A stretch of DNA of 64,000 nt from a virus. The stretch is taken from IMG/VR virus record IMGVR_UViG_3300045988_076381. The stretch is one strand, 5' to 3'. The notes beneath the pieces were generated by a model, which searched no databases, had not been told where the DNA came from, and worked only from the letters and a program-made list of their open reading frames with translations. Made by a program: the position numbers and the translations under genes. Shown in pieces: positions 1-64,000 of the stretch; the stretch's first letter is position 1; each line of letters opens with the position of its first letter.

Positions 1-248
1 TAAATCCGGATTCATTACCTTCTCTATCCTTCTTTGATGCTCTTTTTTGGACCATAGTATTTATCGCTTGGCGTAAATGCTTAAATCCATTCTCTGTTTC
101 TGTATTTAAATAATCCAATTGTACCCAACATTTCTCTAATGTCTTAGCTAAGAAATCACTAGTTGCTGCGGTATATATAGATTGAGACTCTGGTTCACAT
201 GTATACATTGCAACTCCATTATTTGCTCCCATTTCACTGAAACCGCTT
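1..248 (-). CDS. terL: terminase large subunit-like ATPase, exon 2 (partial, continues left of window)
   Basis: The minus frame is open from about 248 to the window edge (SGFSEMGANNGVAMYTCEPESQSIYTAATSDFLAKTLEKCW...). It continues the P-loop begun in 538..1346 once 249..537 is removed. The junction is uncertain by about 5 nt. Confidence 0.55.
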
Positions 249-537
249 CTGTTATCATAAAGACTTTTTATTCTTTATTTCCTGGAGTTTCCTCCTTACT
301 ATATTTAGATTTAATCATCTAAAGGATCGGCGCACGTTTTTATCTCATATTTAAATAAGATATTCCGAACTCATGGGAAGATTATTACTCTCTTAACGTT
401 CACTTCCTGCGCTCTACGATAATTAATTGATATTTAATCATCTCGGCATTAACATAGTTTATATTTAAACCTTAGTCTTTACCGATATTTCGGAATTTAT
501 TACCCTTAAATTACTTTAAGGGAGGCCCGGTATTTTA
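249..537 (-). mobile_element. ORF-less group-I-like intron in the terL Walker A codons
   Basis: About 289 nt with no ORF splits ...LVLKGRGL / SGFSEM.... The 5' exon ends in U and can pair (GGGCU/GGCCU with G.U) about 8-10 nt into the insert. The 3' end (aaaaagtctttatgataacag) matches the shared tail of the other introns here. Internal blocks resemble cgtaacgcgtag / ccaagagtg / gtacgctgaac. Confidence 0.6.
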
Positions 538-1346
538 AGCCCACGTCCCTTTAAAACAAGAGCATCTTTATTTGTTTTCCTACATAATTCCAGATAATGA
601 AAATATTCATATTGTTTTGCTAGAAACATTGGAAAAGATGTAGCACGTTTACCTTTTTTTGTTCCTCCTGTATCTAATATAATCGGAGTTTGCATTCGAT
701 AGAAATTTAAATAAAAATAATTCCATCCAGTTATAGTATACCCATGTGAAGTATAGCCCTCAGTACATCTTCTGAATCTCTCATCCCAGAAATTATTATA
801 TGCAGGACCTTTATAAGCATACATCTCATACTTCCCTGTAGCTTCTTTAGTCATTGCATCTTCTCTGAACCAATCAGGATTAAAATCTAATCCTTGTGTT
901 TCTGTTATAGGTCTATACCCAGTAAGTTCATACGAAAGTTCGGGATCAAAGAAATCTACTGGATCTCCTATTTTAACATCCCAATCAGTAAATGCTTCTG
1001 ATTGTTCTAGAGCTTTAGTCTTTAATTTACTATATAAATAATCATCTATTTCAACTTCATCTCTAGCAATTTTATAGTTAGATAAATCTTTAGATATATA
1101 AGAATTATCATATAATTTCTGCTCTTCCGATTCCTCTTCTTTTAACTTTTCGGGGGTATCATAGGTACTAAGATCTCTTACTATTGTTTCAGTATCTAAA
1201 GAATTTAAAAGTTCCTTTGTAGTAGGTTTCTTTTTTACAACTCTTTTAGGTTTTTCTGGTTCGGAATCTACTTTTTTAGGAATATCTTTCTTTGCCTTTA
1301 CTTTAGATACATTACCTTTTGCTCCATATGTAATTTTCCTAGCCAT
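538..1346 (-). CDS. terL: terminase large subunit-like ATPase, exon 1
   Basis: The ORF 516..1346 ends ...KDALVLKGRGLKIPGLP*. The last residues and the stop codon lie inside the predicted intron. The terminase call rests on the P-loop context and position only. Confidence 0.55.
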
Positions 1347-1348
1347 AT

Positions 1349-1930
1349 TTAATCTCTATATCCAGGTTCATAATCCCCTTTTATTTTAGATTGTTTTTCT
1401 ATATCTCTCTTATATCTATCCTCTGCTGCCCTAACTTCATCCAGAAGAGGGCCTATTCCTTTAGCTTCTGCGATTACGTCTTTAGCTTTATATCTTAATT
1501 GTCCTGTTTCATCATTTACATCACTTAAATCAACTAAGTCATTAAAATATATCGTTAATTTATCTATTACAGTATATACGGATTTAAGTAATTTATATGT
1601 TCTAAAAGAATCTCTTAATTCCTCATATTTCCTACAAGCTGCTCTAAATAAAGGATCAGAAAATTCTTCATCTGTTATAGCTGCTTGCCTTCTTGCTTCT
1701 TTATTCCTATTTTGTTCTGGGAAATCATATATAGGAGATTGCCAATCTAACATTAAATAAATATATTTAAATTCCCTAAACGCTCGTAATTTAAACCTTC
1801 CAGCAGGATCTTCTGGACATTTATTTCTCTCAGACTCCATTAAATCATTAAATTCTTTAAGTAATAGAATCTCCTCCTTATTTAATTCTAAGGATCCGGT
1901 TTGATTATTATAATTAAAAAACTTTACCAT
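1349..1930 (-). CDS. hypothetical protein (immediately upstream of terL)
   Basis: 193-aa ORF with a 2-nt gap to terL. No motif recognised. A small-terminase role would be a guess from position alone. Confidence 0.65.
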   Translation of the reverse strand: MVKFFNYNNQTGSLELNKEEILLLKEFNDLMESERNKCPEDPAGRFKLRAFREFKYIYLMLDWQSPIYDFPEQNRNKEARRQAAITDEEFSDPLFRAACRKYEELRDSFRTYKLLKSVYTVIDKLTIYFNDLVDLSDVNDETGQLRYKAKDVIAEAKGIGPLLDEVRAAEDRYKRDIEKQSKIKGDYEPGYRD

Positions 1931-1997
1931 AGTACATATCCATATTTAGCAAGAAAGAGTGATATAAATAAGGAGATTACTTATATCACTCTTCATA

Positions 1998-2225
1998 TCA
2001 TACCTTTTCTAAATCTTTAGTCGAGAATACTCCTTCGCACATATCTCGATTAGAATTAAACCATACACACCTCATTCCAAGAAATGAAATTTCATTTTCT
2101 GATGAATCTACAACTTTTTCCACTATAAGCATTTTAGGCTTAAATGGCATATCGTGTTTTAATTGAACCAAATCTCCTGGTTTTAGAAATATTTTAGGTT
2201 CTTGATATTTAAGACAATTCTTCAT
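1998..2225 (-). CDS. hypothetical protein
   Basis: 75-aa ORF that overlaps the upstream gene by 17 nt. Confidence 0.55.
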   Translation of the reverse strand: MKNCLKYQEPKIFLKPGDLVQLKHDMPFKPKMLIVEKVVDSSENEISFLGMRCVWFNSNRDMCEGVFSTKDLEKV

Positions 2226-2748
2226 GGTTATTAATTTTCTTAGAACTACAAGCTAATACATTTTGCTCTTGAATAATCCATAAAACAGTATCTCCAGTTC
2301 CGTCAGTATCAATTGGGAGATCTCTTTCACTATTAGCTATATACATTATATCCATTCCCGGGGTAACTGTTTTACAATCGGGACCTACATCTATTACACT
2401 ACCTACAGAAATAAAGCGTTCATTCCAAATATCTATATCTTCTCCAGAACGAGGATCATGTTTAACGTCCCGTTTTAATATAATTCCTCCCTTAGATTTA
2501 GGGTTTTCATAAGGACTAGCAGGATATTTAGAGAAGATTAAATAAGTTCCCATTGGTTTAATTTCCCAATTATTTACTTTATCCTCAAAAAACTCTACTT
2601 GTTTCTGGAGTTCTTCGTCAGAGACATTTTTTATTTTCTCATCGATTCCTATCGATTTAAGAGCTTTGTCAGTATTTAATTCTGACCTAACATTCTCCGG
2701 AACATATAATCCGGAATAATCATTTTTCATTACTTTTCCCATATACAT
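2209..2748 (-). CDS. hypothetical protein (weak GroES/co-chaperonin-like pattern)
   Basis: 179 aa. The segment KGGIILKRD....GSVIDVGP....PGMDIMY loosely resembles the GroES GGI.L...G.V.AVG...GD.V pattern. Confidence 0.4.
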   Translation of the reverse strand: MYMGKVMKNDYSGLYVPENVRSELNTDKALKSIGIDEKIKNVSDEELQKQVEFFEDKVNNWEIKPMGTYLIFSKYPASPYENPKSKGGIILKRDVKHDPRSGEDIDIWNERFISVGSVIDVGPDCKTVTPGMDIMYIANSERDLPIDTDGTGDTVLWIIQEQNVLACSSKKINNHEELS

Positions 2749-2768
2749 TTAAATTTAACATAAAACAT

Positions 2769-3035
2769 TTACCATTTATTTAATACACAATGATTATTTT
2801 TATTTCTTGTCTTTGCCATTAGTCTACATCCACATCCTTTAACCCATCCAACCATTTCTACATTAGATACCTGACCAGTACGAGGATTTATCCATAATTT
2901 AGGATCACAATAGCCTCCATATTTTTCTGAATATAAAGGACATTCTTTACATATCTCCAATCTTTTTAAATATAATTTTTCATTTATATTTAAAAATTCC
3001 TTTGCGTGTCCTGATAATATATCTTTAATACTCAT
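2769..3035 (-). CDS. small Cys-rich (zinc-binding-like) protein
   Basis: 88 aa containing CKEC...C...GCGC...HC. Confidence 0.55.
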   Translation of the reverse strand: MSIKDILSGHAKEFLNINEKLYLKRLEICKECPLYSEKYGGYCDPKLWINPRTGQVSNVEMVGWVKGCGCRLMAKTRNKNNHCVLNKW

Positions 3036-3040
3036 GATAT

Positions 3041-5020
3041 TTAAAATATTATAGGTTTATTTTCTTCTTCATATTTCCGGAGAATTAACTGCTTTTTATA
3101 GTATTTAAGCATCTTCTCTATATCAGATTTTAAATATTCTAGAACATACTCATTAACTTCACCATCGTGAGTAAAGTGAACAATTCTTAGCTCATCAATA
3201 ATTAAATCCGGATTTTGTTTTTGAAGCATCCATGCGTAAAGAGATAATTGAAGAGTATAATGTAAGAAGTTACAATCCATTATATTATTTAAAGGGTATT
3301 TCATCATTTGATACTTCTTCTTTTTAGGATCAAAATAGGATTTTTGTTTTAATTTCTTATTAGTATTATGTGTTGGAATCATAGAATATCCAAACAAAAA
3401 AGTATGAGAAGGACTATCTACTTCAATACATTGTGTTGGAATAGTATCTACTTTTTCTACAGATTTAATATTTCTATAATGATTCTTAGACCCATTAGAT
3501 AATTCAATATTTTGATTTCTAGTTAAAAAAGGGTTTAAATCATTACTAGAAAAACAAATATCATATCCTAGAAAAATTTTACCATCACACTTCTTTTTTA
3601 CATTAAATATTGTTCCTTTTAAACCTAAACTAGATATTAATTTAATTGTATCGTCTGCTTGCCATCTTTGAGTAGTTGACATTACAAATCTTCTCCTTTC
3701 TTTATGATAGTATCCGTCAGTATCCATCAGTCCTCTAAGAAGATCTAATCGTTGTTCAAATGAAGCCCTCAGATATATATCAGGAATATGTTTATATTCT
3801 AATACTCCTAATTGTTTTAGCTTTGTACGTAAACCATAAATTGTTTTACATTCTACATTAGCTCTATCTGGATTATGTTGAGCATTTTCTCCTATATCAT
3901 ATCCTCTAGATTTAATTTCTTCCCATAATGGAGAATCTTTTCTTTGAGTAATTAGTCCACATGATTTTGAACCGTCACCAAGCCAACAACCTAATACATA
4001 TGGATCTATAGGTAAATCTGCTTTTGGGAGATTTAAAGGTTTAGCATTAAGTATTTTTGGAAGTTCTTCTGATTTAATTTTTATTCTTTTTTCTTTTCTA
4101 TTATTTATATCTTCTAATAGATAATGTAATTCCTCAGTTGTCATTACTTTATTTGTATATTTTTTGTTTTTTAAGAAGGATATAAACCAACGATGTTCGT
4201 GATCTGCTATAATACTTTCAGAATTATCAAAAGTTATTTTATAACAAGGATTATAATGTATTTCAGATTTATGTACTACTTTAGTTATATTTCCATCCTT
4301 ATCAAAAATTTCTTCTCCTTCTTTAATATCCTTTATAGTTGTCCATCCAGATTTAGTTGCAATTGGCGTGTCTAAAGGTAATCCTTTCCAGTCCCATACT
4401 TTGATATGATTTCCATTTTTAATAATTAAATCAGATTGTCCAGCAATACGTAACATTCCTTCTGGATCTATATAAGAAATTAACATTTCCGGTATAATTC
4501 CTGTATCTATATCTAAATTATGATGATTTTTATATACAGGAATAGTTCCTCCTAAATTAAATCTCTTAATCATTTTCTCAGCATGATTATAAAATCCAGT
4601 TTCTTGTTCTGCATGTATCTCAGTACCATACTCACAAGCTATCCTATTTGTTTCTCCCCAATCTTTTACATATTTATTACAAGTCTCTTCAAATACTTCT
4701 TTTGTAATACTATCTGGAATATAAGAATCATCCCATTTTTTAGTATTTAATAAAGAACTCTTTACATTAATAAAATCATTTCCCATTAACTCTTCTAACG
4801 CCTTATACTTCTTCCAAAAATCTGAATCAAACTTATTCTCGAACTCTCCAATTAAAGTAGTTACAGAAATAAATTTTTTTCCTTCACCTACTCCCTTTTT
4901 ACCTACATACACATGTTTCTCATCATTGTATGTAACATCATCGTTTTCCTTATCGACGATTAAATCATTACCATCGAAGGAGAAGTATTTAACATCTCCT
5001 TCATTCATACTCATAGTCAT
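3041..5020 (-). CDS. PD-(D/E)XK (RecB/Cas4-like) nuclease precursor containing an intein
   Basis: Extein motifs are GTEIHAEQE, SDLII..., VWDWK|...|TNKK (D-x-K-T) and HYTLQLSLYAWML (QxxxY). A 340-aa insert follows the catalytic Lys. Confidence 0.75.
   Translation of the reverse strand: MTMSMNEGDVKYFSFDGNDLIVDKENDDVTYNDEKHVYVGKKGVGEGKKFISVTTLIGEFENKFDSDFWKKYKALEELMGNDFINVKSSLLNTKKWDDSYIPDSITKEVFEETCNKYVKDWGETNRIACEYGTEIHAEQETGFYNHAEKMIKRFNLGGTIPVYKNHHNLDIDTGIIPEMLISYIDPEGMLRIAGQSDLIIKNGNHIKVWDWKGLPLDTPIATKSGWTTIKDIKEGEEIFDKDGNITKVVHKSEIHYNPCYKITFDNSESIIADHEHRWFISFLKNKKYTNKVMTTEELHYLLEDINNRKEKRIKIKSEELPKILNAKPLNLPKADLPIDPYVLGCWLGDGSKSCGLITQRKDSPLWEEIKSRGYDIGENAQHNPDRANVECKTIYGLRTKLKQLGVLEYKHIPDIYLRASFEQRLDLLRGLMDTDGYYHKERRRFVMSTTQRWQADDTIKLISSLGLKGTIFNVKKKCDGKIFLGYDICFSSNDLNPFLTRNQNIELSNGSKNHYRNIKSVEKVDTIPTQCIEVDSPSHTFLFGYSMIPTHNTNKKLKQKSYFDPKKKKYQMMKYPLNNIMDCNFLHYTLQLSLYAWMLQKQNPDLIIDELRIVHFTHDGEVNEYVLEYLKSDIEKMLKYYKKQLILRKYEEENKPIIF
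3365..4384 (-). mobile_element. intein (class-3-like) with LAGLIDADG homing endonuclease domain
   Basis: The N-terminus GLPLDTPIAT matches block A but has Gly in place of Cys1. Block B is IIADHEHRW (Trp at B12). LAGLIDADG motifs are LGCWLGDGS and LLRGLMDTDGYY. Block F is QCIEVDSPSHTFLF (Cys at F4). Block G is IPTHN|T (Thr at G5). Confidence 0.8.
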
Positions 5021-5032
5021 AATATATAAATT

Positions 5033-5743
5033 TTAATTTCCTTTCACTATAGCTAAATCTATTATAGCTCTTGCACAAGTTGTTGTATAATAAAACATTT
5101 GATCATGCGAAAGTGGGGATTCTTTTGAATAACTTATTCCAATAAATCCTCTGGGAGTTCCATCAATTTCTATTAAATAAAGAAATAATTGTTTAGCTCC
5201 ATTCTTTTTTAACATTGTATATAAAATCGGATCTGATTCTTTAATATTCTCTATATCTAATAGATTATATACTTTCTTTTCGTTAAGTTCTACATTAAAT
5301 CTAAAATTATCAGTACTTTGTTGTTGATATTGCTGTTTAATTCCCGCTACTCCAGAAGCATTTTGTTCATTCCTCATTGTGAAGTATGTAAAAAGATTTC
5401 CGCTTAATGAAGTTAAACTATTACCATATTCACAGAAAAATACCCTATCAGCTTTAAGAGTTTGTTGAAGTTTACGTAATTCATTATCTATTTTAGGGGG
5501 AATAGTTAGTGCGGTATTTACTAATTCCGTATGTTTCTCAGATCTCTCTTTCTCTCTTTGATTGAATACATTACTTATTTCAATTCTAACAGTTTCCTTT
5601 ATCGTTTCGTTTAAATATCTTTCTACATAGTTAGAAAAATATAAAGTACATAGTACAATAACTACACAAAGTACCAATTTAGAATCTTTTATAATTTTAG
5701 ATTTAATCAAACTATTTATGAGGGGTAGAATTTTGTCTATCAT
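5033..5743 (-). CDS. hypothetical membrane-anchored protein
   Basis: 236 aa with an N-terminal hydrophobic segment (LVLCVVIVLCTLYF). Confidence 0.6.
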   Translation of the reverse strand: MIDKILPLINSLIKSKIIKDSKLVLCVVIVLCTLYFSNYVERYLNETIKETVRIEISNVFNQREKERSEKHTELVNTALTIPPKIDNELRKLQQTLKADRVFFCEYGNSLTSLSGNLFTYFTMRNEQNASGVAGIKQQYQQQSTDNFRFNVELNEKKVYNLLDIENIKESDPILYTMLKKNGAKQLFLYLIEIDGTPRGFIGISYSKESPLSHDQMFYYTTTCARAIIDLAIVKGN

Positions 5744-5787
5744 TTAACTTATTTTCTATTTTTAATACACACTTATTTTGAATAGTG

Positions 5788-5795
5788 CAAATATA
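5788..5795 (-). promoter_or_regulatory. Bacteroidota-type -7 box TAtaTTTG
   Basis: The reverse complement reads tatatttg. It lies about 45 nt upstream of the 5743 start. Confidence 0.4.
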
Positions 5796-5881
5796 TTAAT
5801 AACTTGCAGTCAAAACAAGATTTATATATTTAAATTTAAAAATATAAGAAATAATATGTTTAACGCGTTAAATTATAGAGT

Positions 5882-6196
5882 ATGAAATTTAATCTTAGTA
5901 AAATAGACTTTAGTCTATTAAAAGTTCCAGATTTGGATTTAGAGGAATTTAATAATGTTATAGAGAAGTATTTAGGTAAAGAATCTGCGGAATTTCTTAA
6001 AAAGGGCGGGAAAATTTATATTAAGAAAAAGAATCGTGGAAAATTTACAGAGTCTGCTAAAAGAGCTGGACAATCTGTTCAAGAACATGCTAGATCAGTA
6101 TTAAATGATCCAAATGCTACACCTCTACAAAGGAAAAGAGCTAACTTTGCACGTAATTCTGCTAAATGGAAACATAAAGGAAAAAAGAAGAAGTAG
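5882..6196 (+). CDS. hypothetical basic protein
   Basis: 104 aa with a Lys-rich tail. It ends in TAG. Confidence 0.55.
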   Translation: MKFNLSKIDFSLLKVPDLDLEEFNNVIEKYLGKESAEFLKKGGKIYIKKKNRGKFTESAKRAGQSVQEHARSVLNDPNATPLQRKRANFARNSAKWKHKGKKKK

Positions 6197-6532
6197 GATT
6201 TATATATAATCTTATATTTAAATGATATCTAATACTTCCAATAGCAAAATCCCACCCCTTCCTGTCTGGGCGATATTATTTAAATCTTCTTCCAAACCAG
6301 AACTCTTTCTACTAATTCTCAAGAAATTCAATATTTTACATCTAAAGAATCCGTATATAAAGAAATGATTCAATCTAATCCAAAATTTGATGCTGAAGTT
6401 GATTTGGATAATATAAAACGAAGGGTTCTTTCATAAGAATTTAATAAAGAGTAGGAATATTATATATAATAAACCTTCAGGAATAATGTCTAATATTATA
6501 TAATAATATAAAAACAAGTAATATATAAATAA

Positions 6533-6979
6533 ATGAGCACTGATTATTTAAATGAGGATAAAATAATAGCATTATTAAAAAAGACTCAAGCAATGGTTGC
6601 CGGAACAGCCAATGTTTCAAGTGGAACACTACAAACAATCTTTTATAATCACGAATATATAAATAACGTTACTGCTTCTATAATCTCTAATTCAGATGAT
6701 AAAGGGATAAGAATAACAGTAGGATATAAAAACTCTACTTTAGCTTCTAGATATAAAAATTTATTATGTATAACTCCTTTTCTATCAGAGAATGTAAATG
6801 TCTCGGATGAAAATTATCTATCTACAACATTTAAATCTGCAATAAGTGGAAGTACTGTCGTCTCTTATTATATATATATTTATGATACAAATAATGGAGC
6901 AAATCTTAAACAAGGTAACTATATAAGCTTCTTAATTCCTAATATTAATGATTCTAATGAACTATTAAGTAACAACTAA
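6533..6979 (+). CDS. hypothetical protein
   Basis: 148-aa ORF only. Confidence 0.55.
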   Translation: MSTDYLNEDKIIALLKKTQAMVAGTANVSSGTLQTIFYNHEYINNVTASIISNSDDKGIRITVGYKNSTLASRYKNLLCITPFLSENVNVSDENYLSTTFKSAISGSTVVSYYIYIYDTNNGANLKQGNYISFLIPNINDSNELLSNN

Positions 6980-6992
6980 ATAATATTTAACT

Positions 6993-7217
6993 ATGAAAAA
7001 TTTTTGGAATAAAGTAAAGGGATTCTTTTATAAAATCCTAAATTATAAAGCTGTTAAGGTTATTATCTCAGTTTTATTATCTGCCGGATTAACTTATTTA
7101 TTTAAATCTGCATTAGTATTTTTCTGCTTCTTAGTATTATGGTATTTATTATATATCTTAATAGATAAGTGGGTAAAGAAAAATGACAATGAGGAATTAA
7201 ATAAATTACATATTTAA
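6993..7217 (+). CDS. small membrane protein
   Basis: 74 aa with two hydrophobic stretches. Confidence 0.5.
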   Translation: MKNFWNKVKGFFYKILNYKAVKVIISVLLSAGLTYLFKSALVFFCFLVLWYLLYILIDKWVKKNDNEELNKLHI

Positions 7218-7231
7218 ATTTTATATATAAA

Positions 7232-7267
7232 AAAATACCCTATAACAATTAAGTTATAGGGTATTTT
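7232..7267. terminator. bidirectional stem-loop terminator between convergent genes
   Basis: Perfect 15-bp stem aaaataccctataac / gttatagggtatttt with a 6-nt loop, flanked by A and T runs. Confidence 0.7.
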
Positions 7268-7308
7268 CATTTAACATTATTAACACATAAATAAACACGC
7301 AAAGAAGA

Positions 7309-7938
7309 CTACTTGCTTATATTTTCAATCATCTCCTTAATAAAATTAAGGGATTTAAGATAATCGTCATTTGTTATATATTCTATATCAGAACTTTTTA
7401 ACATTTCCTTTACCATCTCTCCGAAATTAGAAAATAACTCATTTATATCAGGACTAGTACATTTAACCTGATCTATCGGTAATTTATTACTAGCTATAGG
7501 TGCTCCGATAGTAATCCCAACTTTAGCATAATCTGGAATTTTATCTAAATCAGGATTATTTAATTTATTTTCTAACTCATCTAAAGAATCTTCTTCTTCG
7601 TTAGGAATTTTATTTAAAGTTCTATCTAATTTCTCATCGATAAGATTTAACGATGTCTCTATATCAATTCCATCATAGTCTTCTTCTCTATGGAAGTTAT
7701 CTAACTTAGATAATATCACTTTAAGTCTATCCTCAATCATATCAAAATAATCAGAGAAGCTCTTATTCATTTCTAATAGTTCTCTTAAATTCTTTTTATT
7801 CTCACAATCTCCTTCATTAAAATACTGAATAATTTGAACTAATTTCTCAATTCCGATTTTAGCATTATTCATTACATCCATCATAGAAGCATTTATACAT
7901 TCTAACTCCTTATCACTAATAAGTTTTTCCATAATCAT
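7309..7938 (-). CDS. hypothetical acidic protein
   Basis: 209-aa ORF only. Confidence 0.6.
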   Translation of the reverse strand: MIMEKLISDKELECINASMMDVMNNAKIGIEKLVQIIQYFNEGDCENKKNLRELLEMNKSFSDYFDMIEDRLKVILSKLDNFHREEDYDGIDIETSLNLIDEKLDRTLNKIPNEEEDSLDELENKLNNPDLDKIPDYAKVGITIGAPIASNKLPIDQVKCTSPDINELFSNFGEMVKEMLKSSDIEYITNDDYLKSLNFIKEMIENISK

Positions 7939-7957
7939 ATTTTTAATTTAACATATA

Positions 7958-7965
7958 CAAATATA
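7958..7965 (-). promoter_or_regulatory. -7 box TAtaTTTG
   Basis: The reverse complement reads tatatttg. It lies about 20 nt upstream of the 7938 start. Confidence 0.4.
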
Positions 7966-8005
7966 CTAAGATTATAGATCTAATCCTAAGATTAAATGTT
8001 AAATT

Positions 8006-8245
8006 TTATAAATTAAGATTTTTTCTTAATTCCGGAATAATATTATTCAAATCCTTCTTCACAGCCCCTTGTCTATCTAAATACGATAGTTCTGGATATT
8101 TAATCTTTCCAAATTCATCTATAAACTCTATTGAATCCTGAGATTTAAATTCAGGATCTGATATTATTATTGTTTTTATTTTATTTAAGTTATTCATTAC
8201 ATAACTATACATCACTAATACATTTTGCATTATATTACCGTCCAT
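8006..8245 (-). CDS. hypothetical protein
   Basis: 79-aa ORF only. Confidence 0.5.
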   Translation of the reverse strand: MDGNIMQNVLVMYSYVMNNLNKIKTIIISDPEFKSQDSIEFIDEFGKIKYPELSYLDRQGAVKKDLNNIIPELRKNLNL

Positions 8246-8280
8246 ATACTATTTGTTTAACTTTATAAATTATGTCACTA

Positions 8281-8288
8281 CAAAGATA
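8281..8288 (-). promoter_or_regulatory. -7 box TAtcTTTG
   Basis: The reverse complement reads tatctttg. It lies about 36 nt upstream of the 8245 start. Confidence 0.45.
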
Positions 8289-8354
8289 GTATATCTTTAA
8301 TATTTAAAGAATGTATATATTATATAACAATAACATGTGCAATTTAATTTATAC

Positions 8355-8807
8355 CTAATCAATTGCCCCTCCATTTGCTGGCGGAAGTTTTGGAGAGGTA
8401 TTAGTTACAATAGTATCTAATTTAGTATTTGCCTGAATTAAATTAGTATCTATACTAGAGGTATTCGTATGTATAGAAGTAGTTGTATCCTTTATCTGTC
8501 CTAAAGTTTCTTTAACAGGATCTAAATCAACATCAATATTAGCTAGAGATGCTAATGCTGTATCTAATTTAGCACTAAATGTAGTAGTTAAATTCTCTAT
8601 TTTAGTTATTAAATCTTGTATTTTAGTATTTGTCGTATCTATCTTAGTATTAGTAGTATTTAATTCATTTACTACTGCTGATAATTTCTCTGTTAATAAA
8701 GCTATATTCTCTGTATTAAAATCTCCTACTCCTTCCTTAATCCCTTGTAAAAGTTGGAGGTATAGCTCATTGTAATTGGTTGTTTTATAAAAATCGTTTA
8801 CGTTCAT
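8355..8807 (-). CDS. Thr/Asn-rich coiled, repeat-containing protein (fibre-like?)
   Basis: 150 aa with NTKIDTTNTKIQ-type repeats. The fibre role is speculative. Confidence 0.5.
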   Translation of the reverse strand: MNVNDFYKTTNYNELYLQLLQGIKEGVGDFNTENIALLTEKLSAVVNELNTTNTKIDTTNTKIQDLITKIENLTTTFSAKLDTALASLANIDVDLDPVKETLGQIKDTTTSIHTNTSSIDTNLIQANTKLDTIVTNTSPKLPPANGGAID

Positions 8808-8817
8808 TGTGATATAT

Positions 8818-9027
8818 TTAAATTATAAGTTCTATTATTTTAGTATTGTCTGTATTTAAAATTTCTTCATTTTTGCATGGTTGAAGTTTATATGTATAAC
8901 TCTCCTCTTCTGGAGTATATTTAGGTTCGGAGATTATTTTATAATATCGTTGTAGTCCTTCTTTTATATAAAATGATTCTGGAAAAGTTAATGTTATTGG
9001 TGTAGATTCAAAAGTTGGATTTTGCAT
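8818..9027 (-). CDS. hypothetical protein
   Basis: 69-aa ORF only. Confidence 0.5.
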   Translation of the reverse strand: MQNPTFESTPITLTFPESFYIKEGLQRYYKIISEPKYTPEEESYTYKLQPCKNEEILNTDNTKIIELII

Positions 9028-9051
9028 AAAAGGATTGATTGTTATGATTTA

Positions 9052-9059
9052 CAAAGGTA
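9052..9059 (-). promoter_or_regulatory. -7 box TAccTTTG
   Basis: The reverse complement reads tacctttg. It lies about 25 nt upstream of the 9027 start. Confidence 0.4.
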
Positions 9060-9089
9060 TGTGGTTTTTGTGAGAAATCCTAAAGAAGA

Positions 9090-9844
9090 TTAAGATTTAA
9101 TTATATTATCATATTTAACTCCATTCCAATAAGGATATAGATAATAATCATCAAGTTTAGCATTTCCGATTCCTACATATTTTTCAAATTCGTCTAATTC
9201 ATTTATTGGAGTATTCTTGAAATCATCTATTAAACGAGTATAAAAATCTAGAATAGTAAAATTATTAAATAATACTGTACTTTCTTTATATCTTTCTACT
9301 TTTATAAAACCTAAATCCTCTAACAATTTCTCTCTTTTAATTAAAATATTTTTAGATTTAATCTTTAAAAGTTTTTGTAATAGAGATTTAGTAATAATTA
9401 ATTTTGGATTTAAGTTATATTGTTTGAAAAATGAAGTTAGTAATAAACATATAACTCTAATTTCTATATTTCCAACAGGACTACATACAATATATAAATC
9501 ACTAAAATTATCGCAGAAAGTATATTCATAAACATACTCTCCACTATGAGAGATTACATTTTCTTCTGCTTGTTCTTTTGTTTTATCTTCTTCTTTTTTA
9601 TCTTCTTTGATTGGGATATAATCTTTAAAGATTGTAACAACTTTATCTGAATTAAACCATTCTGGCGATCTATTCTATATTCTTCACATAATTTATGTAA
9701 ATTAGATTCATCTTTACGACTTCCTTCTTTCGAATCTAATAATATGGCTGTAGGGTTATGTTGTTTATATTGATCAAATCTATGTTCTAAATTAGTAGTA
9801 TATCCTATTTTATATAAATTTCCTGATTGAATTAAGTATATCAT
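9090..9844 (-). pseudogene. frameshifted GIY-YIG/T5orf172-type nuclease-domain gene
   Basis: The N-terminus MIYLIQSGNLYKIGYTTNLEHRFDQYKQHNP is GIY-YIG/T5orf172-like. Near 9664-9670 the frame changes: ...EEYRIDR then (other frame) PEWFNSDKV.... That second frame stays open, with no ATG, down to 9090 and contains the listed ORF 9090..9326. Confidence 0.6.
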
Positions 9845-10302
9845 TCTATTTCGTATTTAATAATAGTGTTAAATTCTCTACAATTTTTTAATGCTTCTTC
9901 AATTTGGTTTGTATTTCCTTTAAAAAAATATCTCGGATTTAAATAATAGATTCCTTTATATGTAGGATCTTTAAATATAACATTTTTTTTACATAAGGAA
10001 GTTAAACAATTTTTTATTGTTCCTTCTGTAATTCCACAATTATTTATTATATCCGCTTTTAATTTCATATTAATAACTATCTGATTTCCATATTCCTTAT
10101 CTACTTCTTTTATATATTGTGAATTTTTCCATAAATATAAAAGTACTTTATATTCACTCATCGTTTTTATTCCAAGTAATCCTGTTATATCCTCTAAATA
10201 TACTTGAATAAATTCACTAGATTTAGTTTTCTTTACTATTTCAAACTCTTGAAGAGTTTCTCCCGCAAAAGTGTTAGTAATTTCTTCTTTAGTTATATTC
10301 AT
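9841..10302 (-). CDS. putative winged-helix DNA-binding protein
   Basis: 153 aa. The ...NNCGITEGTIKNCLTSLCKKNVI... segment looks HTH-like. It lies next to a repeat-rich intergenic region. Confidence 0.35.
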   Translation of the reverse strand: MNITKEEITNTFAGETLQEFEIVKKTKSSEFIQVYLEDITGLLGIKTMSEYKVLLYLWKNSQYIKEVDKEYGNQIVINMKLKADIINNCGITEGTIKNCLTSLCKKNVIFKDPTYKGIYYLNPRYFFKGNTNQIEEALKNCREFNTIIKYEIE

Positions 10303-10322
10303 AATTATTTAATTTTACATTA

Positions 10323-10330
10323 CAAATATA
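10323..10330 (-). promoter_or_regulatory. -7 box TAtaTTTG
   Basis: The reverse complement reads tatatttg. It lies about 21 nt upstream of the 10302 start. Confidence 0.4.
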
Positions 10331-10380
10331 ATAATATAAATTTATATTACCAAATATAAAAGACTGAAATTTTTAATCAC

Positions 10381-10430
10381 TCCCCAAATGACTTATGTCA
10401 TTCCCCAGATGACTAACCATAATTTGGGGA
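10381..10430. repeat. two direct repeats plus one inverted copy of TCCCCA(A/G)ATGACT
   Basis: tccccaaatgact (10381-10393), tccccagatgact (10402-10414) and inverted tttgggga (10423-10430). Confidence 0.7.
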
Positions 10431-10554
10431 ATTACTAATTCTCTTGTAACTAGTTGATTGTCAGTATGTTATATAAAATTCTCTTATCTAAAGATTTAAC
10501 CTCAATCATCTCCGATGATTTCGGATCTACCCCTACCCCCTTCAAAGGGGTAAG

Positions 10555-10574
10555 TTTTTTTGCTTCGCAAAAAA
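10555..10574. terminator. palindromic hairpin tttttttgc-ttc-gcaaaaaaa
   Basis: Perfect stem flanked by symmetric T and A runs. It is preceded by the hairpin cccc-ttcaaa-gggg (10537-10550). Confidence 0.5.
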
Positions 10575-10593
10575 TCTTGAGCTGGGAGTCTCT

Positions 10594-10685
10594 TTATATT
10601 TAAAATTTATCTATTATATAAAATTTATATTTAAATACCTCATATATTTAAAATTCCCATATATCTTAAATATTTTATATTTAAT
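10594..10685. repeat. AT-rich iteron-like repeats (t)tatatttaa(a), 4 copies
   Basis: Copies start at about 10594, 10625, 10642 and 10675. Confidence 0.55.
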
Positions 10686-10799
10686 ACAATCTTCATACCT
10701 CATTCCGAAGAAAATTTAAAAATTTTATTTTATTTAAATCCTAAAATTTCATACTTTTCCTCTTAAGAAATTGTAAAATGGAGGAGAAATTTATTGTAT

Positions 10800-11828
10800 T
10801 TATATTAAATCTATATTATTTAAGTTATTATATATATTCACAATCCTTTCCTTAAATTCTTTAATAGATAAATTACTCTTCATTACATTAATCTTATCCT
10901 CACAAATAACAATATTTCCTTTTATATATCCTTTATTAGAATCTATCCTATCCACAGAAGGTCTATAATCTTTTGAAAACGGGATTCCAGAATAATAACA
11001 TTTCCCCTCTTGTGCTTTGTACATCTCATTTAAATATTCTTCTGTAATATCCAATTCCTTTTTTATATTATTTTTATTACTATAATTATATTTTCTATAC
11101 TCACAATTTCTTTTACATTTATCTAATAACCACTTTCCTATATTTTCCCATTTCTTTTCTTCCTCTTCATCTCGTGCACACTTACTACATAAGAAATTTC
11201 TATGCTTATCAAATTTAGAAGGATCTGTTTCTCCACATTTTATACATAATTTATCAGAGTGTTTATATATAACCCTTTCTTCAGTATTCTCACCTTTTAA
11301 TAATTTAGAATTAACTTGATATCCTTTAGGTGTTTTTAAAAGAGTGTACTTAGGATGTGAGATTTTTAAAGTTATATCTTTTGTATTCTTAAGTATTCCA
11401 AATAAACCTTCTGTATTAAATTCTTTTAATCTTCTTGTAATATTATAAATAGTTCCAATAACACAATCTATATTATTATCATCTAAAATTCGTTTTAATT
11501 CTCTAGCTGGAATTTTATCATATGATGGTAGAATGTTATAAAACATTAGAATGAAAGCTTTGTTGTTTAATGTTAGATCTGGATTAGTTAAAAAATCTGG
11601 ACAAGATAATGATGTATGAATTTTAAATCTTGGAGCGAAGCCATTGCTGGAACAATCTTCAATATCTCCAGATGAAATTAAATGTTTTGTGGATACTTTT
11701 ATTACTTCATCACTTATACCGTAAGTAGATAATTGGGAAGATAAAATACTTGCAATTTCGTCTTCTTCTTTAAATGCATTAAGGATTCTTAATACTACTT
11801 CTAATTTAAAATTTTCAATTGTTTTCAT
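10800..11828 (-). CDS. free-standing HNH-type endonuclease-like protein
   Basis: The C-terminus reads EGKCYYSGIPFS...SVDRIDSNKGYIKGNIVICEDKINVMKSN (HNH-like). Zinc-ribbon CxxC pairs occur at CIKCG...CSKC. Confidence 0.55.
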   Translation of the reverse strand: MKTIENFKLEVVLRILNAFKEEDEIASILSSQLSTYGISDEVIKVSTKHLISSGDIEDCSSNGFAPRFKIHTSLSCPDFLTNPDLTLNNKAFILMFYNILPSYDKIPARELKRILDDNNIDCVIGTIYNITRRLKEFNTEGLFGILKNTKDITLKISHPKYTLLKTPKGYQVNSKLLKGENTEERVIYKHSDKLCIKCGETDPSKFDKHRNFLCSKCARDEEEEKKWENIGKWLLDKCKRNCEYRKYNYSNKNNIKKELDITEEYLNEMYKAQEGKCYYSGIPFSKDYRPSVDRIDSNKGYIKGNIVICEDKINVMKSNLSIKEFKERIVNIYNNLNNIDLI

Positions 11829-11854
11829 ATTATGTTTTTTGTTGTTTAGTTATA

Positions 11855-11862
11855 CAAAGATA
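11855..11862 (-). promoter_or_regulatory. -7 box TAtcTTTG
   Basis: The reverse complement reads tatctttg. It lies about 27 nt upstream of the 11828 start. Confidence 0.45.
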
Positions 11863-12072
11863 GAGTAGATAATCTAAATAAAAAATAATTTTTAAAATTT
11901 TTTGTATTTTAAAGTAGATAGGGTTTTTAGTTTTATATTGTTCTATAATAACTAAGCAAAAATAAAAATTTTTTTATAAAAAATTTCTGTAGCTCTGAAA
12001 ATTTAAGATCTATCACACCCTACACCCCGTGACCATCTTTGAATAAAAAACATTAAATAAAACGTAAAGATT

Positions 12073-12498
12073 ATGAAAGGTAGAAGTAAATTTTCACAAG
12101 GTCTGTCTAAAGAATTATTAAATTCCCCAGTTATAGTTCGTAACGCAGAAGGCGGACGTGAAATTGGAGACGTTGTCGACTTAAGTAATGCAACATTTAA
12201 CCCTGAATATAAGTTCACAACTCAGGATGGACAAGAACGTGTTGTTCAAGGTTTTGTTCGTGGAGAGGGAGAAGCACAAACACTGGTTATCTCTTTATCT
12301 CAGCTCGTAAACAGAGTCAATGGACTGGATGAGGCAAAATCGGGGTTAATGAAGCAACTCCGGAAATGCACGACCTTAGGAGAAATCCTAGAGGTTATGG
12401 ATGATGTTGAAGCTGTCAAAGTCATTGACGTGAAACGCGTCCCGAATCGTTTCGTTCCTGGCACAGAAAGAACTCTGTGTCTCTGGGATGAGGCTTAA
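12073..12498 (+). CDS. hypothetical protein in a compositionally foreign (higher G+C) segment
   Basis: 141-aa ORF. G+C and codon choice are visibly different from the neighbours (roughly 40% by eye). It has its own terminator. Confidence 0.65.
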   Translation: MKGRSKFSQGLSKELLNSPVIVRNAEGGREIGDVVDLSNATFNPEYKFTTQDGQERVVQGFVRGEGEAQTLVISLSQLVNRVNGLDEAKSGLMKQLRKCTTLGEILEVMDDVEAVKVIDVKRVPNRFVPGTERTLCLWDEA

Positions 12499-12501
12499 TA
12501 T

Positions 12502-12525
12502 AAAGGATAGCTAATGCTATCCTTT
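12502..12525 (+). terminator. stem-loop terminator
   Basis: aaaggatagc-taat-gctatccttt, a 10-bp perfect stem followed by a T-rich run. Confidence 0.7.
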
Positions 12526-12568
12526 ATTTATATTATGTATTATTATTAAAAAATTAACACAAGATATC

Positions 12569-12979
12569 ATGAAAAAGATTAAAAATTTAACACAAGAAGA
12601 TTACAAAGAACTGAGTCAAAAACTTAACTCACTCAAAAGAGAAAATCTACATCATCCAATGGAGAAATCCTATATAAGAAAGGAATTAGCTAAAATTCTC
12701 CCAATTAGAGAAGGATTAATTTTAAAATTCCTGTCTGAGGTAGGTATTTTAGAAAATACTTCCACAAGAACTGTGGACTGGACTGATGAAAATCCTATTT
12801 ATGTAGGAAAAGTTAAAAGTGCTCTGGAATTATTTAGAGAATATAATCTAGAACGTAATATGAGTATTACAGAAGCAAGAAAGCAAAAATCATTCTCTGT
12901 TGAGGATGCGATAAAACTATTGCTCGAAACAGGAGAGTATAAAATATATAAAAGAAAAATCGAATGGGTTGAAATATGA
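12569..12979 (+). CDS. hypothetical protein
   Basis: 136-aa ORF only. Confidence 0.6.
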   Translation: MKKIKNLTQEDYKELSQKLNSLKRENLHHPMEKSYIRKELAKILPIREGLILKFLSEVGILENTSTRTVDWTDENPIYVGKVKSALELFREYNLERNMSITEARKQKSFSVEDAIKLLLETGEYKIYKRKIEWVEI

Positions 12980-13288
12980 CCTATTCGATTTACCTAGAAT
13001 GGTTAATGAAGGTTCGTTTCCTTCACTAGGTACTAAGGGAGTTGTGATAATATTTTTTAAGTGATAATATTTTTCAAGTGATTAGAAGTGAGAGATGGGA
13101 TTTTTGTGATTCTAAACCACAAATTTCCCCCTTCTCACAGCATTAATCCACAACACCACTAAAAATTTTCTCCATAGTTCGTAAAACCATGGAAAATCCT
13201 GTGTTAATGAAAGAGGTGAGACAAGTTCTAATCTTGAACCCTAATCACCTCTTATTTGCCTCTAGTATCAATAAATATATAAGCTGTC

Positions 13289-13471
13289 GTGTCTATAATT
13301 TATAACTTTAAATTTAAAATTATGGAATCAATATTAATTATTTTAACAGTACTTAATGCAGTATGTATAACTGCGTTAATAGTATTATTACAAAACATTA
13401 AAAAGACAGCTAGTCCTTGGATGTATAGAATATATCTATTCTTTACAATATTAGCTCTTCTCTTTTGTTAA
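13289..13471 (+). CDS. small hydrophobic protein
   Basis: 60 aa with a GTG/ATG start ambiguity. An internal MESILIILTVLNAV... start is plausible. Confidence 0.35.
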   Translation: MSIIYNFKFKIMESILIILTVLNAVCITALIVLLQNIKKTASPWMYRIYLFFTILALLFC

Positions 13472-13628
13472 ATAAGAGTTATAATATAAATTACAAGGAT
13501 TGTTAGATAAAGATCTATGATATATTATCTAGATCAACATATTCAGATCGCTAGAAATATGATTATGATATATGTTTAAACATATGATGATAAGTATATA
13601 ATTATATATCTTATTTAAGGATATGTAA

Positions 13629-13701
13629 GGTCCCATAGCGTAAAGGTTAACGCAAAACACTCATAATGTTGAGATTCTAGGTTCAAGTCCTAGTGGGACC
13701 A
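13629..13701 (+). tRNA. trnM: tRNA, anticodon CAT (Met / fMet / Ile2 not distinguished)
   Basis: Hand-folded cloverleaf. Acceptor ggtccca/tgggacc, D stem gcgt/acgc, anticodon loop cTCATAa, T arm ctagg-ttcaagt-cctag. Confidence 0.8.
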
Positions 13702-13824
13702 CGATATTGATTTTCAGGATTTCTGAGGTTTAGAATTTCTGGATTAATGTTTTTTGTAATTTTTTTCATGATCAGTGTTTAACATTAGCAACATTTAATG
13801 AGATGTGATATCTCCTTCCTTATT

Positions 13825-13849
13825 AAGGAGAGTTAATACTCTCCTTTTT
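13825..13849 (+). terminator. stem-loop terminator
   Basis: aaggagag-ttaata-ctctcctt followed by ttt. Confidence 0.55.
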
Positions 13850-13965
13850 AAATTTGTTTATTATGAGAAAGATAGATATAAAATACATAATGACAATAAT
13901 AGGAATATTTATATTTCTATTATTATTATCTTCATTAGAATCAATCATTAATTCTATTTAAATAA

Positions 13966-14039
13966 GAGCGAATATCCAAATTGGTTAAGGGAATAGTCTG
14001 CAAAACTATATTGTGAGAGTTCGAATCTCTCTTCGCTCT
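13966..14039 (+). tRNA. trnC: tRNA-Cys (GCA)
   Basis: Acceptor gagcgaa/ttcgctc, anticodon arm atagt-ctGCAaa-actat, T arm gagag-ttcgaat-ctctc. Confidence 0.8.
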
Positions 14040-14156
14040 CATTAAATATTATATTTAAAAGGTTATATTCGGAAATATATAAGAATGATATCTTTTAAAT
14101 ACTTTAAAATTATATTAATTAAAATAAATAAAAATAATCTTTTAAATATAATAATT

Positions 14157-14426
14157 ATGAAGATCGTGATTAATAGATCCGGAATTGGATTAAATCTATC
14201 TCTACCAGCTATAGAGTATTTAATTAAATATAAAGTAATTAAGTCTCCATTAGATATGAGAAATATTAATAGGAGTAGCCCAAGATTGGTAAGATGTATC
14301 GAAGTATTAGGAGATAACGCATCTTTAGATATGTTAGAAACGATAACAGTTAGAGATGATTTTAAATATAAAATCTCTGAAATCCAAATAGGTAACATCC
14401 ATAGAGAAATTATCCTCATGGAGTAA
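14157..14426 (+). CDS. hypothetical protein embedded in the tRNA cluster
   Basis: ORF 14085..14426. The internal start MKIVINRSGIGLN... at 14157 is more plausible. Confidence 0.45.
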   Translation: MKIVINRSGIGLNLSLPAIEYLIKYKVIKSPLDMRNINRSSPRLVRCIEVLGDNASLDMLETITVRDDFKYKISEIQIGNIHREIILME

Positions 14427-14594
14427 GATATTTACATATGTAAATCTAATTAGTGTACAATAATTAGATATTCCAAGCTCTACTGGTTACAGAGTATAAA
14501 TAAACCTAGATTTTTAGATTTCCAAATTGACCTAAAATCTAATATCTTAGGATTAGATATAAAATAAGCGTGGAATACTTATTGTTAAATCAAC

Positions 14595-14664
14595 TTCTTA
14601 GTAGTTTAACTGGTGAAAATGTCATATACAGTAGGAAATATTAGTTCGAATCCAATCTAAGAAG
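14595..14664 (+). tRNA. aberrant tRNA-like sequence (anticodon arm not foldable)
   Basis: It has a 7-bp acceptor ttcttag/ctaagaa, a D arm gttt/aaat and a T arm attag-ttcgaat-ccaat. I could not form a 5-bp anticodon stem. Confidence 0.3.
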
Positions 14665-14824
14665 TGATAAAGAAACTCATATAATTCATATCTTAATATT
14701 AACCCGAAAAAAGGGCAACAGTAGGGTTGGGGTGGGTTCAGTGCCCTTGAGATAGTATCAAAATCAGCAATAATGCAGATGAGCTGTAACCACCCCTTTT
14801 ATTAATAATTTTGTTTATATTCTA

Positions 14825-14896
14825 TGCGAGATAGTGTAAAGGTAACATCCTAGGCTCATAACCTAGAGGATGGTGGTTCGAATCCATCTCTCGCTA
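14825..14896 (+). tRNA. trnM: tRNA, anticodon CAT (second copy, 1:72 mismatch)
   Basis: Acceptor tgcgaga/tctcgct with a T:T mismatch at 1:72, anticodon arm ctagg-ctCATaa-cctag, T arm ggtgg-ttcgaat-ccatc. Confidence 0.75.
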
Positions 14897-15132
14897 CTAT
14901 ATAATAGACTTCAGATATTTAACGCGGAATATAGAAGTTTGTTATATTTTATAATTATGCATGCTAATTATAAATCCCAACTCATCCTATGTCTAAGGGG
15001 AGTATAAATTAAAAGCAGATCCATCTTTTTGAGTTTGTATTGGTAATGAGAATAACTCTATAACTTAGAAATGTTATAAAACTTTCTTGAATTTAAGATA
15101 TAAGGTTTGGGAACTTACATCATTAAATTAAC

Positions 15133-15207
15133 TCCTCAGTAGCTCAGTTGGCTAGAGCAGCGGACCGTTAATCCGTAGGATCGTAGGTTCAAGTCCTACC
15201 TGAGGAG
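15133..15207 (+). tRNA. trnN: tRNA-Asn (GTT)
   Basis: Acceptor tcctcag/ctgagga, D arm gctc/gagc, anticodon arm gcgga-ccGTTaa-tccgt, T arm gtagg-ttcaagt-cctac. C at position 33 and a 6-nt variable loop are atypical. Confidence 0.7.
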
Positions 15208-15651
15208 CATAATAAAGAGTGTAGTACTAGTGTAGGACTCAACGTAACTTATAGGTTTTGTATTGTACATATAAATTTAGTCCTATTGGGTGTCGTATAA
15301 CCCAACTTAGCTATCGAGTACGGTTAATGATAGCATTTTTATCGAACTTTCATAAAAATAATTATATGAGAAACAAGCATTATTTCCTAATAGATTAATC
15401 TGATAAACCGTATATTGGAGTTGATACACTTATAATTGTCTAATGCAGCTTCGTATTATAAGAAGCAAGTCAATATAAGAAATCAGTTCAGAATAATGTA
15501 TTGTATTCGACGTGGGATTTAAAATTGTATTTATGTGATAGATGTATAGAGAGAAGATTAAGACGGAAAATATCTGGAGAAGATCTAATTCCAAATGATC
15601 CTGTTAATAATTTATATATACAAATATGTCTAGATTTATAATTTATTAATT

Positions 15652-16035
15652 ATGAAAAAGAGAGAACTCCCAAAAGAAGTAAAGAGATGGATTAAATTTT
15701 TTATAAAAACTAATGCTTATTATAATTTTGATTGGGCATTTATGTTAGATGTAGAAAAAGAGAAATTAACTCAATGTATTAAATTTTTTACTGATAACGG
15801 ATGTCATATTAATAATTCCAGAATAATTTCGAAGATGCAATTGGCTGTGAGATTATTAGATATTGCTAGGGATGAGGATTTAGATTTTAAAGGTTATGTA
15901 AATACTAAGAATATAAATAGATTTATTTCTATAGATAAATATGATATTGATATTCTCCCAACTCTTCGAACTGAAAAAGCGTGGTATTTATATAATAAAT
16001 TAAGATATTATTATATGAAAGAATGGTGGGATTAA
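15652..16035 (+). CDS. hypothetical protein
   Basis: 127-aa ORF between tRNA genes. Confidence 0.55.
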   Translation: MKKRELPKEVKRWIKFFIKTNAYYNFDWAFMLDVEKEKLTQCIKFFTDNGCHINNSRIISKMQLAVRLLDIARDEDLDFKGYVNTKNINRFISIDKYDIDILPTLRTEKAWYLYNKLRYYYMKEWWD

Positions 16036-16044
16036 ATATATTAT

Positions 16045-16130
16045 GCTAGAATGGTGAAATTGACAGACACTCAGGACTTAAAATTCTGTGGATAGTAATA
16101 TCCGTGTGGGTTTGAATCCCACTTCTAGTA
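16045..16130 (+). tRNA. trnL: tRNA-Leu (TAA), type II with long variable arm
   Basis: Acceptor gctagaa/ttctagt, anticodon arm cagga-ctTAAaa-ttctg, variable arm tggatagtaatatccgt, T arm gtggg-tttgaat-cccac. Confidence 0.8.
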
Positions 16131-16422
16131 CTATCTAGATGTAGCAAAATCAGTGAAGTTAAATACAGAAATACGCTTCGTAAGAGAACCTGTAGTCCTT
16201 AAAGGATAGTGGTGACACTGAGCCAATCTATTTATATAGAAGGTGAGATTCCAAAAACTACAATATTTATAGGGAATCAATCATATAAGAAATTATATGA
16301 AATCTCTGATAATCTATAGTGCCTTATAGAAAAACAGGGGATGAAGTTAAGGCACAAACTTCATTGGGATATATTCCCGGCGAAAGAGATTTTATATATC
16401 TCTGGATCTGATTATTTAATAG

Positions 16423-16485
16423 TACTTTGTGCATCGGATGCACTCCGAGGGATGTGAGGTTAAGGTTCGACTCCTTACAAAGTGC
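16423..16485 (+). tRNA. truncated tRNA-like element (acceptor + T arm only)
   Basis: Acceptor tactttg/caaagtg and T arm taagg-ttcgact-cctta. It is only about 63 nt. The interior holds the palindrome tgcatc-g-gatgca and has no anticodon arm. Confidence 0.25.
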
Positions 16486-16515
16486 CTAAGTAGTAATTAT
16501 TTAAATATTCATATT

Positions 16516-17415
16516 ATGGAAATTAGAAATGAGAATAAAGTATTTTTTGGAGAGAGTGGTATTACTTCTACTTCTGCTACATATTTATGTAACATTGCTA
16601 GGGAGTTATTAAAAGATATAGAATCATCTTTAAATAATATCTCCTTCATTACTGAGGAAGTAACACTCTTTGGATCTGAGAATAAGATTAGAACTAAAGA
16701 AGGATATAATTTATCCGAACTATCTGATCTAGATTCTAAACTTACTAAAGCTGCACAACTAAAAGCATTTATAGCATGGATGAGTGAAGGAATCAAAGCA
16801 AAAGATGTGGAAAGTGAGAAACTTAGAGAATATACTTTATCTGATTTTATAAAGGATTTCCCTGAATATGTAGTACAGAGGTCTAAAGATTCTACACTAG
16901 ATCCTAATTATGGACTTGGGAAATTAGATGTTTCAGAACGGGTTAAATATCTCTTCTCAGAAGCTTTAACTTCTTCAATTGGGAAATATATTCATAATAA
17001 TGGTGCTTTAAGAAAAGCTTATAGCGAGCTTTTAAATATTGCACATAACAAAGTGAATATAACCACAGAAGCAAAAGATTCTATAGTTGTAGTCACTAAT
17101 AAAATCCCAAGTGTGGATACTAAAAAAGTAGAAAAGATTATGCTTAAATATCAAGATTTACGAAGAGAGAATGAGAAGGTTCTGAACTCTTTGAAATCTA
17201 AGATAAAAAGTTATGATCATGAATATCAAATATATCTTACTCTTGAAGATAAAGCAGCTTCAGAGTCGTATAATGAAAAGATGGAAGTAGTACGTTCAAA
17301 ATATAATGAATATGTATTAAATAAGAGATCGGAAATTGAGAAACTTAAAATCATCATCCCAGATGGTTTAAGGAGTATTTATAACGATCTTCATACCATC
17401 TCAAAAGAAAAATAA
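16516..17415 (+). CDS. hypothetical coiled-coil-rich protein
   Basis: ORF 16429..17415 trimmed to MEIRNENKV..., because its first 29 codons overlap the tRNA-like element. Confidence 0.6.
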   Translation: MEIRNENKVFFGESGITSTSATYLCNIARELLKDIESSLNNISFITEEVTLFGSENKIRTKEGYNLSELSDLDSKLTKAAQLKAFIAWMSEGIKAKDVESEKLREYTLSDFIKDFPEYVVQRSKDSTLDPNYGLGKLDVSERVKYLFSEALTSSIGKYIHNNGALRKAYSELLNIAHNKVNITTEAKDSIVVVTNKIPSVDTKKVEKIMLKYQDLRRENEKVLNSLKSKIKSYDHEYQIYLTLEDKAASESYNEKMEVVRSKYNEYVLNKRSEIEKLKIIIPDGLRSIYNDLHTISKEK

Positions 17416-17693
17416 ATAAAGTAGGTAATACTTAAATCCATTTGGATGGAGGTATTTTTATATGTATAGATTATATATATAATAAAATTTAGCTAAATAA
17501 TATAGACGATAATATAAACTATTAATGCGAAAGAATCCTCAAAAGATGTTTTTATTTAAATAAATATACTTATTTAAATATAAACTATACTCCTCTTTCT
17601 GTCTTAACCTTAGTCCTTGAGAGGATTCTTGCCCTTGACATATTCTTTGGCTGTATTTATATAATCTATACATAACTATTTTTAATAAACATT

Positions 17694-17764
17694 TGTCCTA
17701 TAGTATAATGGTAATACATCTGGTTTTGGTCCAGAGAATTGAGGTTCAAATCCTCGTAGGACAA
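17694..17764 (+). tRNA. trnQ: tRNA-Gln (TTG)
   Basis: Acceptor tgtccta/taggaca, D arm gtat/atac, anticodon arm tctgg-ttTTGgt-ccaga, T arm tgagg-ttcaaat-cctcg. Confidence 0.8.
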
Positions 17765-18147
17765 CAATTCTATAATGGGAATTTTTAGATTGATTATTTC
17801 TTATAGAAAAGTCTGGACAAATTTTGTTTGGACTTTTCTTTTCATTCAATAGATATTGAAAAATTCGAAAACATATGATAAATTCTCCAAATAGTTATTT
17901 AACTGAATATTATATAAATAAAGTTTTGTTTATATAACTCTTTAAAAGACTGTAAAATATTAAAATTTCAAAACTAAACGGATTCTATGGCTTATAAGTA
18001 GAATACCCCTTTCTGTCTATTTTATCAAGCCTAGATACTCTAAAACTATTTTTAAGTCAACTTCCAGATATGGTATGTTTGGACTATTATAGATTTTTGG
18101 AGTTCTAGGCTTTTTTATTTTCATTTTTCAAACTCGGATTTTCAAGT

Positions 18148-18501
18148 ATGATTATCGTGAATGTATTAATTAGATATAATGATCTCGTTTTATTATTTAA
18201 AAAGAGGCATAAAAATGTTTGGGATTCTCTTGAAGGTCCATTATTTAGAGCTGAAACAATGGAATCTTGTGCTAGTAGAATAGTGAAAGATTCTATTAAT
18301 CATAGGTTTAAAAGAGAGAAGTTTATAAGGGTTGATAGAGACAATGATTTAGATGGACAGAGATATTTCTATTCTATTACTTTAGATCATATTCCGGAAT
18401 TTATACAGCTTCCAGAAGATTTAATTTCTTGTAAATGGTTTAGTATGCAGGATTTAAAACATGTTAAAATATCTAAGAATTTAAAAGTATTGTTTAATTA
18501 A
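18148..18501 (+). CDS. hypothetical protein (weak Nudix-like pattern)
   Basis: LEGPLFRAETMESCASRIVKDSIN loosely resembles the Nudix box GG..E.GE....A..RE..EE. Confidence 0.3.
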   Translation: MIIVNVLIRYNDLVLLFKKRHKNVWDSLEGPLFRAETMESCASRIVKDSINHRFKREKFIRVDRDNDLDGQRYFYSITLDHIPEFIQLPEDLISCKWFSMQDLKHVKISKNLKVLFN

Positions 18502-18601
18502 ATATTATTATTATGGCAGAATATAAAAATGAAGATAGTGCTGGAGTAATTGCTTTTGGAGTTATTTTAATAATCTTAACTCTTTTAGGAATAATAAATC
18601 C

Positions 18602-19075
18602 ATGAGAATAACTTCCAGAGAGAGATTTAAGGATTATTTTAAATCTACTAAGACTATATATGGGAGAACTGTTAAAGGTACCTCTAATATATTAGATCTT
18701 AGAGAGAATAGGGTATTTAAAACAAATGGTAAATTTGGGGTTAATTGGATGGGATGGATGATATTAAAGTCCTCCGGATTTGGGTATTGGTCTATCTCAT
18801 CCATGAAACCTCATCCTATTTATTCTATAAAAGAGGATGGGGATAAATATGATTTAAATGTGATAAAAGATACCTTAAACAAGAGAAGTACTAAAGATTA
18901 TCCCAATTTATCTATAAAAGAATTATTCGATATAATCTCCCCAGAATTTAATGGAATGGTTTATATAGGAGATGAGCTTGATAGCGATCAATCATTCTTA
19001 AATTCTCTTAGATATAAATTAAATCCCAAATTTGATTTAAATAGTGTTAAAAGTAAAAAGATGTTTATATATTAA
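18602..19075 (+). CDS. hypothetical protein
   Basis: 157-aa ORF only. Confidence 0.6.
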   Translation: MRITSRERFKDYFKSTKTIYGRTVKGTSNILDLRENRVFKTNGKFGVNWMGWMILKSSGFGYWSISSMKPHPIYSIKEDGDKYDLNVIKDTLNKRSTKDYPNLSIKELFDIISPEFNGMVYIGDELDSDQSFLNSLRYKLNPKFDLNSVKSKKMFIY

Positions 19076-19087
19076 AATACACAAAAT

Positions 19088-19438
19088 ATGAATGAAGGAG
19101 TTACTAAAGCTACATATTTAAATAGCATCATTTCAAGTTTATCTGACAAAATTGATACTAGATTTATTTCGGATGGAAAACATACATTTGGGGAATTATA
19201 CGATTATATAGCATATTTAGAAGCTTTATATTTAACTCAGACCAATGTATATAAAGCAGTTAAACGTACCATAAATAATACTACTTTTATAGTAGTAAAA
19301 TCTCGTGAATTCCCTCAGGGAGATGTAATTCAGACAAGTAAACTATATCCGATTAAATATATAGATCTATTTGCAGATATTCCAGAGGATAAGGAAATAT
19401 CTCTAGTTAATATTCCACTCACTGATTTTTATATATAA
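19088..19438 (+). CDS. hypothetical protein
   Basis: 116-aa ORF only. Confidence 0.6.
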   Translation: MNEGVTKATYLNSIISSLSDKIDTRFISDGKHTFGELYDYIAYLEALYLTQTNVYKAVKRTINNTTFIVVKSREFPQGDVIQTSKLYPIKYIDLFADIPEDKEISLVNIPLTDFYI

Positions 19439-19440
19439 TT

Positions 19441-19680
19441 ATGAGTACAGAAATACTTTCATATAATAAATTCCAAGAGGTTTTAAATCCTTATAAGGAA
19501 TTTTGTGTGGAGATGTGTGAGGTTTTAGATACTACAAGAGTTCTTATATCTGAAATATTATCTATCACTCCTCTTAATTTAGAGCTTCCGGATATAAATA
19601 GAATTATTGAAGAGAATCAATTAGATTTAGATTTAACAACTGAGAAATTATTACTTGAAATTGATAAAATGTTTGTGTAA
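19441..19680 (+). CDS. hypothetical protein
   Basis: 79-aa ORF with a 2-nt gap to its neighbour. Confidence 0.55.
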   Translation: MSTEILSYNKFQEVLNPYKEFCVEMCEVLDTTRVLISEILSITPLNLELPDINRIIEENQLDLDLTTEKLLLEIDKMFV

Positions 19681-19916
19681 TGGATATTATATATTTAGAA
19701 TGTGAATGTAATTGCTCTGAACATTTAATTCGCTTCATCTCTTATGAAGGGGAAGAGGAGATTTATATAGAATATTATTTAAATCCGGAATTGAGTTTTT
19801 GGAAGAGATTGAAAATTGCTATTAAATATTTATTTAATAGAAAATGTAAATTCGGAGCATTTGATGAAGTAATTGTAAATAAGGAAAGATTAAAAGATCT
19901 TTTAAATAAATTATAA
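19680..19916 (+). CDS. hypothetical Cys-containing small protein
   Basis: 78 aa. The start overlaps the previous stop. Confidence 0.55.
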   Translation: MDIIYLECECNCSEHLIRFISYEGEEEIYIEYYLNPELSFWKRLKIAIKYLFNRKCKFGAFDEVIVNKERLKDLLNKL

Positions 19917-19920
19917 TAAA

Positions 19921-20091
19921 ATGTATATTATTGTAGGTTTTATATTATTATTATTGTCATGGGGTATATACTACCATGCTGAGAATTACTGTGAGTTAGA
20001 GCTTGGAGAATTTGAAAAGCTTATAGCCATAATACTAATGATGTTCAGTCTATTGTTAATTCCTATAGCAATATTTCAGAAATTATTATGA
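19921..20091 (+). CDS. small membrane protein (not in ORF track, 56 aa)
   Basis: MYIIVGFILLLLSWGIYYH...LLLIPIAIFQKLL. Its stop overlaps the next start (ATGA). Confidence 0.45.
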   Translation: MYIIVGFILLLLSWGIYYHAENYCELELGEFEKLIAIILMMFSLLLIPIAIFQKLL

Positions 20092-20759
20092 TAAATATAG
20101 CAGAAATAATAAAAAGATTTCCAGAAAATTTTAAGTATTATAACATACTTACTGGAATTTGTACAGTAGAAATACTTGAGAATGATGATATTGAAATTTT
20201 TCCAGGAAATATTATACTAAATAAATATGGACAACATTCATCTTTTGAAGCTTCTGAATGTATCTTATTTCCTAAAAAAGACTATCGGGATTGGGAGACT
20301 TATTTGATTGATTCTGGATATAGAATAAATATCTTTTCTAGATTGGCAGGATTAGATATATCCAATAGAATGTTTTATTATGAGGGTATTGGAGATTGCA
20401 AGATTGAATTGAATTTCGAAAAACATACTATTGAAGTATATACATCTACTTCACCTGATTGCGTAGATATATTAAATGAATTTGGATTTGGTTACACATT
20501 TTTAAAACTTTCTAAATATTCTTCTTATTTAGACTGGTTGAATATTCCTAAAGAGTTACCACTTGGAGCTTTAGTAGTTGCATCAAATAATAAAACATTT
20601 TGGTCAATAGGAACATATGAAGGAAATCAATGTGTAACTACAACTTTTCCAAAAAGGATAAGTACAAGATATCAGTATATAGTTCTATATAATTTATTCA
20701 ATTTAGAAACAGGAGAATTTCCGGAATCTGAAAATTATGGATGTGCTAAAAAGGATTAG
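20088..20759 (+). CDS. hypothetical protein
   Basis: 223-aa ORF that ends in TAG. Confidence 0.6.
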   Translation: MINIAEIIKRFPENFKYYNILTGICTVEILENDDIEIFPGNIILNKYGQHSSFEASECILFPKKDYRDWETYLIDSGYRINIFSRLAGLDISNRMFYYEGIGDCKIELNFEKHTIEVYTSTSPDCVDILNEFGFGYTFLKLSKYSSYLDWLNIPKELPLGALVVASNNKTFWSIGTYEGNQCVTTTFPKRISTRYQYIVLYNLFNLETGEFPESENYGCAKKD

Positions 20760-20818
20760 AATGAAGTATATTATATTCATTACCGGATATATTATAGCTA
20801 TATCTGCATTTATTAAAT

Positions 20819-21259
20819 ATGAAATATATAGTTTATACAGATGGATCTTACAGAGCCTCCAGAAAACAAGGAGGATATGCAGTAGTCTTTTATGATTCCG
20901 ATATGAATCTTATTAAATACGTATTTAAAGGAATTAAGAATACAACTAATAATCGTTGTGAGTTAATGGGATTTATTTCAGCATTGAAACATCTCCCATT
21001 TAACTCCGAAGTTGTTATATATTCTGATTCTGAATATGTATTAAATCCGATTAAAAAAGGATGGATTTATAATTGGATAAAGACTAATTTTAAAGATAAA
21101 AAGAATGAAGATTTGTGGAGAGAAGTTATTGATTTATTACCTCATTATAAATTATCTCTTGAGTGGGTTAAAGGACATGAGGAAGATGAAGGAAATAATT
21201 TCGCGGATATGTTAGCTCAACATTCATCAATAATTGATTTAAAAGATAATGAAGACTAA
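20819..21259 (+). CDS. rnhA: ribonuclease HI
   Basis: VYTDGSY...GGYAVV...NNRCELMGFISAL...IYSDSEYV...WVKGH...GNNFADMLA gives the DEDD catalytic pattern of RNase H1. Confidence 0.85.
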   Translation: MKYIVYTDGSYRASRKQGGYAVVFYDSDMNLIKYVFKGIKNTTNNRCELMGFISALKHLPFNSEVVIYSDSEYVLNPIKKGWIYNWIKTNFKDKKNEDLWREVIDLLPHYKLSLEWVKGHEEDEGNNFADMLAQHSSIIDLKDNED

Positions 21260-21494
21260 AAAGACATTAAACGATTTCTTGATATGGTTAAAGTGTTCTG
21301 GTTTATTAACGGTATATTTTGAAACAATCAATAATATATCATCTTCCTATAATATAATAAGAAATTTAGATGCAAATAATCCAGATACTTTATTTGATAT
21401 TATTCCTAAGGATCTAGGACAAGAATCAGTATTACCGAAAATAGATTGGGATTATATAAAAGCGTTATATACTCATTGGTTATTAGATATTTAA
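21249..21494 (+). CDS. hypothetical protein
   Basis: 81-aa ORF only. Confidence 0.55.
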   Translation: MKTKKTLNDFLIWLKCSGLLTVYFETINNISSSYNIIRNLDANNPDTLFDIIPKDLGQESVLPKIDWDYIKALYTHWLLDI

Positions 21495-21609
21495 TATATG
21501 TTTAACTAGATCTAATCTATATCAAAATAAGTAAAAGGAGTTTTTATTATAAAAATTATAATAATCTGTGTATAGCAGCTGAAATAGAATATTTACTAAT
21601 TTATTACAT

Positions 21610-21897
21610 ATGATAATAATAGAAAGCGACTTTAAAATAGAAGAAGGTTCATCTCCTGCTAGATATGATCTATATCTAAAGAAGATTATAAATAAAGGAA
21701 AAAAAGATACCTCCGGAAAGAGTTTAGAGAGAGAGGATTGGATATTAGAAGGATATGATATATCAATGCCTACAATCCTCAAAACTCTTTCTCATCATTT
21801 AACAGATAAAAAGTTAAACGAATGTTCCTTAAAAGAATATATAAAAGCGTATAAAGACACTATTAATCATTTAAATACTATAATAAATGATTGCTGA
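21610..21897 (+). CDS. hypothetical protein
   Basis: 95-aa ORF only. Confidence 0.55.
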   Translation: MIIIESDFKIEEGSSPARYDLYLKKIINKGKKDTSGKSLEREDWILEGYDISMPTILKTLSHHLTDKKLNECSLKEYIKAYKDTINHLNTIINDC

Positions 21898-22129
21898 AAT
21901 AAAAGTAATAATCAATAAGGAAGAGCTTGAACAAGCGGATAAAATGGGAGTATACAAAGAACCAGTCTATACCACTACTCCATTTGGATTTCATCTAGAT
22001 GATGTAGAATTATTTTACTTAAATGATAATAAGAATAAAGAAATAACACTTAGAATAGATAGAGAGTATTTTGTTATTAAATACGATCTTTCTATTTTAA
22101 ATAAATTAAAACTTAAATTTAATAATTAA
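21887..22129 (+). CDS. hypothetical protein
   Basis: 80-aa ORF only. Confidence 0.55.
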   Translation: MIAEIKVIINKEELEQADKMGVYKEPVYTTTPFGFHLDDVELFYLNDNKNKEITLRIDREYFVIKYDLSILNKLKLKFNN

Positions 22130-22434
22130 TGAAAAGTTGGTATGTATATATTGTAGATTTTAATTCTACTAAATTAGAGCAGTATGATGTAATGCCTTAT
22201 TTCTTAGGAAGTGCAAGACAGCAGAAATTTGAATCTTCTGATTTAGAAGAGTGTAAAAAATTTATAAAGAAAGAAGGTATGTATATGTTTTGGGCTAGAT
22301 GTGAGTGGGAAATTCTAATTTCTCCTTGGCCTTCTGTAAAAGATAAATACTTTAAAATAGATGTCTGGGATCAGATAAATATGAATTTAGATGTTTTTGC
22401 AACTGTATTTATTGAAAATTTAAATAATAAATAA
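22129..22434 (+). CDS. hypothetical protein
   Basis: 101-aa ORF only. Confidence 0.55.
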   Translation: MKSWYVYIVDFNSTKLEQYDVMPYFLGSARQQKFESSDLEECKKFIKKEGMYMFWARCEWEILISPWPSVKDKYFKIDVWDQINMNLDVFATVFIENLNNK

Positions 22435-22435
22435 A

Positions 22436-22786
22436 ATGAAAGAAATAATACAATATATAGAAGATGTTTTTACTGATAATAATGGGTGTCAACGAAAATT
22501 TATTATCTGTGCTGTAACCATCTCAAACTCATCTGGAAAATTTACTCGTTTCGGGATTTCTGTAGCAAGAAAGGAGGATATGGCTAAATATTCTTTAGAG
22601 TTAGGAAAGAGGATAGCATACGGAAAGGCTTGTAAACGTCCTTTTATATTTGTTGAATGTAACAGAATAGAAGGAATGAATCAAGAAATTTGCAATACTT
22701 ATTTAAAAACATTTGCTAAGTATTTTAAAGAAGATCCCTCATTTGCTCTTAAATGGTTTAAATCTCCACGTAATAATAAAAAATAA
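22436..22786 (+). CDS. hypothetical protein
   Basis: 116-aa ORF only. Confidence 0.55.
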   Translation: MKEIIQYIEDVFTDNNGCQRKFIICAVTISNSSGKFTRFGISVARKEDMAKYSLELGKRIAYGKACKRPFIFVECNRIEGMNQEICNTYLKTFAKYFKEDPSFALKWFKSPRNNKK

Positions 22787-23079
22787 TGTCTCGAATTTTT
22801 AAGAAGAATAATTCTTATATATATCCTACAGAAGAATTTATTTATGAAGTTTTATTATATAAACGAGAAGGTAATATTATCTCAATTCAAGATAGTAAAA
22901 CTTTAAAATCTAAGACATATATTCCGGAAAAGACAATAGCTCCTAAAAAGTCTAATACATTTACGTATATGGATTTAATAGGAGCTCCAGAAAAATGGTT
23001 ATATGATAATGGATATATTGAAACTGATTCGGAGGAATTAGTAAAAAAGAAATTTAGGAAAAATAAAAGTAATATTTAG
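22786..23079 (+). CDS. hypothetical protein
   Basis: 97-aa ORF only. Confidence 0.55.
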   Translation: MSRIFKKNNSYIYPTEEFIYEVLLYKREGNIISIQDSKTLKSKTYIPEKTIAPKKSNTFTYMDLIGAPEKWLYDNGYIETDSEELVKKKFRKNKSNI

Positions 23080-23106
23080 TATTAATAATTATAAATAAAA
23101 TATCTT

Positions 23107-23439
23107 ATGGAAAGTTATTATAATCTCGGAATCGTTAAAATGACAACTGGAGAATCAAGTAGAGGATTAATTCTTAAAAGAGAACTTTCTTTGGATGAAT
23201 GTAAGTATATTCTTTCTGAAATATTTGGAATTAAATTATACACACGTGAAGATTTTGATGATGAAGAAGAATATCAAGAGCAAATGGATAAGTATAAAGA
23301 TACTATAAACGCTTGGCTTAAGGGAGACCGTGACGATCAATATATATTAGATTCTTATATGAGTTATTTGGTGAATAGCCTAGGGATAATGAATATGGTT
23401 TTAATCATTGATTATTTGAAAAAATTATCAGTTATTTAA
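23107..23439 (+). CDS. hypothetical protein
   Basis: 110-aa ORF only. Confidence 0.55.
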   Translation: MESYYNLGIVKMTTGESSRGLILKRELSLDECKYILSEIFGIKLYTREDFDDEEEYQEQMDKYKDTINAWLKGDRDDQYILDSYMSYLVNSLGIMNMVLIIDYLKKLSVI

Positions 23440-23609
23440 AAGTTAAAAAGAAAAAGATTCTAAAGGAAATTACTTATGTTTACTACACCTTGTTTTATCG
23501 GAAAATACTTCAGAACTTCGCAAGAAGTTAGAGGAATTGGATACTATCTCCACCATCTGAAAAGAAACTTTATGAACAATAGTAGAAGAATTAATTTCAC
23601 ATTTTAAAC

Positions 23610-23888
23610 ATGAAAACAAAACTTCTTAAGAAACTTAGAAGAAAAGTAAAGAATGACATTAAATATAGCTATATAGATGACTTAGTATATTTATGTGATT
23701 CAAACCTTGAAATTTATCTTACTTTAAAATATCCAGAATTTATAAAAACATCTGATAAATATCTATATAAAGTATTAAAAGAACATAGAATAGAGAGAAT
23801 ACTAGAATATATTAAAGAACTTAGAAAGAATAAAAATTTTAAGAAGTCTAATATGGAGAATAGAATTAATTATATAAATAACTTATGA
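23610..23888 (+). CDS. hypothetical protein, paralog of 25116..25409
   Basis: The N-termini are similar: MKTKLLKKLRRKVKNDI vs MKVKLLKRLRKKSIKNI. Confidence 0.55.
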   Translation: MKTKLLKKLRRKVKNDIKYSYIDDLVYLCDSNLEIYLTLKYPEFIKTSDKYLYKVLKEHRIERILEYIKELRKNKNFKKSNMENRINYINNL

Positions 23889-24358
23889 AAAATATAACTA
23901 TTGAAGTTCAGATAATTGTAAATTAATTAAAGAAGACGATACAACTTTTAAAGTAATTACAGAAAGAGAACCTAAAACTTGGAAAGATTTTTGTGATATT
24001 GTACCAGTTATAAATGAATATTATATAGATCAATTTTCAAACGTGCGTTCGATAAGCTCTGGTAAAAGAGATCCTATGTATGATAGAAATTTATGTGCAA
24101 CCAGAGAAGAAGCAGAAGCTATTGTAGCCCTTATTCAACTAAGAAGATTAAAAGTTGAATGGGATAAATATGAGAAAAAATATTTGTTCAAAAGGTATTT
24201 TTAAATACTATATTATATGGGACTACGGCAATAGTTGTTTAACTATAGGTGAAGGACTTTCAAACCATCTCTTGGAATTTAACTCTAGAGATAGTGCCTC
24301 AGAATTTATAACTTGTTCCAGTTATTTACTTGAAAAAGCTAAATTATTTTTACATTAA
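23885..24358 (+). pseudogene. twice-frameshifted paralog of 33641..34111
   Basis: Three frames read in series: MKNITIEV.. / DNCKLIKEDDTTFKVITEREPKTWKDFCD...REEAEAIVALIQLRRLKVEWDKYEKK / ICSKGIFKYYIIWDYGNSCLTIGEG...LLEKAKLFLH. Together they parallel MKTVTIEIPDDSELIKEGNIYKI..PKTWEEFCN...EVEAEATLALTQLIRLRKAWVGEWD...YYIQSTIDGELTV...LLNRANRFLA. The second shift is at the A6 run 24175-24180. Confidence 0.6.
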
Positions 24359-24363
24359 TTTCA

Positions 24364-24723
24364 ATGAAGCAAGAATTAAAAGATAAGGAAGTAATATTAT
24401 GTGCAGCTATTCACTATGATAATGGATTAGAATATCCACATCAATCCATTTACGGAGTTAAAACTGGATTTGTTTTATGTGGATATAGACATCTAAATAT
24501 TATCGGAATACTTCCTACTAATATCTATTTTAAAAAGACTAATGAAAATAGTGTACAGGTAGCATGGAACGAAAATTGTCCAAAGCATGAAAGTTATCAA
24601 GGATTTCTTACTTCTACTGGTAGATTTGTTGGTAGAAGAGAAGCAGCACAAATAGCGTTACACTCAGGACAAATTAAAGAGTTAAAATTTGGAATTGAAT
24701 TATATAGTGAAGATTTATATTAA
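24364..24723 (+). CDS. hypothetical protein
   Basis: 119 aa. It has a GFLTSTGRFVGRREAAQIA motif whose family I cannot name. Confidence 0.55.
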   Translation: MKQELKDKEVILCAAIHYDNGLEYPHQSIYGVKTGFVLCGYRHLNIIGILPTNIYFKKTNENSVQVAWNENCPKHESYQGFLTSTGRFVGRREAAQIALHSGQIKELKFGIELYSEDLY

Positions 24724-24735
24724 TTAAAATATGTT

Positions 24736-25002
24736 ATGCCACTTATTATTGTTGTTAGTTTTATTATTATAGGTGTATATGTAATAATAAATATAATTGA
24801 TGAAGAGTTTGATTTAAAAGATTATATCTATTTTATCCTAATTACACTCGGAATATTTTTGGGAGGTATAATTGAAGACTACAAACAAGAATCTCAAAAC
24901 AGTTCTAAATCTAAAATAGACTACACAAAAAATTCAGAAGTATTAAATAGTATAGATACTCTAGTTACATACAGAGATAGTGTTCTCCTTATATTTAAAT
25001 AA
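24736..25002 (+). CDS. small membrane protein
   Basis: 88 aa with two hydrophobic segments. Confidence 0.5.
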   Translation: MPLIIVVSFIIIGVYVIINIIDEEFDLKDYIYFILITLGIFLGGIIEDYKQESQNSSKSKIDYTKNSEVLNSIDTLVTYRDSVLLIFK

Positions 25003-25115
25003 AGCATATTTATGGCTACAAGGATCTTTAATATGGAAGGATAATGGAAAGGTTTCTATTGTAGATCTATCTCTCATTCTAGAATATCTAAAGGGAATAA
25101 TATTATCTGAATAAT

Positions 25116-25409
25116 ATGAAAGTAAAACTGTTAAAAAGACTAAGAAAAAAATCTATTAAAAATATTTATATACGTCCTCCGAAATTTCCTTGGGAATCTT
25201 ATAAAATTATCACTCCTATACAAGATGATGTAGTAGTAATATATTTTTATACTCTAAAAGATATAAAAATCAGTGAAAGAATGCTTATAAATAAAAGGAG
25301 GGAGTATGTCTTAGATATAATTTATTCCATGCGATCACAATTTAATAAAATTATAGCTAAGAAATATTTTACTAAGGAATTAAATAGAATTAATAAATTA
25401 ATACCCTAA
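25116..25409 (+). CDS. hypothetical protein, paralog of 23610..23888
   Basis: N-terminal similarity (see 23610..23888). Confidence 0.55.
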   Translation: MKVKLLKRLRKKSIKNIYIRPPKFPWESYKIITPIQDDVVVIYFYTLKDIKISERMLINKRREYVLDIIYSMRSQFNKIIAKKYFTKELNRINKLIP

Positions 25410-25413
25410 ATTT

Positions 25414-25638
25414 ATGTGGATAGCGAGAGAAGAAAATGATGATTTATATTTATTTAGATATAAACCTTATAAATCTGTACGTCATTGGGTTGCTGATGAA
25501 CAAGATCCGTCTAAATATCGTTTTAGAATAGATAGAGAATTATTCCCAGAAATTACTTTTTATAATAGTCCCAAAGAAGTTATTCTTCAGCTTAAGGAGA
25601 AAATAACTAAAGTATCAATATTAAACCAGACTATATGA
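25414..25638 (+). CDS. hypothetical protein
   Basis: 74 aa with an ATGA overlap onto the next gene. Confidence 0.55.
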   Translation: MWIAREENDDLYLFRYKPYKSVRHWVADEQDPSKYRFRIDRELFPEITFYNSPKEVILQLKEKITKVSILNQTI

Positions 25639-26222
25639 GAAAAATAGGAATATTCTTAGGAAACTTTGATCCTCCTACTATATGTCATCAAAATATAATT
25701 AGGAATATTGTAAATTATAATTTCTTAGATGAAATCTTTATTGTTCCTAAATATAGAAGTGTTAAAGAATCATATTCCACACTTTTTACAGATAGAGTAA
25801 CTATGTGTAAGAGAGCGTTTAAACCATTTAAAAAGGTTACTATATCTAATATGGAAAGTTTAATAGCTTCTACAGATATGAAAACCTATAGAGAAGGGGT
25901 TCCATCTTGGAAGACTATTGAATTCTTTAAGAATATAAAAGATATTGAATTATATATAATAACTACATTCCCTGGATATTCCAAAATTCCTAATTGGGAT
26001 AAGGGTGAGGAGATATTAAAGGATAATAAATTTATTGTTCTTTGTGAAACTAAAGATTTAGGGAAATTATCTGAAGATATTATTAGTATACCTTTATATG
26101 ATCATATCAATATTACATCTAATAAAATTCGGAATTATATAAGATTAGATTCTAATCCGTTTCCCTTAGTTCAGAAAGATGTACTTGATTATATTTACAA
26201 ACATAATCTTTATATAGGATGA
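25635..26222 (+). CDS. nicotinate/nicotinamide mononucleotide adenylyltransferase-like (cytidylyltransferase fold)
   Basis: The N-terminus IGIFLGNFDPPTICHQNII fits the G.F.P.H.GH-type motif. The C-terminus NITSNKIRNYI fits the ISST.IR motif. Confidence 0.65.
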   Translation: MRKIGIFLGNFDPPTICHQNIIRNIVNYNFLDEIFIVPKYRSVKESYSTLFTDRVTMCKRAFKPFKKVTISNMESLIASTDMKTYREGVPSWKTIEFFKNIKDIELYIITTFPGYSKIPNWDKGEEILKDNKFIVLCETKDLGKLSEDIISIPLYDHINITSNKIRNYIRLDSNPFPLVQKDVLDYIYKHNLYIG

Positions 26223-26587
26223 GATATTATATTACAGGACATCGAGATTTATCTAAAGAGGAGTTTAGTAAAATTTATATTCCGGAAATAGATAGAATTA
26301 TTCAGGAAGATTCTAATGCAGTATTCTTAGTTGGAGTATGTGAAGGTGTTGATTTATATACTATACAGTATTTAAATAAATACTCTATTCCAGTTCAAGT
26401 ATACGGTCCGAATTTGGATATTAAAAATGATCTTATAAGATTACATTTATATCCAAGTTATGAAAAATCTGCTTTAGAGATGATTAAAAATTCAGATAAA
26501 ACTATCGGATTTATTAAACCTGGTAGAGAAAATTCTAGTTTTACTGCTCTAAATGTTTTAAAAAGGTATATAATAAACAAATCTTAA
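26219..26587 (+). CDS. SLOG/DUF2493-like small protein
   Basis: YITGHRDLS...VFLVGVCEGVDLYTIQYLNKYSIPVQVY resembles the ..TGSR....vvhGga.GaD..a..wa pattern. It has a 4-nt overlap with the NMNAT-like gene. Confidence 0.4.
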   Translation: MRYYITGHRDLSKEEFSKIYIPEIDRIIQEDSNAVFLVGVCEGVDLYTIQYLNKYSIPVQVYGPNLDIKNDLIRLHLYPSYEKSALEMIKNSDKTIGFIKPGRENSSFTALNVLKRYIINKS

Positions 26588-26598
26588 ACTTAAATAAT

Positions 26599-27008
26599 AT
26601 GAATAGAAAAGAAAGAACTATCTCCGAAAATATGGAGAAATTAATGATAGACCAAATCTCAAGAGAATTATATAATCATAATGTATATAGAACATATGCG
26701 AATTACTATTATGTAAGAGGATTGTTTAAATTACATCTTTATTATGAGATGAGATCTAACGAGGAATATAATCATCATCAATGGATTGTTGATAGATTAT
26801 ATAGAGCCGGAGTTGATTTTAATTATCCAGAAGTACCAGCTATTAAATCTAATCATGTTATATTAAAGCCAGAAGATAGTTTTCAGAAAGTAGTAGATTT
26901 AGAGATTGAAACTACTATGTATATAAATAAAATGATAGAAACTGCGAAAGAGGAGAAGGATTGGCAGACGGAGGGATGGTTAAAGAGGACGTTAAATGAA
27001 GAGCAGAT
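26599..27008 (+). CDS. ferritin, exon 1
   Basis: ISRELYNHNVYRTYANYYY...EMRSNEEYNHHQWIVDRL...DLEIETTMYINKMIETA...WLKRTLNEEQ parallels bacterial FtnA up to the EQ.EEE motif. Confidence 0.8.
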
Positions 27009-27200
27009 AAACTTTTGTCTGAAAGTATGGTAACATACAGGTGAATAGATCAAAATCGATGAAGTCTAATTTAGATAATATCGAGGTAAGTATGAATTTA
27101 AAGGATTCATACCACTGTAACGCGTAGGTGTTGAAACTATTAATTATTTATAAATTATATTTTTGCAGAAGAGATAATTGTTTTTATCGTGGAAGAATAT

Positions 27201-27208
27201 TAACTTTG
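27201..27208 (+). promoter_or_regulatory. -7 box TAacTTTG inside the intron, upstream of the endonuclease ORF
   Basis: It lies 31 nt upstream of the ATG at 27239. Confidence 0.4.
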
Positions 27209-27238
27209 TATTTATTACATTTTAATATTTAAATTCTT

Positions 27239-28006
27239 ATGGATAAAAACAGAAAACTAGAATTTGAGGGAAAGATATTTCCTACGAATAATTGTGGCGA
27301 GCTAAAAATCATCGAATATAATGGAGCAACTAATGTAGTGGTGGAGTTTATTACTACTAAAACTATACATTCTACCACTATGAATAACATCAAGAAAGGA
27401 TCAGTATCCGATCCTATGTATCCAACAGTATATGGAATAGGATATATGGGTATAGGAGAGTATAAAAGTAGGACTGGGACTAGTCCTCAAACAACTTGCT
27501 ATAAACGATGGAAAGAAATTCTTAATCGATGCTATAATCCTAAATGTTCTGCTTATAAATTTTATGGAGGAAATGGAGCAATTATATGTGAAGAATGGAA
27601 AAATTTCCAAAATTTTGCATCTTGGTGGTATTCTAACTTTCCAAATTGGGAAGGAATTAAAATTGCTATAGATAAAGATTTATTATGTAAGGGAAATAAG
27701 GAATATTGTCCTGAATACTGCTGCTTTTTACCTCAAGAAATAAACGAAGCTCTTACTTTAAGAAAAAAGGAAAGAGGGGATTATCCAGTTGGAGTACGGT
27801 TAAAAGAAGGAAAAATTATTGCTCAAATTAATTACATGGGAAATAAAAAACATTTAGGAACATTTTCCACTGTTGAAGATGCTTTTGCAAAATATAAAAT
27901 AGAAAAGGAAAAGTGTATGAAAGAATATGCTGATAAATACAAAAATATACTTTCGGAGAGAGTGTATCAAGCATTATATAACTACACTATAAATATAGAT
28001 GATTAA
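27239..28006 (+). CDS. intron-encoded homing-endonuclease-like protein with AP2 DNA-binding domain
   Basis: YKRWKEILNRCYNP....YKFYGGNGAIICEEWKNFQNF is common in phage proteins annotated as HNH/AP2. The C-terminus YPVGVRLKEGKIIAQINYMGNKKHLGTFSTVEDAFAKY is AP2-like. Confidence 0.55.
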   Translation: MDKNRKLEFEGKIFPTNNCGELKIIEYNGATNVVVEFITTKTIHSTTMNNIKKGSVSDPMYPTVYGIGYMGIGEYKSRTGTSPQTTCYKRWKEILNRCYNPKCSAYKFYGGNGAIICEEWKNFQNFASWWYSNFPNWEGIKIAIDKDLLCKGNKEYCPEYCCFLPQEINEALTLRKKERGDYPVGVRLKEGKIIAQINYMGNKKHLGTFSTVEDAFAKYKIEKEKCMKEYADKYKNILSERVYQALYNYTINIDD

Positions 28007-28177
28007 TAGAATAAAATATACCCAAGAGTGATCTACTCCTACAGGTAATGCTGAGGATGAAAATGTACGCTGAACCGTCTGATGATTAAATCAGAATATC
28101 TTTATTTACATCTTCAATAAAGTAAGGAGGAGACTCCCGGAAGTAAGAGATAAAAAACTCTTACGATAACAAAATTG

Positions 28178-28340
28178 GGAAGAAGAAGATGTTAGCCGAA
28201 TAATCCTAACAATGTCTGAGGAAGATACTGACTGGCAGACTAAGGAAGATACTATTCTATCATATTATAATGGATTGAATAGAGTAATAGAAGGAGATAG
28301 AGATATTATTGACAATAACTCTTTTCTTAAACAAAGATAA
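28178..28340 (+). CDS. ferritin, exon 2
   Basis: In frame after splicing: (at+g=M)EEEDVSRIILTMSEEDTDWQTKEDTILSYYNGLNRVIEGDRDIIDNNSFLKQR*. Confidence 0.7.
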
Positions 28341-28359
28341 TAATTTAATATAATAACTT

Positions 28360-29004
28360 ATGTTAGTTCTAGATAATATTAATTCAGTCTCGGATGTAAT
28401 TACAAATTCCTCATCGGAATTATTTGTAATAAACGATAAAAATACTACATTAGACCATCTTAAGAATATAATCAATCCTATATTAGATGGTTATTATGAA
28501 CCATTTGTATTTAATTTAGATACGTTTAGAAAATGGGTAGAAAGTTCCGAAGAGGATAATTCTACGGATATAGACGCATGTTTTCAGACTATATACGACT
28601 GGTTCATTGATTTAGAGTGTCCTAGTGGTTTAACTTACTATATTAGGGATACTCTTTATAAGTTACGGTTAGAGGACTATATTAAATTAGAAAATAGTCT
28701 ACTTAAAGAATTATACGCGGAATTAATTAAAAAGTATGATACTAATTATTCCTCATATAAAGAAATTGAAGCTTTTCTTCAAACATATGATGAAGACAAA
28801 ATAAACAAAATCATAGACTATTTGCTAAATACAAATTTCGAATATGACATTCGAAAATTAAATGGAAAGATTATTCTCCTTTCCGAGGAGGAGAATTCCA
28901 TTTCATGTAGTAGAAAATTTAACCGCTCAGAATTTGCGGAAGATTCTGATGTATTTCAATGGCTTGAGCATAATTTTAATATTACATATTATCATTTAGG
29001 ATGA
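28360..29004 (+). CDS. hypothetical protein, SD(I/V)ITNSSSE family member 1
   Basis: N-terminus MLVLDNINSVSDVITNSSSELFVI. Confidence 0.6.
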   Translation: MLVLDNINSVSDVITNSSSELFVINDKNTTLDHLKNIINPILDGYYEPFVFNLDTFRKWVESSEEDNSTDIDACFQTIYDWFIDLECPSGLTYYIRDTLYKLRLEDYIKLENSLLKELYAELIKKYDTNYSSYKEIEAFLQTYDEDKINKIIDYLLNTNFEYDIRKLNGKIILLSEEENSISCSRKFNRSEFAEDSDVFQWLEHNFNITYYHLG

Positions 29005-29426
29005 GATTTAAAATACATTCAATATCAGATATTATAACAAACAGTAGTTCAGAAGTATTTCTTGTTTCTAAAGATAGTGAGATAAAGAATATAAAAGGAT
29101 TGCAAGAGAAACTGAATTTAGGAGACGTATCTGATTTACTAAAGTTTATACATACTTATAGTTGGGGTATAGATAAAGACTATAATTATGGAGATTTATG
29201 TATAACACTTGATCATATACGTGATATAACTAATGCTTTCAGTAACTACTTCAATGATAGTGACTGGGATGATAATATCTCAAAAATAGGTATATTACGT
29301 GATGAGATGTACAAAGTATTTGCTGAGAGTTTTAAAGATATAGTAGCTATAGTAATAGATAATGGCTATTATTATGAATTTATTGCAAATAATCCAAATT
29401 TAAAATATGAAAACTTTCCATATTAA
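29001..29426 (+). CDS. hypothetical protein, SDIITNSSSE family member 2
   Basis: N-terminus MRFKIHSISDIITNSSSEVFLV, with an ATGA overlap onto member 1. Confidence 0.6.
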   Translation: MRFKIHSISDIITNSSSEVFLVSKDSEIKNIKGLQEKLNLGDVSDLLKFIHTYSWGIDKDYNYGDLCITLDHIRDITNAFSNYFNDSDWDDNISKIGILRDEMYKVFAESFKDIVAIVIDNGYYYEFIANNPNLKYENFPY

Positions 29427-29715
29427 AATTCATTCTATTTCAGATATTATTACTAATAGTAGTTCCGAGACCTTTTGTTTTATTTATAGTGAAGATATAT
29501 CTAAAGTATTAAAAGTATTATCTCCTTATTTTGGGAACTATGATGTTTTTGATGAATGTTGTGCACAAATATATGGTCCTTTTCAAGAAGGTATAGAGGA
29601 TCCTTATATTGAAATTAGATGTTCCGAAGATTATAGACCTTCGTTACTAGAAGAAGGATTAAGATATGTATTAGATAAAAATAATATTGATTATACAATA
29701 TCAAAAGAAGAATAA
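29407..29715 (+). CDS. hypothetical protein, SDIITNSSSE family member 3
   Basis: N-terminus MKTFHIKIHSISDIITNSSSETFCF, with a 20-nt overlap onto member 2. Confidence 0.6.
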   Translation: MKTFHIKIHSISDIITNSSSETFCFIYSEDISKVLKVLSPYFGNYDVFDECCAQIYGPFQEGIEDPYIEIRCSEDYRPSLLEEGLRYVLDKNNIDYTISKEE

Positions 29716-30007
29716 AAAATATCTTTATATATGGAGTCAATAATAGAGTTCCAATAATTTTTGTATTTGATTCTAAATACTATAATGAAACTACTATAAG
29801 TAATATATTAAATAAACTATTAGAGCCTGAGGGAAGATCATACGAAGATTTCTTTAGAAAGATCCAACCGGCTATTGAAGTAACAACATGCTGCAATCCT
29901 AAAGACTTAGTAGTACTAACTTATGAGATACCCTATTGGATGAGACTTTATTTAGAGAATTTACATAATGTAAAAGGTTATAGTTGTTTAACTTTATAAA
30001 TTAAGAG

Positions 30008-30475
30008 ATGAAAGATTTTAAACACTTTGGAGTTAGGTTTAAAGGTATAAGTAGTTGTAATTATACCGCAATATGGAGTAATTTAATTACAATACGTCTT
30101 GGAGATAAAGAGATTAAAGAACTTCCAGCAGATAAAGCTGAGTTTTATGACGTTTCATTAGGAGATAAATGTGTTACTGGGAAATGTAATTTCTGCTTAG
30201 TACCAGAAACACATATACTTACTAATGAGGGTGATAAATATATAACAGACATAAAAACAGAAGACTTAGTGTTTTCTTACAATGAGTGTAGTGGAGATAT
30301 TGAGTTAAAAAAAGTAGACCAAGTATTTGAAAGAGTATATGAAGGAGAACTTATTGAAGTGGTTACAGAAATCGGAACTTTAAGACTGACTCCGAATCAT
30401 AAAATATATACTAGAAATAGAGGATGGATTGCAGCGTGTAATCTACAAGTGTCAGACGAATTGTTAGAATTTTAA
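30008..30475 (+). CDS. radical-SAM-like protein N-extein (aa 1-62) fused to split-intein N fragment (aa 63-155)
   Basis: The extein ends ...LGDKCVTGKCNF. The intein half starts at 30194 with CLVPETHILTNEGDKYITDI (block A), then TLRLTPNHKIYT (block B), then a stop codon. Confidence 0.7.
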   Translation: MKDFKHFGVRFKGISSCNYTAIWSNLITIRLGDKEIKELPADKAEFYDVSLGDKCVTGKCNFCLVPETHILTNEGDKYITDIKTEDLVFSYNECSGDIELKKVDQVFERVYEGELIEVVTEIGTLRLTPNHKIYTRNRGWIAACNLQVSDELLEF

Positions 30476-30509
30476 TATCCGAAAAGTTGGAAGTATTAAA
30501 ATAGATTAT

Positions 30510-30517
30510 TATTTTTG
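30510..30517 (+). promoter_or_regulatory. -7 box TAttTTTG upstream of the free-standing HNH gene
   Basis: It lies 31 nt upstream of the ATG at 30548, in the 72-nt spacer after the N-intein stop. Confidence 0.4.
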
Positions 30518-30547
30518 TATATAAAATAATAACTAATTTTAATACTT

Positions 30548-31669
30548 ATGAAAACATGTAAATATTGTGGATGTGATATATCCCACCTAAGAGCTAATGC
30601 TACCACTTGTGGATCGAGAGAATGTATAAATGCGTATAGAAGAGAACGTAAATCCAAACCTAAGGAGCCAAGAACTTGCGAAATTTGTGGAACGTCTATA
30701 GACGATCTTCCTGGACAAAGGAGAATTTGTAAAAATCCAGAATGTGAAGCGGAGCAAAAAAGAAGAAAATATGCACAGGCCTTAAAAGAAAAAATATGTA
30801 AAAAATGTGGAGATACTTTCCTTGGCACTTCTAAACAAACCTGTTGTGAAAACTGTAGAAAACATAAAGATATAACATTTAAAGTTATAGAACAGAAAGT
30901 AGTTTGTGAAGATTGTGGAGCCTTACTAAGGACCGAAAGTAAAAAAGTTAATGGAAAAACTAAGGAGATTATAGCAAAAGGAATGTGTGATGATTGTAAA
31001 CAAAAACATAGAGAGAAACTTAGTTTACAAATGAAAGAACATAATCCTATGTTTGATCCTGAGATAGTTAAAAAAACTTCGGAGACAAGACGATATAAGT
31101 ATCTACAAAAATGTGAAGAAGAAGAAAGGCTTCCTTATGTAAGAAAAGGATGTAAAGGTGAAACTAGGGAAGAAATGATTCAAAGAATGAAAGAACACAA
31201 TCCTATGTTTGATCCTGAAACTAGAGCAAAGGTCAGCAAAACTCTTAAAGAAAAAATTTTATCTGGAGAAATTATTTATGCTAAAGGTCCAGAACATCAT
31301 TTGTGGAAAGGTAATAGAAATTTTAATAAGGCAGTACGTATAGAATTAAGAAAATGGGTTAAAGAACAAATGGAAAAGGTTCATTATATATGCCAAAAAT
31401 GTGGGAAAACACGCACCGAATTACATGTACACCATTTACATCCATTAAGGGATATAATTTTGGATACTTTAAATAAAAATAATTTAACTATCATAGATAT
31501 AAATAGTATGGAGGGTTCAGAACAATATTTTGATATAATTAAACAAATAATTGAATATCATTATCAACATAATGATATCGGAATTGTTGTTTGTCCCCAA
31601 TGTCATAATGAACTAGATAGTTATTATAAAAGAAAAACTCATGAAAATAGTAAGTATAAAGAAAGTTAA
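30548..31669 (+). CDS. free-standing HNH homing endonuclease with zinc ribbons and NUMOD3-like repeats
   Basis: At least four CxxC...CxxC ribbons. MKEHNPMFDPE occurs twice (NUMOD3-like). The HNH core is HVHHLHPLRDI...VCPQCHNELD. The gene lies between the two intein halves. Confidence 0.75.
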   Translation: MKTCKYCGCDISHLRANATTCGSRECINAYRRERKSKPKEPRTCEICGTSIDDLPGQRRICKNPECEAEQKRRKYAQALKEKICKKCGDTFLGTSKQTCCENCRKHKDITFKVIEQKVVCEDCGALLRTESKKVNGKTKEIIAKGMCDDCKQKHREKLSLQMKEHNPMFDPEIVKKTSETRRYKYLQKCEEEERLPYVRKGCKGETREEMIQRMKEHNPMFDPETRAKVSKTLKEKILSGEIIYAKGPEHHLWKGNRNFNKAVRIELRKWVKEQMEKVHYICQKCGKTRTELHVHHLHPLRDIILDTLNKNNLTIIDINSMEGSEQYFDIIKQIIEYHYQHNDIGIVVCPQCHNELDSYYKRKTHENSKYKES

Positions 31670-32522
31670 TTATAATGGAAAGGTATATAATATTGGAGTG
31701 AGAGATAATAATAATTATTTTGCATCTAATATTTTAGTACATAACTGCTATGTATCTTCTAATCCAAATGGGGAGTATTATACTAATGTATGTGAAACAT
31801 GGAAGAAGTTTATTGCTACATTTGCTCCAGATAAGAAAGAAAAGAATATCACTATCACAGAAAAACCCTTTCAAATAGCGATTGGATCTGAAGGCTCTGC
31901 GGACGAGTCGCCGGAGTTCTGTGATTTCTTGGAAACTGTATATAATACTGGAGTAGTTCCTAATTATACTACTAACGGAGTAATTCTATCATATTATGAT
32001 AAGCCTGGAACAGAATATTATGACTTGGCGAATAAAATCCTTAAATATACTCACGATTATGTAGCAGGAGTTGCTGTCTCGTTTGGAAACAAATCTCTCC
32101 GATCTTATGCAGAAAATGCTATAAAAGGATTATTAGAAAAAGGAGATTGTCATATTAATATTCATCATATAATATCTGATAAAGCCTCTGTACAAGACTT
32201 TATAGATAGTTGGTATAATTACTCAGACGATATAAAATATCATGTCCTATTGCCTCTAATGCCCTCTGGAAGGTCTACTAAAGGATTAGAACCAGGAGTA
32301 TGGGAAATTCTAGAAAAAGCGATTAAAGATTTAAATATTACAAATGTTGCCTTTGGAGCTCATTTTTATAAATATCTAACAGATTCATCAATTAAAGCTT
32401 GGATATATCCTCCCGAAAGTTTAAGTAAGAATATGATTCTTAAAAATGGGAAAGTTATTATTACTCCAAGCTCCTTTGATTTAACTCCTATTAAAACATT
32501 TGATTTTAATGAGAAAATATAA
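31641..32522 (+). CDS. split-intein C fragment (35 aa) fused to radical-SAM-like C-extein
   Basis: MKIVSIKKVNYNGKVYNIGVRDNNNYFASNILVHN|CYVSS matches blocks F and G with a +1 Cys at 31746. The extein has IGSEGSADESPEF and YTTNGVIL (radical-SAM-like). Confidence 0.7.
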   Translation: MKIVSIKKVNYNGKVYNIGVRDNNNYFASNILVHNCYVSSNPNGEYYTNVCETWKKFIATFAPDKKEKNITITEKPFQIAIGSEGSADESPEFCDFLETVYNTGVVPNYTTNGVILSYYDKPGTEYYDLANKILKYTHDYVAGVAVSFGNKSLRSYAENAIKGLLEKGDCHINIHHIISDKASVQDFIDSWYNYSDDIKYHVLLPLMPSGRSTKGLEPGVWEILEKAIKDLNITNVAFGAHFYKYLTDSSIKAWIYPPESLSKNMILKNGKVIITPSSFDLTPIKTFDFNEKI

Positions 32523-32829
32523 AAAGAAAAAGAACAGGTATAGACCAAATAAGGTCTATCCTGTTAAGGATATGCTAATAATAATGGTGAATGAGGAATT
32601 AAGACCTTACAATAAAACAGTAGATGATATAAAGGGTATTGAAGAATGGTATAATTTATATACTTTTAACACTAAATCTCAAGAAGAAGTTTGGAAAGAT
32701 TATTGTAATAAATTAATTCGTAGACATTTAACTCCTTGGTATATAGATAAAAAACATGCGAGAATACAGCTCAGTTGGGTAGCACTACAAGTTGGATTAT
32801 ATCCGAAATATTTAAAATATGAAAATTAG
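32500..32829 (+). CDS. hypothetical protein
   Basis: 109-aa ORF only. Confidence 0.55.
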   Translation: MILMRKYKKKKNRYRPNKVYPVKDMLIIMVNEELRPYNKTVDDIKGIEEWYNLYTFNTKSQEEVWKDYCNKLIRRHLTPWYIDKKHARIQLSWVALQVGLYPKYLKYEN

Positions 32830-33613
32830 AGTAATAGGAGATCTTCATGGTAGAGATTGGTGGAAGAGAAAAGTTGAAACTGGAGATTCTGATTTAAATA
32901 TTTTCTTAGGGGATTATGTTGATTCTTATATTGTTTCTGATGAAGGAATAATAAATAATTTATTAGATATAATTGAATTTAAGAAAGCATATGAGGATAA
33001 AGTAATATTATTATTGGGCAATCATGAATTTAATTATATTTCTCCTTATATAGGTTATTGTTCTGGATATAGATATAGTATATCTGATAAACTCCAAGAT
33101 ATTTACAGAACCAATCTGCACTTATTTAAATTAAATTACAATATTAAGATATATAATCCAGAAACGGAAAAGATAGATAGAACTTACTGGTTTTCTCATG
33201 CCGGAATTACAAGTAAATGGTTATCTTTTTATGGACAAATATTTAATAATATTGAGAATGAAAAAGATATAGCTTTTAATCATTTATACTATCCTAATCT
33301 CTGCGAAAAGATAAATTTATCTATAGATTCTTATAGATATTTATCTCAAGTAATGTCTATATCTATGTGTAGAGGTGGTAGTAATTTCTATGGTGGACCA
33401 TTATGGTCAGATATGTTAGAATCTAAAAGAGATTTTCTTAAGTATGATCCAGAAATTCCTTTATATGATGCTCCTGTAATACAATACGTAGGACATACCA
33501 CAGTAAATCCAGAAGAACAAACAGTTTTCAGAGATAAAGACTCAAGAAGTGAAATTCATTATTGTGATTTTGGAAATAGTGCAGAATATAATGATATTAT
33601 AATCGAAGTATGA
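32819..33613 (+). CDS. metallophosphoesterase (PPP-family Ser/Thr phosphatase / ApaH-like)
   Basis: IRVIGDLHGR, FLGDYVDS and LLGNHE motifs. Confidence 0.8.
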   Translation: MKIRVIGDLHGRDWWKRKVETGDSDLNIFLGDYVDSYIVSDEGIINNLLDIIEFKKAYEDKVILLLGNHEFNYISPYIGYCSGYRYSISDKLQDIYRTNLHLFKLNYNIKIYNPETEKIDRTYWFSHAGITSKWLSFYGQIFNNIENEKDIAFNHLYYPNLCEKINLSIDSYRYLSQVMSISMCRGGSNFYGGPLWSDMLESKRDFLKYDPEIPLYDAPVIQYVGHTTVNPEEQTVFRDKDSRSEIHYCDFGNSAEYNDIIIEV

Positions 33614-33640
33614 AGAATATTTATGTAAATAAAAATAATT

Positions 33641-34111
33641 ATGAAAACAGTAACTATTGAAATTCCTGATGATTCAGAACTTATAAAAGAAGGAAATATC
33701 TATAAAATTTGTCAGGTAATACCTAAAACTTGGGAAGAATTTTGTAATAGAACACCTATTAGACGGGAGTATTTTATAGGTTATGATTCAAAAATAAATT
33801 TAAGAGAGAATAAAGGCAGAGCTTTTTGTGGGGATAGAAATTTATATGCATCAGAAGTAGAAGCAGAAGCCACATTAGCTCTTACTCAACTGATAAGGTT
33901 ACGAAAAGCTTGGGTAGGTGAATGGGATCCAGAGAAAGCATGCGCGAATATTTATTATATCCAAAGTACGATAGATGGAGAATTAACAGTATCATTTATA
34001 TCACGTTATGTATACCGTCATACTCTTACGTTCCCATCTAAAAGTATGACAACGCAATTTATAGAATGCTTTAGAGATTTATTAAATAGAGCCAATAGAT
34101 TTTTAGCATGA
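33641..34111 (+). CDS. hypothetical protein (intact paralog of 23885..24358)
   Basis: 156 aa (see the pseudogene entry at 23885..24358). Confidence 0.6.
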   Translation: MKTVTIEIPDDSELIKEGNIYKICQVIPKTWEEFCNRTPIRREYFIGYDSKINLRENKGRAFCGDRNLYASEVEAEATLALTQLIRLRKAWVGEWDPEKACANIYYIQSTIDGELTVSFISRYVYRHTLTFPSKSMTTQFIECFRDLLNRANRFLA

Positions 34112-34536
34112 GAGATCAGGTTTTATCAATAGATCAAATGAAACATCTAAAAGACTTAGATATTGATACTAGCGAAGCTACTTTATATTGGACACGTCGT
34201 TGTCATGGATGTAAAATTGACGACGATTCTACAGGAGAGTGGTTTCTTAGTCTACAGAAAGAGTTTCAGGTAATTGGATTTATATCTTATGAAGTGATTC
34301 CAACTTTTACCCTCCAAGATTTATTGAATGTTATCCCTCCCAGGGTATCCTCTAGATCAAATGAAGTATTTTCTCTTAGAATAGAAAGATGTATAGATGA
34401 GTGGGGAGTATACTACAGGACTATTGAGGATAGTGACGGAAGTAAACTTTTCGCTCCAATTTATGGGGATACGTTACTAGAAGCTGTTTATGAAACGCTT
34501 TGTTATCTTGCTGAAAATAATTTACTTAAAAAATAG
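34108..34536 (+). CDS. hypothetical protein
   Basis: 142 aa with an ATGA overlap. Confidence 0.6.
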   Translation: MRDQVLSIDQMKHLKDLDIDTSEATLYWTRRCHGCKIDDDSTGEWFLSLQKEFQVIGFISYEVIPTFTLQDLLNVIPPRVSSRSNEVFSLRIERCIDEWGVYYRTIEDSDGSKLFAPIYGDTLLEAVYETLCYLAENNLLKK

Positions 34537-34630
34537 AAATTATGATGAATAAGGACTGATAATATGGGATATATTGAAGACTATATAAAAGGAGGCTATG
34601 ATAAAGTAATTCTCAGAAGCCGTCTCCTAT

Positions 34631-34891
34631 GTGAAAGATAATATCAATTGCCCATTTGATAAAATATCCGGATATCCAGAGTATGCAGATACTAAGGAAC
34701 ACTCCGGATATGTATACGTTGAAAAATATACATTACACGGAGATACTTACTATGTAGCAAAAGGACGATCCAATCTCTCCTTAAAAAGAGAAGGTGATAA
34801 TAGCGAAGATAATTTTCATTGCCTTGTTGATAAAAAGACAGTATTTAAGCACTGCCATTTCGACTATTTCTACAAATTTATTATCAAATAA
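34631..34891 (+). CDS. hypothetical protein (GTG start; possibly frameshifted)
   Basis: 86 aa. A 25-codon ATG ORF (34565-34642, MGYIEDYIKGGYDKV...) overlaps it in another frame. Confidence 0.4.
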   Translation: MKDNINCPFDKISGYPEYADTKEHSGYVYVEKYTLHGDTYYVAKGRSNLSLKREGDNSEDNFHCLVDKKTVFKHCHFDYFYKFIIK

Positions 34892-34951
34892 AACATATTA
34901 ATGACGAAAACAAGAATTTGAACAATTAAAAAACCACTAAATATAATTGAG

Positions 34952-35704
34952 ATGAAAAAAGTAAACAAACCAGTTAAAGCATATAAAGGATTTAACAAGC
35001 ATATGCAATGTACGCTCAATGGGAAAATTTTCCAGTACGAAATTGGTAAGGAATATAAAGAAGATAAGGCTGATTTATGTCATTGCGGTTTTCATGCTTA
35101 CGAGAACCCTCTTGACGTTCTGAGTTATTATAATAACATTGATGACAAATTCTGCGAAGTAGAATTAGATAAAATTGATCCAAATAGAAATAAAGATTCG
35201 AAAATATGCGGAAAGAAAATAAAGATTGGTATTGAAATAGGATTCTTAGGCTTATTTAAAGCGGGAATTGAATGGATTAAAAATAAAACAATATTTACAA
35301 AAGAAGATTTTAAAAAATTACCTTCCAGTTATAATGCTAAGATCAGTTCTTCTGATTATAATGCTAGGATCGGTTCTTTTAGTGATTACGCTCGGATCGG
35401 TTCTTCCGGTGAATACGCTCAGATCGGTTCTTCCGGTGATGGTACTAAGATAGGCTCCTCCGGTAATGGTGCTAAAATCAGTTCTTCTGGTGATGATTGT
35501 GTCATAATGTGCGCTGGTATTAATTCATCAGCTAAAGCAAAAATAGGGTCATGGATTACTCTTGCAGAATGGAAGTATTCAGAAGAAAAACAAAGAGATA
35601 TCCCATTTTCAGTTGTAACAAAACAAGTAGATGGAATTGAGATAAAAGAAGATGTGTACTATACCTTACAAGATGGTAAATTTAAAGAATCAAAACAACA
35701 CTAA
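34952..35704 (+). CDS. phage repeat protein (YKGFNK...CGFHA N-domain plus SSG-x-A-x-IG repeats)
   Basis: The N-terminus KAYKGFNKHMQC...LCHCGFHAYENPLDVLSYY is a widespread phage domain of unknown function. It is followed by about 6 nine-to-ten-residue repeats. Confidence 0.55.
   Translation: MKKVNKPVKAYKGFNKHMQCTLNGKIFQYEIGKEYKEDKADLCHCGFHAYENPLDVLSYYNNIDDKFCEVELDKIDPNRNKDSKICGKKIKIGIEIGFLGLFKAGIEWIKNKTIFTKEDFKKLPSSYNAKISSSDYNARIGSFSDYARIGSSGEYAQIGSSGDGTKIGSSGNGAKISSSGDDCVIMCAGINSSAKAKIGSWITLAEWKYSEEKQRDIPFSVVTKQVDGIEIKEDVYYTLQDGKFKESKQH
35324..35497 (+). repeat. tandem 27-30-nt coding repeats
   Basis: SSYNAKI/SSSDYNARIG/SFSDYARIG/SSGEYAQIG/SSGDGTKIG/SSGNGAKIS/SSGDD. Confidence 0.8.
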
Positions 35705-36020
35705 TACCAGACAAAAAGCAAGAATCCGATGAAGTTGTAAGTATCCATCGGTTCGACATGCTTTCCAGGTATGTGAAAATGATATCATGAACAGGAAGAT
35801 AAATACATTTAAATGTCTTGTAAACGGCGATATTTCTTTATCTTGGAATGAGAATAATATTCTTAACTTATAATACTGATAAAAATTTAAAAAAATTGGA
35901 GAAATGTATACAGTAAATTTATGTAGATGTCCTTATTGTGGATCTTACCACTATGAATTAACAGGTTTTACATTCAGGGCTAATTATAATTACTTTTATT
36001 ATACTTATATGTAAAGGAGC

Positions 36021-36221
36021 ATGAATAAGTATAATTTTTTATTGCGTGCAATTTGTTTGTTTCTACTTAGTTACATCTTTGGGGTTTTGGTTTATGGTTA
36101 TATACACAAAGAAACACCATCCGCTATTGACGTATATCGTGGAAGAACGGAATTAGAAATAACTATGATTATTAGAGACTCTACTATAGTTAGTAGAGAT
36201 AGTATTGTAGTATTTAAATAA
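36021..36221 (+). CDS. small membrane protein
   Basis: 66 aa with an N-terminal hydrophobic helix. Confidence 0.5.
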   Translation: MNKYNFLLRAICLFLLSYIFGVLVYGYIHKETPSAIDVYRGRTELEITMIIRDSTIVSRDSIVVFK

Positions 36222-36228
36222 AACTTTT

Positions 36229-36699
36229 ATGAATGATATTGATTATTTAAGGTTGTTCGAAAGCCTTCCTCACTGTGATAGTATGTGTAATATCGTAGAA
36301 GATTGGGGTTATGCGCCCAATCTTTATTACTTTGATCAGGAATGGCATGTTAGTTGGATCGACAGTGCCGAAGGAGATTGCTTGTGTGATTTTGTAGGAA
36401 AATCTCCGGAAGAAGCTATCATTAACGCTCACAGAAGTATTATTATTACAGATAACTCTATAAAATTCTATAATATATTAATACCAAAAGATGAAAATAA
36501 CTTAGTAAATGATATTTGGAATACTGAAGAGGAATTACCAGAATATCATAAATTACTCTTATGTTTACATAAGAAAGGTAAATTTCTAGCTATATTACAA
36601 GAAAATCATTACTTATTCACCGTTCCTGGAAGTCTTATATATCATTTTGAGGATATTATAAAATGGGCATATGCTGATGAAATTTTTCCTAAAATATAA
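36229..36699 (+). CDS. hypothetical protein
   Basis: 156-aa ORF only. Confidence 0.6.
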   Translation: MNDIDYLRLFESLPHCDSMCNIVEDWGYAPNLYYFDQEWHVSWIDSAEGDCLCDFVGKSPEEAIINAHRSIIITDNSIKFYNILIPKDENNLVNDIWNTEEELPEYHKLLLCLHKKGKFLAILQENHYLFTVPGSLIYHFEDIIKWAYADEIFPKI

Positions 36700-36703
36700 A
36701 TCT

Positions 36704-37096
36704 ATGGGTAGAAATATAATTAAAAAGATTTTCTCTACTCCTAAATCTCCCAAACCATTAATATATAAAAATATTAAAAATTATATAAAAGAAAAACGTA
36801 ATTCCAAACACCATTCACAAAAAGAAATATATAACATATTAATAAAAGCAAAAGAAGCATACTTAGATTGTATAGAACATAATGGTGTATTAATGGGAAT
36901 GTGTTATTATATACGAAGTATTCCAGAAGTACTTTATTATATCCCAATTGCAGAACAGATTCCAAAATTTAATGAAAAGTTTTTACTTGGAATTTCTGAT
37001 ATACTAATTGGATATTGGTGGCCGCGTACTGATACAGAATCTAGAATCAAAGCATTTGATAAATTAATTGATTATTATAATCCAAAAGGAGTATAA
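36704..37096 (+). CDS. hypothetical protein, YWWP...SRIKAFDKLI family (short member)
   Basis: GMCYYIRS...IPKFNEKF...GYWWPRTDTESRIKAFDKLIDYY. The start is trimmed to the internal Met after the upstream stop. Confidence 0.55.
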   Translation: MGRNIIKKIFSTPKSPKPLIYKNIKNYIKEKRNSKHHSQKEIYNILIKAKEAYLDCIEHNGVLMGMCYYIRSIPEVLYYIPIAEQIPKFNEKFLLGISDILIGYWWPRTDTESRIKAFDKLIDYYNPKGV

Positions 37097-37346
37097 TAAT
37101 ATAGAAGTAATAATTTATATAAAATATGTTAAGTACACATGAAATATACAAACTATTTAGATTGCTCTTATCATCGTACAAATGAAGATGATTAGGATAT
37201 GATGAAGAAACAGAAATATATTGTTATCTATCAGATAGATATGTAGGGGTAACAAAGATACGATGGTTAGAGAATGGCTATAGTTATATTAATACTCCTA
37301 GTGATTATCCTCTAGGAGATATAAATAAAATTAATGAAAATTAAAT

Positions 37347-37748
37347 ATGAAGAAACAAGAAAATAATAAATATAAACCATTCAATCTCGAAGAAGCTAAA
37401 GCCGGAAGACCTGTTTGTACAAGAAATGGACAAGAAGTAAGAATTATTTGCTTTGATGCTAAATCAGAGAATTATCCTATAGTAGCTTTAGTTAAAGAAG
37501 GATATTCCACACAGGAATATTTATGTGCTTATACCAATGAAGGCAAAGTTTGTCGTAACGGTCTTATGCATACCTTAGATCTTGTAATGCCTTTAAAAAA
37601 GAAAACAGGATGGATTAATATATATCATGTAGATGGTGAAGATACTGTATCAGGCATAAAATGTATTTATACAACAGAGAAAGATGCCAGAACAAATGCG
37701 ATAATAAGCGAAGCTGTTGACACTATCCAGATAGAGTGGTATGAATAA
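37347..37748 (+). CDS. hypothetical protein
   Basis: 133-aa ORF only. Confidence 0.6.
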   Translation: MKKQENNKYKPFNLEEAKAGRPVCTRNGQEVRIICFDAKSENYPIVALVKEGYSTQEYLCAYTNEGKVCRNGLMHTLDLVMPLKKKTGWINIYHVDGEDTVSGIKCIYTTEKDARTNAIISEAVDTIQIEWYE

Positions 37749-37759
37749 AATTAAATATT

Positions 37760-38458
37760 ATGAGTGAACTTAAGGATCGATTATTAAAGCAATTAGAGAC
37801 AGACTATTCAGAGGATGCCAGAAACTGTCTTAAAATATATGAAACCATTAAAAAGTTAAATGGAGGGAGTATCCCTAGTGATCAATGGATGGTATTATCC
37901 AGAGTTCAACATTTAGGAACCCATATAGATCCTACGAGAGTTTATTCCCCTTCTGAAATAGGTTACATATTCCTAAAAGGATTAGAAAAAGATAACGAGA
38001 TGAAAGTATTATCAATAACAGAAGTAGAGGCTAGGATGATTTATTCAAGTATATCCGGAGAATTTAAGAAAAAGCTTGAAGATATCTTCGGAATAGAGAG
38101 ACTTACATTGAGTTTCCAGGACCTGGTGAAGACCTATGAGGATGCATGTGAAATCACAGGATCAGTTCCTGATATAGAATATGATGACAGGTCTGAATTG
38201 GCACGTTTAAAACTGATACAGATCTATAAGGCCTCTAATATATTGAATGATAATTGGAAGCTTACCCCTCTTGGTACTCAATGTGCATTTTACCCGTCTT
38301 TTATGTGGAAGGAAGGTAAACTTGTATGCGGTGATATATGTCATACTTTATACGGTGTCTCCTATGATCCTAAATTATGTTGCGGAAAAGAAGATGATGC
38401 TTTTTACATAGGAACTCATTTTATTGATCTATATAGGGATTACTTATTACTAGAGTAA
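37760..38458 (+). CDS. hypothetical protein
   Basis: 232-aa ORF only. Confidence 0.6.
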   Translation: MSELKDRLLKQLETDYSEDARNCLKIYETIKKLNGGSIPSDQWMVLSRVQHLGTHIDPTRVYSPSEIGYIFLKGLEKDNEMKVLSITEVEARMIYSSISGEFKKKLEDIFGIERLTLSFQDLVKTYEDACEITGSVPDIEYDDRSELARLKLIQIYKASNILNDNWKLTPLGTQCAFYPSFMWKEGKLVCGDICHTLYGVSYDPKLCCGKEDDAFYIGTHFIDLYRDYLLLE

Positions 38459-38459
38459 A

Positions 38460-38636
38460 ATGGAAATACAGGAAATAAAAATTGATGGGATAACGTATAT
38501 AGAGAACGAGGACTCAAGAGTATGTAATGATTGTGCTCTTAAAGATAAAGAAGAATGCTATATCCTTATACAGGGAGATGAAGTCACACTCTGTAATCTA
38601 TTCTCAGGACATGTACTTAAAATAAAGGAGGATTAA
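38460..38636 (+). CDS. small Cys-containing protein (58 aa, not in ORF track)
   Basis: MEIQEIKIDGITYIENEDSRVCNDCALKDKEECYILIQGDEVTLCNLFSGHVLKIKED. It fills the gap exactly. Confidence 0.45.
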   Translation: MEIQEIKIDGITYIENEDSRVCNDCALKDKEECYILIQGDEVTLCNLFSGHVLKIKED

Positions 38637-38638
38637 CT

Positions 38639-38971
38639 ATGTTTCCAATTAATTTTATAATAGCTTTTACAATAATTGTTTTATTTCTTGTTTTTGCTGC
38701 TCAAGAACTTCGTGATAGAGATATTAATTCCTATAACAAGTATAAAGTTTTAGAGAATGAAAACGGATGTTATGTTGTTAAATATGTAAAATATTATCTC
38801 TACGGATTTATTCCTATGTGGAGATGGCTTAAGAAGAAATGTCCTATTAGCTTGGATGAAGAGGTTGTCGAATTTCAACATAAAGAATTAGCACATAATA
38901 TTATGTTAGACTACTACGAATTGGCTCGCCATGATTATAATATAACTAAGATCAAAAATAAAACACTTTAA
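38639..38971 (+). CDS. membrane-anchored hypothetical protein
   Basis: 110 aa with an N-terminal TM segment. Confidence 0.55.
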   Translation: MFPINFIIAFTIIVLFLVFAAQELRDRDINSYNKYKVLENENGCYVVKYVKYYLYGFIPMWRWLKKKCPISLDEEVVEFQHKELAHNIMLDYYELARHDYNITKIKNKTL

Positions 38972-38974
38972 CAA

Positions 38975-39217
38975 ATGACAGAAGAACAAATTAGAGATTA
39001 TAAAATAGCAGCAAGAACAAAAATTGCTCTCTTAAACAAACACTCTATAGTTACGGAAAATTTAGACATGGATGGTATATTTACTTCTAATATACTTGAT
39101 AATTGTAGCAGTTTATCTTATAAGTGTTATACAACGTATACAGAATTACAAAAAGAAGTTGATGATGCTTTTAAAAAAGCTATTGAAAGAATCACTAATA
39201 TTATATCTGAAATATAA
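38975..39217 (+). CDS. hypothetical protein
   Basis: 80-aa ORF only. Confidence 0.55.
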   Translation: MTEEQIRDYKIAARTKIALLNKHSIVTENLDMDGIFTSNILDNCSSLSYKCYTTYTELQKEVDDAFKKAIERITNIISEI

Positions 39218-39219
39218 AT

Positions 39220-40032
39220 ATGGAAAGTTTACTATATTATTCTATTAAATTAATATACGGCTTCTTATATAAAGAGCCTTTAAATTCTATAAAGACATTA
39301 GAATTTTTTGATTCACATATAACTAAATCACTATCAGAAATTAAAGATTTTGATAAATATGCTATGGATTTATGTATTAGAAATCTAATAATATATATGT
39401 ATAATCCAACTAGTTTATATACAATAGACTGGATAAATAATATCGTCCGCTATATACGACATGTAATGGATAATACTGATATCTTAAATATTTTATATAA
39501 TACAAATAAATCATCAGACTATGATATTTTAGAATCAAGTTTTCAAGCTAGTTATGAAGATTATATAGATATAACATTACCAGATTCTCAAAAATATGCA
39601 ATATTTTCTCTATCCGGATTAGGAATAGATAGTGATACATATAACAAATACACTTATAATGAAAAATTTTCGGAATTATTACAAAGAGTGGTATATAGAA
39701 GAATTATAAAAATTGATAGACCACAGAAAATTACATTAGTAGACATTTTAAAAGATGCAAAAGAACTATATTTAAAAAGTATTAATAATAATATTGAAGT
39801 AGGAATGTGTGATTGTATCAAAACTGCTCTAGAATGTAATCCATTACTTCATATAGGTAGAGGACTTGGTAATTCTTTAGATATAGAACCTCTTTCAATG
39901 ATTCCGGAGTTTAATCCTGATCATTTTGGAATAAGCAAAAGATATGATCATTATTGGTGGCCAATAGACGATTATCATTCAAGGATAAAGGCTTTTGATA
40001 AATTAATATCTGAATATAGATTAAATAAATAA
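39220..40032 (+). CDS. hypothetical protein, YWWP...SRIKAFDKLI family
   Basis: VGMCDCIKTA...IPEFNPDHF...HYWWPIDDYHSRIKAFDKLISEY. Confidence 0.6.
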   Translation: MESLLYYSIKLIYGFLYKEPLNSIKTLEFFDSHITKSLSEIKDFDKYAMDLCIRNLIIYMYNPTSLYTIDWINNIVRYIRHVMDNTDILNILYNTNKSSDYDILESSFQASYEDYIDITLPDSQKYAIFSLSGLGIDSDTYNKYTYNEKFSELLQRVVYRRIIKIDRPQKITLVDILKDAKELYLKSINNNIEVGMCDCIKTALECNPLLHIGRGLGNSLDIEPLSMIPEFNPDHFGISKRYDHYWWPIDDYHSRIKAFDKLISEYRLNK

Positions 40033-40052
40033 CTAAATTAGTATTTAAAGAG

Positions 40053-40871
40053 ATGTTACCTATATTATACCAAATTAGATATATTCATAACGTTTGTATG
40101 AAATTTCTAAAGGAAGTAAACTTTGATGAGGCTGTAGATATGTACATAGATGAACGTACTAGATCCACTTGTTTAATTGAAAGAATTAGACTAAATAATT
40201 TTCGGAATCTTTTAATGGAAGGTGTAGAAAACTCTACAGATTTAAAGGTTTTTTCAAGAAATTGTGTAAAATTTCTTACTAAAGCTTTTAGTAGCTCTGA
40301 TATAATAGAAGCTTTTACTCATTGTAATGTAAATGGATCGTGGGAGGAATTTGAGTATAGTTATAGGATTTGGTATTCGAATATATTAGGATATAATGTT
40401 GTAAATCCTGATATATATAATCTTAATTATATACTACAAGGAGGAGAGGGGCTTAAAAATTCCTGGAAAGATAATTCCTGTAATTTTAATCTACTGCTCA
40501 CTTATATAAACAGATATAATCATGAACCTCCTAACTATTATCCAAACGAACTAAAAATATCTATTCTAAAAGATGCTAAACGTATTATAAAATTAAAAAG
40601 TATATCAGGGTTATGTTTAGCTCTTAAGGCATCTTTTCAATGTCAACCAAAATTTTACTATCATAATGGTATAAAAGAAATACCAAATCTATCTACAGCA
40701 TTACAATATTATTTTCCAGAGTTTAATAAGGATAGATTTGCTCCGTATTGTACTGATTATAATGGTTACTGGTGGGATCCTGATGATAAAACTTCAAGAA
40801 TGGAGGTATTATCTACATTAATAGATATATATGAAAGAAAACTAAATGATGAAAACCCTTTATCATGTTGA
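40053..40871 (+). CDS. hypothetical protein, YWWP family (divergent)
   Basis: GLCLALKAS...FPEFNKDRF...GYWWDPDDKTSRMEVLSTLIDIY. Confidence 0.6.
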   Translation: MLPILYQIRYIHNVCMKFLKEVNFDEAVDMYIDERTRSTCLIERIRLNNFRNLLMEGVENSTDLKVFSRNCVKFLTKAFSSSDIIEAFTHCNVNGSWEEFEYSYRIWYSNILGYNVVNPDIYNLNYILQGGEGLKNSWKDNSCNFNLLLTYINRYNHEPPNYYPNELKISILKDAKRIIKLKSISGLCLALKASFQCQPKFYYHNGIKEIPNLSTALQYYFPEFNKDRFAPYCTDYNGYWWDPDDKTSRMEVLSTLIDIYERKLNDENPLSC

Positions 40872-40916
40872 ATAAGTTTTTATTAGAACACATGAAGGAA
40901 AATAACTTATACTTTA

Positions 40917-40926
40917 GGGGGGGGGG
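40917..40926. repeat. G10 homopolymer tract
   Basis: tttaGGGGGGGGGGattt in an intergenic region of a very AT-rich genome. Confidence 0.9.
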
Positions 40927-41011
40927 ATTTAAGTAAAAATATAAGATCTCCAGCTATAGAATAATAAATATTGTAACTAAATTAATTATAAACCTTAAAT
41001 TTATTATATCT

Positions 41012-41332
41012 ATGGCAAAAGAATTTATAACAGAAAATGATATATCAAGTGCATTTACACAAGTAAATTCCTCAGACGGGTGTGTTATATTACCTGGAGG
41101 TATATGTTTTCAATGGGGAAGTGTAGTTGCTAATAGTGGTTCTAGGGAAGTAACTGTAAGTTTTAGTAAAACTTTATCTGCTATATATCAAGCATATGTT
41201 AGTGTACAACATTATGTAAGCGAGGGAGGTTATATAGCATATGTAAGAGGATTCTCTACTACAAATTTAACATTATATAAATATGGGTCCACTGCAAATA
41301 CACTTAGATGGTTTGTTGTGGGGAGAGTTTAA
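41012..41332 (+). CDS. small protein resembling a tail-fibre tip (gp53-like C-terminal) domain
   Basis: ILPGGICFQWGSV......VSFSKTLSAIYQAYVSV......W.VVGRV fits the P.GLI.QWG...F...F...V...W.A.G pattern. Recalled from memory, not searched. Confidence 0.4.
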   Translation: MAKEFITENDISSAFTQVNSSDGCVILPGGICFQWGSVVANSGSREVTVSFSKTLSAIYQAYVSVQHYVSEGGYIAYVRGFSTTNLTLYKYGSTANTLRWFVVGRV

Positions 41333-41416
41333 TATTATTTAAATAAAACGTATAAAAACTAATTATTCTAATAATTATTTAAATTCTTATTTATAAATGA
41401 AAGGATAAAATCTCTA

Positions 41417-41782
41417 GTGTATAATAAAAATATCTATGCACATCCTACTCCTATAACAGCAAGGGTAGAAGTAGTTGAGAAAGAAGAAGGATTATACAGT
41501 ACGTATATATTTAAAGATTTAGATCTGGAAAATGAATATTATATGATAACTAAATATCCAAATTGGAATCAAGGTCCTATAAATATCGGGGATATTGGAT
41601 ATGTTACTTATTATATAATAATCGCAGGAGTATCTAAATGGTATATTAATTCTGGAGAAAATGTAAAAGAAGTATATACTCCATATAATTATACTCATTT
41701 AGCTCTTGTTAAATTTATTAAAGATAATTCTAATATAATTAAAAAAGATAAAGATAATAAACTTAAAATAAAAATTATTTAA
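41417..41782 (+). CDS. hypothetical protein (GTG start)
   Basis: 121-aa ORF only. Confidence 0.5.
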   Translation: MYNKNIYAHPTPITARVEVVEKEEGLYSTYIFKDLDLENEYYMITKYPNWNQGPINIGDIGYVTYYIIIAGVSKWYINSGENVKEVYTPYNYTHLALVKFIKDNSNIIKKDKDNKLKIKII

Positions 41783-41794
41783 ACACATAAAGTT

Positions 41795-42655
41795 ATGACA
41801 TTATTAAAAGAAAGACTATTAGAAGCACAAGAAAGAAAAGAGAATGATATTAAAAACTTTACATGGTTATATCCGAAAGATAGAGATAATGGAAATGTTC
41901 AGAATGAGGTTAAATTAGTCTCTTGTACTGAGGAACAACTTAAAGGGTTCTATTCCCATTGTAATAAAATGTTATATAATGATTCCAAGGAGAATCCCGG
42001 AAGAGTTAATGTGTTAAAAATAATTCAGGACCAAATTACAAAGATTGGAGTCGAGTTAATGCTTCGAGATTTCGAAGCTAAGAATGAGAATTTCGATAGA
42101 TTCTCTTTCGCATTATCTATCGATGAATTCTTGGAAAAGAATAAAGATGTAGATCCCAAAGTTGCTACAATTAAGAACTTTATTAAAGTAGCTAGGAAAT
42201 ATGAAGATTTAACTTTACATTCTGTATATGAAGGATGTATTGGGAAGTTGGGATTGTTTGAGAATCCTCATATCACTAAATCTTTTATTCTTAGAATGGG
42301 GCTATGGATGAGTAAAATGGCTGGAGATCATAAGAAATTAAAAGAGTGGGCTGAATTAAATAAATTATCCAGCTTAAATCCTATGGATAAAGTATATAAA
42401 TATTTAAGACTTAAAGAACATGATAAATTAAGATCTAATCCAACCGGATTAACTTTATCCCAGATAAAAGGGATGTTAGAAATTACTAACCATCCTAAAA
42501 AGTATAGTGAATTAACTACAGAACAGCTAACAACTCTTAGATATAGGGTATTATTAGACTTAAGAACTAGTGTAAGAAGTCATATCTCAAGATGGGAAAC
42601 TTTAAAGCATCAGATTGAATTGGTTGCTGAATCCAAAGGATTTAAATTGCTTTAA
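41795..42655 (+). CDS. hypothetical protein upstream of DNA polymerase
   Basis: 286-aa ORF only. Confidence 0.6.
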   Translation: MTLLKERLLEAQERKENDIKNFTWLYPKDRDNGNVQNEVKLVSCTEEQLKGFYSHCNKMLYNDSKENPGRVNVLKIIQDQITKIGVELMLRDFEAKNENFDRFSFALSIDEFLEKNKDVDPKVATIKNFIKVARKYEDLTLHSVYEGCIGKLGLFENPHITKSFILRMGLWMSKMAGDHKKLKEWAELNKLSSLNPMDKVYKYLRLKEHDKLRSNPTGLTLSQIKGMLEITNHPKKYSELTTEQLTTLRYRVLLDLRTSVRSHISRWETLKHQIELVAESKGFKLL

Positions 42656-42656
42656 A

Positions 42657-44588
42657 ATGGATTATGAAGTATACGATATAGAATGTTTATCAAATCTATT
42701 TACATATACTGGTTACGATTTAAATTCTAAAGAATATTTTCAATTTGTAATACATGATTCTAAAAATGATTATGAGTTATTATATAATCATCTAAAAGGA
42801 AGAAAATTAGTTCAAATTGGATTTAATAATGAAGGATATGATTATCCTGTAATACATCATTTATTAAATCATTATGATGAATATGTAACTAAATCTGGAC
42901 ATCTTCTCTCTCAATGTATTTATCAAAAATCTCAAGAAGTAATTATGATGGAATTTTCTGAGATTGCAGATAGAAATAAATTTATTCAACAAATAGATTT
43001 ATATAAAATACATCATCTAAATAACAAAGCTCGAATTTGTTCTCTCAAACAACTAGAGGTTTATATGCGAATGAGAAATGTAGAGGAAATGCCATTTAAT
43101 CATACTCATTGGTGTTCAGAAGAGGATATTAAATCTATTCTTTTATATAATCTTAATGATGTAAAAGCTACTACTTTATTCTTTTTTATGACAATTGGAA
43201 AAACTGATAATCCAATATATAAAGGAAAGGATAAAATATCATTGAGATTAAATTTAAATAAAAAATATAAATTAGGATGTTTAAATTTCCCAGATGTTAA
43301 AATCGGAGAACAACTTATTCTTAAATTATATTGTGATAAAACTGGATCTAGAAAATGGGATATAAAACAATTAAAATCTCCTAGAAATAGTATTAATTTA
43401 AAAGAATGTGTTCCGAAATGGGTAGCATTTAAAACTAAGGAATTTAATCAATTGTTAAATAAGATTAATTCTACGGTTATATCTAATACTAAAGGGGAAT
43501 TTAATGAAAGTGTTATATTTCATAATATTAAAATGGAATATGGTACCGGAGGTTTACATTCTAATGCTGATCCCGGAATTTATAAATCTAACGATGAATG
43601 GATTATATATGATCAAGATGTTGGATCGCTATACCCCTCTTTAGCTGTTACATTAGGATTATATCCCGAACATTTAGGTAAAATCTTTACTGAAATTTAT
43701 AATGAGATAGTAAGTACTAGATTAAAAGAAAAAAAGAAACCTAAAAAAGAAAGAGATATGGTTATTATGGAAGGATTCAAACTTGCTGCTAATGGAATTT
43801 ACGGTAAGTCTGGAGAAGAGTCCTCTTTCTTATATGATCCTTTATATACAATGAAAACAACAATTGCTGGACAATTATTTTTATCAATGTTTACTGAAAA
43901 ATTAGTAAATGCTTGTCCAGAAATTAAATTTATACAACATAATACTGATGGACTTACGTATTTAGTTAAAAGGTCACATTTATCTTTAGTTAAAGAAGTA
44001 ACTAAAGAAATGGAAGACTTAACTGGATTATATATAGAAGATAATATGTACAATCTCTTAGTAATGAGGGATGTAAACAGTTACTTGGCTAGATACGAAT
44101 CTGGAGATGTTAAATATAAAGGAATATTTGAAATAGATTCCGAATGTTATAAAAATCCTTCGATGAGAATTGTACCTTTAGCTTTATCTAATTATTTCCT
44201 TAATAATATTCCAGTATCAGAAACTATATATAATCATAAAGATATATTTGATTTTTGTATGTTACATAAATCAAATTCAAATTTTACAAGTTTTATGAGA
44301 AACGGAGAAGATATTATTAAATTAGATAGAATTACTAGATATTATATATCTAATAAAGGGTATGAATTAATAAAAATAAAATCTAATGGTAAAGATTTAA
44401 ATTTATCTAAATTTAATCAAGGAGAAAATAGAATTAATGTCGGATACAGAACTACATTATTTAATAAATATATAGAACTTCCTATTGATAAATATGATAT
44501 AAATTATAAATTTTATATTAGAGAATGTAATAAAATTATAGATATAATAGAACCAAAACAAATGGTATTTGATTTTTGGAAATTATAA
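42657..44588 (+). CDS. polB: family B DNA polymerase
   Basis: Exo I VYDIECLSN, Exo II LLYNLNDV, motif A DQDVGSLYPSL, motif B KLAANGIYGKSG, motif C FIQHNTDGL. The start is set to MDYEVYDIE just after the upstream stop. Confidence 0.85.
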   Translation: MDYEVYDIECLSNLFTYTGYDLNSKEYFQFVIHDSKNDYELLYNHLKGRKLVQIGFNNEGYDYPVIHHLLNHYDEYVTKSGHLLSQCIYQKSQEVIMMEFSEIADRNKFIQQIDLYKIHHLNNKARICSLKQLEVYMRMRNVEEMPFNHTHWCSEEDIKSILLYNLNDVKATTLFFFMTIGKTDNPIYKGKDKISLRLNLNKKYKLGCLNFPDVKIGEQLILKLYCDKTGSRKWDIKQLKSPRNSINLKECVPKWVAFKTKEFNQLLNKINSTVISNTKGEFNESVIFHNIKMEYGTGGLHSNADPGIYKSNDEWIIYDQDVGSLYPSLAVTLGLYPEHLGKIFTEIYNEIVSTRLKEKKKPKKERDMVIMEGFKLAANGIYGKSGEESSFLYDPLYTMKTTIAGQLFLSMFTEKLVNACPEIKFIQHNTDGLTYLVKRSHLSLVKEVTKEMEDLTGLYIEDNMYNLLVMRDVNSYLARYESGDVKYKGIFEIDSECYKNPSMRIVPLALSNYFLNNIPVSETIYNHKDIFDFCMLHKSNSNFTSFMRNGEDIIKLDRITRYYISNKGYELIKIKSNGKDLNLSKFNQGENRINVGYRTTLFNKYIELPIDKYDINYKFYIRECNKIIDIIEPKQMVFDFWKL

Positions 44589-44596
44589 ATATTTGT

Positions 44597-44803
44597 ATGG
44601 TAACCAACGAAGAATTATCTCTTAAACTTGATCAAGTTCTTAGAAATCAGGAGGAATTAAAAACAATAGGATTAGTAACAATCCAAATTCTAAATAAATT
44701 TATAGAACATGAGAAAGGTCCAGAAGATTTTATCAGAAATATAATAGCTAATATAGCTGGAGATGAAATAGAATGGAATAGAAGAGGACAGTATATAAAA
44801 TAA
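44597..44803 (+). CDS. hypothetical protein
   Basis: The ORF is trimmed to the Met after the polB stop. Confidence 0.5.
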   Translation: MVTNEELSLKLDQVLRNQEELKTIGLVTIQILNKFIEHEKGPEDFIRNIIANIAGDEIEWNRRGQYIK

Positions 44804-44809
44804 GTTAAT

Positions 44810-45061
44810 ATGATAGAGTTAAAAATACTTCCAAAATTTTATGATGATATTATATATAAGGATAAGAGATTCGAAGTAAGAAATATTATAGATAGAACAT
44901 TTAAACTCGGAGATCTAATTCTTTTAAGAGAATATTACAAAGGAGAATATACTGATCGAGAATGTATTATAAAGATTATATATATTCTAAAAGATCCTGA
45001 ATATTGTAAAGAAAATACATGTATCTTTGGATTTGAATTAATTACCACTAATCACATATAA
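44810..45061 (+). CDS. ASCH-like (DUF3850-type) small protein
   Basis: LKILPKFYDDIIYKDKRFEVRNIIDRTFKLGDLILLREY matches the K..P.YF..I..G.K.FE.R..DR.F..GD.l.L.E pattern. Confidence 0.55.
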   Translation: MIELKILPKFYDDIIYKDKRFEVRNIIDRTFKLGDLILLREYYKGEYTDRECIIKIIYILKDPEYCKENTCIFGFELITTNHI

Positions 45062-46242
45062 TGAAAAAAGAAGATAGAATAAAAGAGTTAATAGAACTCT
45101 GGAGAAAAAATAATGGGAGAGGTAGAATAATTCTCCCTAATCAATTTGGGAAACAATTATTATTATCTAAAGTATTAGAGATTTTTTTAGATAAAAATCC
45201 TTCTTCTGAGGTATTTATTATAACTCAAAACTATTCTTCTTCTTATCAATGGAATATGTGGTTATATACTCAGAAGTTACATAATAAATGTAAAGCTTAT
45301 AGTATTTCTTATATATTAAGTAATTTATCTACCTTTACTAAATTCCCATTCTTGATAATTGATGATGTAACTAATGAGAAAAGTTTATACAGTATTTTAA
45401 AGATTCCTTATAAATTCTTATTATCTATAACTTCTTTTTACGATTTAAATTATTTAAAATCTCTTCCAATTGTTGGAGAAATTACTAAAGAGGAAGCAAT
45501 ATCTAATAAATGGATTAATAATTATAAAGAGTATAAAGTTATTATAAATGTAGATGATTTAGATTTATATAAAGAGCATGATCAGAAATTCTATAAATAT
45601 ATGAAATTATTTAACTATGATCTTACTCTAGCAATGAATTGTTTATCATCTAAAAAAGTAAGAGAGGAATTTAGTAAATTAAAAAATTGTAAAATCGAAT
45701 TAGTTAATGCTTGTACTTTTGGAATTTATAGAGAGCTTAAATGGAGAAAAGATTTCGTATTTTTTCATCCGAAGAAAAGAGAATTAACTGAAAAGATTTT
45801 AGAATATAATAAATTTAAAAGAGTAATTATATTCTCTCCAACTATAGAAGAATCATATAAATATGGGGATATTCAGTATAATAGTAAATTATCTGATAAA
45901 CAGAAATTTGAAGCACTAAAGTATATTAGATTTCCAAATCCGATATTAGTATCTGCTGTAAATGATATCTCTCATGAGATAAATGCACAATTTGATGTGG
46001 AGATTATTACATGTAATAATTCATCTAATATATTGAAAGAAAATAGATTAAAGTTAATAAAAGATGAGGGTAAAATTTTCACATTCGTCATCAAAAATAC
46101 TATGGAAGAGGCTTGGTATAAATTAAGTACTTTAGATAATGATTATATAACAATTACTGAAAAAATGCTACAAAGAGTTTTAGATGGTGAAGAAATTCTC
46201 GAAGAAAGAATAGAAGGACCAGAAATGATTTTTAATTATTAA
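45061..46242 (+). CDS. SF2 helicase-like ATPase (degenerate motifs)
   Basis: RIILPNQFGKQ (Walker A-like), FLIIDDV (Walker B-like), RVIIFSPTIEES and ILVSAV (helicase-C-like). Confidence 0.4.
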   Translation: MKKEDRIKELIELWRKNNGRGRIILPNQFGKQLLLSKVLEIFLDKNPSSEVFIITQNYSSSYQWNMWLYTQKLHNKCKAYSISYILSNLSTFTKFPFLIIDDVTNEKSLYSILKIPYKFLLSITSFYDLNYLKSLPIVGEITKEEAISNKWINNYKEYKVIINVDDLDLYKEHDQKFYKYMKLFNYDLTLAMNCLSSKKVREEFSKLKNCKIELVNACTFGIYRELKWRKDFVFFHPKKRELTEKILEYNKFKRVIIFSPTIEESYKYGDIQYNSKLSDKQKFEALKYIRFPNPILVSAVNDISHEINAQFDVEIITCNNSSNILKENRLKLIKDEGKIFTFVIKNTMEEAWYKLSTLDNDYITITEKMLQRVLDGEEILEERIEGPEMIFNY

Positions 46243-46244
46243 TT

Positions 46245-46637
46245 ATGGAAGATTTATCCCCAAAAGTAGTATTAAAGAATTTATTGAGATTAGATCCTCA
46301 TAAATTCTCATTGGAAGATGATGGTGAGAGATTTGTATTAAAAACATCTTCTTCTGATATTACAAAGTATATTATTAGTTTTTATAAAAAGACTAATGTA
46401 ATCTTTTTTACAATCTCTAAAAATGTACAGACTTTTAGTTACATGATTATAGAACAGGATATTGCAAAAAAGATACGTACTTTGATAGATACTATAGAAC
46501 TAAGTGTCTTAGCTACTAGTTTATGTGAAATACTTGATATTCTCGATGAAAATGACAAAGCGGAAGAATCATCCACGAAAATATGTGAGGCATGTGGATT
46601 TCCTATAGATGTAACTACATATACTAAAAATGGATGA
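46245..46637 (+). CDS. hypothetical protein
   Basis: 130 aa with a C-terminal CEACG. Confidence 0.55.
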   Translation: MEDLSPKVVLKNLLRLDPHKFSLEDDGERFVLKTSSSDITKYIISFYKKTNVIFFTISKNVQTFSYMIIEQDIAKKIRTLIDTIELSVLATSLCEILDILDENDKAEESSTKICEACGFPIDVTTYTKNG

Positions 46638-46675
46638 GTACGTACTAGATGTAAAAATTGTAAAATTTAAATATT

Positions 46676-46939
46676 ATGCCATATTATAAAATATTAATGA
46701 ATGTACCATGTACACAAGTTAAAGAAATTGAAGTATATGCCGAATCAAAAGATGAGATTAAGGAGCTTTTCAAATATGATATGTGTATAGATAGAGATCC
46801 TAAACAAGGAGAATTTGGGGATATTGCATATTATAATTGTATAGAAGATCTTGTAGAGATATCTACTACCGTAGATACATACTATGATGAACCAGTTATA
46901 TATGAGGATCTTGAATCTATAACAGAAATTTCAGATTGA
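46676..46939 (+). CDS. hypothetical protein, MPYY family member 1
   Basis: MPYYKILMNVPCTQVKEIEVYAESKDEIKELF. Confidence 0.55.
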   Translation: MPYYKILMNVPCTQVKEIEVYAESKDEIKELFKYDMCIDRDPKQGEFGDIAYYNCIEDLVEISTTVDTYYDEPVIYEDLESITEISD

Positions 46940-46942
46940 TTT

Positions 46943-47194
46943 ATGCCATATTACGATATATCGTTAACCATTCCTTGTGATGTAAAAGTCTCAACTACTG
47001 TGTATGCAGAGTCCGAAGAAGAAATTAAATGTTTCATAAATAAGGGCTATATAAATAGAAATGCTACAAATATAATTGAAGATATTGGTAACTTTTATAA
47101 TGCTTATGATTTAGTTGAGCTTGCTAATATAGTTGATATAGAACCAAACGCAATTGGAGAACAATATATAGATCTTATAGAAGAATTAAACTAA
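46943..47194 (+). CDS. hypothetical protein, MPYY family member 2
   Basis: MPYYDISLTIPCDVKVSTTVYAESEEEIKCFI. Confidence 0.55.
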   Translation: MPYYDISLTIPCDVKVSTTVYAESEEEIKCFINKGYINRNATNIIEDIGNFYNAYDLVELANIVDIEPNAIGEQYIDLIEELN

Positions 47195-47280
47195 CACTAT
47201 TCCATTCACGTAACATCTAATAAACTAGAATTAACCGTGCTTGTTTGTGTTATATTGTATAACAATATAAACAAACATTA

Positions 47281-47937
47281 ATGGAAAAAATCTCAATCTC
47301 ATTAGATCGTGAATTAGATCTAATGACACAATATAATCTATCAGCCGAGGAATGGTGGATTATACAATTATTATTTCTCGCTCAATATCCTGAGGGAAGG
47401 ATAGATCCTTTAGAACGATATAGTAAAATTATAGGTGGATTTAAATATGATATAATTGAATCTCTCCAATCTAAAGGAGTATTAAAAAAGATGAATATTA
47501 AAAAAGGAGATCATTTTGAGATAGATGATTTACAGTTTAATTATGTAAAAGGTGAAGATAAGAAAACATATCCATTAGATATTCCATTCACTGCTAATTT
47601 TATTAAGTCTTATTTAAAACATTCTGGGGAATTAGGGAAGGAATTGTTCCTAGAATACCCAAGTTTTATATACATTAATAATTCTCCTGTAAATGCTCGT
47701 AGTATAACGACTGGGAATCATTTCGGATCTATGGAAGATTTCTTTTTCTTTTACGGAAAGACTATAAAATGGAATCCAACATTACATAGAGAAATAATTG
47801 ACCTGCTACAATGGGGAAAAGAAAATGATATGATAAAAATGGGGATTTCTACATTCGTTATTAACCAATCATGGATTGCTTTAAAAGAGGCTAGGGATAA
47901 GGGTATGGGATCGGTGGATATAAATACTCTTATATGA
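47281..47937 (+). CDS. hypothetical protein upstream of helicase
   Basis: 218 aa with an ATGA-type overlap onto helicase exon 1. A loader or initiator role is only a positional guess. Confidence 0.55.
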   Translation: MEKISISLDRELDLMTQYNLSAEEWWIIQLLFLAQYPEGRIDPLERYSKIIGGFKYDIIESLQSKGVLKKMNIKKGDHFEIDDLQFNYVKGEDKKTYPLDIPFTANFIKSYLKHSGELGKELFLEYPSFIYINNSPVNARSITTGNHFGSMEDFFFFYGKTIKWNPTLHREIIDLLQWGKENDMIKMGISTFVINQSWIALKEARDKGMGSVDINTLI

Positions 47938-48080
47938 ATTTAATTGATTCTTTTTATCAAAAAGTAGAAGAAGGGAAGAAAGGGAATAATATGGGTATAC
48001 CATCCGGATTTCCTAAATTGGATAAGTATATATATGGTATACAAAGAAGGTTTATGAGCACAGTTATTGCCGATTCGGGT
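47934..48080 (+). CDS. DnaB-like replicative helicase, exon 1
   Basis: MNLIDSFYQKVEEGKKGNNMGIPSGFPKLDKYIYGIQRRFMSTVIADSG. It stops inside the Walker A motif. Confidence 0.7.
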
Positions 48081-48393
48081 AAATTAAGTGCCCCTATTTA
48101 ATACAAATAAATAGAAAACCATTTGAATTGCTAGGAACTCGCGAAGATTTAGTAACTAAAACATCAGAAGAAATTCTAAATGTAAATGTTAAAAATACTA
48201 AATTATGTGATAATTAGCAGCTAAGCTCCTAAGGATGTAATCTATGGAGAAAGTTCAACGACTATCTCGAAAGAGAGTAGGGCTAAGTAGCTCGAAGCGG
48301 ATGGTATAATATTTTAATATTATAATGAAATAGTCTAATCTTACACGAAAGTGTAAGAGTATATATGGAAACGATATATACGTAATATAATTG
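48081..48393 (+). mobile_element. ORF-less intron (group-I-like, different scaffold) in the helicase Walker A
   Basis: 313 nt with no ORF. The 5' exon ends gggT, which can pair with Gccc 9 nt downstream. The insert ends ...ataattG. Removing it restores ADSG-AGKSS. Confidence 0.65.
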
Positions 48394-49374
48394 GCAGGTA
48401 AGAGTTCTGTGGCCATATTCATGTATATCTATAAACCTTTAGTTTATTCCTTAGAACATCCAGAGATACCTGTAAATATTCTCGCATTAAGCTTTGAAAT
48501 GTCAAAAGAAGTACTTCTCGCTAAACTTCTCTCTCTTTATATCCTTGATAAATATCATATTGATATTAGTTATTCTGAAATATTCTCATTAGATAAACCT
48601 GTTTCAAACGATAAACTTAAATACATCTACGATGCTAGGGATTGGTTAACTAAAGTAGATGATAAATTAACCATCTACGATACTCCTTTAAATTCCACTG
48701 GAGTATATAATATCCTCAGAGCATGGGCTGGATATTTTGGGAAGTTTGAAACAGACGATAATGGTGAGAGGTATATAAAGAATGATAGAAATCAATATTT
48801 AATAGCAGTATTAGACCATTGTAAGTTATTAAAGAATAATGGTTCCGGAATTAAGCATGAAATAGATGAAACAGCTAAACATTTTATTTATTACCGTAAT
48901 CTGTGTGATATGACAATATGCGCTGTTCAACAAGCTAATAGACAATTTAAATCTATGGATAGAAGAAATTCCGAACATAATTATCTCGAATTACAAGATG
49001 CTCAGGATACTGCGGACATGACACAAGCATCAGAAATTGTTATTGGTGTCTATCATCCATTCAGAGAGAAGAAGGCTAAGTGTGAAGGGTTTGATATTAA
49101 GAAATTACGAGATAACTTTAGGTTGATCCAATTGCTTAAAGGACGATTTGGACAGTCTGATGTTGTTGAGGGTTGTATTTTCCAAGGAAGTATAGGATAT
49201 TTTAAAGAATTAGATCCTCCCGAAGATGGAAAGAGATTTGATTACGGTAGAGTTCTGAGAATGGATTATTTATTCGAAGAATTTGATAATCAACAAAAGA
49301 AAAAAGAAGAGTTAGATAGAGTTATTAAAGAAGATGAAGAAGATGAAGTACTTGAATTTAATTTTAATGTATAA
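48394..49374 (+). CDS. DnaB-like replicative helicase, exon 2
   Basis: AGKSSVAIF..., LIAVLDHCKLL (Walker B), AVQQANRQ (H3-like), LLKGRFG. Confidence 0.7.
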   Translation, partial: AGKSSVAIFMYIYKPLVYSLEHPEIPVNILALSFEMSKEVLLAKLLSLYILDKYHIDISYSEIFSLDKPVSNDKLKYIYDARDWLTKVDDKLTIYDTPLNSTGVYNILRAWAGYFGKFETDDNGERYIKNDRNQYLIAVLDHCKLLKNNGSGIKHEIDETAKHFIYYRNLCDMTICAVQQANRQFKSMDRRNSEHNYLELQDAQDTADMTQASEIVIGVYHPFREKKAKCEGFDIKKLRDNFRLIQLLKGRFGQSDVVEGCIFQGSIGYFKELDPPEDGKRFDYGRVLRMDYLFEEFDNQQKKKEELDRVIKEDEEDEVLEFNFNV

Positions 49375-49461
49375 ATGGCTATAGTATTACCAACAAGTAA
49401 AATACAACCAACAGAAACTGAACCTAGGGTATTAGTTATATTCTCGAAGCCAAAGAGTGGT
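49375..49461 (+). CDS. AAA_24/Sak4-like ATPase, exon 1
   Basis: MAIVLPTSKIQPTETEPRVLVIFSKPKSG. It stops inside the Walker A motif. Confidence 0.6.
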
Positions 49462-49501
49462 AAATTTTATTAAAATATTTGGATAAGTAAAATTTTATGG
49501 A

Positions 49502-49509
49502 TATCTTTG
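49502..49509 (+). promoter_or_regulatory. -7 box TAtcTTTG inside the intron
   Basis: It lies 29 nt upstream of the ATG at 49538. Confidence 0.4.
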
Positions 49510-49537
49510 TAATTATTATTAATACAAATATATAATT

Positions 49538-50761
49538 ATGAAGAATAAAATTTTACAACTAAGTAAGAATTGTAATAGTCTAGAAATAGCTAGAATACTA
49601 TCATTATCTCTAAATGAAGTAGAAAAAGTTTTAATTGATGAATATTTTCAAAAGAAATGGAAGATATCTAAAAAGGATCTTGAAGAATTAGCTGCAAGAA
49701 TCTATAATGAATCTCCAACTCTACTATCAGATGAATTTAATATATCAGAAGTAACATTAAAAAAATATTTAGCAGATTGCAAATTGTTTAATACTAAGAA
49801 AAATGTTATCTATGTTCAAAAATCAGAGGAAGAAATTGAAAAATTAGTTCCGGATATAGTTTTAGATTATAATAACCAATTATCTATTGCACAATTAATG
49901 GTTAAATATAAGTTATCTAAAGATAAAGTTAAAGAAATTTTACATAATAATGAAATTTCAACCGGAAAAGTGACCTGTAATGAACATATATTTGATATAA
50001 TTGATTCGGAAGAAAAGGCATATTGGCTAGGGTTCCTATATGCAGATGGAGCAGTGGGGAGTGCTGATAATACTATTGAATTAGCATTAAAACTTTTGGA
50101 TTGTAAACATCTATATAAATTCAAAACTTTTATAGAAGCCAAAAGGGATATAAAAATAGAAACTAGTAAAGTTAAAAGATGCAGATTCTCTGTAAGTAGT
50201 AAACATTTAAAGTCACAACTTATTAAATTAGGTTGTACTCCTCAAAAGTCCTTAACTCTTAAATTTCCAACTAAAGAACAAGTTCCAGATGACTATATCA
50301 TTCCATTTATAAGAGGGTATTATGATGGAGATGGAATATTAACATATAGTTGTTCTACCACTGGTAGAACAGTTTTAGCTACTGGTATGTTGGGAACTGA
50401 AAATTTTTTAACTGGAGTTTTAAGTAAGTTTAAGTATCCATTACATTCTATTTTGCGTTTAGCTAGTTTGGAAGGATCAAGCGAATGTAAACAAGTAAAT
50501 TGGTCAAAAACTGATTCTGAGGAGTTTTTAAATACTATTTACAAAGATGCTACAATTTTTTTGGATAGAAAATATTTACGATACAAATATTTTAAAGACA
50601 ATGGATTTGCCGTCCAAAAAAGTAATTTTTTGGATAATGACAGAGCAATATCGGAAGAGTCTAAACAATGGATTAATCAGTATTTTAGTATAGATATTGA
50701 TTCCTTATTGCATGATAATTCCGAGATAAATATAGAAAGTAACGATTCTATATCATCGTAA
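49538..50761 (+). CDS. intron-encoded double-motif LAGLIDADG homing endonuclease
   Basis: The motifs are KAYWLGFLYADGAVG and FIRGYYDGDGIL, with N-terminal HTH-like repeats. The stop codon TAA lies within the ribozyme block tcgTAAcgcgtag. Confidence 0.8.
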   Translation: MKNKILQLSKNCNSLEIARILSLSLNEVEKVLIDEYFQKKWKISKKDLEELAARIYNESPTLLSDEFNISEVTLKKYLADCKLFNTKKNVIYVQKSEEEIEKLVPDIVLDYNNQLSIAQLMVKYKLSKDKVKEILHNNEISTGKVTCNEHIFDIIDSEEKAYWLGFLYADGAVGSADNTIELALKLLDCKHLYKFKTFIEAKRDIKIETSKVKRCRFSVSSKHLKSQLIKLGCTPQKSLTLKFPTKEQVPDDYIIPFIRGYYDGDGILTYSCSTTGRTVLATGMLGTENFLTGVLSKFKYPLHSILRLASLEGSSECKQVNWSKTDSEEFLNTIYKDATIFLDRKYLRYKYFKDNGFAVQKSNFLDNDRAISEESKQWINQYFSIDIDSLLHDNSEINIESNDSISS

Positions 50762-50939
50762 CGCGTAGGTGTTGAAACTGTATTTATTTAAATACAGAAT
50801 AAAATATACCCAAGAGTGCTCTGCTCCTATTTAATAGGATGAAAAAGTACGCTAAACTGGATCAGAAATAACTGATCGATAATCAATGAGGGAAACCTCC
50901 AGAACTAAAAGATAAAAAGCTTTTAGGATAATATAATTG

Positions 50940-51731
50940 AAATCAACGGCTTTAAGCCTATTAGATAATAACTTAATACTAGATACAGAAAAGGGAACAG
51001 CGTATATTGAAGCATTAAAAGTAGATATTTCTTCAGTTAAAGATATATTAGAAGTATGTAAACAAGTTAAGGCAGCAGGATATCCTTATAAATATATAAC
51101 TCTAGATACTTTAACTTCTTTAGAGGAAATTCTACAACCGTATGCTTTAAATCTATGGAAGAAATCTAACGCATATAATCCAGAAAAGAATCCAGAACAA
51201 CTAAAAGTAACTGATGTATATAGTTTACCTTTTGGGTTAGGCCAAAAGTATATGAGAGATTCATATTTAGCAGTAATCGGATTATTACAACAAGTATGTA
51301 AAAGAATTATTCTAGTATGTCATTCAAAAGATGCGAAAATAAATGAAAATGAATTAACTATAAAAGATATTGATTTAGCTGGAAAATTATCTGATATTAT
51401 TGCATCTAGATATGATGGAGCTGGATATTTATATAGGGATATAAATGATAATACTATTATTACTTTTGATATAAAACAGCTTGCAGCAGAATGTAAATGT
51501 AGAGTTCCTAGATTAGATGGTAAGAAGTTTGTATTAATCGAGAATCGAAATGGGGAATTAATACCTCATTGGGATCGTATTTATTCTTCCGAACCTTATA
51601 GTGGAGAAGATGTAGTTACTACTCCCCAGATTAATGTTACAGATATTTTAGATAAGGAAGATCAATCTGAAAATTCTAACATATCTGAAGAGGAATCTGA
51701 AGTAGATAAACTTTCAAATATAGAATTATAA
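50940..51731 (+). CDS. AAA_24/Sak4-like ATPase, exon 2
   Basis: KSTALSLLDNNLILDTEKGTAYIE...YITLDTLTSLEE...ILVCHSKD. Confidence 0.6.
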   Translation, partial: KSTALSLLDNNLILDTEKGTAYIEALKVDISSVKDILEVCKQVKAAGYPYKYITLDTLTSLEEILQPYALNLWKKSNAYNPEKNPEQLKVTDVYSLPFGLGQKYMRDSYLAVIGLLQQVCKRIILVCHSKDAKINENELTIKDIDLAGKLSDIIASRYDGAGYLYRDINDNTIITFDIKQLAAECKCRVPRLDGKKFVLIENRNGELIPHWDRIYSSEPYSGEDVVTTPQINVTDILDKEDQSENSNISEEESEVDKLSNIEL

Positions 51732-51732
51732 A

Positions 51733-52419
51733 ATGGAAATAGAACTTAATCTTATAGTTACTCTATCGGATAATTTAAAAGTTACTGGAGTTAGAATTAA
51801 TAAACCATCCGACTCTTTTGAAGAAGCAGCTTCTAAAACTATTGCTGTAGTAACTCCTAAAAGATCTAAATCTAAAAAAGATCAGGATACAATAGTTCTG
51901 GAAGATAATAAACTAGTATTAACTCAGAAGTTATTAGATATAATTAATGCTGAACCAGGAGATAGATTACTAGTCTCTTTTAAAGAAGAGAATGGTATTT
52001 ACTTTCCAGTAATTGCTAAATCAGAAGTTTTTGCGGATCCAGAATCTGGAAATAAATTAACTAAAAGTCTTACTCTTTCTTATAGAGGAAAACAGAGAGA
52101 ACAGTTATTAATCTATGGTACAAAATTTAGATTCGAGGAAACTTCCGAAAATTCTAAAACATGTAAATTAATTGGAGATAAAGAAGTTAAAGCAGATGAT
52201 AAAGTTATTAAATCTAATAAAGATATTGTAACTTTTGATTCTAACGAATCAGAAGATGATACAAAGAAAACTTATACAAGGGAATTAAAAACTCCTTTTG
52301 AAGTTACTTTGGAAGATGAGGGAGATTATGAGATTCCGACAGATCTTAAAAATTTAGATTTAGAGGGATTAGAAGAAATAAATCTAGATGATGAAACACT
52401 TTTTAATTTAACTAATTAA
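51733..52419 (+). CDS. hypothetical acidic protein
   Basis: 228-aa ORF only. Confidence 0.6.
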   Translation: MEIELNLIVTLSDNLKVTGVRINKPSDSFEEAASKTIAVVTPKRSKSKKDQDTIVLEDNKLVLTQKLLDIINAEPGDRLLVSFKEENGIYFPVIAKSEVFADPESGNKLTKSLTLSYRGKQREQLLIYGTKFRFEETSENSKTCKLIGDKEVKADDKVIKSNKDIVTFDSNESEDDTKKTYTRELKTPFEVTLEDEGDYEIPTDLKNLDLEGLEEINLDDETLFNLTN

Positions 52420-52433
52420 TTTATTTAAACATT

Positions 52434-53159
52434 ATGGCACTAAATTTTGGAGCAGATTTTAACAACGCAGGAGAACACACATTAGCTAAAGGAAGTTATT
52501 TACAAGGTGATAAAATTCATATTGTTAAATTAAAAGAAGCGAAAGCTGATAGACAAAAATTAAAAGATGGAAGGGAAGTAGATACTATCAACGTAGTATT
52601 TGAGGATGAAAATGGAGCAACTTTTGAAGATAGAACCTTTGAATTAACACAAGACTCTATTGAAAGAAAAACATTCGGATGGGGAACTTCTGCGTCTATG
52701 TATGATTCCGCAGTATTAAAGTTCCGGTGTTATATTGAACACTTCGCACCTAAATATAATGAAAAACTAATTAAAGGAGAAGTAAAACTTGAAATGAAGA
52801 GCTGGAAACAATTCCGGGATTCGATGGTTGCAATTCTCCAAGCTGTTATTAAACAAAAGACTCCTGTATGGTGTAAACTTAAATTAATTAAGAATAGCTC
52901 AGGATTTGCCAGTCTTCCTTTCTTTGCAGCAGTAGATAAAGAAGGAAATGCGTATGTAAACAATAACTTTATCGGCAATGTAGAAATTTTGAAACAACAA
53001 GATAGAGATATTGCATTTACTGCTTCTGAAATCAAGAAGATTAAAGCTAGAGAAGAAGCTGCTTCTGGAACTGCTACTTCCACAGAAGAATTAATTTCTT
53101 CTAATCCGGAGGAAATTTCGGATATTAATATGGAAGATTTTGAAAATATGACTCTGTAA
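52434..53159 (+). CDS. putative ssDNA-binding protein
   Basis: The call rests on its position in the replication module and an acidic C-terminal tail (EEISDINMEDFENMTL). There is no direct motif evidence. Confidence 0.35.
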   Translation: MALNFGADFNNAGEHTLAKGSYLQGDKIHIVKLKEAKADRQKLKDGREVDTINVVFEDENGATFEDRTFELTQDSIERKTFGWGTSASMYDSAVLKFRCYIEHFAPKYNEKLIKGEVKLEMKSWKQFRDSMVAILQAVIKQKTPVWCKLKLIKNSSGFASLPFFAAVDKEGNAYVNNNFIGNVEILKQQDRDIAFTASEIKKIKAREEAASGTATSTEELISSNPEEISDINMEDFENMTL

Positions 53160-54217
53160 TGGGAGTTAACCTCAGTAAAGTAGATGTTTCTAGTCCTTTA
53201 ATAGCTGATTACGATTCCGTGTTCTCTGAGAAGTTAACTCAAGAATTATTACTTAGATATAATTCAGAAGAAACTTATATGGAACATTATTTGGGAATTC
53301 CAGTTAAAAAAGGATTATTTAAATCCCCACTTAGAAAAGATAATACTCCTACATGTGCATTTTTTAGAGATAGTGCAGGAAGATTGGTATTTAAAGATTT
53401 TAGGGGCGATTTTTATGGAAATTTTATTGAGGTAGTTAAGTATAAATATAATGTTTCTTATTCTAAAGCGTTAGCAATTATTGCTAATGACTTTGGGATA
53501 AGAAAAAATATTAACTTTCCAGTTAATAAATCTTGTATAAAAGAATATACTAATTCGAAATTTGAAAAAACAGAGGGATCTATTATTAAAGTTAAAATTA
53601 AGGATTTTACGGAAGAGGAATTAAAATGGTGGGGAAAATTTGGAATAAGTCTAAATACTTTAAAGAAATTCTTTGTGTTCTCCCTAGAACTAGTGTATTT
53701 AAATAATGAAATATTCTCATTTAGCACCTCTAAAAAGTTTCAGTTTGGGTATTACTATCCCACTAAGGATAAAGAGAAGCAATTGTGGAAAATTTACTAC
53801 CCGATGAATAAAAAATATCGCTTCATAACTAATTATAAGAAAAGTATAATTCAAGGTATTCATAACATGCCGAAGAATGGAGAATATTTAGTAATAACTA
53901 AATCCCTTAAAGATGTTATGTGTTTATATGAACTTGGAATACCCGCAATTGCACCTAATTCAGAAAATCAGTTTGTGAGTGATGTTTTATATTCTAAATT
54001 AAAAGAAAGATTTAAGAAAATATTCTTGTTTTATGATTCTGATTTAGCTGGGATTAGTAATATGAATAAAATTAGAAAGAAATTTTCTGATATACTTCCT
54101 ATATATATTCCGAGGAGATATAAGGCTAAAGATATATCAGATTTTTATTCTAAATATGGAAGTTTAAAAACTTTCGACTTAATAGAAAATACGAAAAGGT
54201 TATATTTAAATGGATAA
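53159..54217 (+). CDS. DnaG-like primase (degenerate zinc ribbon + TOPRIM)
   Basis: KSPLRKDNTPTCAFFRD...FKDFRGDFYGNFIEVV resembles the CHC2 finger region with the ligands lost. The TOPRIM-like parts are LVITKSLKDVMCLYELGIPAIAPNSE and FLFYDSDLAG. Confidence 0.5.
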   Translation: MGVNLSKVDVSSPLIADYDSVFSEKLTQELLLRYNSEETYMEHYLGIPVKKGLFKSPLRKDNTPTCAFFRDSAGRLVFKDFRGDFYGNFIEVVKYKYNVSYSKALAIIANDFGIRKNINFPVNKSCIKEYTNSKFEKTEGSIIKVKIKDFTEEELKWWGKFGISLNTLKKFFVFSLELVYLNNEIFSFSTSKKFQFGYYYPTKDKEKQLWKIYYPMNKKYRFITNYKKSIIQGIHNMPKNGEYLVITKSLKDVMCLYELGIPAIAPNSENQFVSDVLYSKLKERFKKIFLFYDSDLAGISNMNKIRKKFSDILPIYIPRRYKAKDISDFYSKYGSLKTFDLIENTKRLYLNG

Positions 54218-54404
54218 AGTACAAAAAATAGAATTAGAAGAATGTATAGTTGATATAGATGCTGCTTTACATAGTATTTCTAATTTTAGAAACAAATATC
54301 ATGATAGTGTTTTTAATACCTTAGAGATAATACATTGTCTTGACCTAATAAAAATATATACTAATTCTTTAAAACATCTCCTAAAAAATTCAGTAGAAGA
54401 ATAA
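54210..54404 (+). CDS. hypothetical protein
   Basis: 64-aa ORF only. Confidence 0.5.
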   Translation: MDKVQKIELEECIVDIDAALHSISNFRNKYHDSVFNTLEIIHCLDLIKIYTNSLKHLLKNSVEE

Positions 54405-54442
54405 CAAATATTTAATACATAGAGAAAGATTTAAAGTAATTT

Positions 54443-54946
54443 ATGAAAGATTTAAAAATCATCTGTGATATAGATGGAATAGTTGCAGATTTTATGGGAC
54501 ATTATAAAAAATGGTTTAATGTAGATACATATCCATCTAGATTACAAGAGTATGCAATATTAAAAAACGTATACAATTTAAGGAATAATAAGAAATTTTG
54601 GACAACCGTTCCTAAATTAAGAGATATTAATTTCCCTATAGTTGCTTATTGTACTAAAAGAATTAATTCTAAATCATATACTAGGGAATGGATAATTAAA
54701 AATAATCTTCCTGATAAACCTATTTATCAAATGGTATGTTACTCTGGAAATAAATCTAGATTGATCAAGGGGAAGTGTGATGTATTTATTGAAGACTCTA
54801 TAACTAATTTTATAGAGTGTAATAAATCAGGAGTGTTTACATTATTACTGACTACTCCAGAGAATAAATATTACGATACCTCTCTTAGAATCGATTCATT
54901 AAATTACCTAGATATTATAAATAAATATAATGAATATAATTATTAA
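54443..54946 (+). CDS. HAD-family 5'(3')-deoxyribonucleotidase-like protein
   Basis: The N-terminus IICDIDGIVADF fits the DxDxV..DF motif of NT5C-type nucleotidases. Confidence 0.6.
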   Translation: MKDLKIICDIDGIVADFMGHYKKWFNVDTYPSRLQEYAILKNVYNLRNNKKFWTTVPKLRDINFPIVAYCTKRINSKSYTREWIIKNNLPDKPIYQMVCYSGNKSRLIKGKCDVFIEDSITNFIECNKSGVFTLLLTTPENKYYDTSLRIDSLNYLDIINKYNEYNY

Positions 54947-54949
54947 ATT

Positions 54950-55402
54950 ATGGAACTCTCGCAATTAGAATTGGAACAATTAGAAGTTAATGAATTATTT
55001 AAACAATTAGCCACCTTTAATTGTAATCTTGGATGGTTATTATATGATATCTCTAAAACTAAATATAGATTTAATAATCAAAATTATTTAAATATTGCAT
55101 ACGGATTAGATCAATCTACAATAGTGCGATATAAATCTCCTACAGAGTATGTAGATATAATGAATTTATTTAACAGAAATTTATTTAGGAATATTATATT
55201 CGAATACTTAGATAATTATTTTGGAGAAAATTTTAGAAAATTTAAAAATATAGAAGTAATTCCAGAAGGTCAGGCATATATTCATATTACTGTTCAGAAT
55301 GAAGAATGTGAAAATAATATTAAAAAGGCTTTAAAAGAAGTACTTCCAGATTATTTTGATTACATTTTTATAGAAATTGTAGAGTATAATGAATATAATT
55401 AA
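54950..55402 (+). CDS. hypothetical protein (tandem family, member 1, divergent)
   Basis: 150 aa. Its length and C-terminal pattern are similar to the next two ORFs. Confidence 0.5.
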   Translation: MELSQLELEQLEVNELFKQLATFNCNLGWLLYDISKTKYRFNNQNYLNIAYGLDQSTIVRYKSPTEYVDIMNLFNRNLFRNIIFEYLDNYFGENFRKFKNIEVIPEGQAYIHITVQNEECENNIKKALKEVLPDYFDYIFIEIVEYNEYN

Positions 55403-55841
55403 ATATAAATCAGAATATAAAACCTTTGTAAATGATGCTATTTTATCGTATTTAAATAGTTATATCACAGATAGCGAAGAAAAAGGATTTTTAAGTCTCA
55501 TACATTATATTGCAAAAAATTATAGGTCTAAACTACAAGATATTAAATACTATATTAGAGAAGCATTTATAAATTATTCTCCAAATGGATTGGATAATAT
55601 ACTTAAATGTATATTTAGTGAAATGATTAAAGATATAATGGATAAAAAGATTTATAATACATGTAATGTATATAACAACATATCCTTTAATGCCCAATAT
55701 ATTAACTCAGAATTAAAATTATTCGTAGAACATGGTACTTATATAGATTATCATGAAGCAAAACAATTCTGTTCTGAACTAAAACGACTCTTCCCAGATA
55801 TTAATATATATAATACCATAAATAGAATAATTGAAGAATAA
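55389..55841 (+). CDS. hypothetical protein (tandem family, member 2)
   Basis: EKGFLSLIHYIAKNYRSKLQDIKYYIREAF. Confidence 0.55.
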   Translation: MNIIKYKSEYKTFVNDAILSYLNSYITDSEEKGFLSLIHYIAKNYRSKLQDIKYYIREAFINYSPNGLDNILKCIFSEMIKDIMDKKIYNTCNVYNNISFNAQYINSELKLFVEHGTYIDYHEAKQFCSELKRLFPDINIYNTINRIIEE

Positions 55842-56322
55842 AAGAAATATTTTAATTAAATTACATAATTGTAATAAAAATATGCTTATATATAAAGAAG
55901 AATATAAAGATGATTTCGATGATAATATCCTAAGATGTTTAACTTGTATCCAAACTAATAATGAGGTAAAGGGATTTTTATGTCTTATTCATTATTTAAA
56001 GGAACGATATAGAAGCAACTTATTTAATATCAAATATTATATATTGAATAACTTTAAACCAACTGCAATTGAAGAAGCCTTAGGAAAAATATATGAAAAT
56101 ACATTTATTGAAATAATTAAAGATTTATTAGATAATAAATTTAATGAAATTTGCGATTTTGTAGACTATTTTATTCTATATACTAATTCCAAGTTTGAAT
56201 TATTTATAGAATTTTATACGGATACAAGATTAATAGAAGGGAAGGAGTTTTTCGATAATTTAAAACAACTTATTCCTGATATTACTATACATAGAACTGT
56301 GAATGGAGAACTTCGGGACTGA
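55831..56322 (+). CDS. hypothetical protein (tandem family, member 3)
   Basis: VKGFLCLIHYLKERYRSNLFNIKYYILNNF. Confidence 0.55.
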   Translation: MKNKRNILIKLHNCNKNMLIYKEEYKDDFDDNILRCLTCIQTNNEVKGFLCLIHYLKERYRSNLFNIKYYILNNFKPTAIEEALGKIYENTFIEIIKDLLDNKFNEICDFVDYFILYTNSKFELFIEFYTDTRLIEGKEFFDNLKQLIPDITIHRTVNGELRD

Positions 56323-57097
56323 TTTAATATCTAGAGAAGTATTATCTAAATTTAAGATAAAAATATTATCAATAAATAGTTTAGATATAACTGATGAAGT
56401 ATATTTTTCTGATAAATATTCTAATTATATATCTAATTCTAAATTAAAACTGATAAATCCTAATGAAGGAGGATCATTTAAAACATATTTAGAAGGATTA
56501 AAATCTAAATCTACTGGATCTCTGGATTTAGGATCAGCAGTTCATGAGTTAGTTCTACAAAATGAATCATTTGAATTAAATTCTTATATCAAACCATCTG
56601 GTAAAATTGGGAAAGTTATAGAGGTTGTATTTAAATATAGAAATAAGGGATATTCCATATTAAATGCAATTCGAAAAGCTTCCGAAGAAGTTTCTTATTA
56701 CATATCTCAATTAACTGATACAAGAATATCTAATATAATCTCATCTGGATTTAAATATTATCTTTATTTATATAAAAATAAAGATATTAAATATGATAAA
56801 GAACAAATAATCTTGGATGAAAAATCTAGGGAAACTTGTATAAAATGTGTAGATTCTATTAGAAGAAATTCTGATGCAATGAATCTCCTTTCCCCAGATG
56901 AATTTTCATTAGATCAGTATTTAAATAAGAATGAGGATACTATAGTGATGGAAATAGTAGTAACCTTCCCTAACAGTACTTCCGATCCAAATGCAGAAGA
57001 AGTAAGTATTTTGTTAAAGTTAAAAGCTAAGATAGATAATTGGAATTTAAATATAGATGAGGGTTTATTAAATCTAAATGATTTAAAAACTACAGGT
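56303..57097 (+). CDS. PD-(D/E)XK nuclease (second paralog), exon 1
   Basis: GSAVHELVLQ..., ...LLNLNDLKTTG (D-x-K-T motif). The ORF stop at 57101 lies inside the intron. Confidence 0.65.
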
Positions 57098-58372
57098 AAG
57101 TAAAATTTTTTTATTGTATTTTATTTGTTTTATTTCATTAAATGTATTTAATTTGTATATTATTAAATTATACAATAAAAATACATTTATGAATAATCTA
57201 AATCAAGCTATTAGTGATTACGAACATTTATTTATAGGAATTTGTGAATTAAGTAAAAAATATAAAATTCCTAATAAAGAAATTAGAAAAGCGTTAGAAG
57301 ATAAAGGATATTATTTAGGAAAAGGAGTATCTCCAAAAAGTGTTGTGCATATTAAACTTGCAGTAGAGGAATATAAAAATATTCTTAATGCTGGTGAAGA
57401 ACCTAATATTCATCAACTGGCATTAAAGTATGATATTTCCGATACGTCTATAAAAGACAATTTAATTAGATTAAATCTTCCTGTTGTAAGATACCCTAAA
57501 AAAATCCATTTTGATGAACATGTCTTTGATGTTATAGATACTGAAGAAAAAGCATATTGGCTAGGATTTTTAACTGCTGATGGGTATATTTATAGTAGAG
57601 ATAATACATTTGGAATTAGTCTAGCTAGTATAGATAAGCATCATGTAGAAAAATATGCCACATTTCTTAAATGTCCTCAACATGTTAAATTTAAGAATAA
57701 CGAATATGCTGGAATATATAGATGTGATTTAGGAAACGCTCATGTAAAGCAAGTATTACAAAAATATGGATTTACTGCTTCTAAATCTTTTGACTGTACC
57801 TTTTTAAAAGACCAGTTTTTTGCAAATTCCGATTTAATAAGACATTATATTAGAGGATATTTTGATGGAGATGGCTGTGTCAGTTATAAAAAAAAGTATA
57901 GAAAAACAATTAATGCCACTATTTATATTCCGATAGTTTCTATAGTTGGAACAGAAGCTTTTTTACAAGAATTAAGAAATAAATCAAATTTAATTTGTCT
58001 TTTTCAGTCACAACAAAATCTATGGAATTTATATGGATCTGGAAAAAAGGCAAAAGATTTTCTTTATTACATTTATAATAACGCTACTATTTATTTAGAT
58101 AGAAAATACAATATTTATAGAAATTATATTGCCCCACACTTAGAGAAATCAAGTGTTCCGCAGTGGCCAATATCGGTGGATACTGAAATGTAAATACCGA
58201 GATAAATTCAGAGATTACGAAAGGCTCTGAATCATCGTAACGCGTAGAAGGTGAATAAATATAATCCTTCCAAGAGTGGCTGCCACCTTAAAGGGTGAAA
58301 ATGTACGCTGAACTATATCGAATAACAAGATATAGAAATAAAGGATAAAAAGCCTTTATGATAACAAAATTG
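57098..58372 (+). mobile_element. group-I-like intron carrying a LAGLIDADG endonuclease ORF
   Basis: It starts after ...acaggT and ends ...gataacaaaattG. It has the core blocks gtaacgcgtag (58237-), ccaagagtg (58270-), gtacgctgaac and gataaaaagcc. Confidence 0.75.
57189..58193 (+). CDS. intron-encoded double-motif LAGLIDADG homing endonuclease
   Basis: KAYWLGFLTADGYIY and YIRGYFDGDGCV. It is clearly a paralog of 49538..50761. The ATG at 57189 is preferred over 57114. Confidence 0.8.
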   Translation: MNNLNQAISDYEHLFIGICELSKKYKIPNKEIRKALEDKGYYLGKGVSPKSVVHIKLAVEEYKNILNAGEEPNIHQLALKYDISDTSIKDNLIRLNLPVVRYPKKIHFDEHVFDVIDTEEKAYWLGFLTADGYIYSRDNTFGISLASIDKHHVEKYATFLKCPQHVKFKNNEYAGIYRCDLGNAHVKQVLQKYGFTASKSFDCTFLKDQFFANSDLIRHYIRGYFDGDGCVSYKKKYRKTINATIYIPIVSIVGTEAFLQELRNKSNLICLFQSQQNLWNLYGSGKKAKDFLYYIYNNATIYLDRKYNIYRNYIAPHLEKSSVPQWPISVDTEM

Positions 58373-58684
58373 AAACCATGGTATTTATTCCCAGGATCTA
58401 TAGTAAAAGAAACAGGAGAATTTGTTGAAGGTTCCTTTCAACATTATCATTACTATCGCCAATTATCTATGTATTTCTGGATGCTCAAGCAATATCTAAC
58501 TTCGGAAGGATATAAATTAAACAAATCTTATTTAAATATAATCTCTGTACAAACTATTCCTAATTATTCTACAGTAGTATTTAGAATCCCAAATAAATGG
58601 TTTGTTAAAGGATTGAAGGAATTTAAAACCTTACTATCATACGCTGCTTATGCTGAATATAATAAAGAAAAAATATTATCATGA
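58373..58684 (+). CDS. PD-(D/E)XK nuclease (second paralog), exon 2
   Basis: KPWYLFPGS...HYYRQLSMYFWMLKQ (QxxxY), in frame with exon 1. Confidence 0.65.
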   Translation, partial: KPWYLFPGSIVKETGEFVEGSFQHYHYYRQLSMYFWMLKQYLTSEGYKLNKSYLNIISVQTIPNYSTVVFRIPNKWFVKGLKEFKTLLSYAAYAEYNKEKILS

Positions 58685-59088
58685 TCCCATATAGAGATGA
58701 TGTTTTAATATCAGAACAAATAGTGCAAGATTTAGTTAATCAGTTTAATAACTTAACTCAAGAAGAAAAAGAAAGATTTTTTAAAAAGGTTTTATGTATT
58801 GGTTCTCTAGCTGTAGACTCTTTAGATGCTGTTACAGCTTTAATATCTATACTTATTGCTGTATATAGAAAATATGCTGAGAAGCATCCGGATGTTTCTA
58901 TAGAGAAGTTTACTAAAGCATTTTTAAAGGATACTATATCTGCCTATGATGATTCATGGATGGAGAATTTTTTACCTTTATGTAAAGCTATCACAGATTG
59001 TAAAAAAGTAAATCTATGTGGAGCAAAGAATCTTGAGGAATGTAAATCTAAGATAAATAATGTATTAGATAAATTACTTCCATTTTAA
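58681..59088 (+). CDS. hypothetical protein
   Basis: 135 aa with an ATGA overlap. Confidence 0.6.
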   Translation: MIPYRDDVLISEQIVQDLVNQFNNLTQEEKERFFKKVLCIGSLAVDSLDAVTALISILIAVYRKYAEKHPDVSIEKFTKAFLKDTISAYDDSWMENFLPLCKAITDCKKVNLCGAKNLEECKSKINNVLDKLLPF

Positions 59089-59185
59089 TATAGGAGTATC
59101 ACTACTTTAGATAAAAACAATACCTCACTAGAAATTATTAATAAATTTTTAGTGATTACTATTTTGATAACATTAAAAATCCCCT

Positions 59186-59193
59186 TATCTTTG
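59186..59193 (+). promoter_or_regulatory. -7 box TAtcTTTG
   Basis: It lies 66 nt upstream of the 59259 start, in a 170-nt intergenic gap. Confidence 0.45.
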
Positions 59194-59258
59194 TACTATC
59201 AAATTGAGGGAAAATATAACAACTTAAATATTTATTAACCTATAAAAATTTTAGAATT

Positions 59259-59837
59259 ATGGCAAAATTGTTTATGACCAATGTAAAAGGATTTAGTAAA
59301 GAAGAAGCAATGTGTGAACTTCCGTTAGAAATTAATCAAAATGCAACTGCGAAATGGCGTGCTGCTGGAGAACCTACTTTTGGTTCAGATGATTTCCGAG
59401 CATTCGCTGAGAACTTCATCAGCAACAAACATATGATTACTGGAGCTGGTGCTTATATTCAGAAAACTTCTCCTGTAGCTGATACTCGTACGAAACCTTA
59501 TAAAATTGTAAACTTCAAGAAAGAAGGTAAGACTAAATGGGAAACCGTATATAATGTTTGTGAAGCAGAATTTAACTTAGATAAAGAAGGTAAATTTAAA
59601 TCAATTGAATCAATTGGTATGCCTGTAGATCAATCTGCTGTTAATAAGGCTGATGCCGAACGTAAAATGCGTGAATTGATTGCTCAAAATAAACGTAATT
59701 ATGTAGTAAGAAAGACTAAAGAAGTTGTTGAGGATGAAGCTTCTAAGAACGGAGAAATCTTGTGTGCAGGTGTTTATACTCCGTCAATTACTACTAAACA
59801 AGGAGAATTTTATGTATTTGGATTAGTTAAAGAATAA
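59259..59837 (+). CDS. hypothetical protein, stand-alone transcription unit
   Basis: 192 aa with its own promoter motif and a strong terminator. Its codon usage is less AT-biased than the neighbours. Confidence 0.65.
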   Translation: MAKLFMTNVKGFSKEEAMCELPLEINQNATAKWRAAGEPTFGSDDFRAFAENFISNKHMITGAGAYIQKTSPVADTRTKPYKIVNFKKEGKTKWETVYNVCEAEFNLDKEGKFKSIESIGMPVDQSAVNKADAERKMRELIAQNKRNYVVRKTKEVVEDEASKNGEILCAGVYTPSITTKQGEFYVFGLVKE

Positions 59838-59881
59838 TCTTAAATATAATAAAATATTTATATAAATATATAATCAATCAG

Positions 59882-59911
59882 AAGGGTGTAATATTAATTT
59901 ATTACACCCTT
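59882..59911 (+). terminator. stem-loop terminator
   Basis: aagggtgtaat-attaattt-attacaccctt followed by tattttt. Confidence 0.75.
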
Positions 59912-59973
59912 TATTTTTAAAAACATAACAGTAATAATTTTAACAGTGTTGCTACTTAAAGCCGTGATTAAAT

Positions 59974-61131
59974 ATGAAACTAGAATTATCTAAATCGATC
60001 TTAGAATCCATCTCAAGTAGAGTAAATAACGATATTTTTACATTTGATGATGTAGAAAGTGAATATAAATTCGATAATATTCAAGAAAAGTTATATAATA
60101 GATTATATAAAAACTATCAGGATTTAACTCCACCACAATTTGATTTAGATACATTTAGATTCACATATAAAATACTTTGTCAAAACTCTGGAGTGAAGAA
60201 GACTCCTCAGAAACAATTAAATAAAGTTAAGGATAGAAAAATTGTATATGATGCTACTACTGATGAATCTTTCGAAAGTAGAATTGTTGGTTCATCTGTA
60301 AGAGATGAAGAAGGTAAAGTAATACATTATGAATTTAGAATCCTTATTAGAGATAAAGAATCTTTTGAAGGTACTCTCACATTATCTGAAATGCAGGATA
60401 TTTATGTTGGATATTCTAATAGAGGATATAATTTATCAGCTAGGAAATTGTCTGAGAAATTCCCACAATATGATTTGATTCAATTAAAGAAGATTTTAAG
60501 AGCATTTCAGATTACTAAAGATTGTTACCCTTTTGCTCCACATATTGCAGAAAGTAAGAGTAAAGAGGAATTAGAAAGGATGTTATTAGATTTAAAATTA
60601 CATTCTGCTTCTAAGAACGCTGATAGAGATGAGATACAAGATAAGAATAAATATATCTTAGAATTAACTAAGGAACTTAACAAGTATAGGGATAAAGAAA
60701 CATTCGTTAAGGATTTACTTAGAATTCCTGTTAAATATAATACTCCTATAACGCCTTTATATTCCGATGCTAATGAATATACTAATACGTTAGTTATATT
60801 CTTATCTGATATGCATATTGGAGCTTATAATCCTAAATATGGATTTATACAATTGGAAGATTATAATAAAGAAGAAATTAGTAGGAGATTAGATAAAGTA
60901 TATAATTTTATTATTAATAAATTATTTGATAATTTAATTATCTGTAATTTAGGAGATAGTGTAGATTCTTATAAAGGTGAAACTGTTAGAGGTCATGAAT
61001 TACCTACTACTATTACTCCAAAAGAACAATCTAAGATGTATTTAGATGTTATGTTAGAGTTCTTTAATAAATTACTTGATTATGTAGAAAATTCTCATAT
61101 TAAATATATTTGTATTGGAGATTCAAATCAT
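59974..61131 (+). CDS. calcineurin-like metallophosphoesterase (Mre11/SbcD-like?), exon 1
   Basis: LVIFLSDMHIG (motif I), ICNLGDSVD (motif II), ICIGDSNH (first part of the GNHD motif). Confidence 0.65.
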
Positions 61132-61433
61132 TGATTGTATTTAAATACAATTTGTGCTAATAATAAGAAATTATTATTCGAAACTAGGTTAACTGCTGGG
61201 ACGCCTGAGATGGTAATCAGCAACCAAGCTACAGATTTAAATTCTGTAGAAGGCTCATCGACTATTCCTGAAATGGAAGTAGAATCAAGCGATTCGAAAT
61301 GCCTAGCCCTTAGCATTATATCTAACACAGATATAGATGAAGGTGAAGATATAGTCAGTTCTCATATTAATAAGGAAGTATGAGGAGGTTTTATTAACCC
61401 GTATAAGAGTAGCGAACTTATATGAACACGAAG
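61132..61433 (+). mobile_element. ORF-less intron (type unresolved) after GDSNH
   Basis: 302 nt, higher G+C, starting after ...aatcaT and ending ...cacgaaG. Removing it restores GDSNH-DGDWG (GNHD). Confidence 0.6.
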
Positions 61434-61571
61434 GACGGTGACTGGGGATGGCTAAATAATATTGTTCTTGCCTCTAAATTAGAGCAATTAAATATAGAAT
61501 CTTATATTTCCGATCTTCCAATTGATAAATTTGATGTTGGAAATAATTCTATACTATTCATGCATGGTGAT
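61434..61571 (+). CDS. metallophosphoesterase, exon 2 (46 codons)
   Basis: DGDWGWLNNIVLASKLEQLNIESYISDLPIDKFDVGNNSILFMHGD. It has no start codon of its own and is in frame with both neighbouring exons. Confidence 0.6.
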
Positions 61572-62141
61572 ATATTTTTCATATTTTTAATATAATTATT
61601 TGGGTTCCATAGAAATAATTTATATTTGTTAAATAATAATATATTTAATAAATAAAGATCATTCTAAAATGCTCCTTTCCTTATTAGGAACAGAAGATTT
61701 TTAAATTCTATACAAGATGTATTTTCTACTAAGTACACTTTGGAATATAATCATAATGATAAGAATTCTAAAACTAGAGTACTAGAAATAGCTTGTAGAC
61801 CAGGGCTTAACATTTTACATAAATTATATTCACACTCAAAAATATATTTAAAAAGAAAATATGAAAGATATTTAGAATATTGCCGTCTATATGAGGAATC
61901 ATATAGAGAATTAGAAACCAATAACGGGGAAGGCTGTGATGTCAATCCCGTGATAAGTACAGAAAGTAAAGAGTCTGTGCCATCGTAACGCGTAGAACTT
62001 GAACCTCGAAAGAGAATAAAATAGTTCCAAGAGTGGTTTCTACCCCAACACTTTTATAAGTAGTGGGTAAAAAGGTACGCTGGACTATAGCAAAAAGAAG
62101 CTATAGAAGTTAGGATAAAAAGCCTAACGATAACAAAATCG
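61572..62141 (+). mobile_element. group-I-like intron (shared scaffold) with a decayed LAGLIDADG ORF
   Basis: It ends ...gataacaaaatcG. It has the core blocks gtaacgcgtag (61985-), ccaagagtg (62028-), gtacgctggac and gataaaaagcc. It follows the HGD motif. Confidence 0.7.
61740..61988 (+). pseudogene. C-terminal remnant of a LAGLIDADG endonuclease gene
   Basis: LHKLYSHSKIYLKRKYERYLEY parallels IYKDATIFLDRKYLRYKYF and IYNNATIYLDRKYNIYRNY of the intact copies. Both LAGLIDADG motifs are missing. The stop is again in tcgTAAcgcgtag. Confidence 0.6.
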
Positions 62142-62438
62142 AAAGATAGCGATTCCCAGTTTAAAGGAATGCCTCTTACATTGAATGATAGAACAATAAA
62201 TTGGGTAAATGATTATATTTATGATTCTGGATTAAAATTTAAAGACAATCTCTATGTAGTAAAAGGAGATTTACATCAATATGCTATAACAGAATCCAGA
62301 AGGTTTCAATATATTTCTGTTCCAAGTTTATATGGATCTTCTAATTATATAGCTGCTAATTTTGGGAAGACTAAATGGGGAGTAGGTTTTATGGAAGTAT
62401 TTAATGACCATGTAACAACTGGAGTAATTAAGGAGTAA
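62142..62438 (+). CDS. metallophosphoesterase, exon 3
   Basis: KDSDSQFKGMPLTLND...VVKGDLHQYA (GxxH-like)...VPSLYGSS. The frame is open from 62142, 9 codons before the listed ATG. Confidence 0.6.
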   Translation, partial: KDSDSQFKGMPLTLNDRTINWVNDYIYDSGLKFKDNLYVVKGDLHQYAITESRRFQYISVPSLYGSSNYIAANFGKTKWGVGFMEVFNDHVTTGVIKE

Positions 62439-62959
62439 TGAAAGGATTTCTTGCAACATTCAGTACAAGAGAATATATTAATATAGATAATATTCAGAAA
62501 ATAGATACTTATTGTTATAATAATTATAATCTTACTTCAATATTATCATTTAGAAAATGTAAAGTTAATGAAGATATTGTTTTAGATTGTGGTGTAGATG
62601 GATTTTATATAGAATGCTCTCCAGAATTACGTAAGTTATTTTTAGATACTAAAATGTCTCTTAAAGAATTTTTAGATATCCTTAAATTAGCAACGACTCT
62701 AGACGATTATGAGTTATTTATTTGTTGTTTATATTATTTTAATAATCCTAGAAGGATAGTAGATCTTGAAGATGGATTAAAATATTTTTTACAGGAGTGT
62801 AATTCTAATTCTGATTATATAGATATCTATAAAGATATATATGGAACTTATATAGAAAGTATTCCTCTATATCCATTCTATATAAATTTTAAAGATTTTA
62901 TTGAAAATAATTACTTAGCTATTAACTTTAATAATACGGAATATATATTCGAAAAATAA
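62438..62959 (+). CDS. hypothetical protein (tandem family, member 1)
   Basis: SLKEFLDILKLATTLDDYELFICCLYYF. Confidence 0.55.
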   Translation: MKGFLATFSTREYINIDNIQKIDTYCYNNYNLTSILSFRKCKVNEDIVLDCGVDGFYIECSPELRKLFLDTKMSLKEFLDILKLATTLDDYELFICCLYYFNNPRRIVDLEDGLKYFLQECNSNSDYIDIYKDIYGTYIESIPLYPFYINFKDFIENNYLAINFNNTEYIFEK

Positions 62960-62973
62960 ATACAATAAACACA

Positions 62974-63519
62974 ATGAATGCATTTATATTTTTATCAGAG
63001 GATTCTTCTAAAACTCCTATATTATATTTAGATAATCCTCAGGAAGTTCGTGAATTTTGTAAGAAAAATGATATCGATTTAAATAGTTATACTGATGCAA
63101 ATTGGGATCTTACTTATGCTATTGAGGATTCTGATTATTCTGTATGTATATCTGATATAACTTCTAAGGAATTTAGAAACTTTTTAAAAGATTACTGCAT
63201 GAATCTTTGGGATGTAGTAGATTTTATTACATTATCTAAAAAACTTAATGAATTTGATTTATATATCAGTATTTTATATTATAGTGAGGATTTTATAGAA
63301 AATATACTTGAAGAATACCCAAAAGCTCTTAAACGATTTATAGGAGCTCTAGAGCTAAATCATAGTACAGAGAGTATTAAAGCTTTAGTAGACCTAGTTT
63401 TTAAAGAGAACATAAATACAGATTGTATAAATTATATAAATGTAGATGATATATTAAATGATTTGGATATAGTAGAAACTGAAAATTTAAGTTATTTATT
63501 TAATCCAAATATACAGTAA
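62974..63519 (+). CDS. hypothetical protein (tandem family, member 2)
   Basis: SKEFRNFLKDYCMNLWDVVDFITLSKKLNEFDLYISILYY. Confidence 0.55.
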   Translation: MNAFIFLSEDSSKTPILYLDNPQEVREFCKKNDIDLNSYTDANWDLTYAIEDSDYSVCISDITSKEFRNFLKDYCMNLWDVVDFITLSKKLNEFDLYISILYYSEDFIENILEEYPKALKRFIGALELNHSTESIKALVDLVFKENINTDCINYINVDDILNDLDIVETENLSYLFNPNIQ

Positions 63520-63556
63520 TTAAATAATAATAAAGGGATTTATATATAATAGAAAT

Positions 63557-64000
63557 GAGGGAATTGAACATCCTCTAATTTATCTCAATGATGATAACTT
63601 TTTTGAGTTTTGCAATAATAATCATATAGATACATCTTTTAAATTTGAAGAGTGTAAAGATACTTACAAAGGGATAATTTATAATATTCCAAATACACAG
63701 TTTTCTGTATGTTTGAATATCGCAGAAAAAGACCTAAAATACTTAATAATGGATGATTTAACTCCACTTGGTGTTGATATTAAGGAATTAAGAAATATTG
63801 TTATTTTTTACAATGATTGTTGGGGAGAAGATGTAGCTGCATTTATTCTATATCGTGTCCTTGGATGTATAACAAGCCTAGATACAGAAGATTTAGATTA
63901 TTGTCTAGAACAATATGTAGGAAAAGTATGTGATGAGGATTATTTTACATTGTTCACAAAGCAACTTAATATAGTTATCGATCCTCTATTAGAGGACTAT
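63557..64000 (+). CDS. hypothetical protein (tandem family, member 3; partial, start unresolved)
   Basis: The frame is open to the window end: EGIEHPLIYLNDDNFFEFCNNNHID...IKELRNIVIFYNDCWGEDVAAFILY. The only nearby ATG (63555) is one nt out of frame. Confidence 0.45.

What the first reader, a model, noticed from the sequence alone, without database searches (positions are those of the whole stretch)
249..62141. Seven intron-like interruptions of essential genes in 64 kb, five sharing one ribozyme scaffold
Seven insertions split conserved catalytic motifs and restore both frame and motif when removed. They lie in terL (249-537), ferritin (27009-28177), helicase (48081-48393), AAA ATPase (49462-50939), a PD-(D/E)XK nuclease (57098-58372) and a metallophosphoesterase (61132-61433 and 61572-62141). 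Every 5' exon ends in U, and every insert ends in G. Four inserts contain the identical 11-mer gtaacgcgtag (27117, 50758, 58237, 61985), plus ccaagagtg, gtacgctNaac and a gataaaaagcNNNNNgataacaaaatNG tail. The terL insert carries diverged versions of these. This intron density is very high for a phage segment. It implies an actively spreading intron family.
Basis: partly seen in the sequence, partly recalled or inferred. Interest (0 to 1): 0.8.

Follow-up and report, generated by a model that had tools for sequence, protein, structure and literature searches.

The report
Seven group I introns, crAss-like phage
Seven essential genes in this 64-kb piece of a gut crAss-like phage are each interrupted by a self-splicing group I intron; five of them belong to one widespread phage intron family that the standard Rfam model does not detect, but dense intron infestation of such phages has already been published.

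Summary
All seven inserts exist, each follows a U and ends in G, and removing each restores one reading frame and one protein domain. Two coordinates need a 3-nt correction. The terL intron is 246-537 on the minus strand (not 249-537). The second phosphoesterase intron is 61569-62141 (not 61572-62141).

Two inserts (helicase, phosphoesterase-1) match Rfam RF00028 at 83 and 67 bits. The other five get no RF00028 hit even at E<=10. They do share a scaffold with full group I topology, supported by strong covariation in two alignments (93-95% of cells paired versus 28-44% in slid controls). A covariance model built here finds exactly these five copies in the window.

Close relatives (88-100% identical proteins) carry intron-less alleles joined exactly at the predicted junctions at all seven sites. 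They also carry longer and shorter intron versions, with or without LAGLIDADG, HNH-type or GIY-YIG genes.

The window comes from a crAss-like phage. That group is already reported to have up to 14 introns per genome, so the density is not new. The five copies are only 75-83% identical, so they are not a recent burst within this genome. The scaffold is common in phages (79 GenBank records, mostly unannotated). It is possibly the IA1 type.

Verdict: correct, well supported, a new member of a known kind.

The parts
246..537 (-). terL intron (292 nt, no ORF), R1-family group I intron. P1 is exon GGGCU(542-538) paired with GGCCU(527-523). P10 is ACCG(531-528) paired with exon-2 CGGU. P2 is 522-503 with a GUAA loop. 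P7 is GCGCA/UGCGC.
   Evidence: R1 hit of 98 bits, E 2.6e-27, not in the training set. The revised 3' splice site G246 gives RGLGFSE, 100% identical to intron-less relatives. No RF00028 hit.
1..1346 (-). terL exons: exon 1 is 538-1346 and exon 2 is 1-245. The gene runs off the window start.
   Evidence: phrog_6681 terminase large subunit spans the junction. tblastn gives a single piece in MT835470.1.
27009..28177 (+). Ferritin intron (1169 nt), R1 family. IGS GUCUG is 27017-27021, P10 partner CUUUU is 27012-27016, P2 is 27025-27038 with a GUAA loop. The ORF sits in the P7.1 loop.
   Evidence: R1 hits in two halves: 27052-27155 (52.6 bits) and 28002-28177 (66.5 bits). Pfam Ferritin 18-146 spans the junction at aa 137. 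Intron-less alleles in relatives join at ...cagat|ggaagaa. An ORF-less 320-nt version exists in relatives (L013).
27239..28006 (+). Intron ORF of 255 aa, in a PHROG family annotated as HNH endonuclease, with an AP2-like C-terminal region.
   Evidence: phrog_953 at 1.2e-60. No Pfam hit, so the catalytic motif is not verified.
48081..48393 (+). Helicase (DnaB-like) intron, 313 nt, a canonical group I intron that splits the Walker A motif (DSG|AGKS).
   Evidence: RF00028 at 83.1 bits, E 6.7e-22, full model. Eleven relatives are intron-less, most with 99-100% identical flanks; 9 carry the 313-nt intron and 2 carry a 1194-nt intron.
48116..48217 (+). Remnant (last 33 codons plus stop) of a GIY-YIG homing endonuclease gene inside P5 of the helicase intron.
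   Evidence: The translation KPFELLGTREDLVTKTSEEILNVNVKNTKLCDN* is identical to the C-terminus of the ORF in the 1194-nt variant (L135), which hits Pfam GIY-YIG.
49462..50939 (+). AAA_24 ATPase intron (1478 nt), R1 family, splitting the Walker A motif (KSG|KST). P1 is exon GGU plus intron AAAU paired with AUUU-GCC (50605-50611). P2 is 50614-50633 with a GUAA loop. The core is 50636-50939.
   Evidence: R1 at 127.8 bits, E 4.5e-36, not in the training set. Pfam AAA_24 18-199 spans the junction at aa 29. 21 relatives are intron-less and 2 carry the 1478-nt intron.
49538..50761 (+). Double-motif LAGLIDADG homing endonuclease ORF (407 aa) in the P1 loop. It reads through IGS, P2, P3, P4, P5 and P6, and stops at the UAA of the conserved GUAACGCG (J6/7).
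   Evidence: phrog_4645 endonuclease at 4e-52. 33-38% identity to the Pfam-positive LAGLIDADG ORFs. Stop-codon context.
57098..58372 (+). PD-(D/E)XK nuclease intron (1275 nt), R1 family. The core is 58158-58372.
   Evidence: R1 at 228 bits (in the training set). DUF3799 238-354 spans the junction at aa 265. Uninterrupted homologs exist in GenBank. About 19 relatives are intron-less and 5 carry the intron.
57189..58193 (+). LAGLIDADG homing endonuclease ORF (334 aa from the ATG). It overlaps IGS, P2, P3 and P4, and stops inside P5.
   Evidence: Pfam LAGLIDADG_3 at 9.6e-11. Stop context.
61132..61433 (+). Metallophosphoesterase intron 1 (302 nt, no ORF), a canonical group I intron splitting GDSNH|DGD.
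   Evidence: RF00028 at 67 bits, E 1.9e-15, full model. 12 close relatives are intron-less and 8 carry a 302-304-nt intron. The junction is exact.
61569..62141 (+). Metallophosphoesterase intron 2 (573 nt), R1 family, with a revised 5' boundary. P1 is exon GGU plus intron GAUAU paired with AUAUU-GCC. The core is 61909-62141.
   Evidence: R1 at 181 bits (in the training set). Intron-less alleles read LHG|KDS. Relatives carry versions of ~1310 nt (full endonuclease gene) or 312 nt (no ORF).
61740..61988 (+). Remnant (last 82 codons) of the LAGLIDADG gene of intron MPE-2. It still covers IGS through P6 and stops in J6/7.
   Evidence: 100% identical to residues 273-354 of the full-length ORF in L151, which hits Pfam LAGLIDADG_1.

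Best explanation
The window, from a crAss-like gut phage, holds seven self-splicing group I introns in six essential genes: terL, ferritin, DnaB-like helicase, AAA_24 ATPase, PD-(D/E)XK nuclease, and two in a metallophosphoesterase/exonuclease.

After transcription each intron RNA folds into the group I core. The last exon U pairs with a G of the internal guide sequence (P1). An external guanosine bound in P7 attacks that site. The terminal intron G then replaces it, and the exons are ligated with the help of P10. This restores motifs that the DNA splits, such as Walker A G|KST and GDSNH|D.

Two introns (helicase, MPE-1) are the classical phage type recognised by RF00028. Five belong to a second lineage with a different P7 (GCGUA/UACGC and two complementary variants), a single P7.1 arm, and invariant CCAAGAGUG and GAUAAAAAGC elements.

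At the DNA level the introns move by homing, driven by intron-encoded endonucleases: LAGLIDADG in the P1 loop, an HNH-type ORF in the P7.1 loop, and GIY-YIG in P5. The population shows every stage of the gain, endonuclease-decay and loss cycle.

Shown here: inserts, frames, junctions, RNA covariation, intron-less alleles, endonuclease families. Inferred: actual splicing chemistry and endonuclease activity.
For: - RF00028 hits: 83.1 bits and 67 bits.
- Family structure on 28 diverse sequences: 95.3% of cells paired versus 28-43% when slid; 34 of 48 pairs have changes on both sides; 0 of 500 shuffles reach the observed values; the P3 pseudoknot helix is 99.4% paired with 5 of 6 compensatory pairs.
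- On 36 distinct sequences retrieved by protein similarity only: 93.6% paired; P7 is 99% paired, with 2 of 5 pairs compensatory.
- Model R1 finds exactly the five inserts.
- Pfam or PHROG domains span every junction.
- Uninterrupted homologs exist in GenBank.
- Intron-less alleles in 88-100% identical relatives join exactly at the junctions at all seven sites.
- The U|...G rule holds at all seven.
- P1 and P10 pairings can be read directly.
- Endonuclease ORFs.
- The same scaffold lies between halves of split genes in cultured phages.
- Metatranscriptomes confirmed splicing of predicted group I introns in other gut phages (PMC12880540).
Against: - There are no RNA data for this phage, so splicing is inferred.
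- Five of the seven fail the curated group I model RF00028 even at E<=10.
- P1 for the nuclease intron is short (GGU/GCC plus 2 bp), and P10 for the nuclease and MPE-2 introns is weak (2 bp).
- The ferritin-intron ORF has no recognisable HNH catalytic motif in Pfam.
- Alignment A2 was fitted to the model, which favours the structure. A1 was selected with three of the conserved motifs, so those columns carry no information there.
Confidence: 0.9

Rival explanations
1. The genes are truly split by free-standing homing endonuclease cassettes (intron-less homing, as in some T4-like phages). The halves would be translated separately and assemble as subunits, and the conserved DNA would be endonuclease-associated, not a ribozyme.
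For: Three inserts carry intact endonuclease ORFs. Five inserts fail RF00028.
Against: The four inserts with no ORF, or only a remnant, still keep the full conserved scaffold. Helices covary while their sequences change, which is an RNA-level constraint. The splits fall inside Walker A loops and metal-binding motifs, and the downstream halves mostly begin without their own start codon at the junction. Junctions follow the U|...G rule and have P1 and P10 pairing.
Confidence: 0.04
2. The five-member scaffold is a self-splicing or self-cleaving RNA of a class other than group I, for example a new ribozyme class that only resembles group I.
For: No RF00028 hit at E<=10. It has an unusual P7 sequence and invariant elements not found in the classical P/Q/R/S consensus.
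Against: The order and nesting of helices is exactly that of group I: P1-P2-P3-P4-P5-P6-P7-P7.1-P3'-P8-P7'-P9, with the P3/P7 pseudoknot. It has A-rich J3/4 and J4/5, a J8/7 of the usual length, an unpaired nucleotide 5' of P7, a U.G pair at the 5' splice site, a terminal G, and P10. A P7.1 arm is the hallmark of subgroup IA (PMC3984707).
Confidence: 0.04
3. The inserts are dead relics. The ribozymes no longer splice, and the interrupted genes are pseudogenes in this particular genome.
For: Four introns have lost their endonuclease gene. P1 and P10 of the nuclease and MPE-2 introns are short.
Against: The exons are intact, in frame, and 88-100% identical at the protein level to relatives. The same intron-containing alleles recur in many independent contigs from several samples. 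The ribozyme cores are fully conserved with compensatory changes. Six essential replication and packaging genes could not all be dead in a circulating phage.
Confidence: 0.02

Closest known systems
Group I introns of crAss-like phages, Delta and Zeta groups (Yutin et al. 2021, PMC7886860)
   Same: Same phage assemblage: the window's TerL is closest to crAss-like phages, and the closest IMG/VR relatives are 155-167 kb, within the 145-192 kb reported for the intron-rich group. Same phenomenon: many introns in core genes, up to 14 per genome.
   Different: That work found introns through endonuclease protein domains and did not describe the RNAs. Here four of the seven introns have no intact endonuclease gene, and the ribozyme scaffolds are defined by structure.
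Group I introns of Jug (jumbo gut) phages (PMC12880540)
   Same: Gut Bacteroidota phages with about 18.5 introns per genome splitting terL, nrdD and polymerase genes. Splicing was confirmed for 37 of 76 by metatranscriptomes.
   Different: A different phage clade. Those introns were found with subtype covariance models that I could not run, and I do not know whether they include the R1 family.
Classical phage IA2 introns (T4 td/nrdB/nrdD, SPO1, Twort orf142; recalled from established literature, and PMC11835236 states that over 50% of viral group I introns are IA2)
   Same: The helicase and MPE-1 introns carry the classical P/Q/R/S consensus and match RF00028. All share the U.G, terminal G, P7.1 region and endonuclease-in-loop design.
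   Different: The five-member family differs in P7 sequence, has one P7.1 arm and no P7.2, has invariant CCAAGAGUG and GAUAAAAAGC elements, and is not detected by RF00028.
IA1 introns of Bacillus cereus-group prophages, TMP-IVS3 and term-IVS1 (Tourasse & Kolsto 2008, PMC2504315)
   Same: Phage tape-measure and large-terminase genes are their hosts. Homologs were reported in Staphylococcus and Lactobacillus phages. Related cores carry unrelated endonucleases (GIY-YIG versus HNH), and there are endonuclease remnants. My BLAST hits for the scaffold fall in the same kinds of genes and phages.
   Different: The IA1 assignment of the R1 family is therefore a lead, not a result.

Membership tests
Group I intron (Rfam RF00028) | Score at or above the curated gathering score (50 bits) of the covariance model | tested here: met
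   Helicase intron 83.1 bits; MPE-1 intron 67 bits. This applies to these two introns only.
Group I intron (Rfam RF00028) | The same criterion, applied to the five-member R1 family | tested here: not met
   No RF00028 match at E<=10 for the terL insert scanned alone, the MPE-2 core scanned alone, or in the 15-kb and 1.5-kb scans.
Group I intron (structural definition) | Core helices P3-P4-P5-P6-P7-P3'-P8-P7' with the P3/P7 pseudoknot, supported by covariation | tested here: met
   A1: 95.3% paired versus 28-43% slid; P3 has 5 of 6 compensatory pairs. A2, retrieved independently of the RNA: 93.6% paired; P7 has 2 of 5 compensatory pairs and three complementary versions.
Group I intron (structural definition) | 5' splice site after a U that forms a U.G pair with the internal guide sequence (P1); the intron ends in G; P10 pairs with the 3' exon | tested here: met
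   U|...G holds at all seven. P1: terL GGGCU/GGCCU; ferritin CAGAU/GUCUG; AAA, nuclease and MPE-2 GGU/GCC with an extension into the intron. P10: terL CGGU/ACCG; ferritin GGAAG/CUUUU; AAA AAAU/AUUU. These are read. P10 is weak for nuclease and MPE-2.
Group I intron (structural definition) | Guanosine-binding site in P7 (G-C pair next to an unpaired nucleotide) | tested here: inconclusive
   P7 begins with an invariant G-C pair preceded by the unpaired AAC of GUAAC|GCGUA. The layout fits, but binding cannot be shown by sequence.
Group I intron (functional definition) | Self-splicing by two transesterifications started by exogenous guanosine | not testable with these tools
   This needs in vitro splicing or RNA-seq.
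Group I intron (genetic definition) | Precise removal restores an uninterrupted gene; intron-less alleles exist | tested here: met
   Domains span the junctions. Intron-less alleles join exactly at all seven junctions.
Subgroup IA (IA1 versus IA2) | Extra pairing P7.1 (and P7.1a or P7.2) between P7 and P3' | tested here: met
   A P7.1 arm is present: 100% paired, 4 of 5 pairs compensatory. No separate P7.2 is seen. The choice between IA1 and IA2 rests on my memory of Michel & Westhof criteria.
Subgroup IA (IA1 versus IA2) | Best match to a GISSD / Selles-Vidal subtype covariance model | not testable with these tools
   The subtype models (PMC11835236) are not available here.
Homing-endonuclease-driven mobile intron | An intron-encoded endonuclease of a homing family, and presence/absence polymorphism at the same site | tested here: met
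   LAGLIDADG (Pfam), GIY-YIG in the long helicase-intron variant, PHROG HNH. Polymorphism at all seven sites. Cleavage activity was not tested.
Intein | An in-frame insertion translated with the host protein, with a Hint domain | tested here: not met
   The upstream reading frames stop within 0-8 codons after five of the junctions. Four of the seven insert lengths are not multiples of 3. No Hint or intein domain was found in Pfam.
Group II intron | Domain V/VI RNA, GUGYG...AY ends, reverse-transcriptase ORF | tested here: not met
   No group II family was found in any Rfam scan. The ends are U|...G, and the ORFs are endonucleases.

The most novel reading that the evidence does not exclude
The five-copy scaffold may represent a large, phage-borne subclass of group I introns. 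It occurs in crAss-like, Lak, Staphylococcus, Clostridium, Bacillus and cyanobacterial phages and in gut prophages. The curated Rfam model, and databases seeded from it, would not detect this subclass, so the intron load of gut phage genomes would be systematically under-counted, especially for copies without an endonuclease gene. In this subclass a LAGLIDADG gene sits in the P1 loop. Its last ~50 codons are also the guide sequence and helices P2-P6 of the ribozyme, and its stop codon is the conserved UAA of J6/7. That is an unusually long stretch under dual protein and RNA constraint.
Probability: 0.35. Interest if true: 0.55.

Novelty: new member of a known kind. Interest (0 to 1): 0.4.

Why it matters
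For annotation: six core genes of this phage, and of many relatives, appear as fragments unless the introns are removed. The usual tool does not help here. A whole-window Rfam scan at gathering threshold returned none of the seven introns, and five stay invisible even in short scans. The 216-position model built here, or the motif ACGCGTAG...CCAAGAGTG...GTACGCT, recovers them and finds the same element unannotated in 79 GenBank phage records.

For biology: a single phage population shows every stage of the homing cycle at seven sites: empty site, intron with endonuclease, endonuclease remnant, and ORF-less intron. Three endonuclease families sit on two ribozyme lineages. This makes it a convenient natural system for studying intron turnover.

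It does not change what is known about how group I introns work. The high density in crAss-like phages is already published.

Tried and rejected
- The whole-window Rfam scan at gathering threshold gave only tRNAs. This was misleading: the speed filters hid two true RF00028 introns, which were recovered in shorter scans.
- Megablast of 8 kb of the window against GenBank phages gave no match.
- The 16-base pattern scan of viral contigs returned many chance hits. About 46 of 122 lacked the other motifs and were discarded.
- I first looked for the guide sequence of the LAGLIDADG-type introns near their 5' ends and found none. It lies after the ORF, just upstream of P2. This was confirmed by the ORF-less relatives L029 and L165, where P1 is a compact hairpin.
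- The covariance model aligned the terL 3' end to G244. I rejected this because it breaks the reading frame. G246 fits the frame, the homologs and P10.
- Intein, group II intron and split-gene readings were considered and rejected (see rivals and membership tests).
- A recent intragenomic burst was rejected because of the 75-83% core identity and 33-38% endonuclease identity.
- I tried to pin the family to subgroup IA1 through the literature. This produced only a plausible lead.

Full report

Yes. If read unspliced, the upstream frames stop within 0-8 codons.

The spliced products each give a single domain match that spans the junction:
- Ferritin 18-146, junction at aa 137.
- DnaB_C 21-316, junction at aa 49.
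- AAA_24 18-199, junction at aa 29.
- PDDEXK-like DUF3799 238-354, junction at aa 265 (all).
- phrog_284 exonuclease 195-508, covering both phosphoesterase junctions.
- phrog_6681 terminase large subunit.

The splits fall inside catalytic motifs: DSG|AGKS, KSG|KST and GDSNH|DGD. The 11-mer GTAACGCGTAG occurs exactly four times, against 0.04 expected. All seven 5' exons end in U and all seven inserts end in G. Together the inserts make up 5402 nt, or 8.4% of the window.

**2. Two boundary corrections**

Alignment to uninterrupted homologs shows a one-residue surplus exactly at two junctions. One is terL: RGLSGFSE versus RGV-GFSE. The other is the second phosphoesterase intron: MHGDKDS versus VHG-KDS.

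Moving the terL 3' splice site to G246 gives RGLGFSE. This is 100% identical over 231 aa, in exactly 693 nt, to intron-less relatives. It also creates a P10 pairing, ACCG with exon-2 CGGU, directly 5' of the guide sequence.

Moving the MPE-2 5' splice site to just after 61568 (catGGU|) gives MHGKDS. This matches the intron-less alleles, which read LHG|KDS. It also creates an 8-bp P1: GGU|GAUAU paired with AUAUU-GCC.

The corrected introns are 246-537 (minus strand, 292 nt) and 61569-62141 (573 nt).

**3. What are they? Two classical introns**

A whole-window Rfam scan at gathering threshold returned only tRNAs. That was a filter artefact. In a 15-kb scan the first phosphoesterase insert matches RF00028 over the full model at 67 bits. 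Scanned alone, the helicase insert scores 83.1 bits, E 7e-22. Both carry the classical P/Q/R/S consensus.

**4. Five introns of a second lineage**

The terL, ferritin, AAA, nuclease and MPE-2 inserts give no RF00028 match even at E<=10, whether scanned in kilobase stretches or alone.

I retrieved relatives with the pattern CCAAGAGTG-N20-45-GTACGCT from viral contigs. About 76 of the 122 matches also carry the other conserved elements. I aligned 28 diverse cores (A1).

A group I structure was projected on this alignment: P3, P4, P5, P6, P7, P7.1, P3', P8, P7', P9 and a last hairpin. It pairs in 95.3% of cells, against 28-43% when the partners are slid by 1-3 columns. 34 of 48 pairs show changes on both sides, and no shuffle out of 500 reaches the observed values. 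The pseudoknot helix P3 is 99.4% paired, with compensatory changes at 5 of 6 pairs.

In A1, P7 was invariant because the retrieval pattern contained it. To remove that bias, I built a covariance model (R1: 216 positions, 42 pairs) and searched 99 loci that had been fetched by protein similarity only. There P7 occurs in three perfectly complementary versions: GCGUA/UACGC, GCAUA/UAUGC and GCGCA/UGCGC. P7 is 99% paired with two compensatory pairs, and the whole structure is 93.6% paired.

In the window, R1 finds exactly the five inserts. AAA scores 127.8 bits and terL 98 bits, and neither was in the training set. Ferritin appears as two halves separated by its ORF. Nothing else scores above 7.5 bits. 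Rfam scans of the rest of the window found no further RF00028 match.

The layout around the core also fits group I:
- An A-rich J3/4 and J4/5.
- An unpaired AAC before P7.
- A 7-8-nt J8/7.
- P2 hairpins, often closed by a GUAA loop.
- A U.G pair at the splice site.
- A terminal G.

The single P7.1 arm between P7 and P3' is the mark of subgroup IA (PMC3984707).

**5. Where the endonuclease genes sit**

In the AAA, nuclease and MPE-2 introns the guide sequence (GCC, pairing with exon GGU) and P2 lie directly upstream of P3, after the ORF. The LAGLIDADG gene therefore occupies the P1 loop. ORF-less relatives (L029, L165) show the same P1 as a compact hairpin.

The ORF reads on through the guide sequence, P2, P3, P4 and P5. 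In the AAA and MPE-2 introns it also reads through P6 and stops at the UAA inside the conserved GUAACGCG. That is roughly 50 codons under both protein and RNA constraint. Overlap between endonuclease ORFs and the intron core is a known arrangement (PMC3984707, Figure 2b).

The ferritin intron carries a PHROG 'HNH endonuclease' ORF in the P7.1 loop.

The window's MPE-2 ORF is 100% identical to the last 82 residues of a 354-aa LAGLIDADG gene found in relatives. The window's helicase intron keeps the last 33 codons of a GIY-YIG gene that is intact in a 1194-nt variant. So three introns have intact endonuclease genes, two have remnants, and two have none.

**6. Mobility**

Contigs from relatives with 88-100% identical proteins show every state at every site.

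| Site | Intron-less | With intron (size in nt) |
|---|---|---|
| Helicase | 11 | 9 (313), 2 (1194) |
| AAA | 21 | 2 (1478) |
| Nuclease | ~19 | 5 (1275) |
| MPE-1 | 12 | 8 (302-304) |
| MPE-2 | 4 | 15 (~1310), 1 (312); window 573 |
| Ferritin | 3 | 3 (320), 10 (725-746), 2 (1167-1171) |
| terL | 11 | 5 (288-295), 2 (1048) |

The intron-less alleles join the exons exactly at the predicted junctions. This is the strongest non-experimental support for the splice sites, and it shows ongoing gain and loss.

The five window copies are, however, only 75-83% identical to each other, and their endonucleases only 33-38%. They are old, separately maintained lineages, not a recent burst inside this genome.

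**7. Context and novelty**

The window's TerL is closest to crAss-like phages. Its nearest IMG/VR relatives are contigs of 155-167 kb. Yutin et al. (PMC7886860) described crAss-like groups of 145-192 kb with 'unprecedented density' of group I introns, up to 14 per genome, identified through endonuclease domains. Jug phages average 18.5 introns per genome, and 37 of 76 were confirmed by metatranscriptomes (PMC12880540). Seven introns in 64 kb is therefore in line with published cases. Relatives also carry up to three R1 introns in terL alone, partly beyond the window's edge.

The R1 scaffold itself is common:
- 79 GenBank phage records: Staphylococcus, Clostridium, crAss-like, Lak, Bacillus and a cyanophage, mostly unannotated.
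- Positions between the halves of split helicase and terL genes in cultured phages.
- 34 bacterial genome or MAG contigs.

It may be the IA1 type described in Bacillus prophage tape-measure and terminase genes (PMC2504315). I could not test that.

I therefore file the finding as a new member of a known kind. There is one open point of moderate interest: a widespread phage intron lineage that the curated Rfam model does not detect.

**8. Rivals**

- Truly split genes with free-standing endonucleases. This does not explain covarying helices in ORF-less inserts, nor splits inside Walker A loops.
- Inteins. Excluded by stop codons and by insert lengths that are not multiples of three.
- Group II introns. 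Excluded by the ends, the ORFs and the absence of any Rfam match.
- A non-group-I ribozyme class. Unlikely, because every topological hallmark of group I is present.
- Dead relics. Contradicted by intact exons, conserved cores, and recurrence of the same alleles in many contigs.

What remains inferred is the splicing chemistry itself.

Noticed in passing
window 14595-14664 (+): Rfam reports a seventh tRNA-like match (37.7 bits) in the tRNA cluster that ARAGORN does not list. Its identity and anticodon were not examined.
   Followed up: no
window 14063-14419, 15652-16035, 16429-17415: ORFs are interspersed among the tRNA genes (13.6-17.8 kb). They could be further mobile-element genes but were not analysed.
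   Followed up: no
L199 3945-4161 and 5221-5448; L209 3487-3743, 4237-4453, 5513-5740; L200 6028-6221: In close relatives the terL gene carries up to three R1-family introns, two of them in the part of terL that lies beyond the start of the window. The real intron count of this genome is therefore probably above seven.
   Followed up: partly
window 538-545 / 239-245 (terL) and 49450-49461 / 50940-50951 (AAA), compared with L216 and L127: Intron-plus and intron-minus alleles differ by clusters of synonymous changes right at the insertion site. Examples: cgtgggct|cggtttc versus cgaggatt|aggattt, and agagtggt|aaatcaacg versus aatctggg|aaatctaca. At the helicase site, by contrast, several intron-less alleles are 100% identical over +-150 nt. 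This is compatible with co-conversion, endonuclease-site immunity, or adaptation to P1 and P10.
   Followed up: partly
whole window (method): The Rfam gathering-threshold scan of the whole 64 kb missed two introns that score 83 and 67 bits in short scans. The speed filters, not the model, were responsible. AT-rich phage DNA with large loop insertions seems prone to this.
   Followed up: yes
window 58340-58359, 62111-62127, 50905-50927, 28143-28163, 257-279(-): The last hairpin before the 3' splice site has a covarying stem and an almost invariant loop, GAUAAAAAGC. The stretch CCAAGAGUG between P7.1 and P3' is also invariant. Neither has an assigned role; tertiary contacts are possible.
   Followed up: no
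window 13629-13702 and 15133-15208 (-): Sub-threshold matches to Rfam 'Plastid-ycf2 5'UTR' lie antisense to two tRNA genes. These are almost certainly an artefact of tRNA-like structure.
   Followed up: no
GenBank MK250015-18 (Prevotella phage Lak-A1, ~453.5 kb) and PP438436 (Leptolyngbya phage): The R1 scaffold also matches a Lak megaphage and a cyanophage at 67-70% identity over about 200 nt. The family is therefore not confined to crAss-like or Firmicutes phages.
   Followed up: no

Follow-up and report, generated by a model that had tools for sequence, protein, structure and literature searches.

Class 3 inteins were defined by Tori et al. (2010) by a residue 1 that is not Cys, Ser or Thr (or need not be), Trp at position B:12, two residues after His B:10, Cys at F:4, a C-terminal Thr (G:5)-His-Asn, Ser or Thr at +1, and relatedness, the class being reported as monophyletic. 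Mechanistically, they depend on the block F Cys and pass through a thiol-labile branched intermediate at block F before the branch at block G forms. Most discussion of them so far has concerned Actinobacteria and the phages of this group. The mechanism of the founding member, the intein in DnaB of mycobacteriophage Bethlehem, was established through mutagenesis (PMC2807308). Other class 3 inteins occupy RecB motif III of Cas4/RecB-like exonucleases, where they were reported in 40 and then in 138 actinobacteriophage genes (PMC5050341; bioRxiv 10.1101/2025.01.02.630785). The representatives in Mycobacterium phage Dexes gp69, Streptomyces phage Frankenweenie gp79 and Catera gp206, the last a tested prototype, share one insertion point, immediately after the motif III Lys (D/E-x-K/T; slashes denote splice junctions) (PMC5050341; bioRxiv 10.1101/2025.01.02.630785). 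The class 2 (KlbA) inteins likewise have no N-terminal nucleophile, but they are archaeal, lack the Trp-Cys-Thr (WCT) triplet and use Cys+1 to attack the N-terminal junction directly (PMC2807308). We found nothing specific in the literature on class 3 inteins that begin with Gly, or on class 3 inteins in gut phages.

We analyzed a 64,000-nucleotide stretch of DNA from an uncultured human-gut phage (the window), in which an ORF of 659 codons plus stop (3041..5020, minus strand, as are all features below) encodes an interrupted PD-(D/E)XK nuclease of the RecB/Cas4-like type. The interruption is very probably a full-length class 3 intein, with the catalytic Lys of RecB motif III as its immediate upstream neighbor (D210-W-K212/T), as judged from its sequence and modeled fold. 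The initial annotation had proposed a 340-amino-acid intein here, and the in-frame translation indeed reads GLPLDTPIAT...ADHEHRW...TQCIEVDSPSHTF...IPTHN, followed by Thr. In the element, which runs from Gly1 to Asn340 (3365..4384), a LAGLIDADG homing endonuclease domain interrupts a HINT splicing domain. The gene is thus better annotated as a nuclease plus an intein than as a 659-amino-acid hypothetical protein.

The boundaries of the insert were fixed with natural alleles that lack it. A 319-amino-acid intein-less allele (P0121) matches the in silico spliced product at 317 of 319 positions (99%) without a gap (...KVWDWKTNKKLKQ...). At the DNA level, a public contig (L004) aligns to window positions 541-5817 with 98-99% identity, save for one clean gap of 1020 bp at the intein site; relative to the empty allele the intein is an exact 1020-bp insertion. 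The junctions given by this public-metagenome allele are DWK/G...THN/T. Because the borders are K rather than N and G rather than T, no other in-frame excision yields the empty allele, so residue 1 is unambiguously Gly and residue −1 Lys. The alignment was inspected for a Cys or Ser at the true N-terminal junction and Gly was found there, which bears out the earlier claim that the intein has no Cys, Ser or Thr nucleophile at its N-terminus.

The spliced extein matches Pfam PDDEXK_1 (E 1.8e-7; 31.8 bits against a cut-off of 22) and PHROG 298, "exonuclease" (E 6e-24), and the AlphaFold (AF2) model of the intein-less allele (pLDDT 92) has Cas4 SSO0001, MGME1 and the AddAB nuclease as structural matches. 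The N-extein (amino acids 1-212; 4385..5020) carries motif II (GQSD197L) and motif III (D210-W-K212) at its C-terminal end, so that Lys212 is the −1 residue. The C-extein (107 amino acids plus stop; 3041..3364) begins with TNKK and holds the RecB-family QxxxY motif as QLSLY (3236-3250). Among 49 intein-less homologues, D197, D210 and K212 are invariant, as are Q251 and Y255 of the QxxxY motif (numbering of the intein-less protein), and conservation of the nuclease as a whole extends over more than 1600 homologues. The extein therefore has the hallmarks of the PD-(D/E)XK RecB family: the motif II Asp, the D/E-x-K of motif III, QxxxY and a restriction endonuclease-like fold. Cas4 proper is distinguished by a four-cysteine Fe-S cluster, with one N-terminal Cys and a C-terminal CX2CX5C. 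The extein has only three cysteines (ETC114NK, IAC129EY and MDC243NF in spliced-protein numbering), and because the C-terminal cluster is absent, we describe it as RecB/Cas4-like and not as Cas4.

Within the insert, the splicing blocks could be placed one by one. Block A, GLPLDTPIATKSG (4346..4384), starts with the non-nucleophilic Gly1 and aligns to ALALDTPLPTPSG of the Mycobacterium smegmatis DnaB intein DnaBi1. Block B, SESIIADHEHRWFI (4181..4222), contains His64 (B:10) and Trp66 (B:12, the W of WCT), both invariant in the family profile; H64-R-W66 aligns to HQW of the DnaB inteins 6BS8 and 6RIX. Block F, PTQCIEVDSPSHTFLF (3392..3439), contains Cys319 (F:4), the predicted initiating nucleophile and branch point of a block F thioester, which aligns to the catalytic Cys118 of DnaBi1 and Cys124 of the Mycobacterium chimaera intein MchDnaB1 (phmmer against the PDB; PMC6195587, PMC7664689). 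Block G and the +1 residue, SMIPTHN/T (3362..3385), supply Thr338 (G:5), His339, Asn340 and the C-extein Thr+1. Between blocks A and B lies Cys47 (4244..4246), the counterpart of Cys48 in DnaBi1 (NPCYKI aligned to RPCYVV), which is conserved in at least 90% of intein homologues. Cys48 of DnaBi1 is required for splicing and forms a disulfide with the catalytic Cys (PMC6195587); by analogy, Cys47 may act similarly here and could make the present intein sensitive to redox state.

The comparison with solved structures places the insert in class 3, as the initial annotation had proposed from the WCT residues. In a phmmer search of the PDB, the class 3 DnaB inteins 6BS8, 6RIX and 6RIY ranked at the top (E 6e-20 to 3e-19), with W, C, T, both His, Asn and Thr+1 aligned column for column and blocks A, B, F and G matching 6BS8 and 6RIX, so that the WCT positions are occupied by Trp66, Cys319 and Thr338. 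Among class 1 mini-inteins the highest-scoring was gp41-1, at E 0.037, some 18 orders of magnitude behind. A search for the family returned 945 matches at E <= 0.001 among the cluster representatives of the collection, and the best 120 of these 945 metagenomic homologues are all nuclease-site inteins. Counted over these 120, Gly1 is present in 115/115, Trp (B:12) in 118/119, Cys (F:4) in 118/118, Thr (G:5) in 117/117 and Thr+1 in 116/118. Related genome loci gave the same picture: Trp and Cys of the triplet occur in 80 of 80, and block G reads THN in 76 of 79 and TCN in the others. Every sequence feature of the class 3 definition is present, relatedness being judged here from the PDB matches and the Trp/Cys pair in the 80 loci. 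As sequences go, the likeness to class 3 inteins is far beyond chance.

The closest described relatives are the actinobacteriophage exonuclease inteins. Those of Dexes gp69, Frankenweenie gp79, ScoobyDoobyDoo and Catera gp206 are homologous to the present intein over its full length (31-42% identity by tblastn) and have in common with it the WCT triplet, the THN/T junction and a LAGLIDADG endonuclease. The Dexes and Frankenweenie inteins also begin with Gly, whereas that of Catera gp206 begins with Ser. Among the homologues and related loci compared above, an intein at the RecB motif III site begins with Gly as a rule, and Gly1 is no oddity. The carriers differ: the present one is a gut phage of ~160 kb with 27% GC rather than an actinophage, and the RecB-like nuclease that hosts the intein is divergent and lacks the C-terminal cysteine cluster of Cas4, which the actinophage homologues have. 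The initial annotation had held that a class 3 intein in an AT-rich, apparently Bacteroidota-type phage nuclease would be notable; the degree of notability does not hold, since class 3 inteins at the same site are already published (PMC5050341; bioRxiv 10.1101/2025.01.02.630785) and Gly1 is usual there. Novelty is accordingly modest, and current understanding is not overturned, since inteins of this kind, at this site and with this mechanism were known before.

Among solved structures, the mycobacterial DnaB mini-inteins (DnaBi1, 6BS8; MchDnaB1, 6RIX/6RIY) are closest by sequence and HINT fold. They share blocks A, B, F and G, the Trp, the catalytic Cys, THN and the second Cys (Cys48/Cys47), but they lack an endonuclease, follow the P-loop Lys of DnaB (GK/A...THN/S) and have Ala1 and Ser+1. 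The Bethlehem DnaB intein, a full-length one of 341 amino acids, shares with the present intein an endonuclease domain, a non-nucleophilic residue 1, WCT and Thr+1 and differs in its Pro1, its helicase extein and its insertion site. PI-SceI and other VMA-type class 1 inteins have the same two-domain architecture at ~16% sequence identity; unlike the present intein, they use a Cys1 nucleophile and lack the WCT triplet. To class 2 (KlbA) inteins, the present intein showed no detectable similarity.

The AF2 model of the intein (pLDDT 96.8) has a HINT domain and a LAGLIDADG endonuclease arranged as in PI-SceI. Foldseek matched the whole model to PI-SceI (E 3e-20; TM-score 0.74, normalized to the query), TliVMA and PI-PfuI, and the HINT part only to 6BS8/6RIX; TM-scores against the class 3 DnaB inteins were 0.80-0.87, normalized to the target. 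Both LAGLIDADG motifs noted earlier were located in the insert. Motif 1 (block C), IDPYVLGCWLGDGS (3968..4009), ends in the putative catalytic acid Asp137 (..LGD137G), and motif 2 (block E), LDLLRGLMDTDGYY (3707..3748), in the putative catalytic acid Asp223 (..DTD223G). Family-wide, P128, Y129, G132, W134 and G138 of motif 1 and L216, G218, M220, D221 and G224 of motif 2 are invariant, and D137 and D223 are each conserved in at least 90%. Pfam assigns LAGLIDADG_3 to the intein (23.4 bits; cut-off 22.5), and Hom_end also matches. Two acid-ending motifs in an alpha-beta-beta-alpha-beta-beta-alpha double-domain fold are what characterizes LAGLIDADG endonucleases. When a profile of the present intein family was run over the window, no second copy came up.

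From sequence, fold and homology, we infer that splicing follows the class 3 route. The thiol of Cys319, activated by His64 and Trp66, would attack the Lys212-Gly1 peptide bond and form the block F branched thioester, Gly1 having no chemical role as a nucleophile. Transesterification would then move the N-extein to the hydroxyl of Thr+1, cyclization of Asn340, assisted by His339, would release the intein, and an O-to-N shift would restore the DWK-T motif. Because this motif would be rebuilt by splicing, we propose that the nuclease is active only afterward. The endonuclease, in turn, would be expected to cut the empty allele TGGGACTGGAAG/ACTAATAAGAAA in a co-infecting phage, and recombinational repair would copy the intein with a short flank into the cut allele. 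Both the splicing chemistry and the endonuclease activity are predicted by analogy with characterized inteins.

Several other readings of the insert were weighed. It could be a decaying relic that no longer splices, leaving the nuclease knocked out and its loss tolerated by the phage. Inactive class 3-like inteins are known, such as the Arthrobacter Arth_1007 pseudogene, and the nuclease may be dispensable; yet Arth_1007 lacks His B:10 and Cys F:4 (PMC3196547), whereas here all required residues are in place (His64, Trp66, Cys319, Thr338, His339, Asn340, Thr+1 and Cys47, the Cys48 equivalent) and the catalytic columns are invariant across the family. The identical 659-amino-acid protein also occurs on 41 contigs from independent samples, and as the insertion directly follows the catalytic Lys, a dead intein would abolish a nuclease conserved in more than 1600 homologues. 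We regard decay as unlikely.

A different doubt concerns the class itself: with the junction misplaced or another nucleophile at work, such as a Ser or Cys near the N-terminus or a KlbA-like attack by Thr+1, the intein would belong to class 1 or 2. The initial annotation had no independent means of placing the junction, and the absence of an N-terminal nucleophile is a trait of class 2 as well. With Gly1 and Lys−1 given unambiguously by the empty allele, known class 2 inteins having Cys+1 and no WCT triplet, and the E-values favoring class 3 over gp41-1 by the margin given above, this is very improbable; moreover, in tested class 3 inteins neither Ser/Thr+1 nor even Cys+1 substitutes for Cys F:4 (PMC2807308, PMC5222942). 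Least probable of all, and then only slightly so, is that the insert is a Hint-like or LAGLIDADG DNA-binding module retained in a mature, nonsplicing nuclease. Pfam Hint models do score weakly on it (Hint_2, E 0.14), and WhiA is an example of the occasional domestication of LAGLIDADG folds. Against this, the insert interrupts the catalytic D-x-K motif, ends in a canonical His-Asn/Thr junction, is missing to the codon from 99%-identical alleles and is homologous end to end with Catera gp206 and DnaBi1, inteins shown to splice.

Filled and empty alleles of the locus coexist in one phage species. The cluster table lists the exact precursor on 41 contigs (85 collection blocks in the contig index) and an intein-less protein (P0257) on 85 contigs (170 blocks); both allele types are carried by phage contigs of ~157-165 kb from human-gut metagenomes, and ERZ27261350, ERZ28508863, ERZ1310036 and ERR11478388 are examples of gut metagenomes in which the phage is present. 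Their flanking haplotypes are intermixed: on average, differences number 30.1 among filled alleles, 29.6 among empty ones and 33.0 from one class to the other. The −1 Lys codon next to the junction shows a synonymous difference perfectly linked to the intein, as all 11 filled alleles have AAA and all 11 empty ones AAG. Natural populations with both alleles, together with intact endonuclease motifs, support the earlier suggestion that the intein may still be mobile; coexistence and the intein-linked AAA/AAG marker are consistent with recent homing by the predicted endonuclease. Ordinary recombination between strains could explain part of the polymorphism instead of ongoing homing. Haplotype evidence was drawn only from mixing outside the gene and from the synonymous −1 marker. 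Because exact protein identity was the criterion for collecting the loci, variation inside the gene is suppressed; a comparison of nucleotide diversity between intein and flanks is therefore biased and gives no basis for claiming a recent sweep. An apparent nearest relative at only 66% identity in the first intein search was also rejected, as an artifact of clustering: the collection does contain the protein encoded in the window, but groups it under an unrelated 496-amino-acid response regulator as cluster representative.

Taken more broadly, these observations incline us, if only slightly, to think that Gly1-type class 3 inteins at the RecB-like D-x-K/T site form a phylum-spanning lineage (in DNA of 23% to 73% GC) that extends beyond the actinobacterial world and is abundant in human-gut phages, and that in the present prevalent species of ~160 kb the intein has been caught in the middle of an invasion, with both alleles circulating and a co-converted marker at the junction. 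If so, the locus would be a natural system for intein homing dynamics in the gut virome. The intein takes a mechanistically unusual class into a widespread low-GC lineage of human-gut phages and marks RecB motif III as a recurrent, phylum-crossing home for Gly1-type class 3 inteins. Since public gut metagenomes commonly contain either allele, intein invasion and loss in natural phage populations could be tracked at this locus. The conserved Cys47/Cys319 pair also suggests a testable idea, namely that activation of the phage nuclease is conditional on redox state.

The DNA of the window is AT-rich (27.5% GC), as described initially, but its assignment to an apparently Bacteroidota-type phage proved unsupported. 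At least seven syntenic relatives with the same intein are binned with low-GC Bacillota, including Candidatus Coprovivens, Erysipelotrichaceae, Intestinibacter, Acholeplasmataceae and Clostridium. These metagenome-assembled genome bins hint at a Bacillota host; binning of phage contigs is no proof of host, and they lead us only to set aside Bacteroidota as unsupported. A megablast search of window positions 1-25000 against 50,697 GenBank phages gave no match, and the DNA polymerase encoded in the window is at most ~34% identical to those of cultured phages.

The minus-strand ORF 3041..5020 encodes a 659-aa precursor, of which residues 213-552 (window 3365-4384, minus strand) form a 340-aa insert; the translation agrees exactly with the insert proposed in the initial annotation. 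It starts with GLPLDTPIAT, contains ADHEHRW and TQCIEVDSPSHTF, and ends in IPTHN, followed by Thr. The 319 aa that remain when the insert is removed are a PD-(D/E)XK nuclease. This extein scores 31.8 bits against Pfam PDDEXK_1 (cut-off 22), matches PHROG 298 "exonuclease" (E 6e-24), and carries the nuclease motifs GQSD197, D210-W-K212, and QLSLY. Modelled with AlphaFold (pLDDT 92), the intein-less allele resembles Cas4 SSO0001, MGME1, and the AddAB/RecB nuclease domains. Because the four-cysteine cluster of true Cas4 is absent from the extein nuclease, RecB/Cas4-like is the accurate name. GC content at third codon positions is 0.10 in the intein versus 0.20-0.25 in the flanking extein parts, an AT bias that exceeds even that of its host gene.

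An intein-less (empty) allele locates the splice junctions. Using the in silico spliced extein as query, we recovered a 319-aa protein (P0121; cluster of 365 members) with 317/319 identities and a gap-free alignment across ...KVWDWK-TNKKLKQ.... At the nucleotide level, its public metagenome contig, L004, shares 98-99% identity with window 541-5817 and lacks precisely 1020 bp at the intein site, where it reads TGGGACTGGAAG|ACTAATAAGAAA. Since the flanking residues differ at each border (K/N and G/T), removal of Gly213-Asn552 is the sole excision that yields the empty allele. The junction is set independently of any motif reading: residue 1 is Gly, the -1 residue is Lys, and the +1 residue is Thr. 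Alignment of the empty allele with the spliced product thereby bears out the earlier statement that the true N-terminal junction has no Cys or Ser.

Class 3 inteins are defined by a non-nucleophilic residue 1 that co-varies with a Trp-Cys-Thr (WCT) triplet and Ser/Thr at +1 (PMC2807308). Judged by its sequence, the window's intein belongs to this class, with Gly1, Trp66 (B:12), Cys319 (F:4), Thr338 (G:5), and Thr+1; the further splicing residues are His64 (B:10), His339, and Asn340. In a phmmer comparison with all PDB chains, the sole strong matches were the class 3 DnaB inteins of Mycobacterium smegmatis (6BS8) and Mycobacterium chimaera (6RIX/6RIY), at E 6e-20 to 3e-19, whereas the class 1 gp41-1 intein reached only E 0.037. 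The N- and C-terminal splicing halves each match class 3 DnaB inteins separately, and the signature columns align as ALALDTP/GLPLDTP, ADAQHQW/ADHEHRW, VRCVEVDNPEH/TQCIEVDSPSH, and VPTHN/IPTHN (DnaB/intein). A very confident AlphaFold model of the intein (pLDDT 96.8, pTM 0.93; 64 homologues as input) matches PI-SceI over its whole length in Foldseek (E 3e-20; TM-score normalised to query, 0.74). The endonuclease-containing inteins TliVMA and PI-PfuI are whole-protein matches too, and 6BS8 and 6RIX match the HINT part (TM-score normalised to target, 0.80-0.87). As initially annotated, both LAGLIDADG motifs are retained, each closed by an acidic residue (D137 and D223); at least 90% of the intein family conserves these two positions along with further residues of the endonuclease blocks. 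Every sequence and fold criterion thus supports the class 3 reading, and the original observation is confirmed.

[quoted passage not shown] Transesterification onto Thr+1 would follow, then cyclisation of Asn340 aided by His339, and an O-to-N shift would restore D-W-K-T. As the insert sits after the catalytic Lys, splicing should be a prerequisite for nuclease activity. More speculatively, splicing may be redox-conditional: Cys47, at least 90% conserved in the intein family, aligns with Cys48 of DnaBi1. Splicing of DnaBi1 requires this Cys48, which becomes disulfide-bonded to the catalytic Cys in oxidative stress.

A search of a metagenome protein collection with the intein by itself gave 945 matches (E <= 0.001). 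The best 120 are 45-66% identical to it, all in nucleases of 560-595 aa, and their alignment conserves Asp(-3), Lys(-1), and Gly1 (115/115 each), the Trp (118/119) and Cys (118/118) of the WCT triplet, Thr-His-Asn (117-118 sequences), and Thr+1 (116/118). Scanning one genome per GTDB species gave 459 related loci. For the 79 best loci whose N-terminal junction can be read, the first residue is Ala in 39, Gly in 32, Pro in 4, Asp in 2, and Met and Ser in 1 each, and nearly all carry the His, Trp, and Cys; Ala1 pairs with P-loop GK| sites, and Gly1 with D-x-K|...|T nuclease sites (28/32), in DNA of 23% to 73% GC. These counts make Gly1 the normal first residue of the nuclease-site lineage rather than an oddity of this copy. 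Variants among related class 3 inteins occur at L015 and L016 (MAG contigs, ~68% GC), L024, L028, and L049; in three related inteins, Thr-Cys-Asn replaces the C-terminal Thr-His-Asn.

Searching GenBank phages with tblastn located homologous inteins at the identical insertion site in Mycobacterium phage Dexes gp69 "Cas4 exonuclease" (VVDYK|GLDLDTK...IPTHN|T), Streptomyces phage Frankenweenie gp79 (VDWK|GLALDTP...), and Catera gp206 with many Bixzunavirus relatives (ELK|SLACSTP...VPTHN|T). Efficient splicing has been demonstrated for Catera gp206, a class 3 intein (PMC3196547). Published surveys already describe the intein allele at this nuclease site: 40 RecB-like exonuclease inteins in the PD-(D/E)XK motif of cluster C1 mycobacteriophages, grouped with class 3 (PMC5050341), and 138 LAGLIDADG inteins of class 3 at RecB motif III ("EFKT") of Cas4 exonucleases from actinophages (bioRxiv 10.1101/2025.01.02.630785). 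Given these actinophage alleles and the metagenomic abundance, the rarity initially claimed is much reduced. Site, architecture, and predicted chemistry were known; the host lineage and ecosystem are new, and the most useful new element is the coexistence of filled and empty alleles in natural populations of a prevalent gut phage.

The exact 659-aa filled protein occurs on 41 contigs by the cluster table (85 collection blocks in the contig index), and an intein-less counterpart, P0257, on 85 contigs (170 blocks). Both sets of contigs span 157-165 kb with identical gene neighbourhoods and, judging by the sample names, probably derive from human-gut cohort metagenomes. The homology search missed the exact match through a clustering artefact: a 496-aa response-regulator/HD-domain protein ("bacterium TM462"), unrelated to the window's nuclease, represents the 820-member "90% identity" cluster that contains this nuclease. 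We compared 11 filled and 11 empty genomes, with loci fetched by exact protein identity. Flank haplotypes are common to both groups (for example, one divergent downstream block), and mean pairwise differences over 3683 bp were 30.1 within filled, 29.6 within empty, and 33.0 between, which we regard as the same. All 11 filled genomes have A, and all 11 empty genomes G, at the synonymous third position of the -1 Lys codon; a second difference that follows the intein, Asp versus Asn at 157 nt into the C-extein, is partly forced by the way loci were fetched. Such a pattern would be expected if the putative endonuclease drives homing into a recombining population and the co-conversion tract is short. 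A recent sweep, suggested by low intein diversity, was dropped because retrieval by exact protein identity biases that diversity.

No close cultured relative of the phage was found. Syntenic relatives have in common the order nuclease-with-intein, DUF6171-like gene, GroES-like gene, and 75-aa gene, and their AT-rich contigs fall into bins of Candidatus Coprovivens, Erysipelotrichaceae (a contig of 161.5 kb), Intestinibacter, Acholeplasmataceae, Clostridium, and other Bacillota. These bins hint at a host outside Bacteroidota, and the initial assignment to a Bacteroidota-type phage is unsupported.

A 292-nt ORF-less insertion (window 249-540, minus strand) splits the terminase large-subunit gene, TerL, after ...KGRG, leaving ORF 516..1346 as the truncated 5′ part of that gene; the insertion is absent from L004. 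Its borders fit group I intron rules (the 5′ exon ends in U, the insert in G), its removal restores the frame (KGRG-L-GFSE), and its RNA folds well (z = -4.0); Rfam gave no match, even at E <= 1. TerL calls across strains are 276, 428, or 760 aa regardless of intein status. Related copies lie at window ~28106-28173, ~58168-58368, and ~61893-62137 and L004 4739-4968 and 6037-6266, with 67-94% identity over 30-220 nt and a common 3′ end, ...ATAAAAAG.CT.TA.GATAACA. In L004, TerL and the portal gene are each broken into a pair of ORFs (428 + 355 aa and 399 + 344 aa, respectively) by gaps of ~230-256 nt; the TerL gap (4739-4968) and one past the TerL 3′ ORF (6037-6266) are the family members just listed, and the portal gap (7919-8173) has no similarity to them. 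The pattern points to an unannotated family of short, intron-like elements, with some members splitting packaging genes. Four free-standing endonuclease genes (49538-50761, 57114-58193, 30548-31669, and 10800-11828) comprise two of PHROG 4645, one HNH, and one endonuclease VII/HNH-like; the genome appears to carry a heavy load of selfish elements. One of the four is immediately preceded by a DnaB-like helicase fragment (48391-49374), which matches only the C-terminal part of its profile and may be a split gene. A tRNA cluster (13629-17765; Met x2, Cys, Asn, Leu, and Gln), with a seventh tRNA found by Rfam only (14595-14664), lies where genes switch from the minus to the plus strand.

Follow-up and report, generated by a model that had tools for sequence, protein, structure and literature searches.

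A predicted class 3 intein and a predicted group I intron beside the same catalytic lysine of two distantly related exonuclease genes in one phage genome

Introduction

Class 3 inteins are defined by a non-nucleophilic first residue and by a triplet made of Trp in block B, Cys at position 4 of block F and Thr at position 5 of block G (PMC2807308). Actinobacteriophages have been described that harbour such inteins, equipped with LAGLIDADG domains, in their Cas4/RecB-like exonucleases (Kelley et al. 2016, PMC5050341; bioRxiv 10.1101/2025.01.02.630785). An intein at RecB motif III of this exonuclease family in phages is a published and widespread allele. NrdA and NrdJ of environmental phages are fractured by mobile elements whose integration points, close to the active site, differ by a single residue (PMC2677866). 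The recA introns of Bacillus cereus and of phage 0305phi8-36 have an ORF in the P1 loop, the distal coding part of which overlaps conserved intron sequence (PMC2677866).

We analysed a stretch of 64,000 nt from IMG/VR virus record IMGVR_UViG_3300045988_076381 (hereafter the window). In this phage genome, two nucleases, A and B, have their D-x-K-T motif interrupted beside the equivalent catalytic Lys. We conclude with good confidence that these are two independent, optional homing elements in the same catalytic motif of distantly related PD-(D/E)XK exonucleases. The boundaries of the elements, their empty alleles and sequence signatures, the conserved RNA structure and the homology of the host proteins at the superfamily level are established below.

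Host proteins and insertion points

The precursor gene of nuclease A, a 659-aa ORF, occupies positions 3041..5020 on the minus strand. Its N-extein (codons 1-212; 4385..5020, minus strand) contains D197 of motif II (4421..4441, minus strand) and ends in motif III, D210-W-K212. The C-extein, from Thr+1 to the stop (3041..3364, minus strand), has motif IV, QLSLY, at 3236..3250. The spliced protein of 319 aa matches PF12705 (31.8 bits, cut-off 22) and phrog_298 'exonuclease' (6e-24). Its AF2 model (pLDDT 92) has Cas4 SSO0001, MGME1, the AddAB nuclease and RecE as top PDB matches, and all 41 homologues keep D197, D210, K212, Q251 and Y255. By its D...(D/E)xK...QxxxY motifs on an alpha-beta-beta-beta-alpha-beta core, its Pfam match and its fold, nuclease A is a Cas4/RecB-like PD-(D/E)XK nuclease.

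Nuclease B is encoded on the plus strand by two exons and appears to be RecE/DUF3799-like. Exon 1 (56303..57097, codons 1-265) ends in N-D260-L-K262-T-T-G265 (AAT GAT TTA AAA ACT ACA GGT, the last codon being GGU in the RNA). Exon 2 (58373..58684) runs from K266 to the stop, starts with AAA CCA TGG and has motif IV, QLSMY, at 58460..58474. The protein matches phrog_412 'exonuclease VIII' (4e-12). PF12684 scores 24 bits on it, under the cut-off of 26; close homologues carry a precomputed PF12684 domain. The AF2 model (pLDDT 92) has 3L0A (E 1.8e-7) and RecE 3H4R as top PDB folds, and its D...DxK...QxxxY motifs do not vary, with D245, D260, K262, T263, Q295 and Y299 the same in all 42 homologues.

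A sequence-only reading of the window had called the two nucleases paralogs. They share the downstream QLSxYxWML motif that it pointed out (HYTLQLSLYAWMLQK in one and HYYRQLSMYFWMLKQ in the other, 9/15 identical), and this is the sole stretch that BLASTP aligns between the spliced proteins. Overall, A and B are 17% identical over 180 aligned columns, with an hhalign probability of only 51% (E 1.5e-4), and they fall into different families (PF12705 and phrog_298 for A, PF12684 and phrog_412 for B). As judged from these profiles, they are distant relatives within the PD-(D/E)XK superfamily, one PF12705 and the other probably DUF3799/RecE-like. Kinship was retained and close paralogy was not.

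The positions of the two elements were as first read: an intein in A directly after the catalytic Lys, and a group I-like intron in B three codons past the equivalent Lys262, i.e. one protein-level and one RNA-level element. The empty L109 allele fixes the first junction at Lys212|Thr213, and the uninterrupted L004 junction fixes the second. L001 to L003 also lack the intron, so that relatives provide empty alleles for both elements. When the two spliced proteins are aligned as profiles with hhalign, D210, K212 and T213 of A fall opposite D260, K262 and T263 of B, and two aligned positions separate the insertions (three codons when counted along B). In the AF2 models, the beta-strand that bears (D/E)-x-K has the insertion at its C-terminal end in both proteins, and the strand/strand/strand/helix layout matches between the models, in agreement with the hhalign columns.

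Does this proximity reflect a link between the elements? A single endonuclease lineage, or cross-recognition of the DNA word shared at Lys-Thr, could have seeded both insertions, much as in the 'extein switching' put forward for the inteins of terminases and Cas4. The 7-mer AAA ACT A at the Lys-Thr codons is common to both sites, extein switching between nucleotide-binding motifs has already been proposed for class 3 inteins, and the best PHROG matches of the intein are terminase families that carry inteins. However, the shared 7-mer is not significant in a genome of 27.5% GC, and the insertion points are three codons apart. The endonucleases of the intein and of the intron show no significant similarity (best BLASTP E 0.02), and their resemblance goes no further than the fold. 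Members of the intron family are also found in unrelated genes and at a different motif of gene B: in L004, a related intron with a Vsr-like/DUF723 ORF splits the gene at the conserved G77|SAVH81. We consider a causal link very unlikely. Since the endonucleases are unrelated and a related intron sits at another motif of gene B, we attribute the co-location to a general and well-known tendency of homing elements to settle in invariant motifs. Two motif-favouring elements would share one of some 4-5 motifs by chance roughly once in four or five cases (an estimate). The convergence claimed at the outset thus holds for the adjacency of the sites, two aligned positions apart, but not as a special event, given the unrelated LAGLIDADG enzymes and the second intron site in gene B.

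The intein of nuclease A

The precursor reads ...IKVWDWK|GLPLDT...IPTHN|TNKK, and the intein (340 aa, Gly1...Thr-His-Asn; 3365..4384, minus strand) falls precisely at the Lys212/Thr213 boundary within the invariant D-x-K-T. These limits follow from the L109 allele, which encodes 319 aa, lacks exactly these 1020 nt and has exteins 99.4% identical in DNA. On the minus strand, we located block B (ADHEHRW, 4187..4207), block F (PTQCIEV, 3419..3439) and block G (THN|T, 3362..3379). Between blocks B and F, an endonuclease core (3710..3994, minus strand) has the LAGLIDADG motifs LGCWLGDGS and LLRGLMDTDGY, both with their acidic residues. The isolated intein matches PF14528 (23.4 bits, cut-off 22.5) and PF05204 (21.9 bits, cut-off 21.1). 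The two motifs and the PF14528 match identify a predicted LAGLIDADG homing endonuclease, which would cleave alleles that lack the intein, the element then being copied into them.

The first residue, Gly1, is non-nucleophilic in the window intein and in 104/104 homologues with both junctions. Gly1, the WCT triplet and Thr+1 occur together in 103 of the 104 complete homologues, and in the same number of homologous inteins (103/104), all with this signature, the insertion follows D-[YWFH]-K and precedes T-N/D. [quoted passage not shown] A related mini-intein at the same site, P0138, matches the solved DnaB inteins 6RIX and 6BS8 at E 2e-16, with Trp, Cys and Thr aligned. It is homologous to 6RIX, 6RIY and 6BS8, which we take to be the published class 3 intein structures. 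Gly1, the Trp/Cys/Thr triplet and Thr+1 thus assign the nuclease A intein, by its signature, to class 3. We infer protein splicing by analogy with characterised class 3 inteins: the block F Cys would attack the N-terminal junction first, the chain would then be transferred to Thr+1, and Asn cyclisation would come last.

Because position 1 is Gly and not Cys, Ser or Thr, one might take the intein to be dead, and nuclease A to be a pseudogene or a fusion that stays unspliced. This is most improbable: Gly1 is found in all 104 homologues and, with the WCT triplet, Thr+1 and His-Asn, makes the signature of functional class 3 inteins. Moreover, the reading frame stays open over all 659 codons, and 41 contigs carry the identical precursor sequence.

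The intron of nuclease B

The predicted group I intron (1275 nt; 57098..58372, plus strand) interrupts gene B in phase 0, after the codon of Gly265. Its last base is G58372 and the last exon base is U57097. The uninterrupted L004 junction is identical to the ligated window exons over 150/150 nt, and the uninterrupted proteins P0001 to P0003 have 368 aa, the length predicted for spliced nuclease B. We infer RNA splicing, and removal of the intron would restore ...DLKTTG-KPWY... in the protein. The P1 loop contains a double-motif LAGLIDADG gene (57189..58193, plus strand) that starts at ATG 57189, an upstream TTG at 57114 being the other possible start. Its last approximately 22 codons share their sequence with the guide and with P2-P5. 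It matches PF14528 (1.2e-10, 42 bits) and phrog_4645 (4e-44). With this Pfam match and two motifs with acidic residues (YWLGFLTADGY at 57555..57587 and YIRGYFDGDGC at 57846..57878, plus strand), the product is a predicted LAGLIDADG homing endonuclease.

The proposed ribozyme core (58129..58372, plus strand) begins with the guide sequence UUGCC (58129..58133) and closes on the terminal G at 58372. It would comprise P2 (58136-41/58151-56), P3 (58163-68/58278-83) in a pseudoknot with P7 (58242-46/58304-08), and a P4-P6 domain with P4 (58173-77/58196-200), P5 (58181-83/58190-92) and P6 (58207-13/58225-31). An extra P7.1 (58247-51/58266-70) would lie between P7 and P3', followed by P8 (58284-88/58293-97), P9 (58313-19/58329-35) and P9.1 (58338-44/58353-59). 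P1, derived by hand, has only 5 bp and would pair the exon GGU and two intron bases (GGU|AA) with the guide UUGCC. We looked for P10 in this intron and found none that was convincing. The minimum free energy fold of the single window sequence gives every helix but the pseudoknotted P7 (z = -4.1).

A pattern-plus-signature search of viral contigs and the window gave 81 candidate copies, of which 39 were distinct after trimming and de-duplication. We tested covariation in a MAFFT alignment of 36 copies, against 500 shuffles and slid partners. Proposed partners pair in 86% of the cells, versus 66% when shuffled and 29-42% when slid; 44/56 pairs change on both sides, and none of the 500 shuffles reaches any of five measures. 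All six pairs of P3 change on both sides and 82% of its cells are paired, as are 84% in P4, 93% in P6, 92% in P8 and 100% in P7.1 and P9.1. Covariation thus backs P3, P4, P5, P6, P7.1, P8, P9 and P9.1. P7 pairs in 100% of the cells but is invariant, partly because the search pattern included it; a minus-strand copy in the window has one compensatory change (GCGCA/UGCGC). P2 is visible by eye, although only 41% of its cells are paired in the MAFFT alignment. Precisely between P7 and P3' there is a covarying hairpin, within which a second hairpin is optional. The family uses three insertion sites, each preceded by GGU, and the intron half of P1 changes in step with the guide (GGU|AA with UUGCC, GGU|GC with GUGCC, GGU|GA with UUGCC). 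The terminal G is present in all aligned copies with a known or inferred downstream exon.

With RF00028 of Rfam, neither the whole intron, nor its 266-nt core with relaxed filters, nor an ORF-less relative was matched at E <= 10, whereas the model scores 67 bits on another intron of the window (61132..61433). Yet the U/guide P1, the terminal G, the P4-P6 and P3-P8 domains and the P3/P7 pseudoknot argue that the B intron is group I. It belongs to a large, divergent family of such introns, supported by covariation and unseen by Rfam. That gene B is unspliced, fractured by a free-standing homing endonuclease gene into two polypeptides that assemble, might be suggested by a mechanical ORF list with a downstream ATG-started ORF at 58358, by known fractured phage genes (PMC2677866) and by the lack of an Rfam hit, but is highly improbable: this ATG lies inside the conserved 3' tail of the intron (Y-GAUAAC...) and is missing from most family members, the 244 nt that separate the endonuclease gene from exon 2 make up a core of group I type, conserved and covarying, and the element is inserted exactly in phase, after a U and with a terminal G.

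Comparison with known systems

Like canonical group I introns (RF00028), the B intron has the order P3-P4-P5-P6-P7-(P7.1)-P3'-P8-P7'-P9, its 5' splice site follows a U, its last base is G, and an extra pairing lies between P7 and P3'. The canonical RF00028 intron at 61132..61433 has its insertion at this place too. The 'R' and 'S' elements are also parallel, with UCAUCG...GACUA and GAUAUAGUC in the RF00028 intron and UCAUCGUAAC-GCGUA and AAAAUG-UACGC in the B intron. In contrast to the canonical form, P7 is GCGUA/UACGC instead of GACUA/UAGUC, J6/7 has four extra bases, the conserved GAUAAAAAG loop and the GAUAAC tail are new, and the RF00028 score is nil. Phage introns of subgroup IA, such as those of T4 td and Twort, have extra P7.1/P7.2 pairings between P7 and P3', and the extra pairing of the B intron in that interval makes it a possible member of the subgroup. 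As in the recA introns, its ORF is in the P1 loop with distal coding sequence overlapping the intron core; the likeness is one of ORF placement, and the host gene and the type of endonuclease (here LAGLIDADG) differ.

One tentative reading, which we hold to be possible but doubtful, is that B-type introns form a large, unmodelled group I subclass that is invisible to Rfam and common in crAss-like, Lak, Staphylococcus, Clostridium and Bacillus phages. This subclass may be marked by the P7, loop and tail just described, by P1-loop endonuclease genes and by a guide that reads little beyond the GGU glycine codon. Motif III of PD-(D/E)XK nucleases may then be a site where mobile elements of both kinds, protein-level and RNA-level, have landed repeatedly and independently of each other.

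The intein of nuclease A resembles those of actinobacteriophages in its Cas4/RecB-like host, its (E/D)-x-K|T site in RecB motif III, its class 3 signature and its LAGLIDADG domain, and both resemble terminase inteins. It differs in that the window phage is uncultured, has 27.5% GC and is without a close cultured relative, the extein motif is D-W-K rather than E-F-K, and the first intein residue is Gly. Blocks A, B, F and G of P0138 align with those of the DnaB inteins, including the block B Trp, the block F Cys and THN, but the latter are helicase mini-inteins, while the window intein lies in a nuclease and has an endonuclease domain. Finally, as in NrdA and NrdJ, two homologous enzymes were struck by mobile elements at neighbouring points beside the active site. 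There, both elements are split inteins with endonuclease genes, whereas here an intein and an intron are found in one genome.

Phage and nuclease genes

The window has a G+C content of 27.5%, and its PHROG matches reveal a phage replication module with a DNA polymerase, a DnaB-like helicase, a primase, exonucleases and several homing endonuclease genes. The close relatives of this phage are only metagenomic contigs of 137-183 kb. Our searches of phage records retrieved no cultured phage close to it: genes A and B had no Megablast match among 50,697 phage records, and the DNA polymerase is approximately 34% identical to that of Sashavirus-like phages. Six or seven tRNA genes (two Met, Cys, Asn, Leu and Gln) are clustered at 13629..17765; Rfam calls one more than ARAGORN does, at 14595..14664.

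Nuclease A, a Cas4/RecB-like PD-(D/E)XK exonuclease, is encoded on the minus strand as a 659-aa precursor (3041..5020). Removal of residues 213-552 (GLPLDT...IPTHN) leaves a 319-aa protein that scores above the Pfam cut-off for PF12705 (PDDEXK_1) and matches phrog_298 ('exonuclease'). P0121 is a 99% identical homologue of the same 319 aa; its gene, on another contig (locus L109), is 99.4% identical in DNA to A and lacks exactly the 1020 nt of window 3365..4384. Residues D197, D210, K212, Q251 and Y255 of the spliced protein are invariant among 41 homologues, which places the intein directly behind the catalytic Lys of motif III (K212|T213); the next extein residue, Thr213, is almost invariant as well. 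In the AF2 model of A (pLDDT 92), K212 closes the third strand of the canonical three-strand sheet, and the fold matches are Cas4 SSO0001, MGME1, AddAB and RecE. The alleles differ in the wobble position of the Lys codon adjoining the insertion point (4385..4387), which reads AAA in the intein-bearing one and AAG in the intein-less L109; this is one of only six DNA differences between them. A truncated homologue, P0125, was rejected as a further intron allele: it has a frameshift and lacks an intron core. If the intein were not recognized, A would be annotated as a 659-aa fusion, and a homologue (P0307) is wrongly labelled 'replicative DNA helicase'.

Nuclease B, probably a RecE/DUF3799-like PD-(D/E)XK exonuclease, lies on the plus strand in two ORFs (56303..57103 and 58358..58684) with a LAGLIDADG ORF between them, and would be annotated as three genes if the intron were not recognized. 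With ...LKTTG fused directly to KPWY..., the protein is 368 aa long, as are three uninterrupted homologues (P0001-P0003) that are 88-94% identical to it. The uninterrupted junction in the related locus L004, ACAGGT|AAACCATGG, is identical to the ligated window exons at 150 of 150 nt. This fixes the insertion at 57098..58372, i.e. 1275 nt in phase 0 after Gly265, with U as the last exon base and G as the last intron base. The site is empty in L001 too, where many mostly synonymous differences occur nearby, including GGG for GGT at codon 265. Spliced B matches phrog_412 ('exonuclease VIII') and falls just under the cut-off for PF12684/DUF3799. Its invariant residues among 42 homologues are D245, D260, K262, T263, Q295 and Y299, and the best matches of its AF2 model (pLDDT 92) are 3L0A and RecE 3H4R.

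Position of the two insertions

Between spliced A and B, BLASTP found nothing alignable except the QLSxY helix. Hence, we compared the family profiles, which matched with an E of 1.5e-4 and a probability of 51%, pairing D197 with D245, D210-W-K212-T213 with D260-L-K262-T263, and QLSLY with QLSMY. Searches of both profiles against PDB sequences gave chance-level matches only, and we therefore used a fold search. The two models match overlapping sets of structures (Cas4, MGME1, AddAB, RecE and 3L0A) and have the same layout: a strand, a strand with D, a strand with DxK, a loop and a helix with QxxxY. Taking the profile pairing and the layout together, the intein sits at K|T, and the intron at what corresponds in A to N214|K215. 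The insertion points are thus two aligned positions apart, or three codons in B.

The sequence-only reading had described an intein directly after the catalytic Lys of A, a group-I-like intron three codons past the equivalent Lys of B, a shared downstream QLSxYxWML motif and a common D-x-K-T target in two paralogs. The observation stands and is now more precise, with exact empty alleles in L109 (for A) and L004 (for B). Its interpretation is only partly supported: A and B are homologous at the superfamily level, not close paralogs.

A class 3 intein in nuclease A

The first residue of the intein is Gly. A glycine at this position is unable to start the standard splicing reaction. Two mini-inteins at the same site (in P0135 and P0138) also begin with Gly, and all three have Trp in block B (HEHRW), Cys at block F position 4 (TQCIEV), Thr at block G position 5 (THN) and Thr at +1. 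The P0138 mini-intein matches the DnaB inteins 6RIX, 6RIY and 6BS8, which we take to be the published class 3 intein structures, with E of 2e-16 to 9e-15 and with Trp, Cys and Thr aligned. Class 3 inteins have been defined by the combination of these three residues and Thr+1 (PMC2807308), and the window intein is assigned to this class by its sequence. With the intein as query, a database search retrieved 943 proteins, of which 120 were listed; both junctions are present in 104 of these. Every one of the 104 inteins starts with Gly and precedes T-N/D; 103 follow D-[YWFH]-K and 103 have the class 3 triplet. The endonuclease domain of the window intein retains both LAGLIDADG motifs.

The intein allele at this site has been published before. 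Kelley et al. 2016 described 40 inteins in mycobacteriophage Cas4/RecB-like exonucleases, all inserted at one point of the PD-(D/E)XK motif. A 2025 preprint (bioRxiv 10.1101/2025.01.02.630785) counts 138 inteins in Cas4 exonucleases overall, reports hardly any class 3 LAGLIDADG inteins outside Cas4 exonucleases and terminases, locates one examined intein in RecB motif III (EFKT), and proposes that Cas4-exonuclease inteins switched in from terminase inteins. The best PHROG matches of the window intein, terminase families bearing inteins, are consistent with this switch.

A divergent group I intron in nuclease B

Rfam gave no group I match for the family of the B intron, be it with the whole window, the intron, the core alone or an ORF-less relative. 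Hence, we examined the architecture of the insertion itself. Stretches similar to its last ~250 nt occur at four further places in the window and within insertions of L001 and L004. A 14-nt conserved word retrieved 104 stretches in viral contigs, which we filtered on two more signatures; their loci, the earlier loci and the window provided 81 candidate copies of this B-type family, or 39 distinct sequences after trimming and removal of duplicates. In the alignment, the core runs from the guide UUGCC through P2, P3, J3/4 AAUA, P4, P5, P4', P6 and J6/7 UCAUCGUAAC to P7 GCGUA, P7.1, CCAAGAGU, P3', P8, J8/7 AAAAUG, P7' UACGC, P9, P9.1 (loop GAUAAAAAG), GAUAAC... and the final G. Among 36 copies, 86% of the cells are paired, against 66% when shuffled and 29-42% with slid partners. 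Both sides change at 44 of 56 pairs, and at six of six in the pseudoknot helix P3; none of 500 shuffles matches any of five measures. P7 is invariant in these copies, the only compensatory change seen (GCGCA/UGCGC) being in a minus-strand core of the window (~520..244). The MFE fold of a single sequence recovers all helices but the pseudoknotted P7 (z = -4.1). Three B-type insertion sites follow a GGU codon, and the next two intron bases covary with the guide.

From these results we conclude that the insertion is a divergent intron of group I, probably IA-like. The Rfam model would fail on the P7 sequence and the lengthened J6/7 of the family. As the LAGLIDADG gene is located behind the 5' splice site and ahead of the guide, it occupies the P1 loop, and its last ~22 codons overlap the guide and P2-P5. 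Both arrangements are known for phage introns (PMC2677866).

Related introns in the window and core matches in public genomes

The SbcD/Mre11-like phosphoesterase gene contains two introns. One is a canonical ORF-less group I intron (61132..61433; RF00028, 67 bits, E 4.7e-17), inserted precisely where His meets Asp in the GNH|D motif, and absent from L001 and L003. Its 'R' and 'S' elements match the B-type family, with which it shares an extra insertion between P7 and P3'. The whole-window Rfam gathering scan did not report it, despite its score above the gathering cut-off. The other (61569..62141, after ATGCATGGT) is B-type and has only a remnant LAGLIDADG ORF; its counterpart at the same site includes a full LAGLIDADG ORF in L002 and is a 267-nt ORF-less version in L001. 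As a set, these variants resemble steps in the gain and decay of an endonuclease. A further B-type intron in the DnaB-like helicase gene (~49375..50939) has a LAGLIDADG gene (49538..50761, phrog_4645) that is 33% identical to the endonuclease of the B intron, and another core (~27239..28177) is found behind an HNH endonuclease ORF (27239..28006). In L004, a near-identical phage, a related intron (2594..4000) splits gene B itself at another invariant motif, G77|S-A-V-H81. It encodes a 402-aa zinc-ribbon/DUF723 ORF with a Vsr-like C-terminus, and the flanks of the empty codon-265 site are identical to the window exons.

The B-type core matches 79-88 deposited phage genomes, e.g. NC_055894 cr6_1, NC_055872 cr118_1, MK250015 Lak-A1, NC_024355 Staphylococcus phage 6ec and Clostridium perfringens phages. 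Among the matches listed, it occurs in unannotated gaps or in genes called terminase, tape measure or 'HNH endonuclease', which suggests many unannotated introns in public phage records. Since the family escapes Rfam and sits in such gaps or under protein-gene annotations among these records, gut and Firmicutes phages probably contain more introns than currently estimated.

Polymorphism among close relatives

Empty alleles of A and of B occur among the relatives. For B, the clusters of the uninterrupted P0001-P0003 together have 404 member sequences, ~206 (P0005, P0006, P0008 and P0009) have the codon-77 intron and 48 (P0004) the codon-265 intron. These sizes suggest that most B alleles of close relatives are empty at both codons. 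For A, the cluster of the empty allele has 365 members, and a cluster look-up found the exact 659-aa precursor on 41 contigs. The 90%-identity cluster with this precursor is represented by a 496-aa HD-GYP response regulator that bears no resemblance to it, and the remaining members are likewise response regulators unrelated to the precursor; the protein collection apparently has a clustering artefact here. The counts for A and B show that both elements are polymorphic between near-identical phages, and such polymorphism is expected of homing elements that are, or recently were, active.

Co-location and known systems

A kinship between the LAGLIDADG enzymes of the intein and of the intron was tested, and they are unrelated. 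The sequence-only reading had the two elements converging on the same codons. We think that their co-location is not more than expected. B-type introns occur in many genes, in the window including those of the helicase and the SbcD-like exonuclease, and in L004 one splits gene B at a different motif. Homing elements are known to favour conserved motifs, of which each protein has four or five, so a motif would be shared by chance about one time in four or five, which is our own estimate and not a computed statistic.

This genome provides a clean natural example: in two distant homologues, the equivalent catalytic lysine is flanked by an intein in one and by an intron in the other, and the precisely empty alleles of both sites are usable for homing experiments. 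What is most worth following up is the Rfam-invisible intron family, whose escape reveals a gap in current tools. The intein of A and the intron of B belong to known kinds of element, and no new principle is involved, as conserved-motif targeting by homing elements and this intein site were already known. The co-location itself has a published parallel in the homologues NrdA and NrdJ, where the integration points are one residue apart (PMC2677866).
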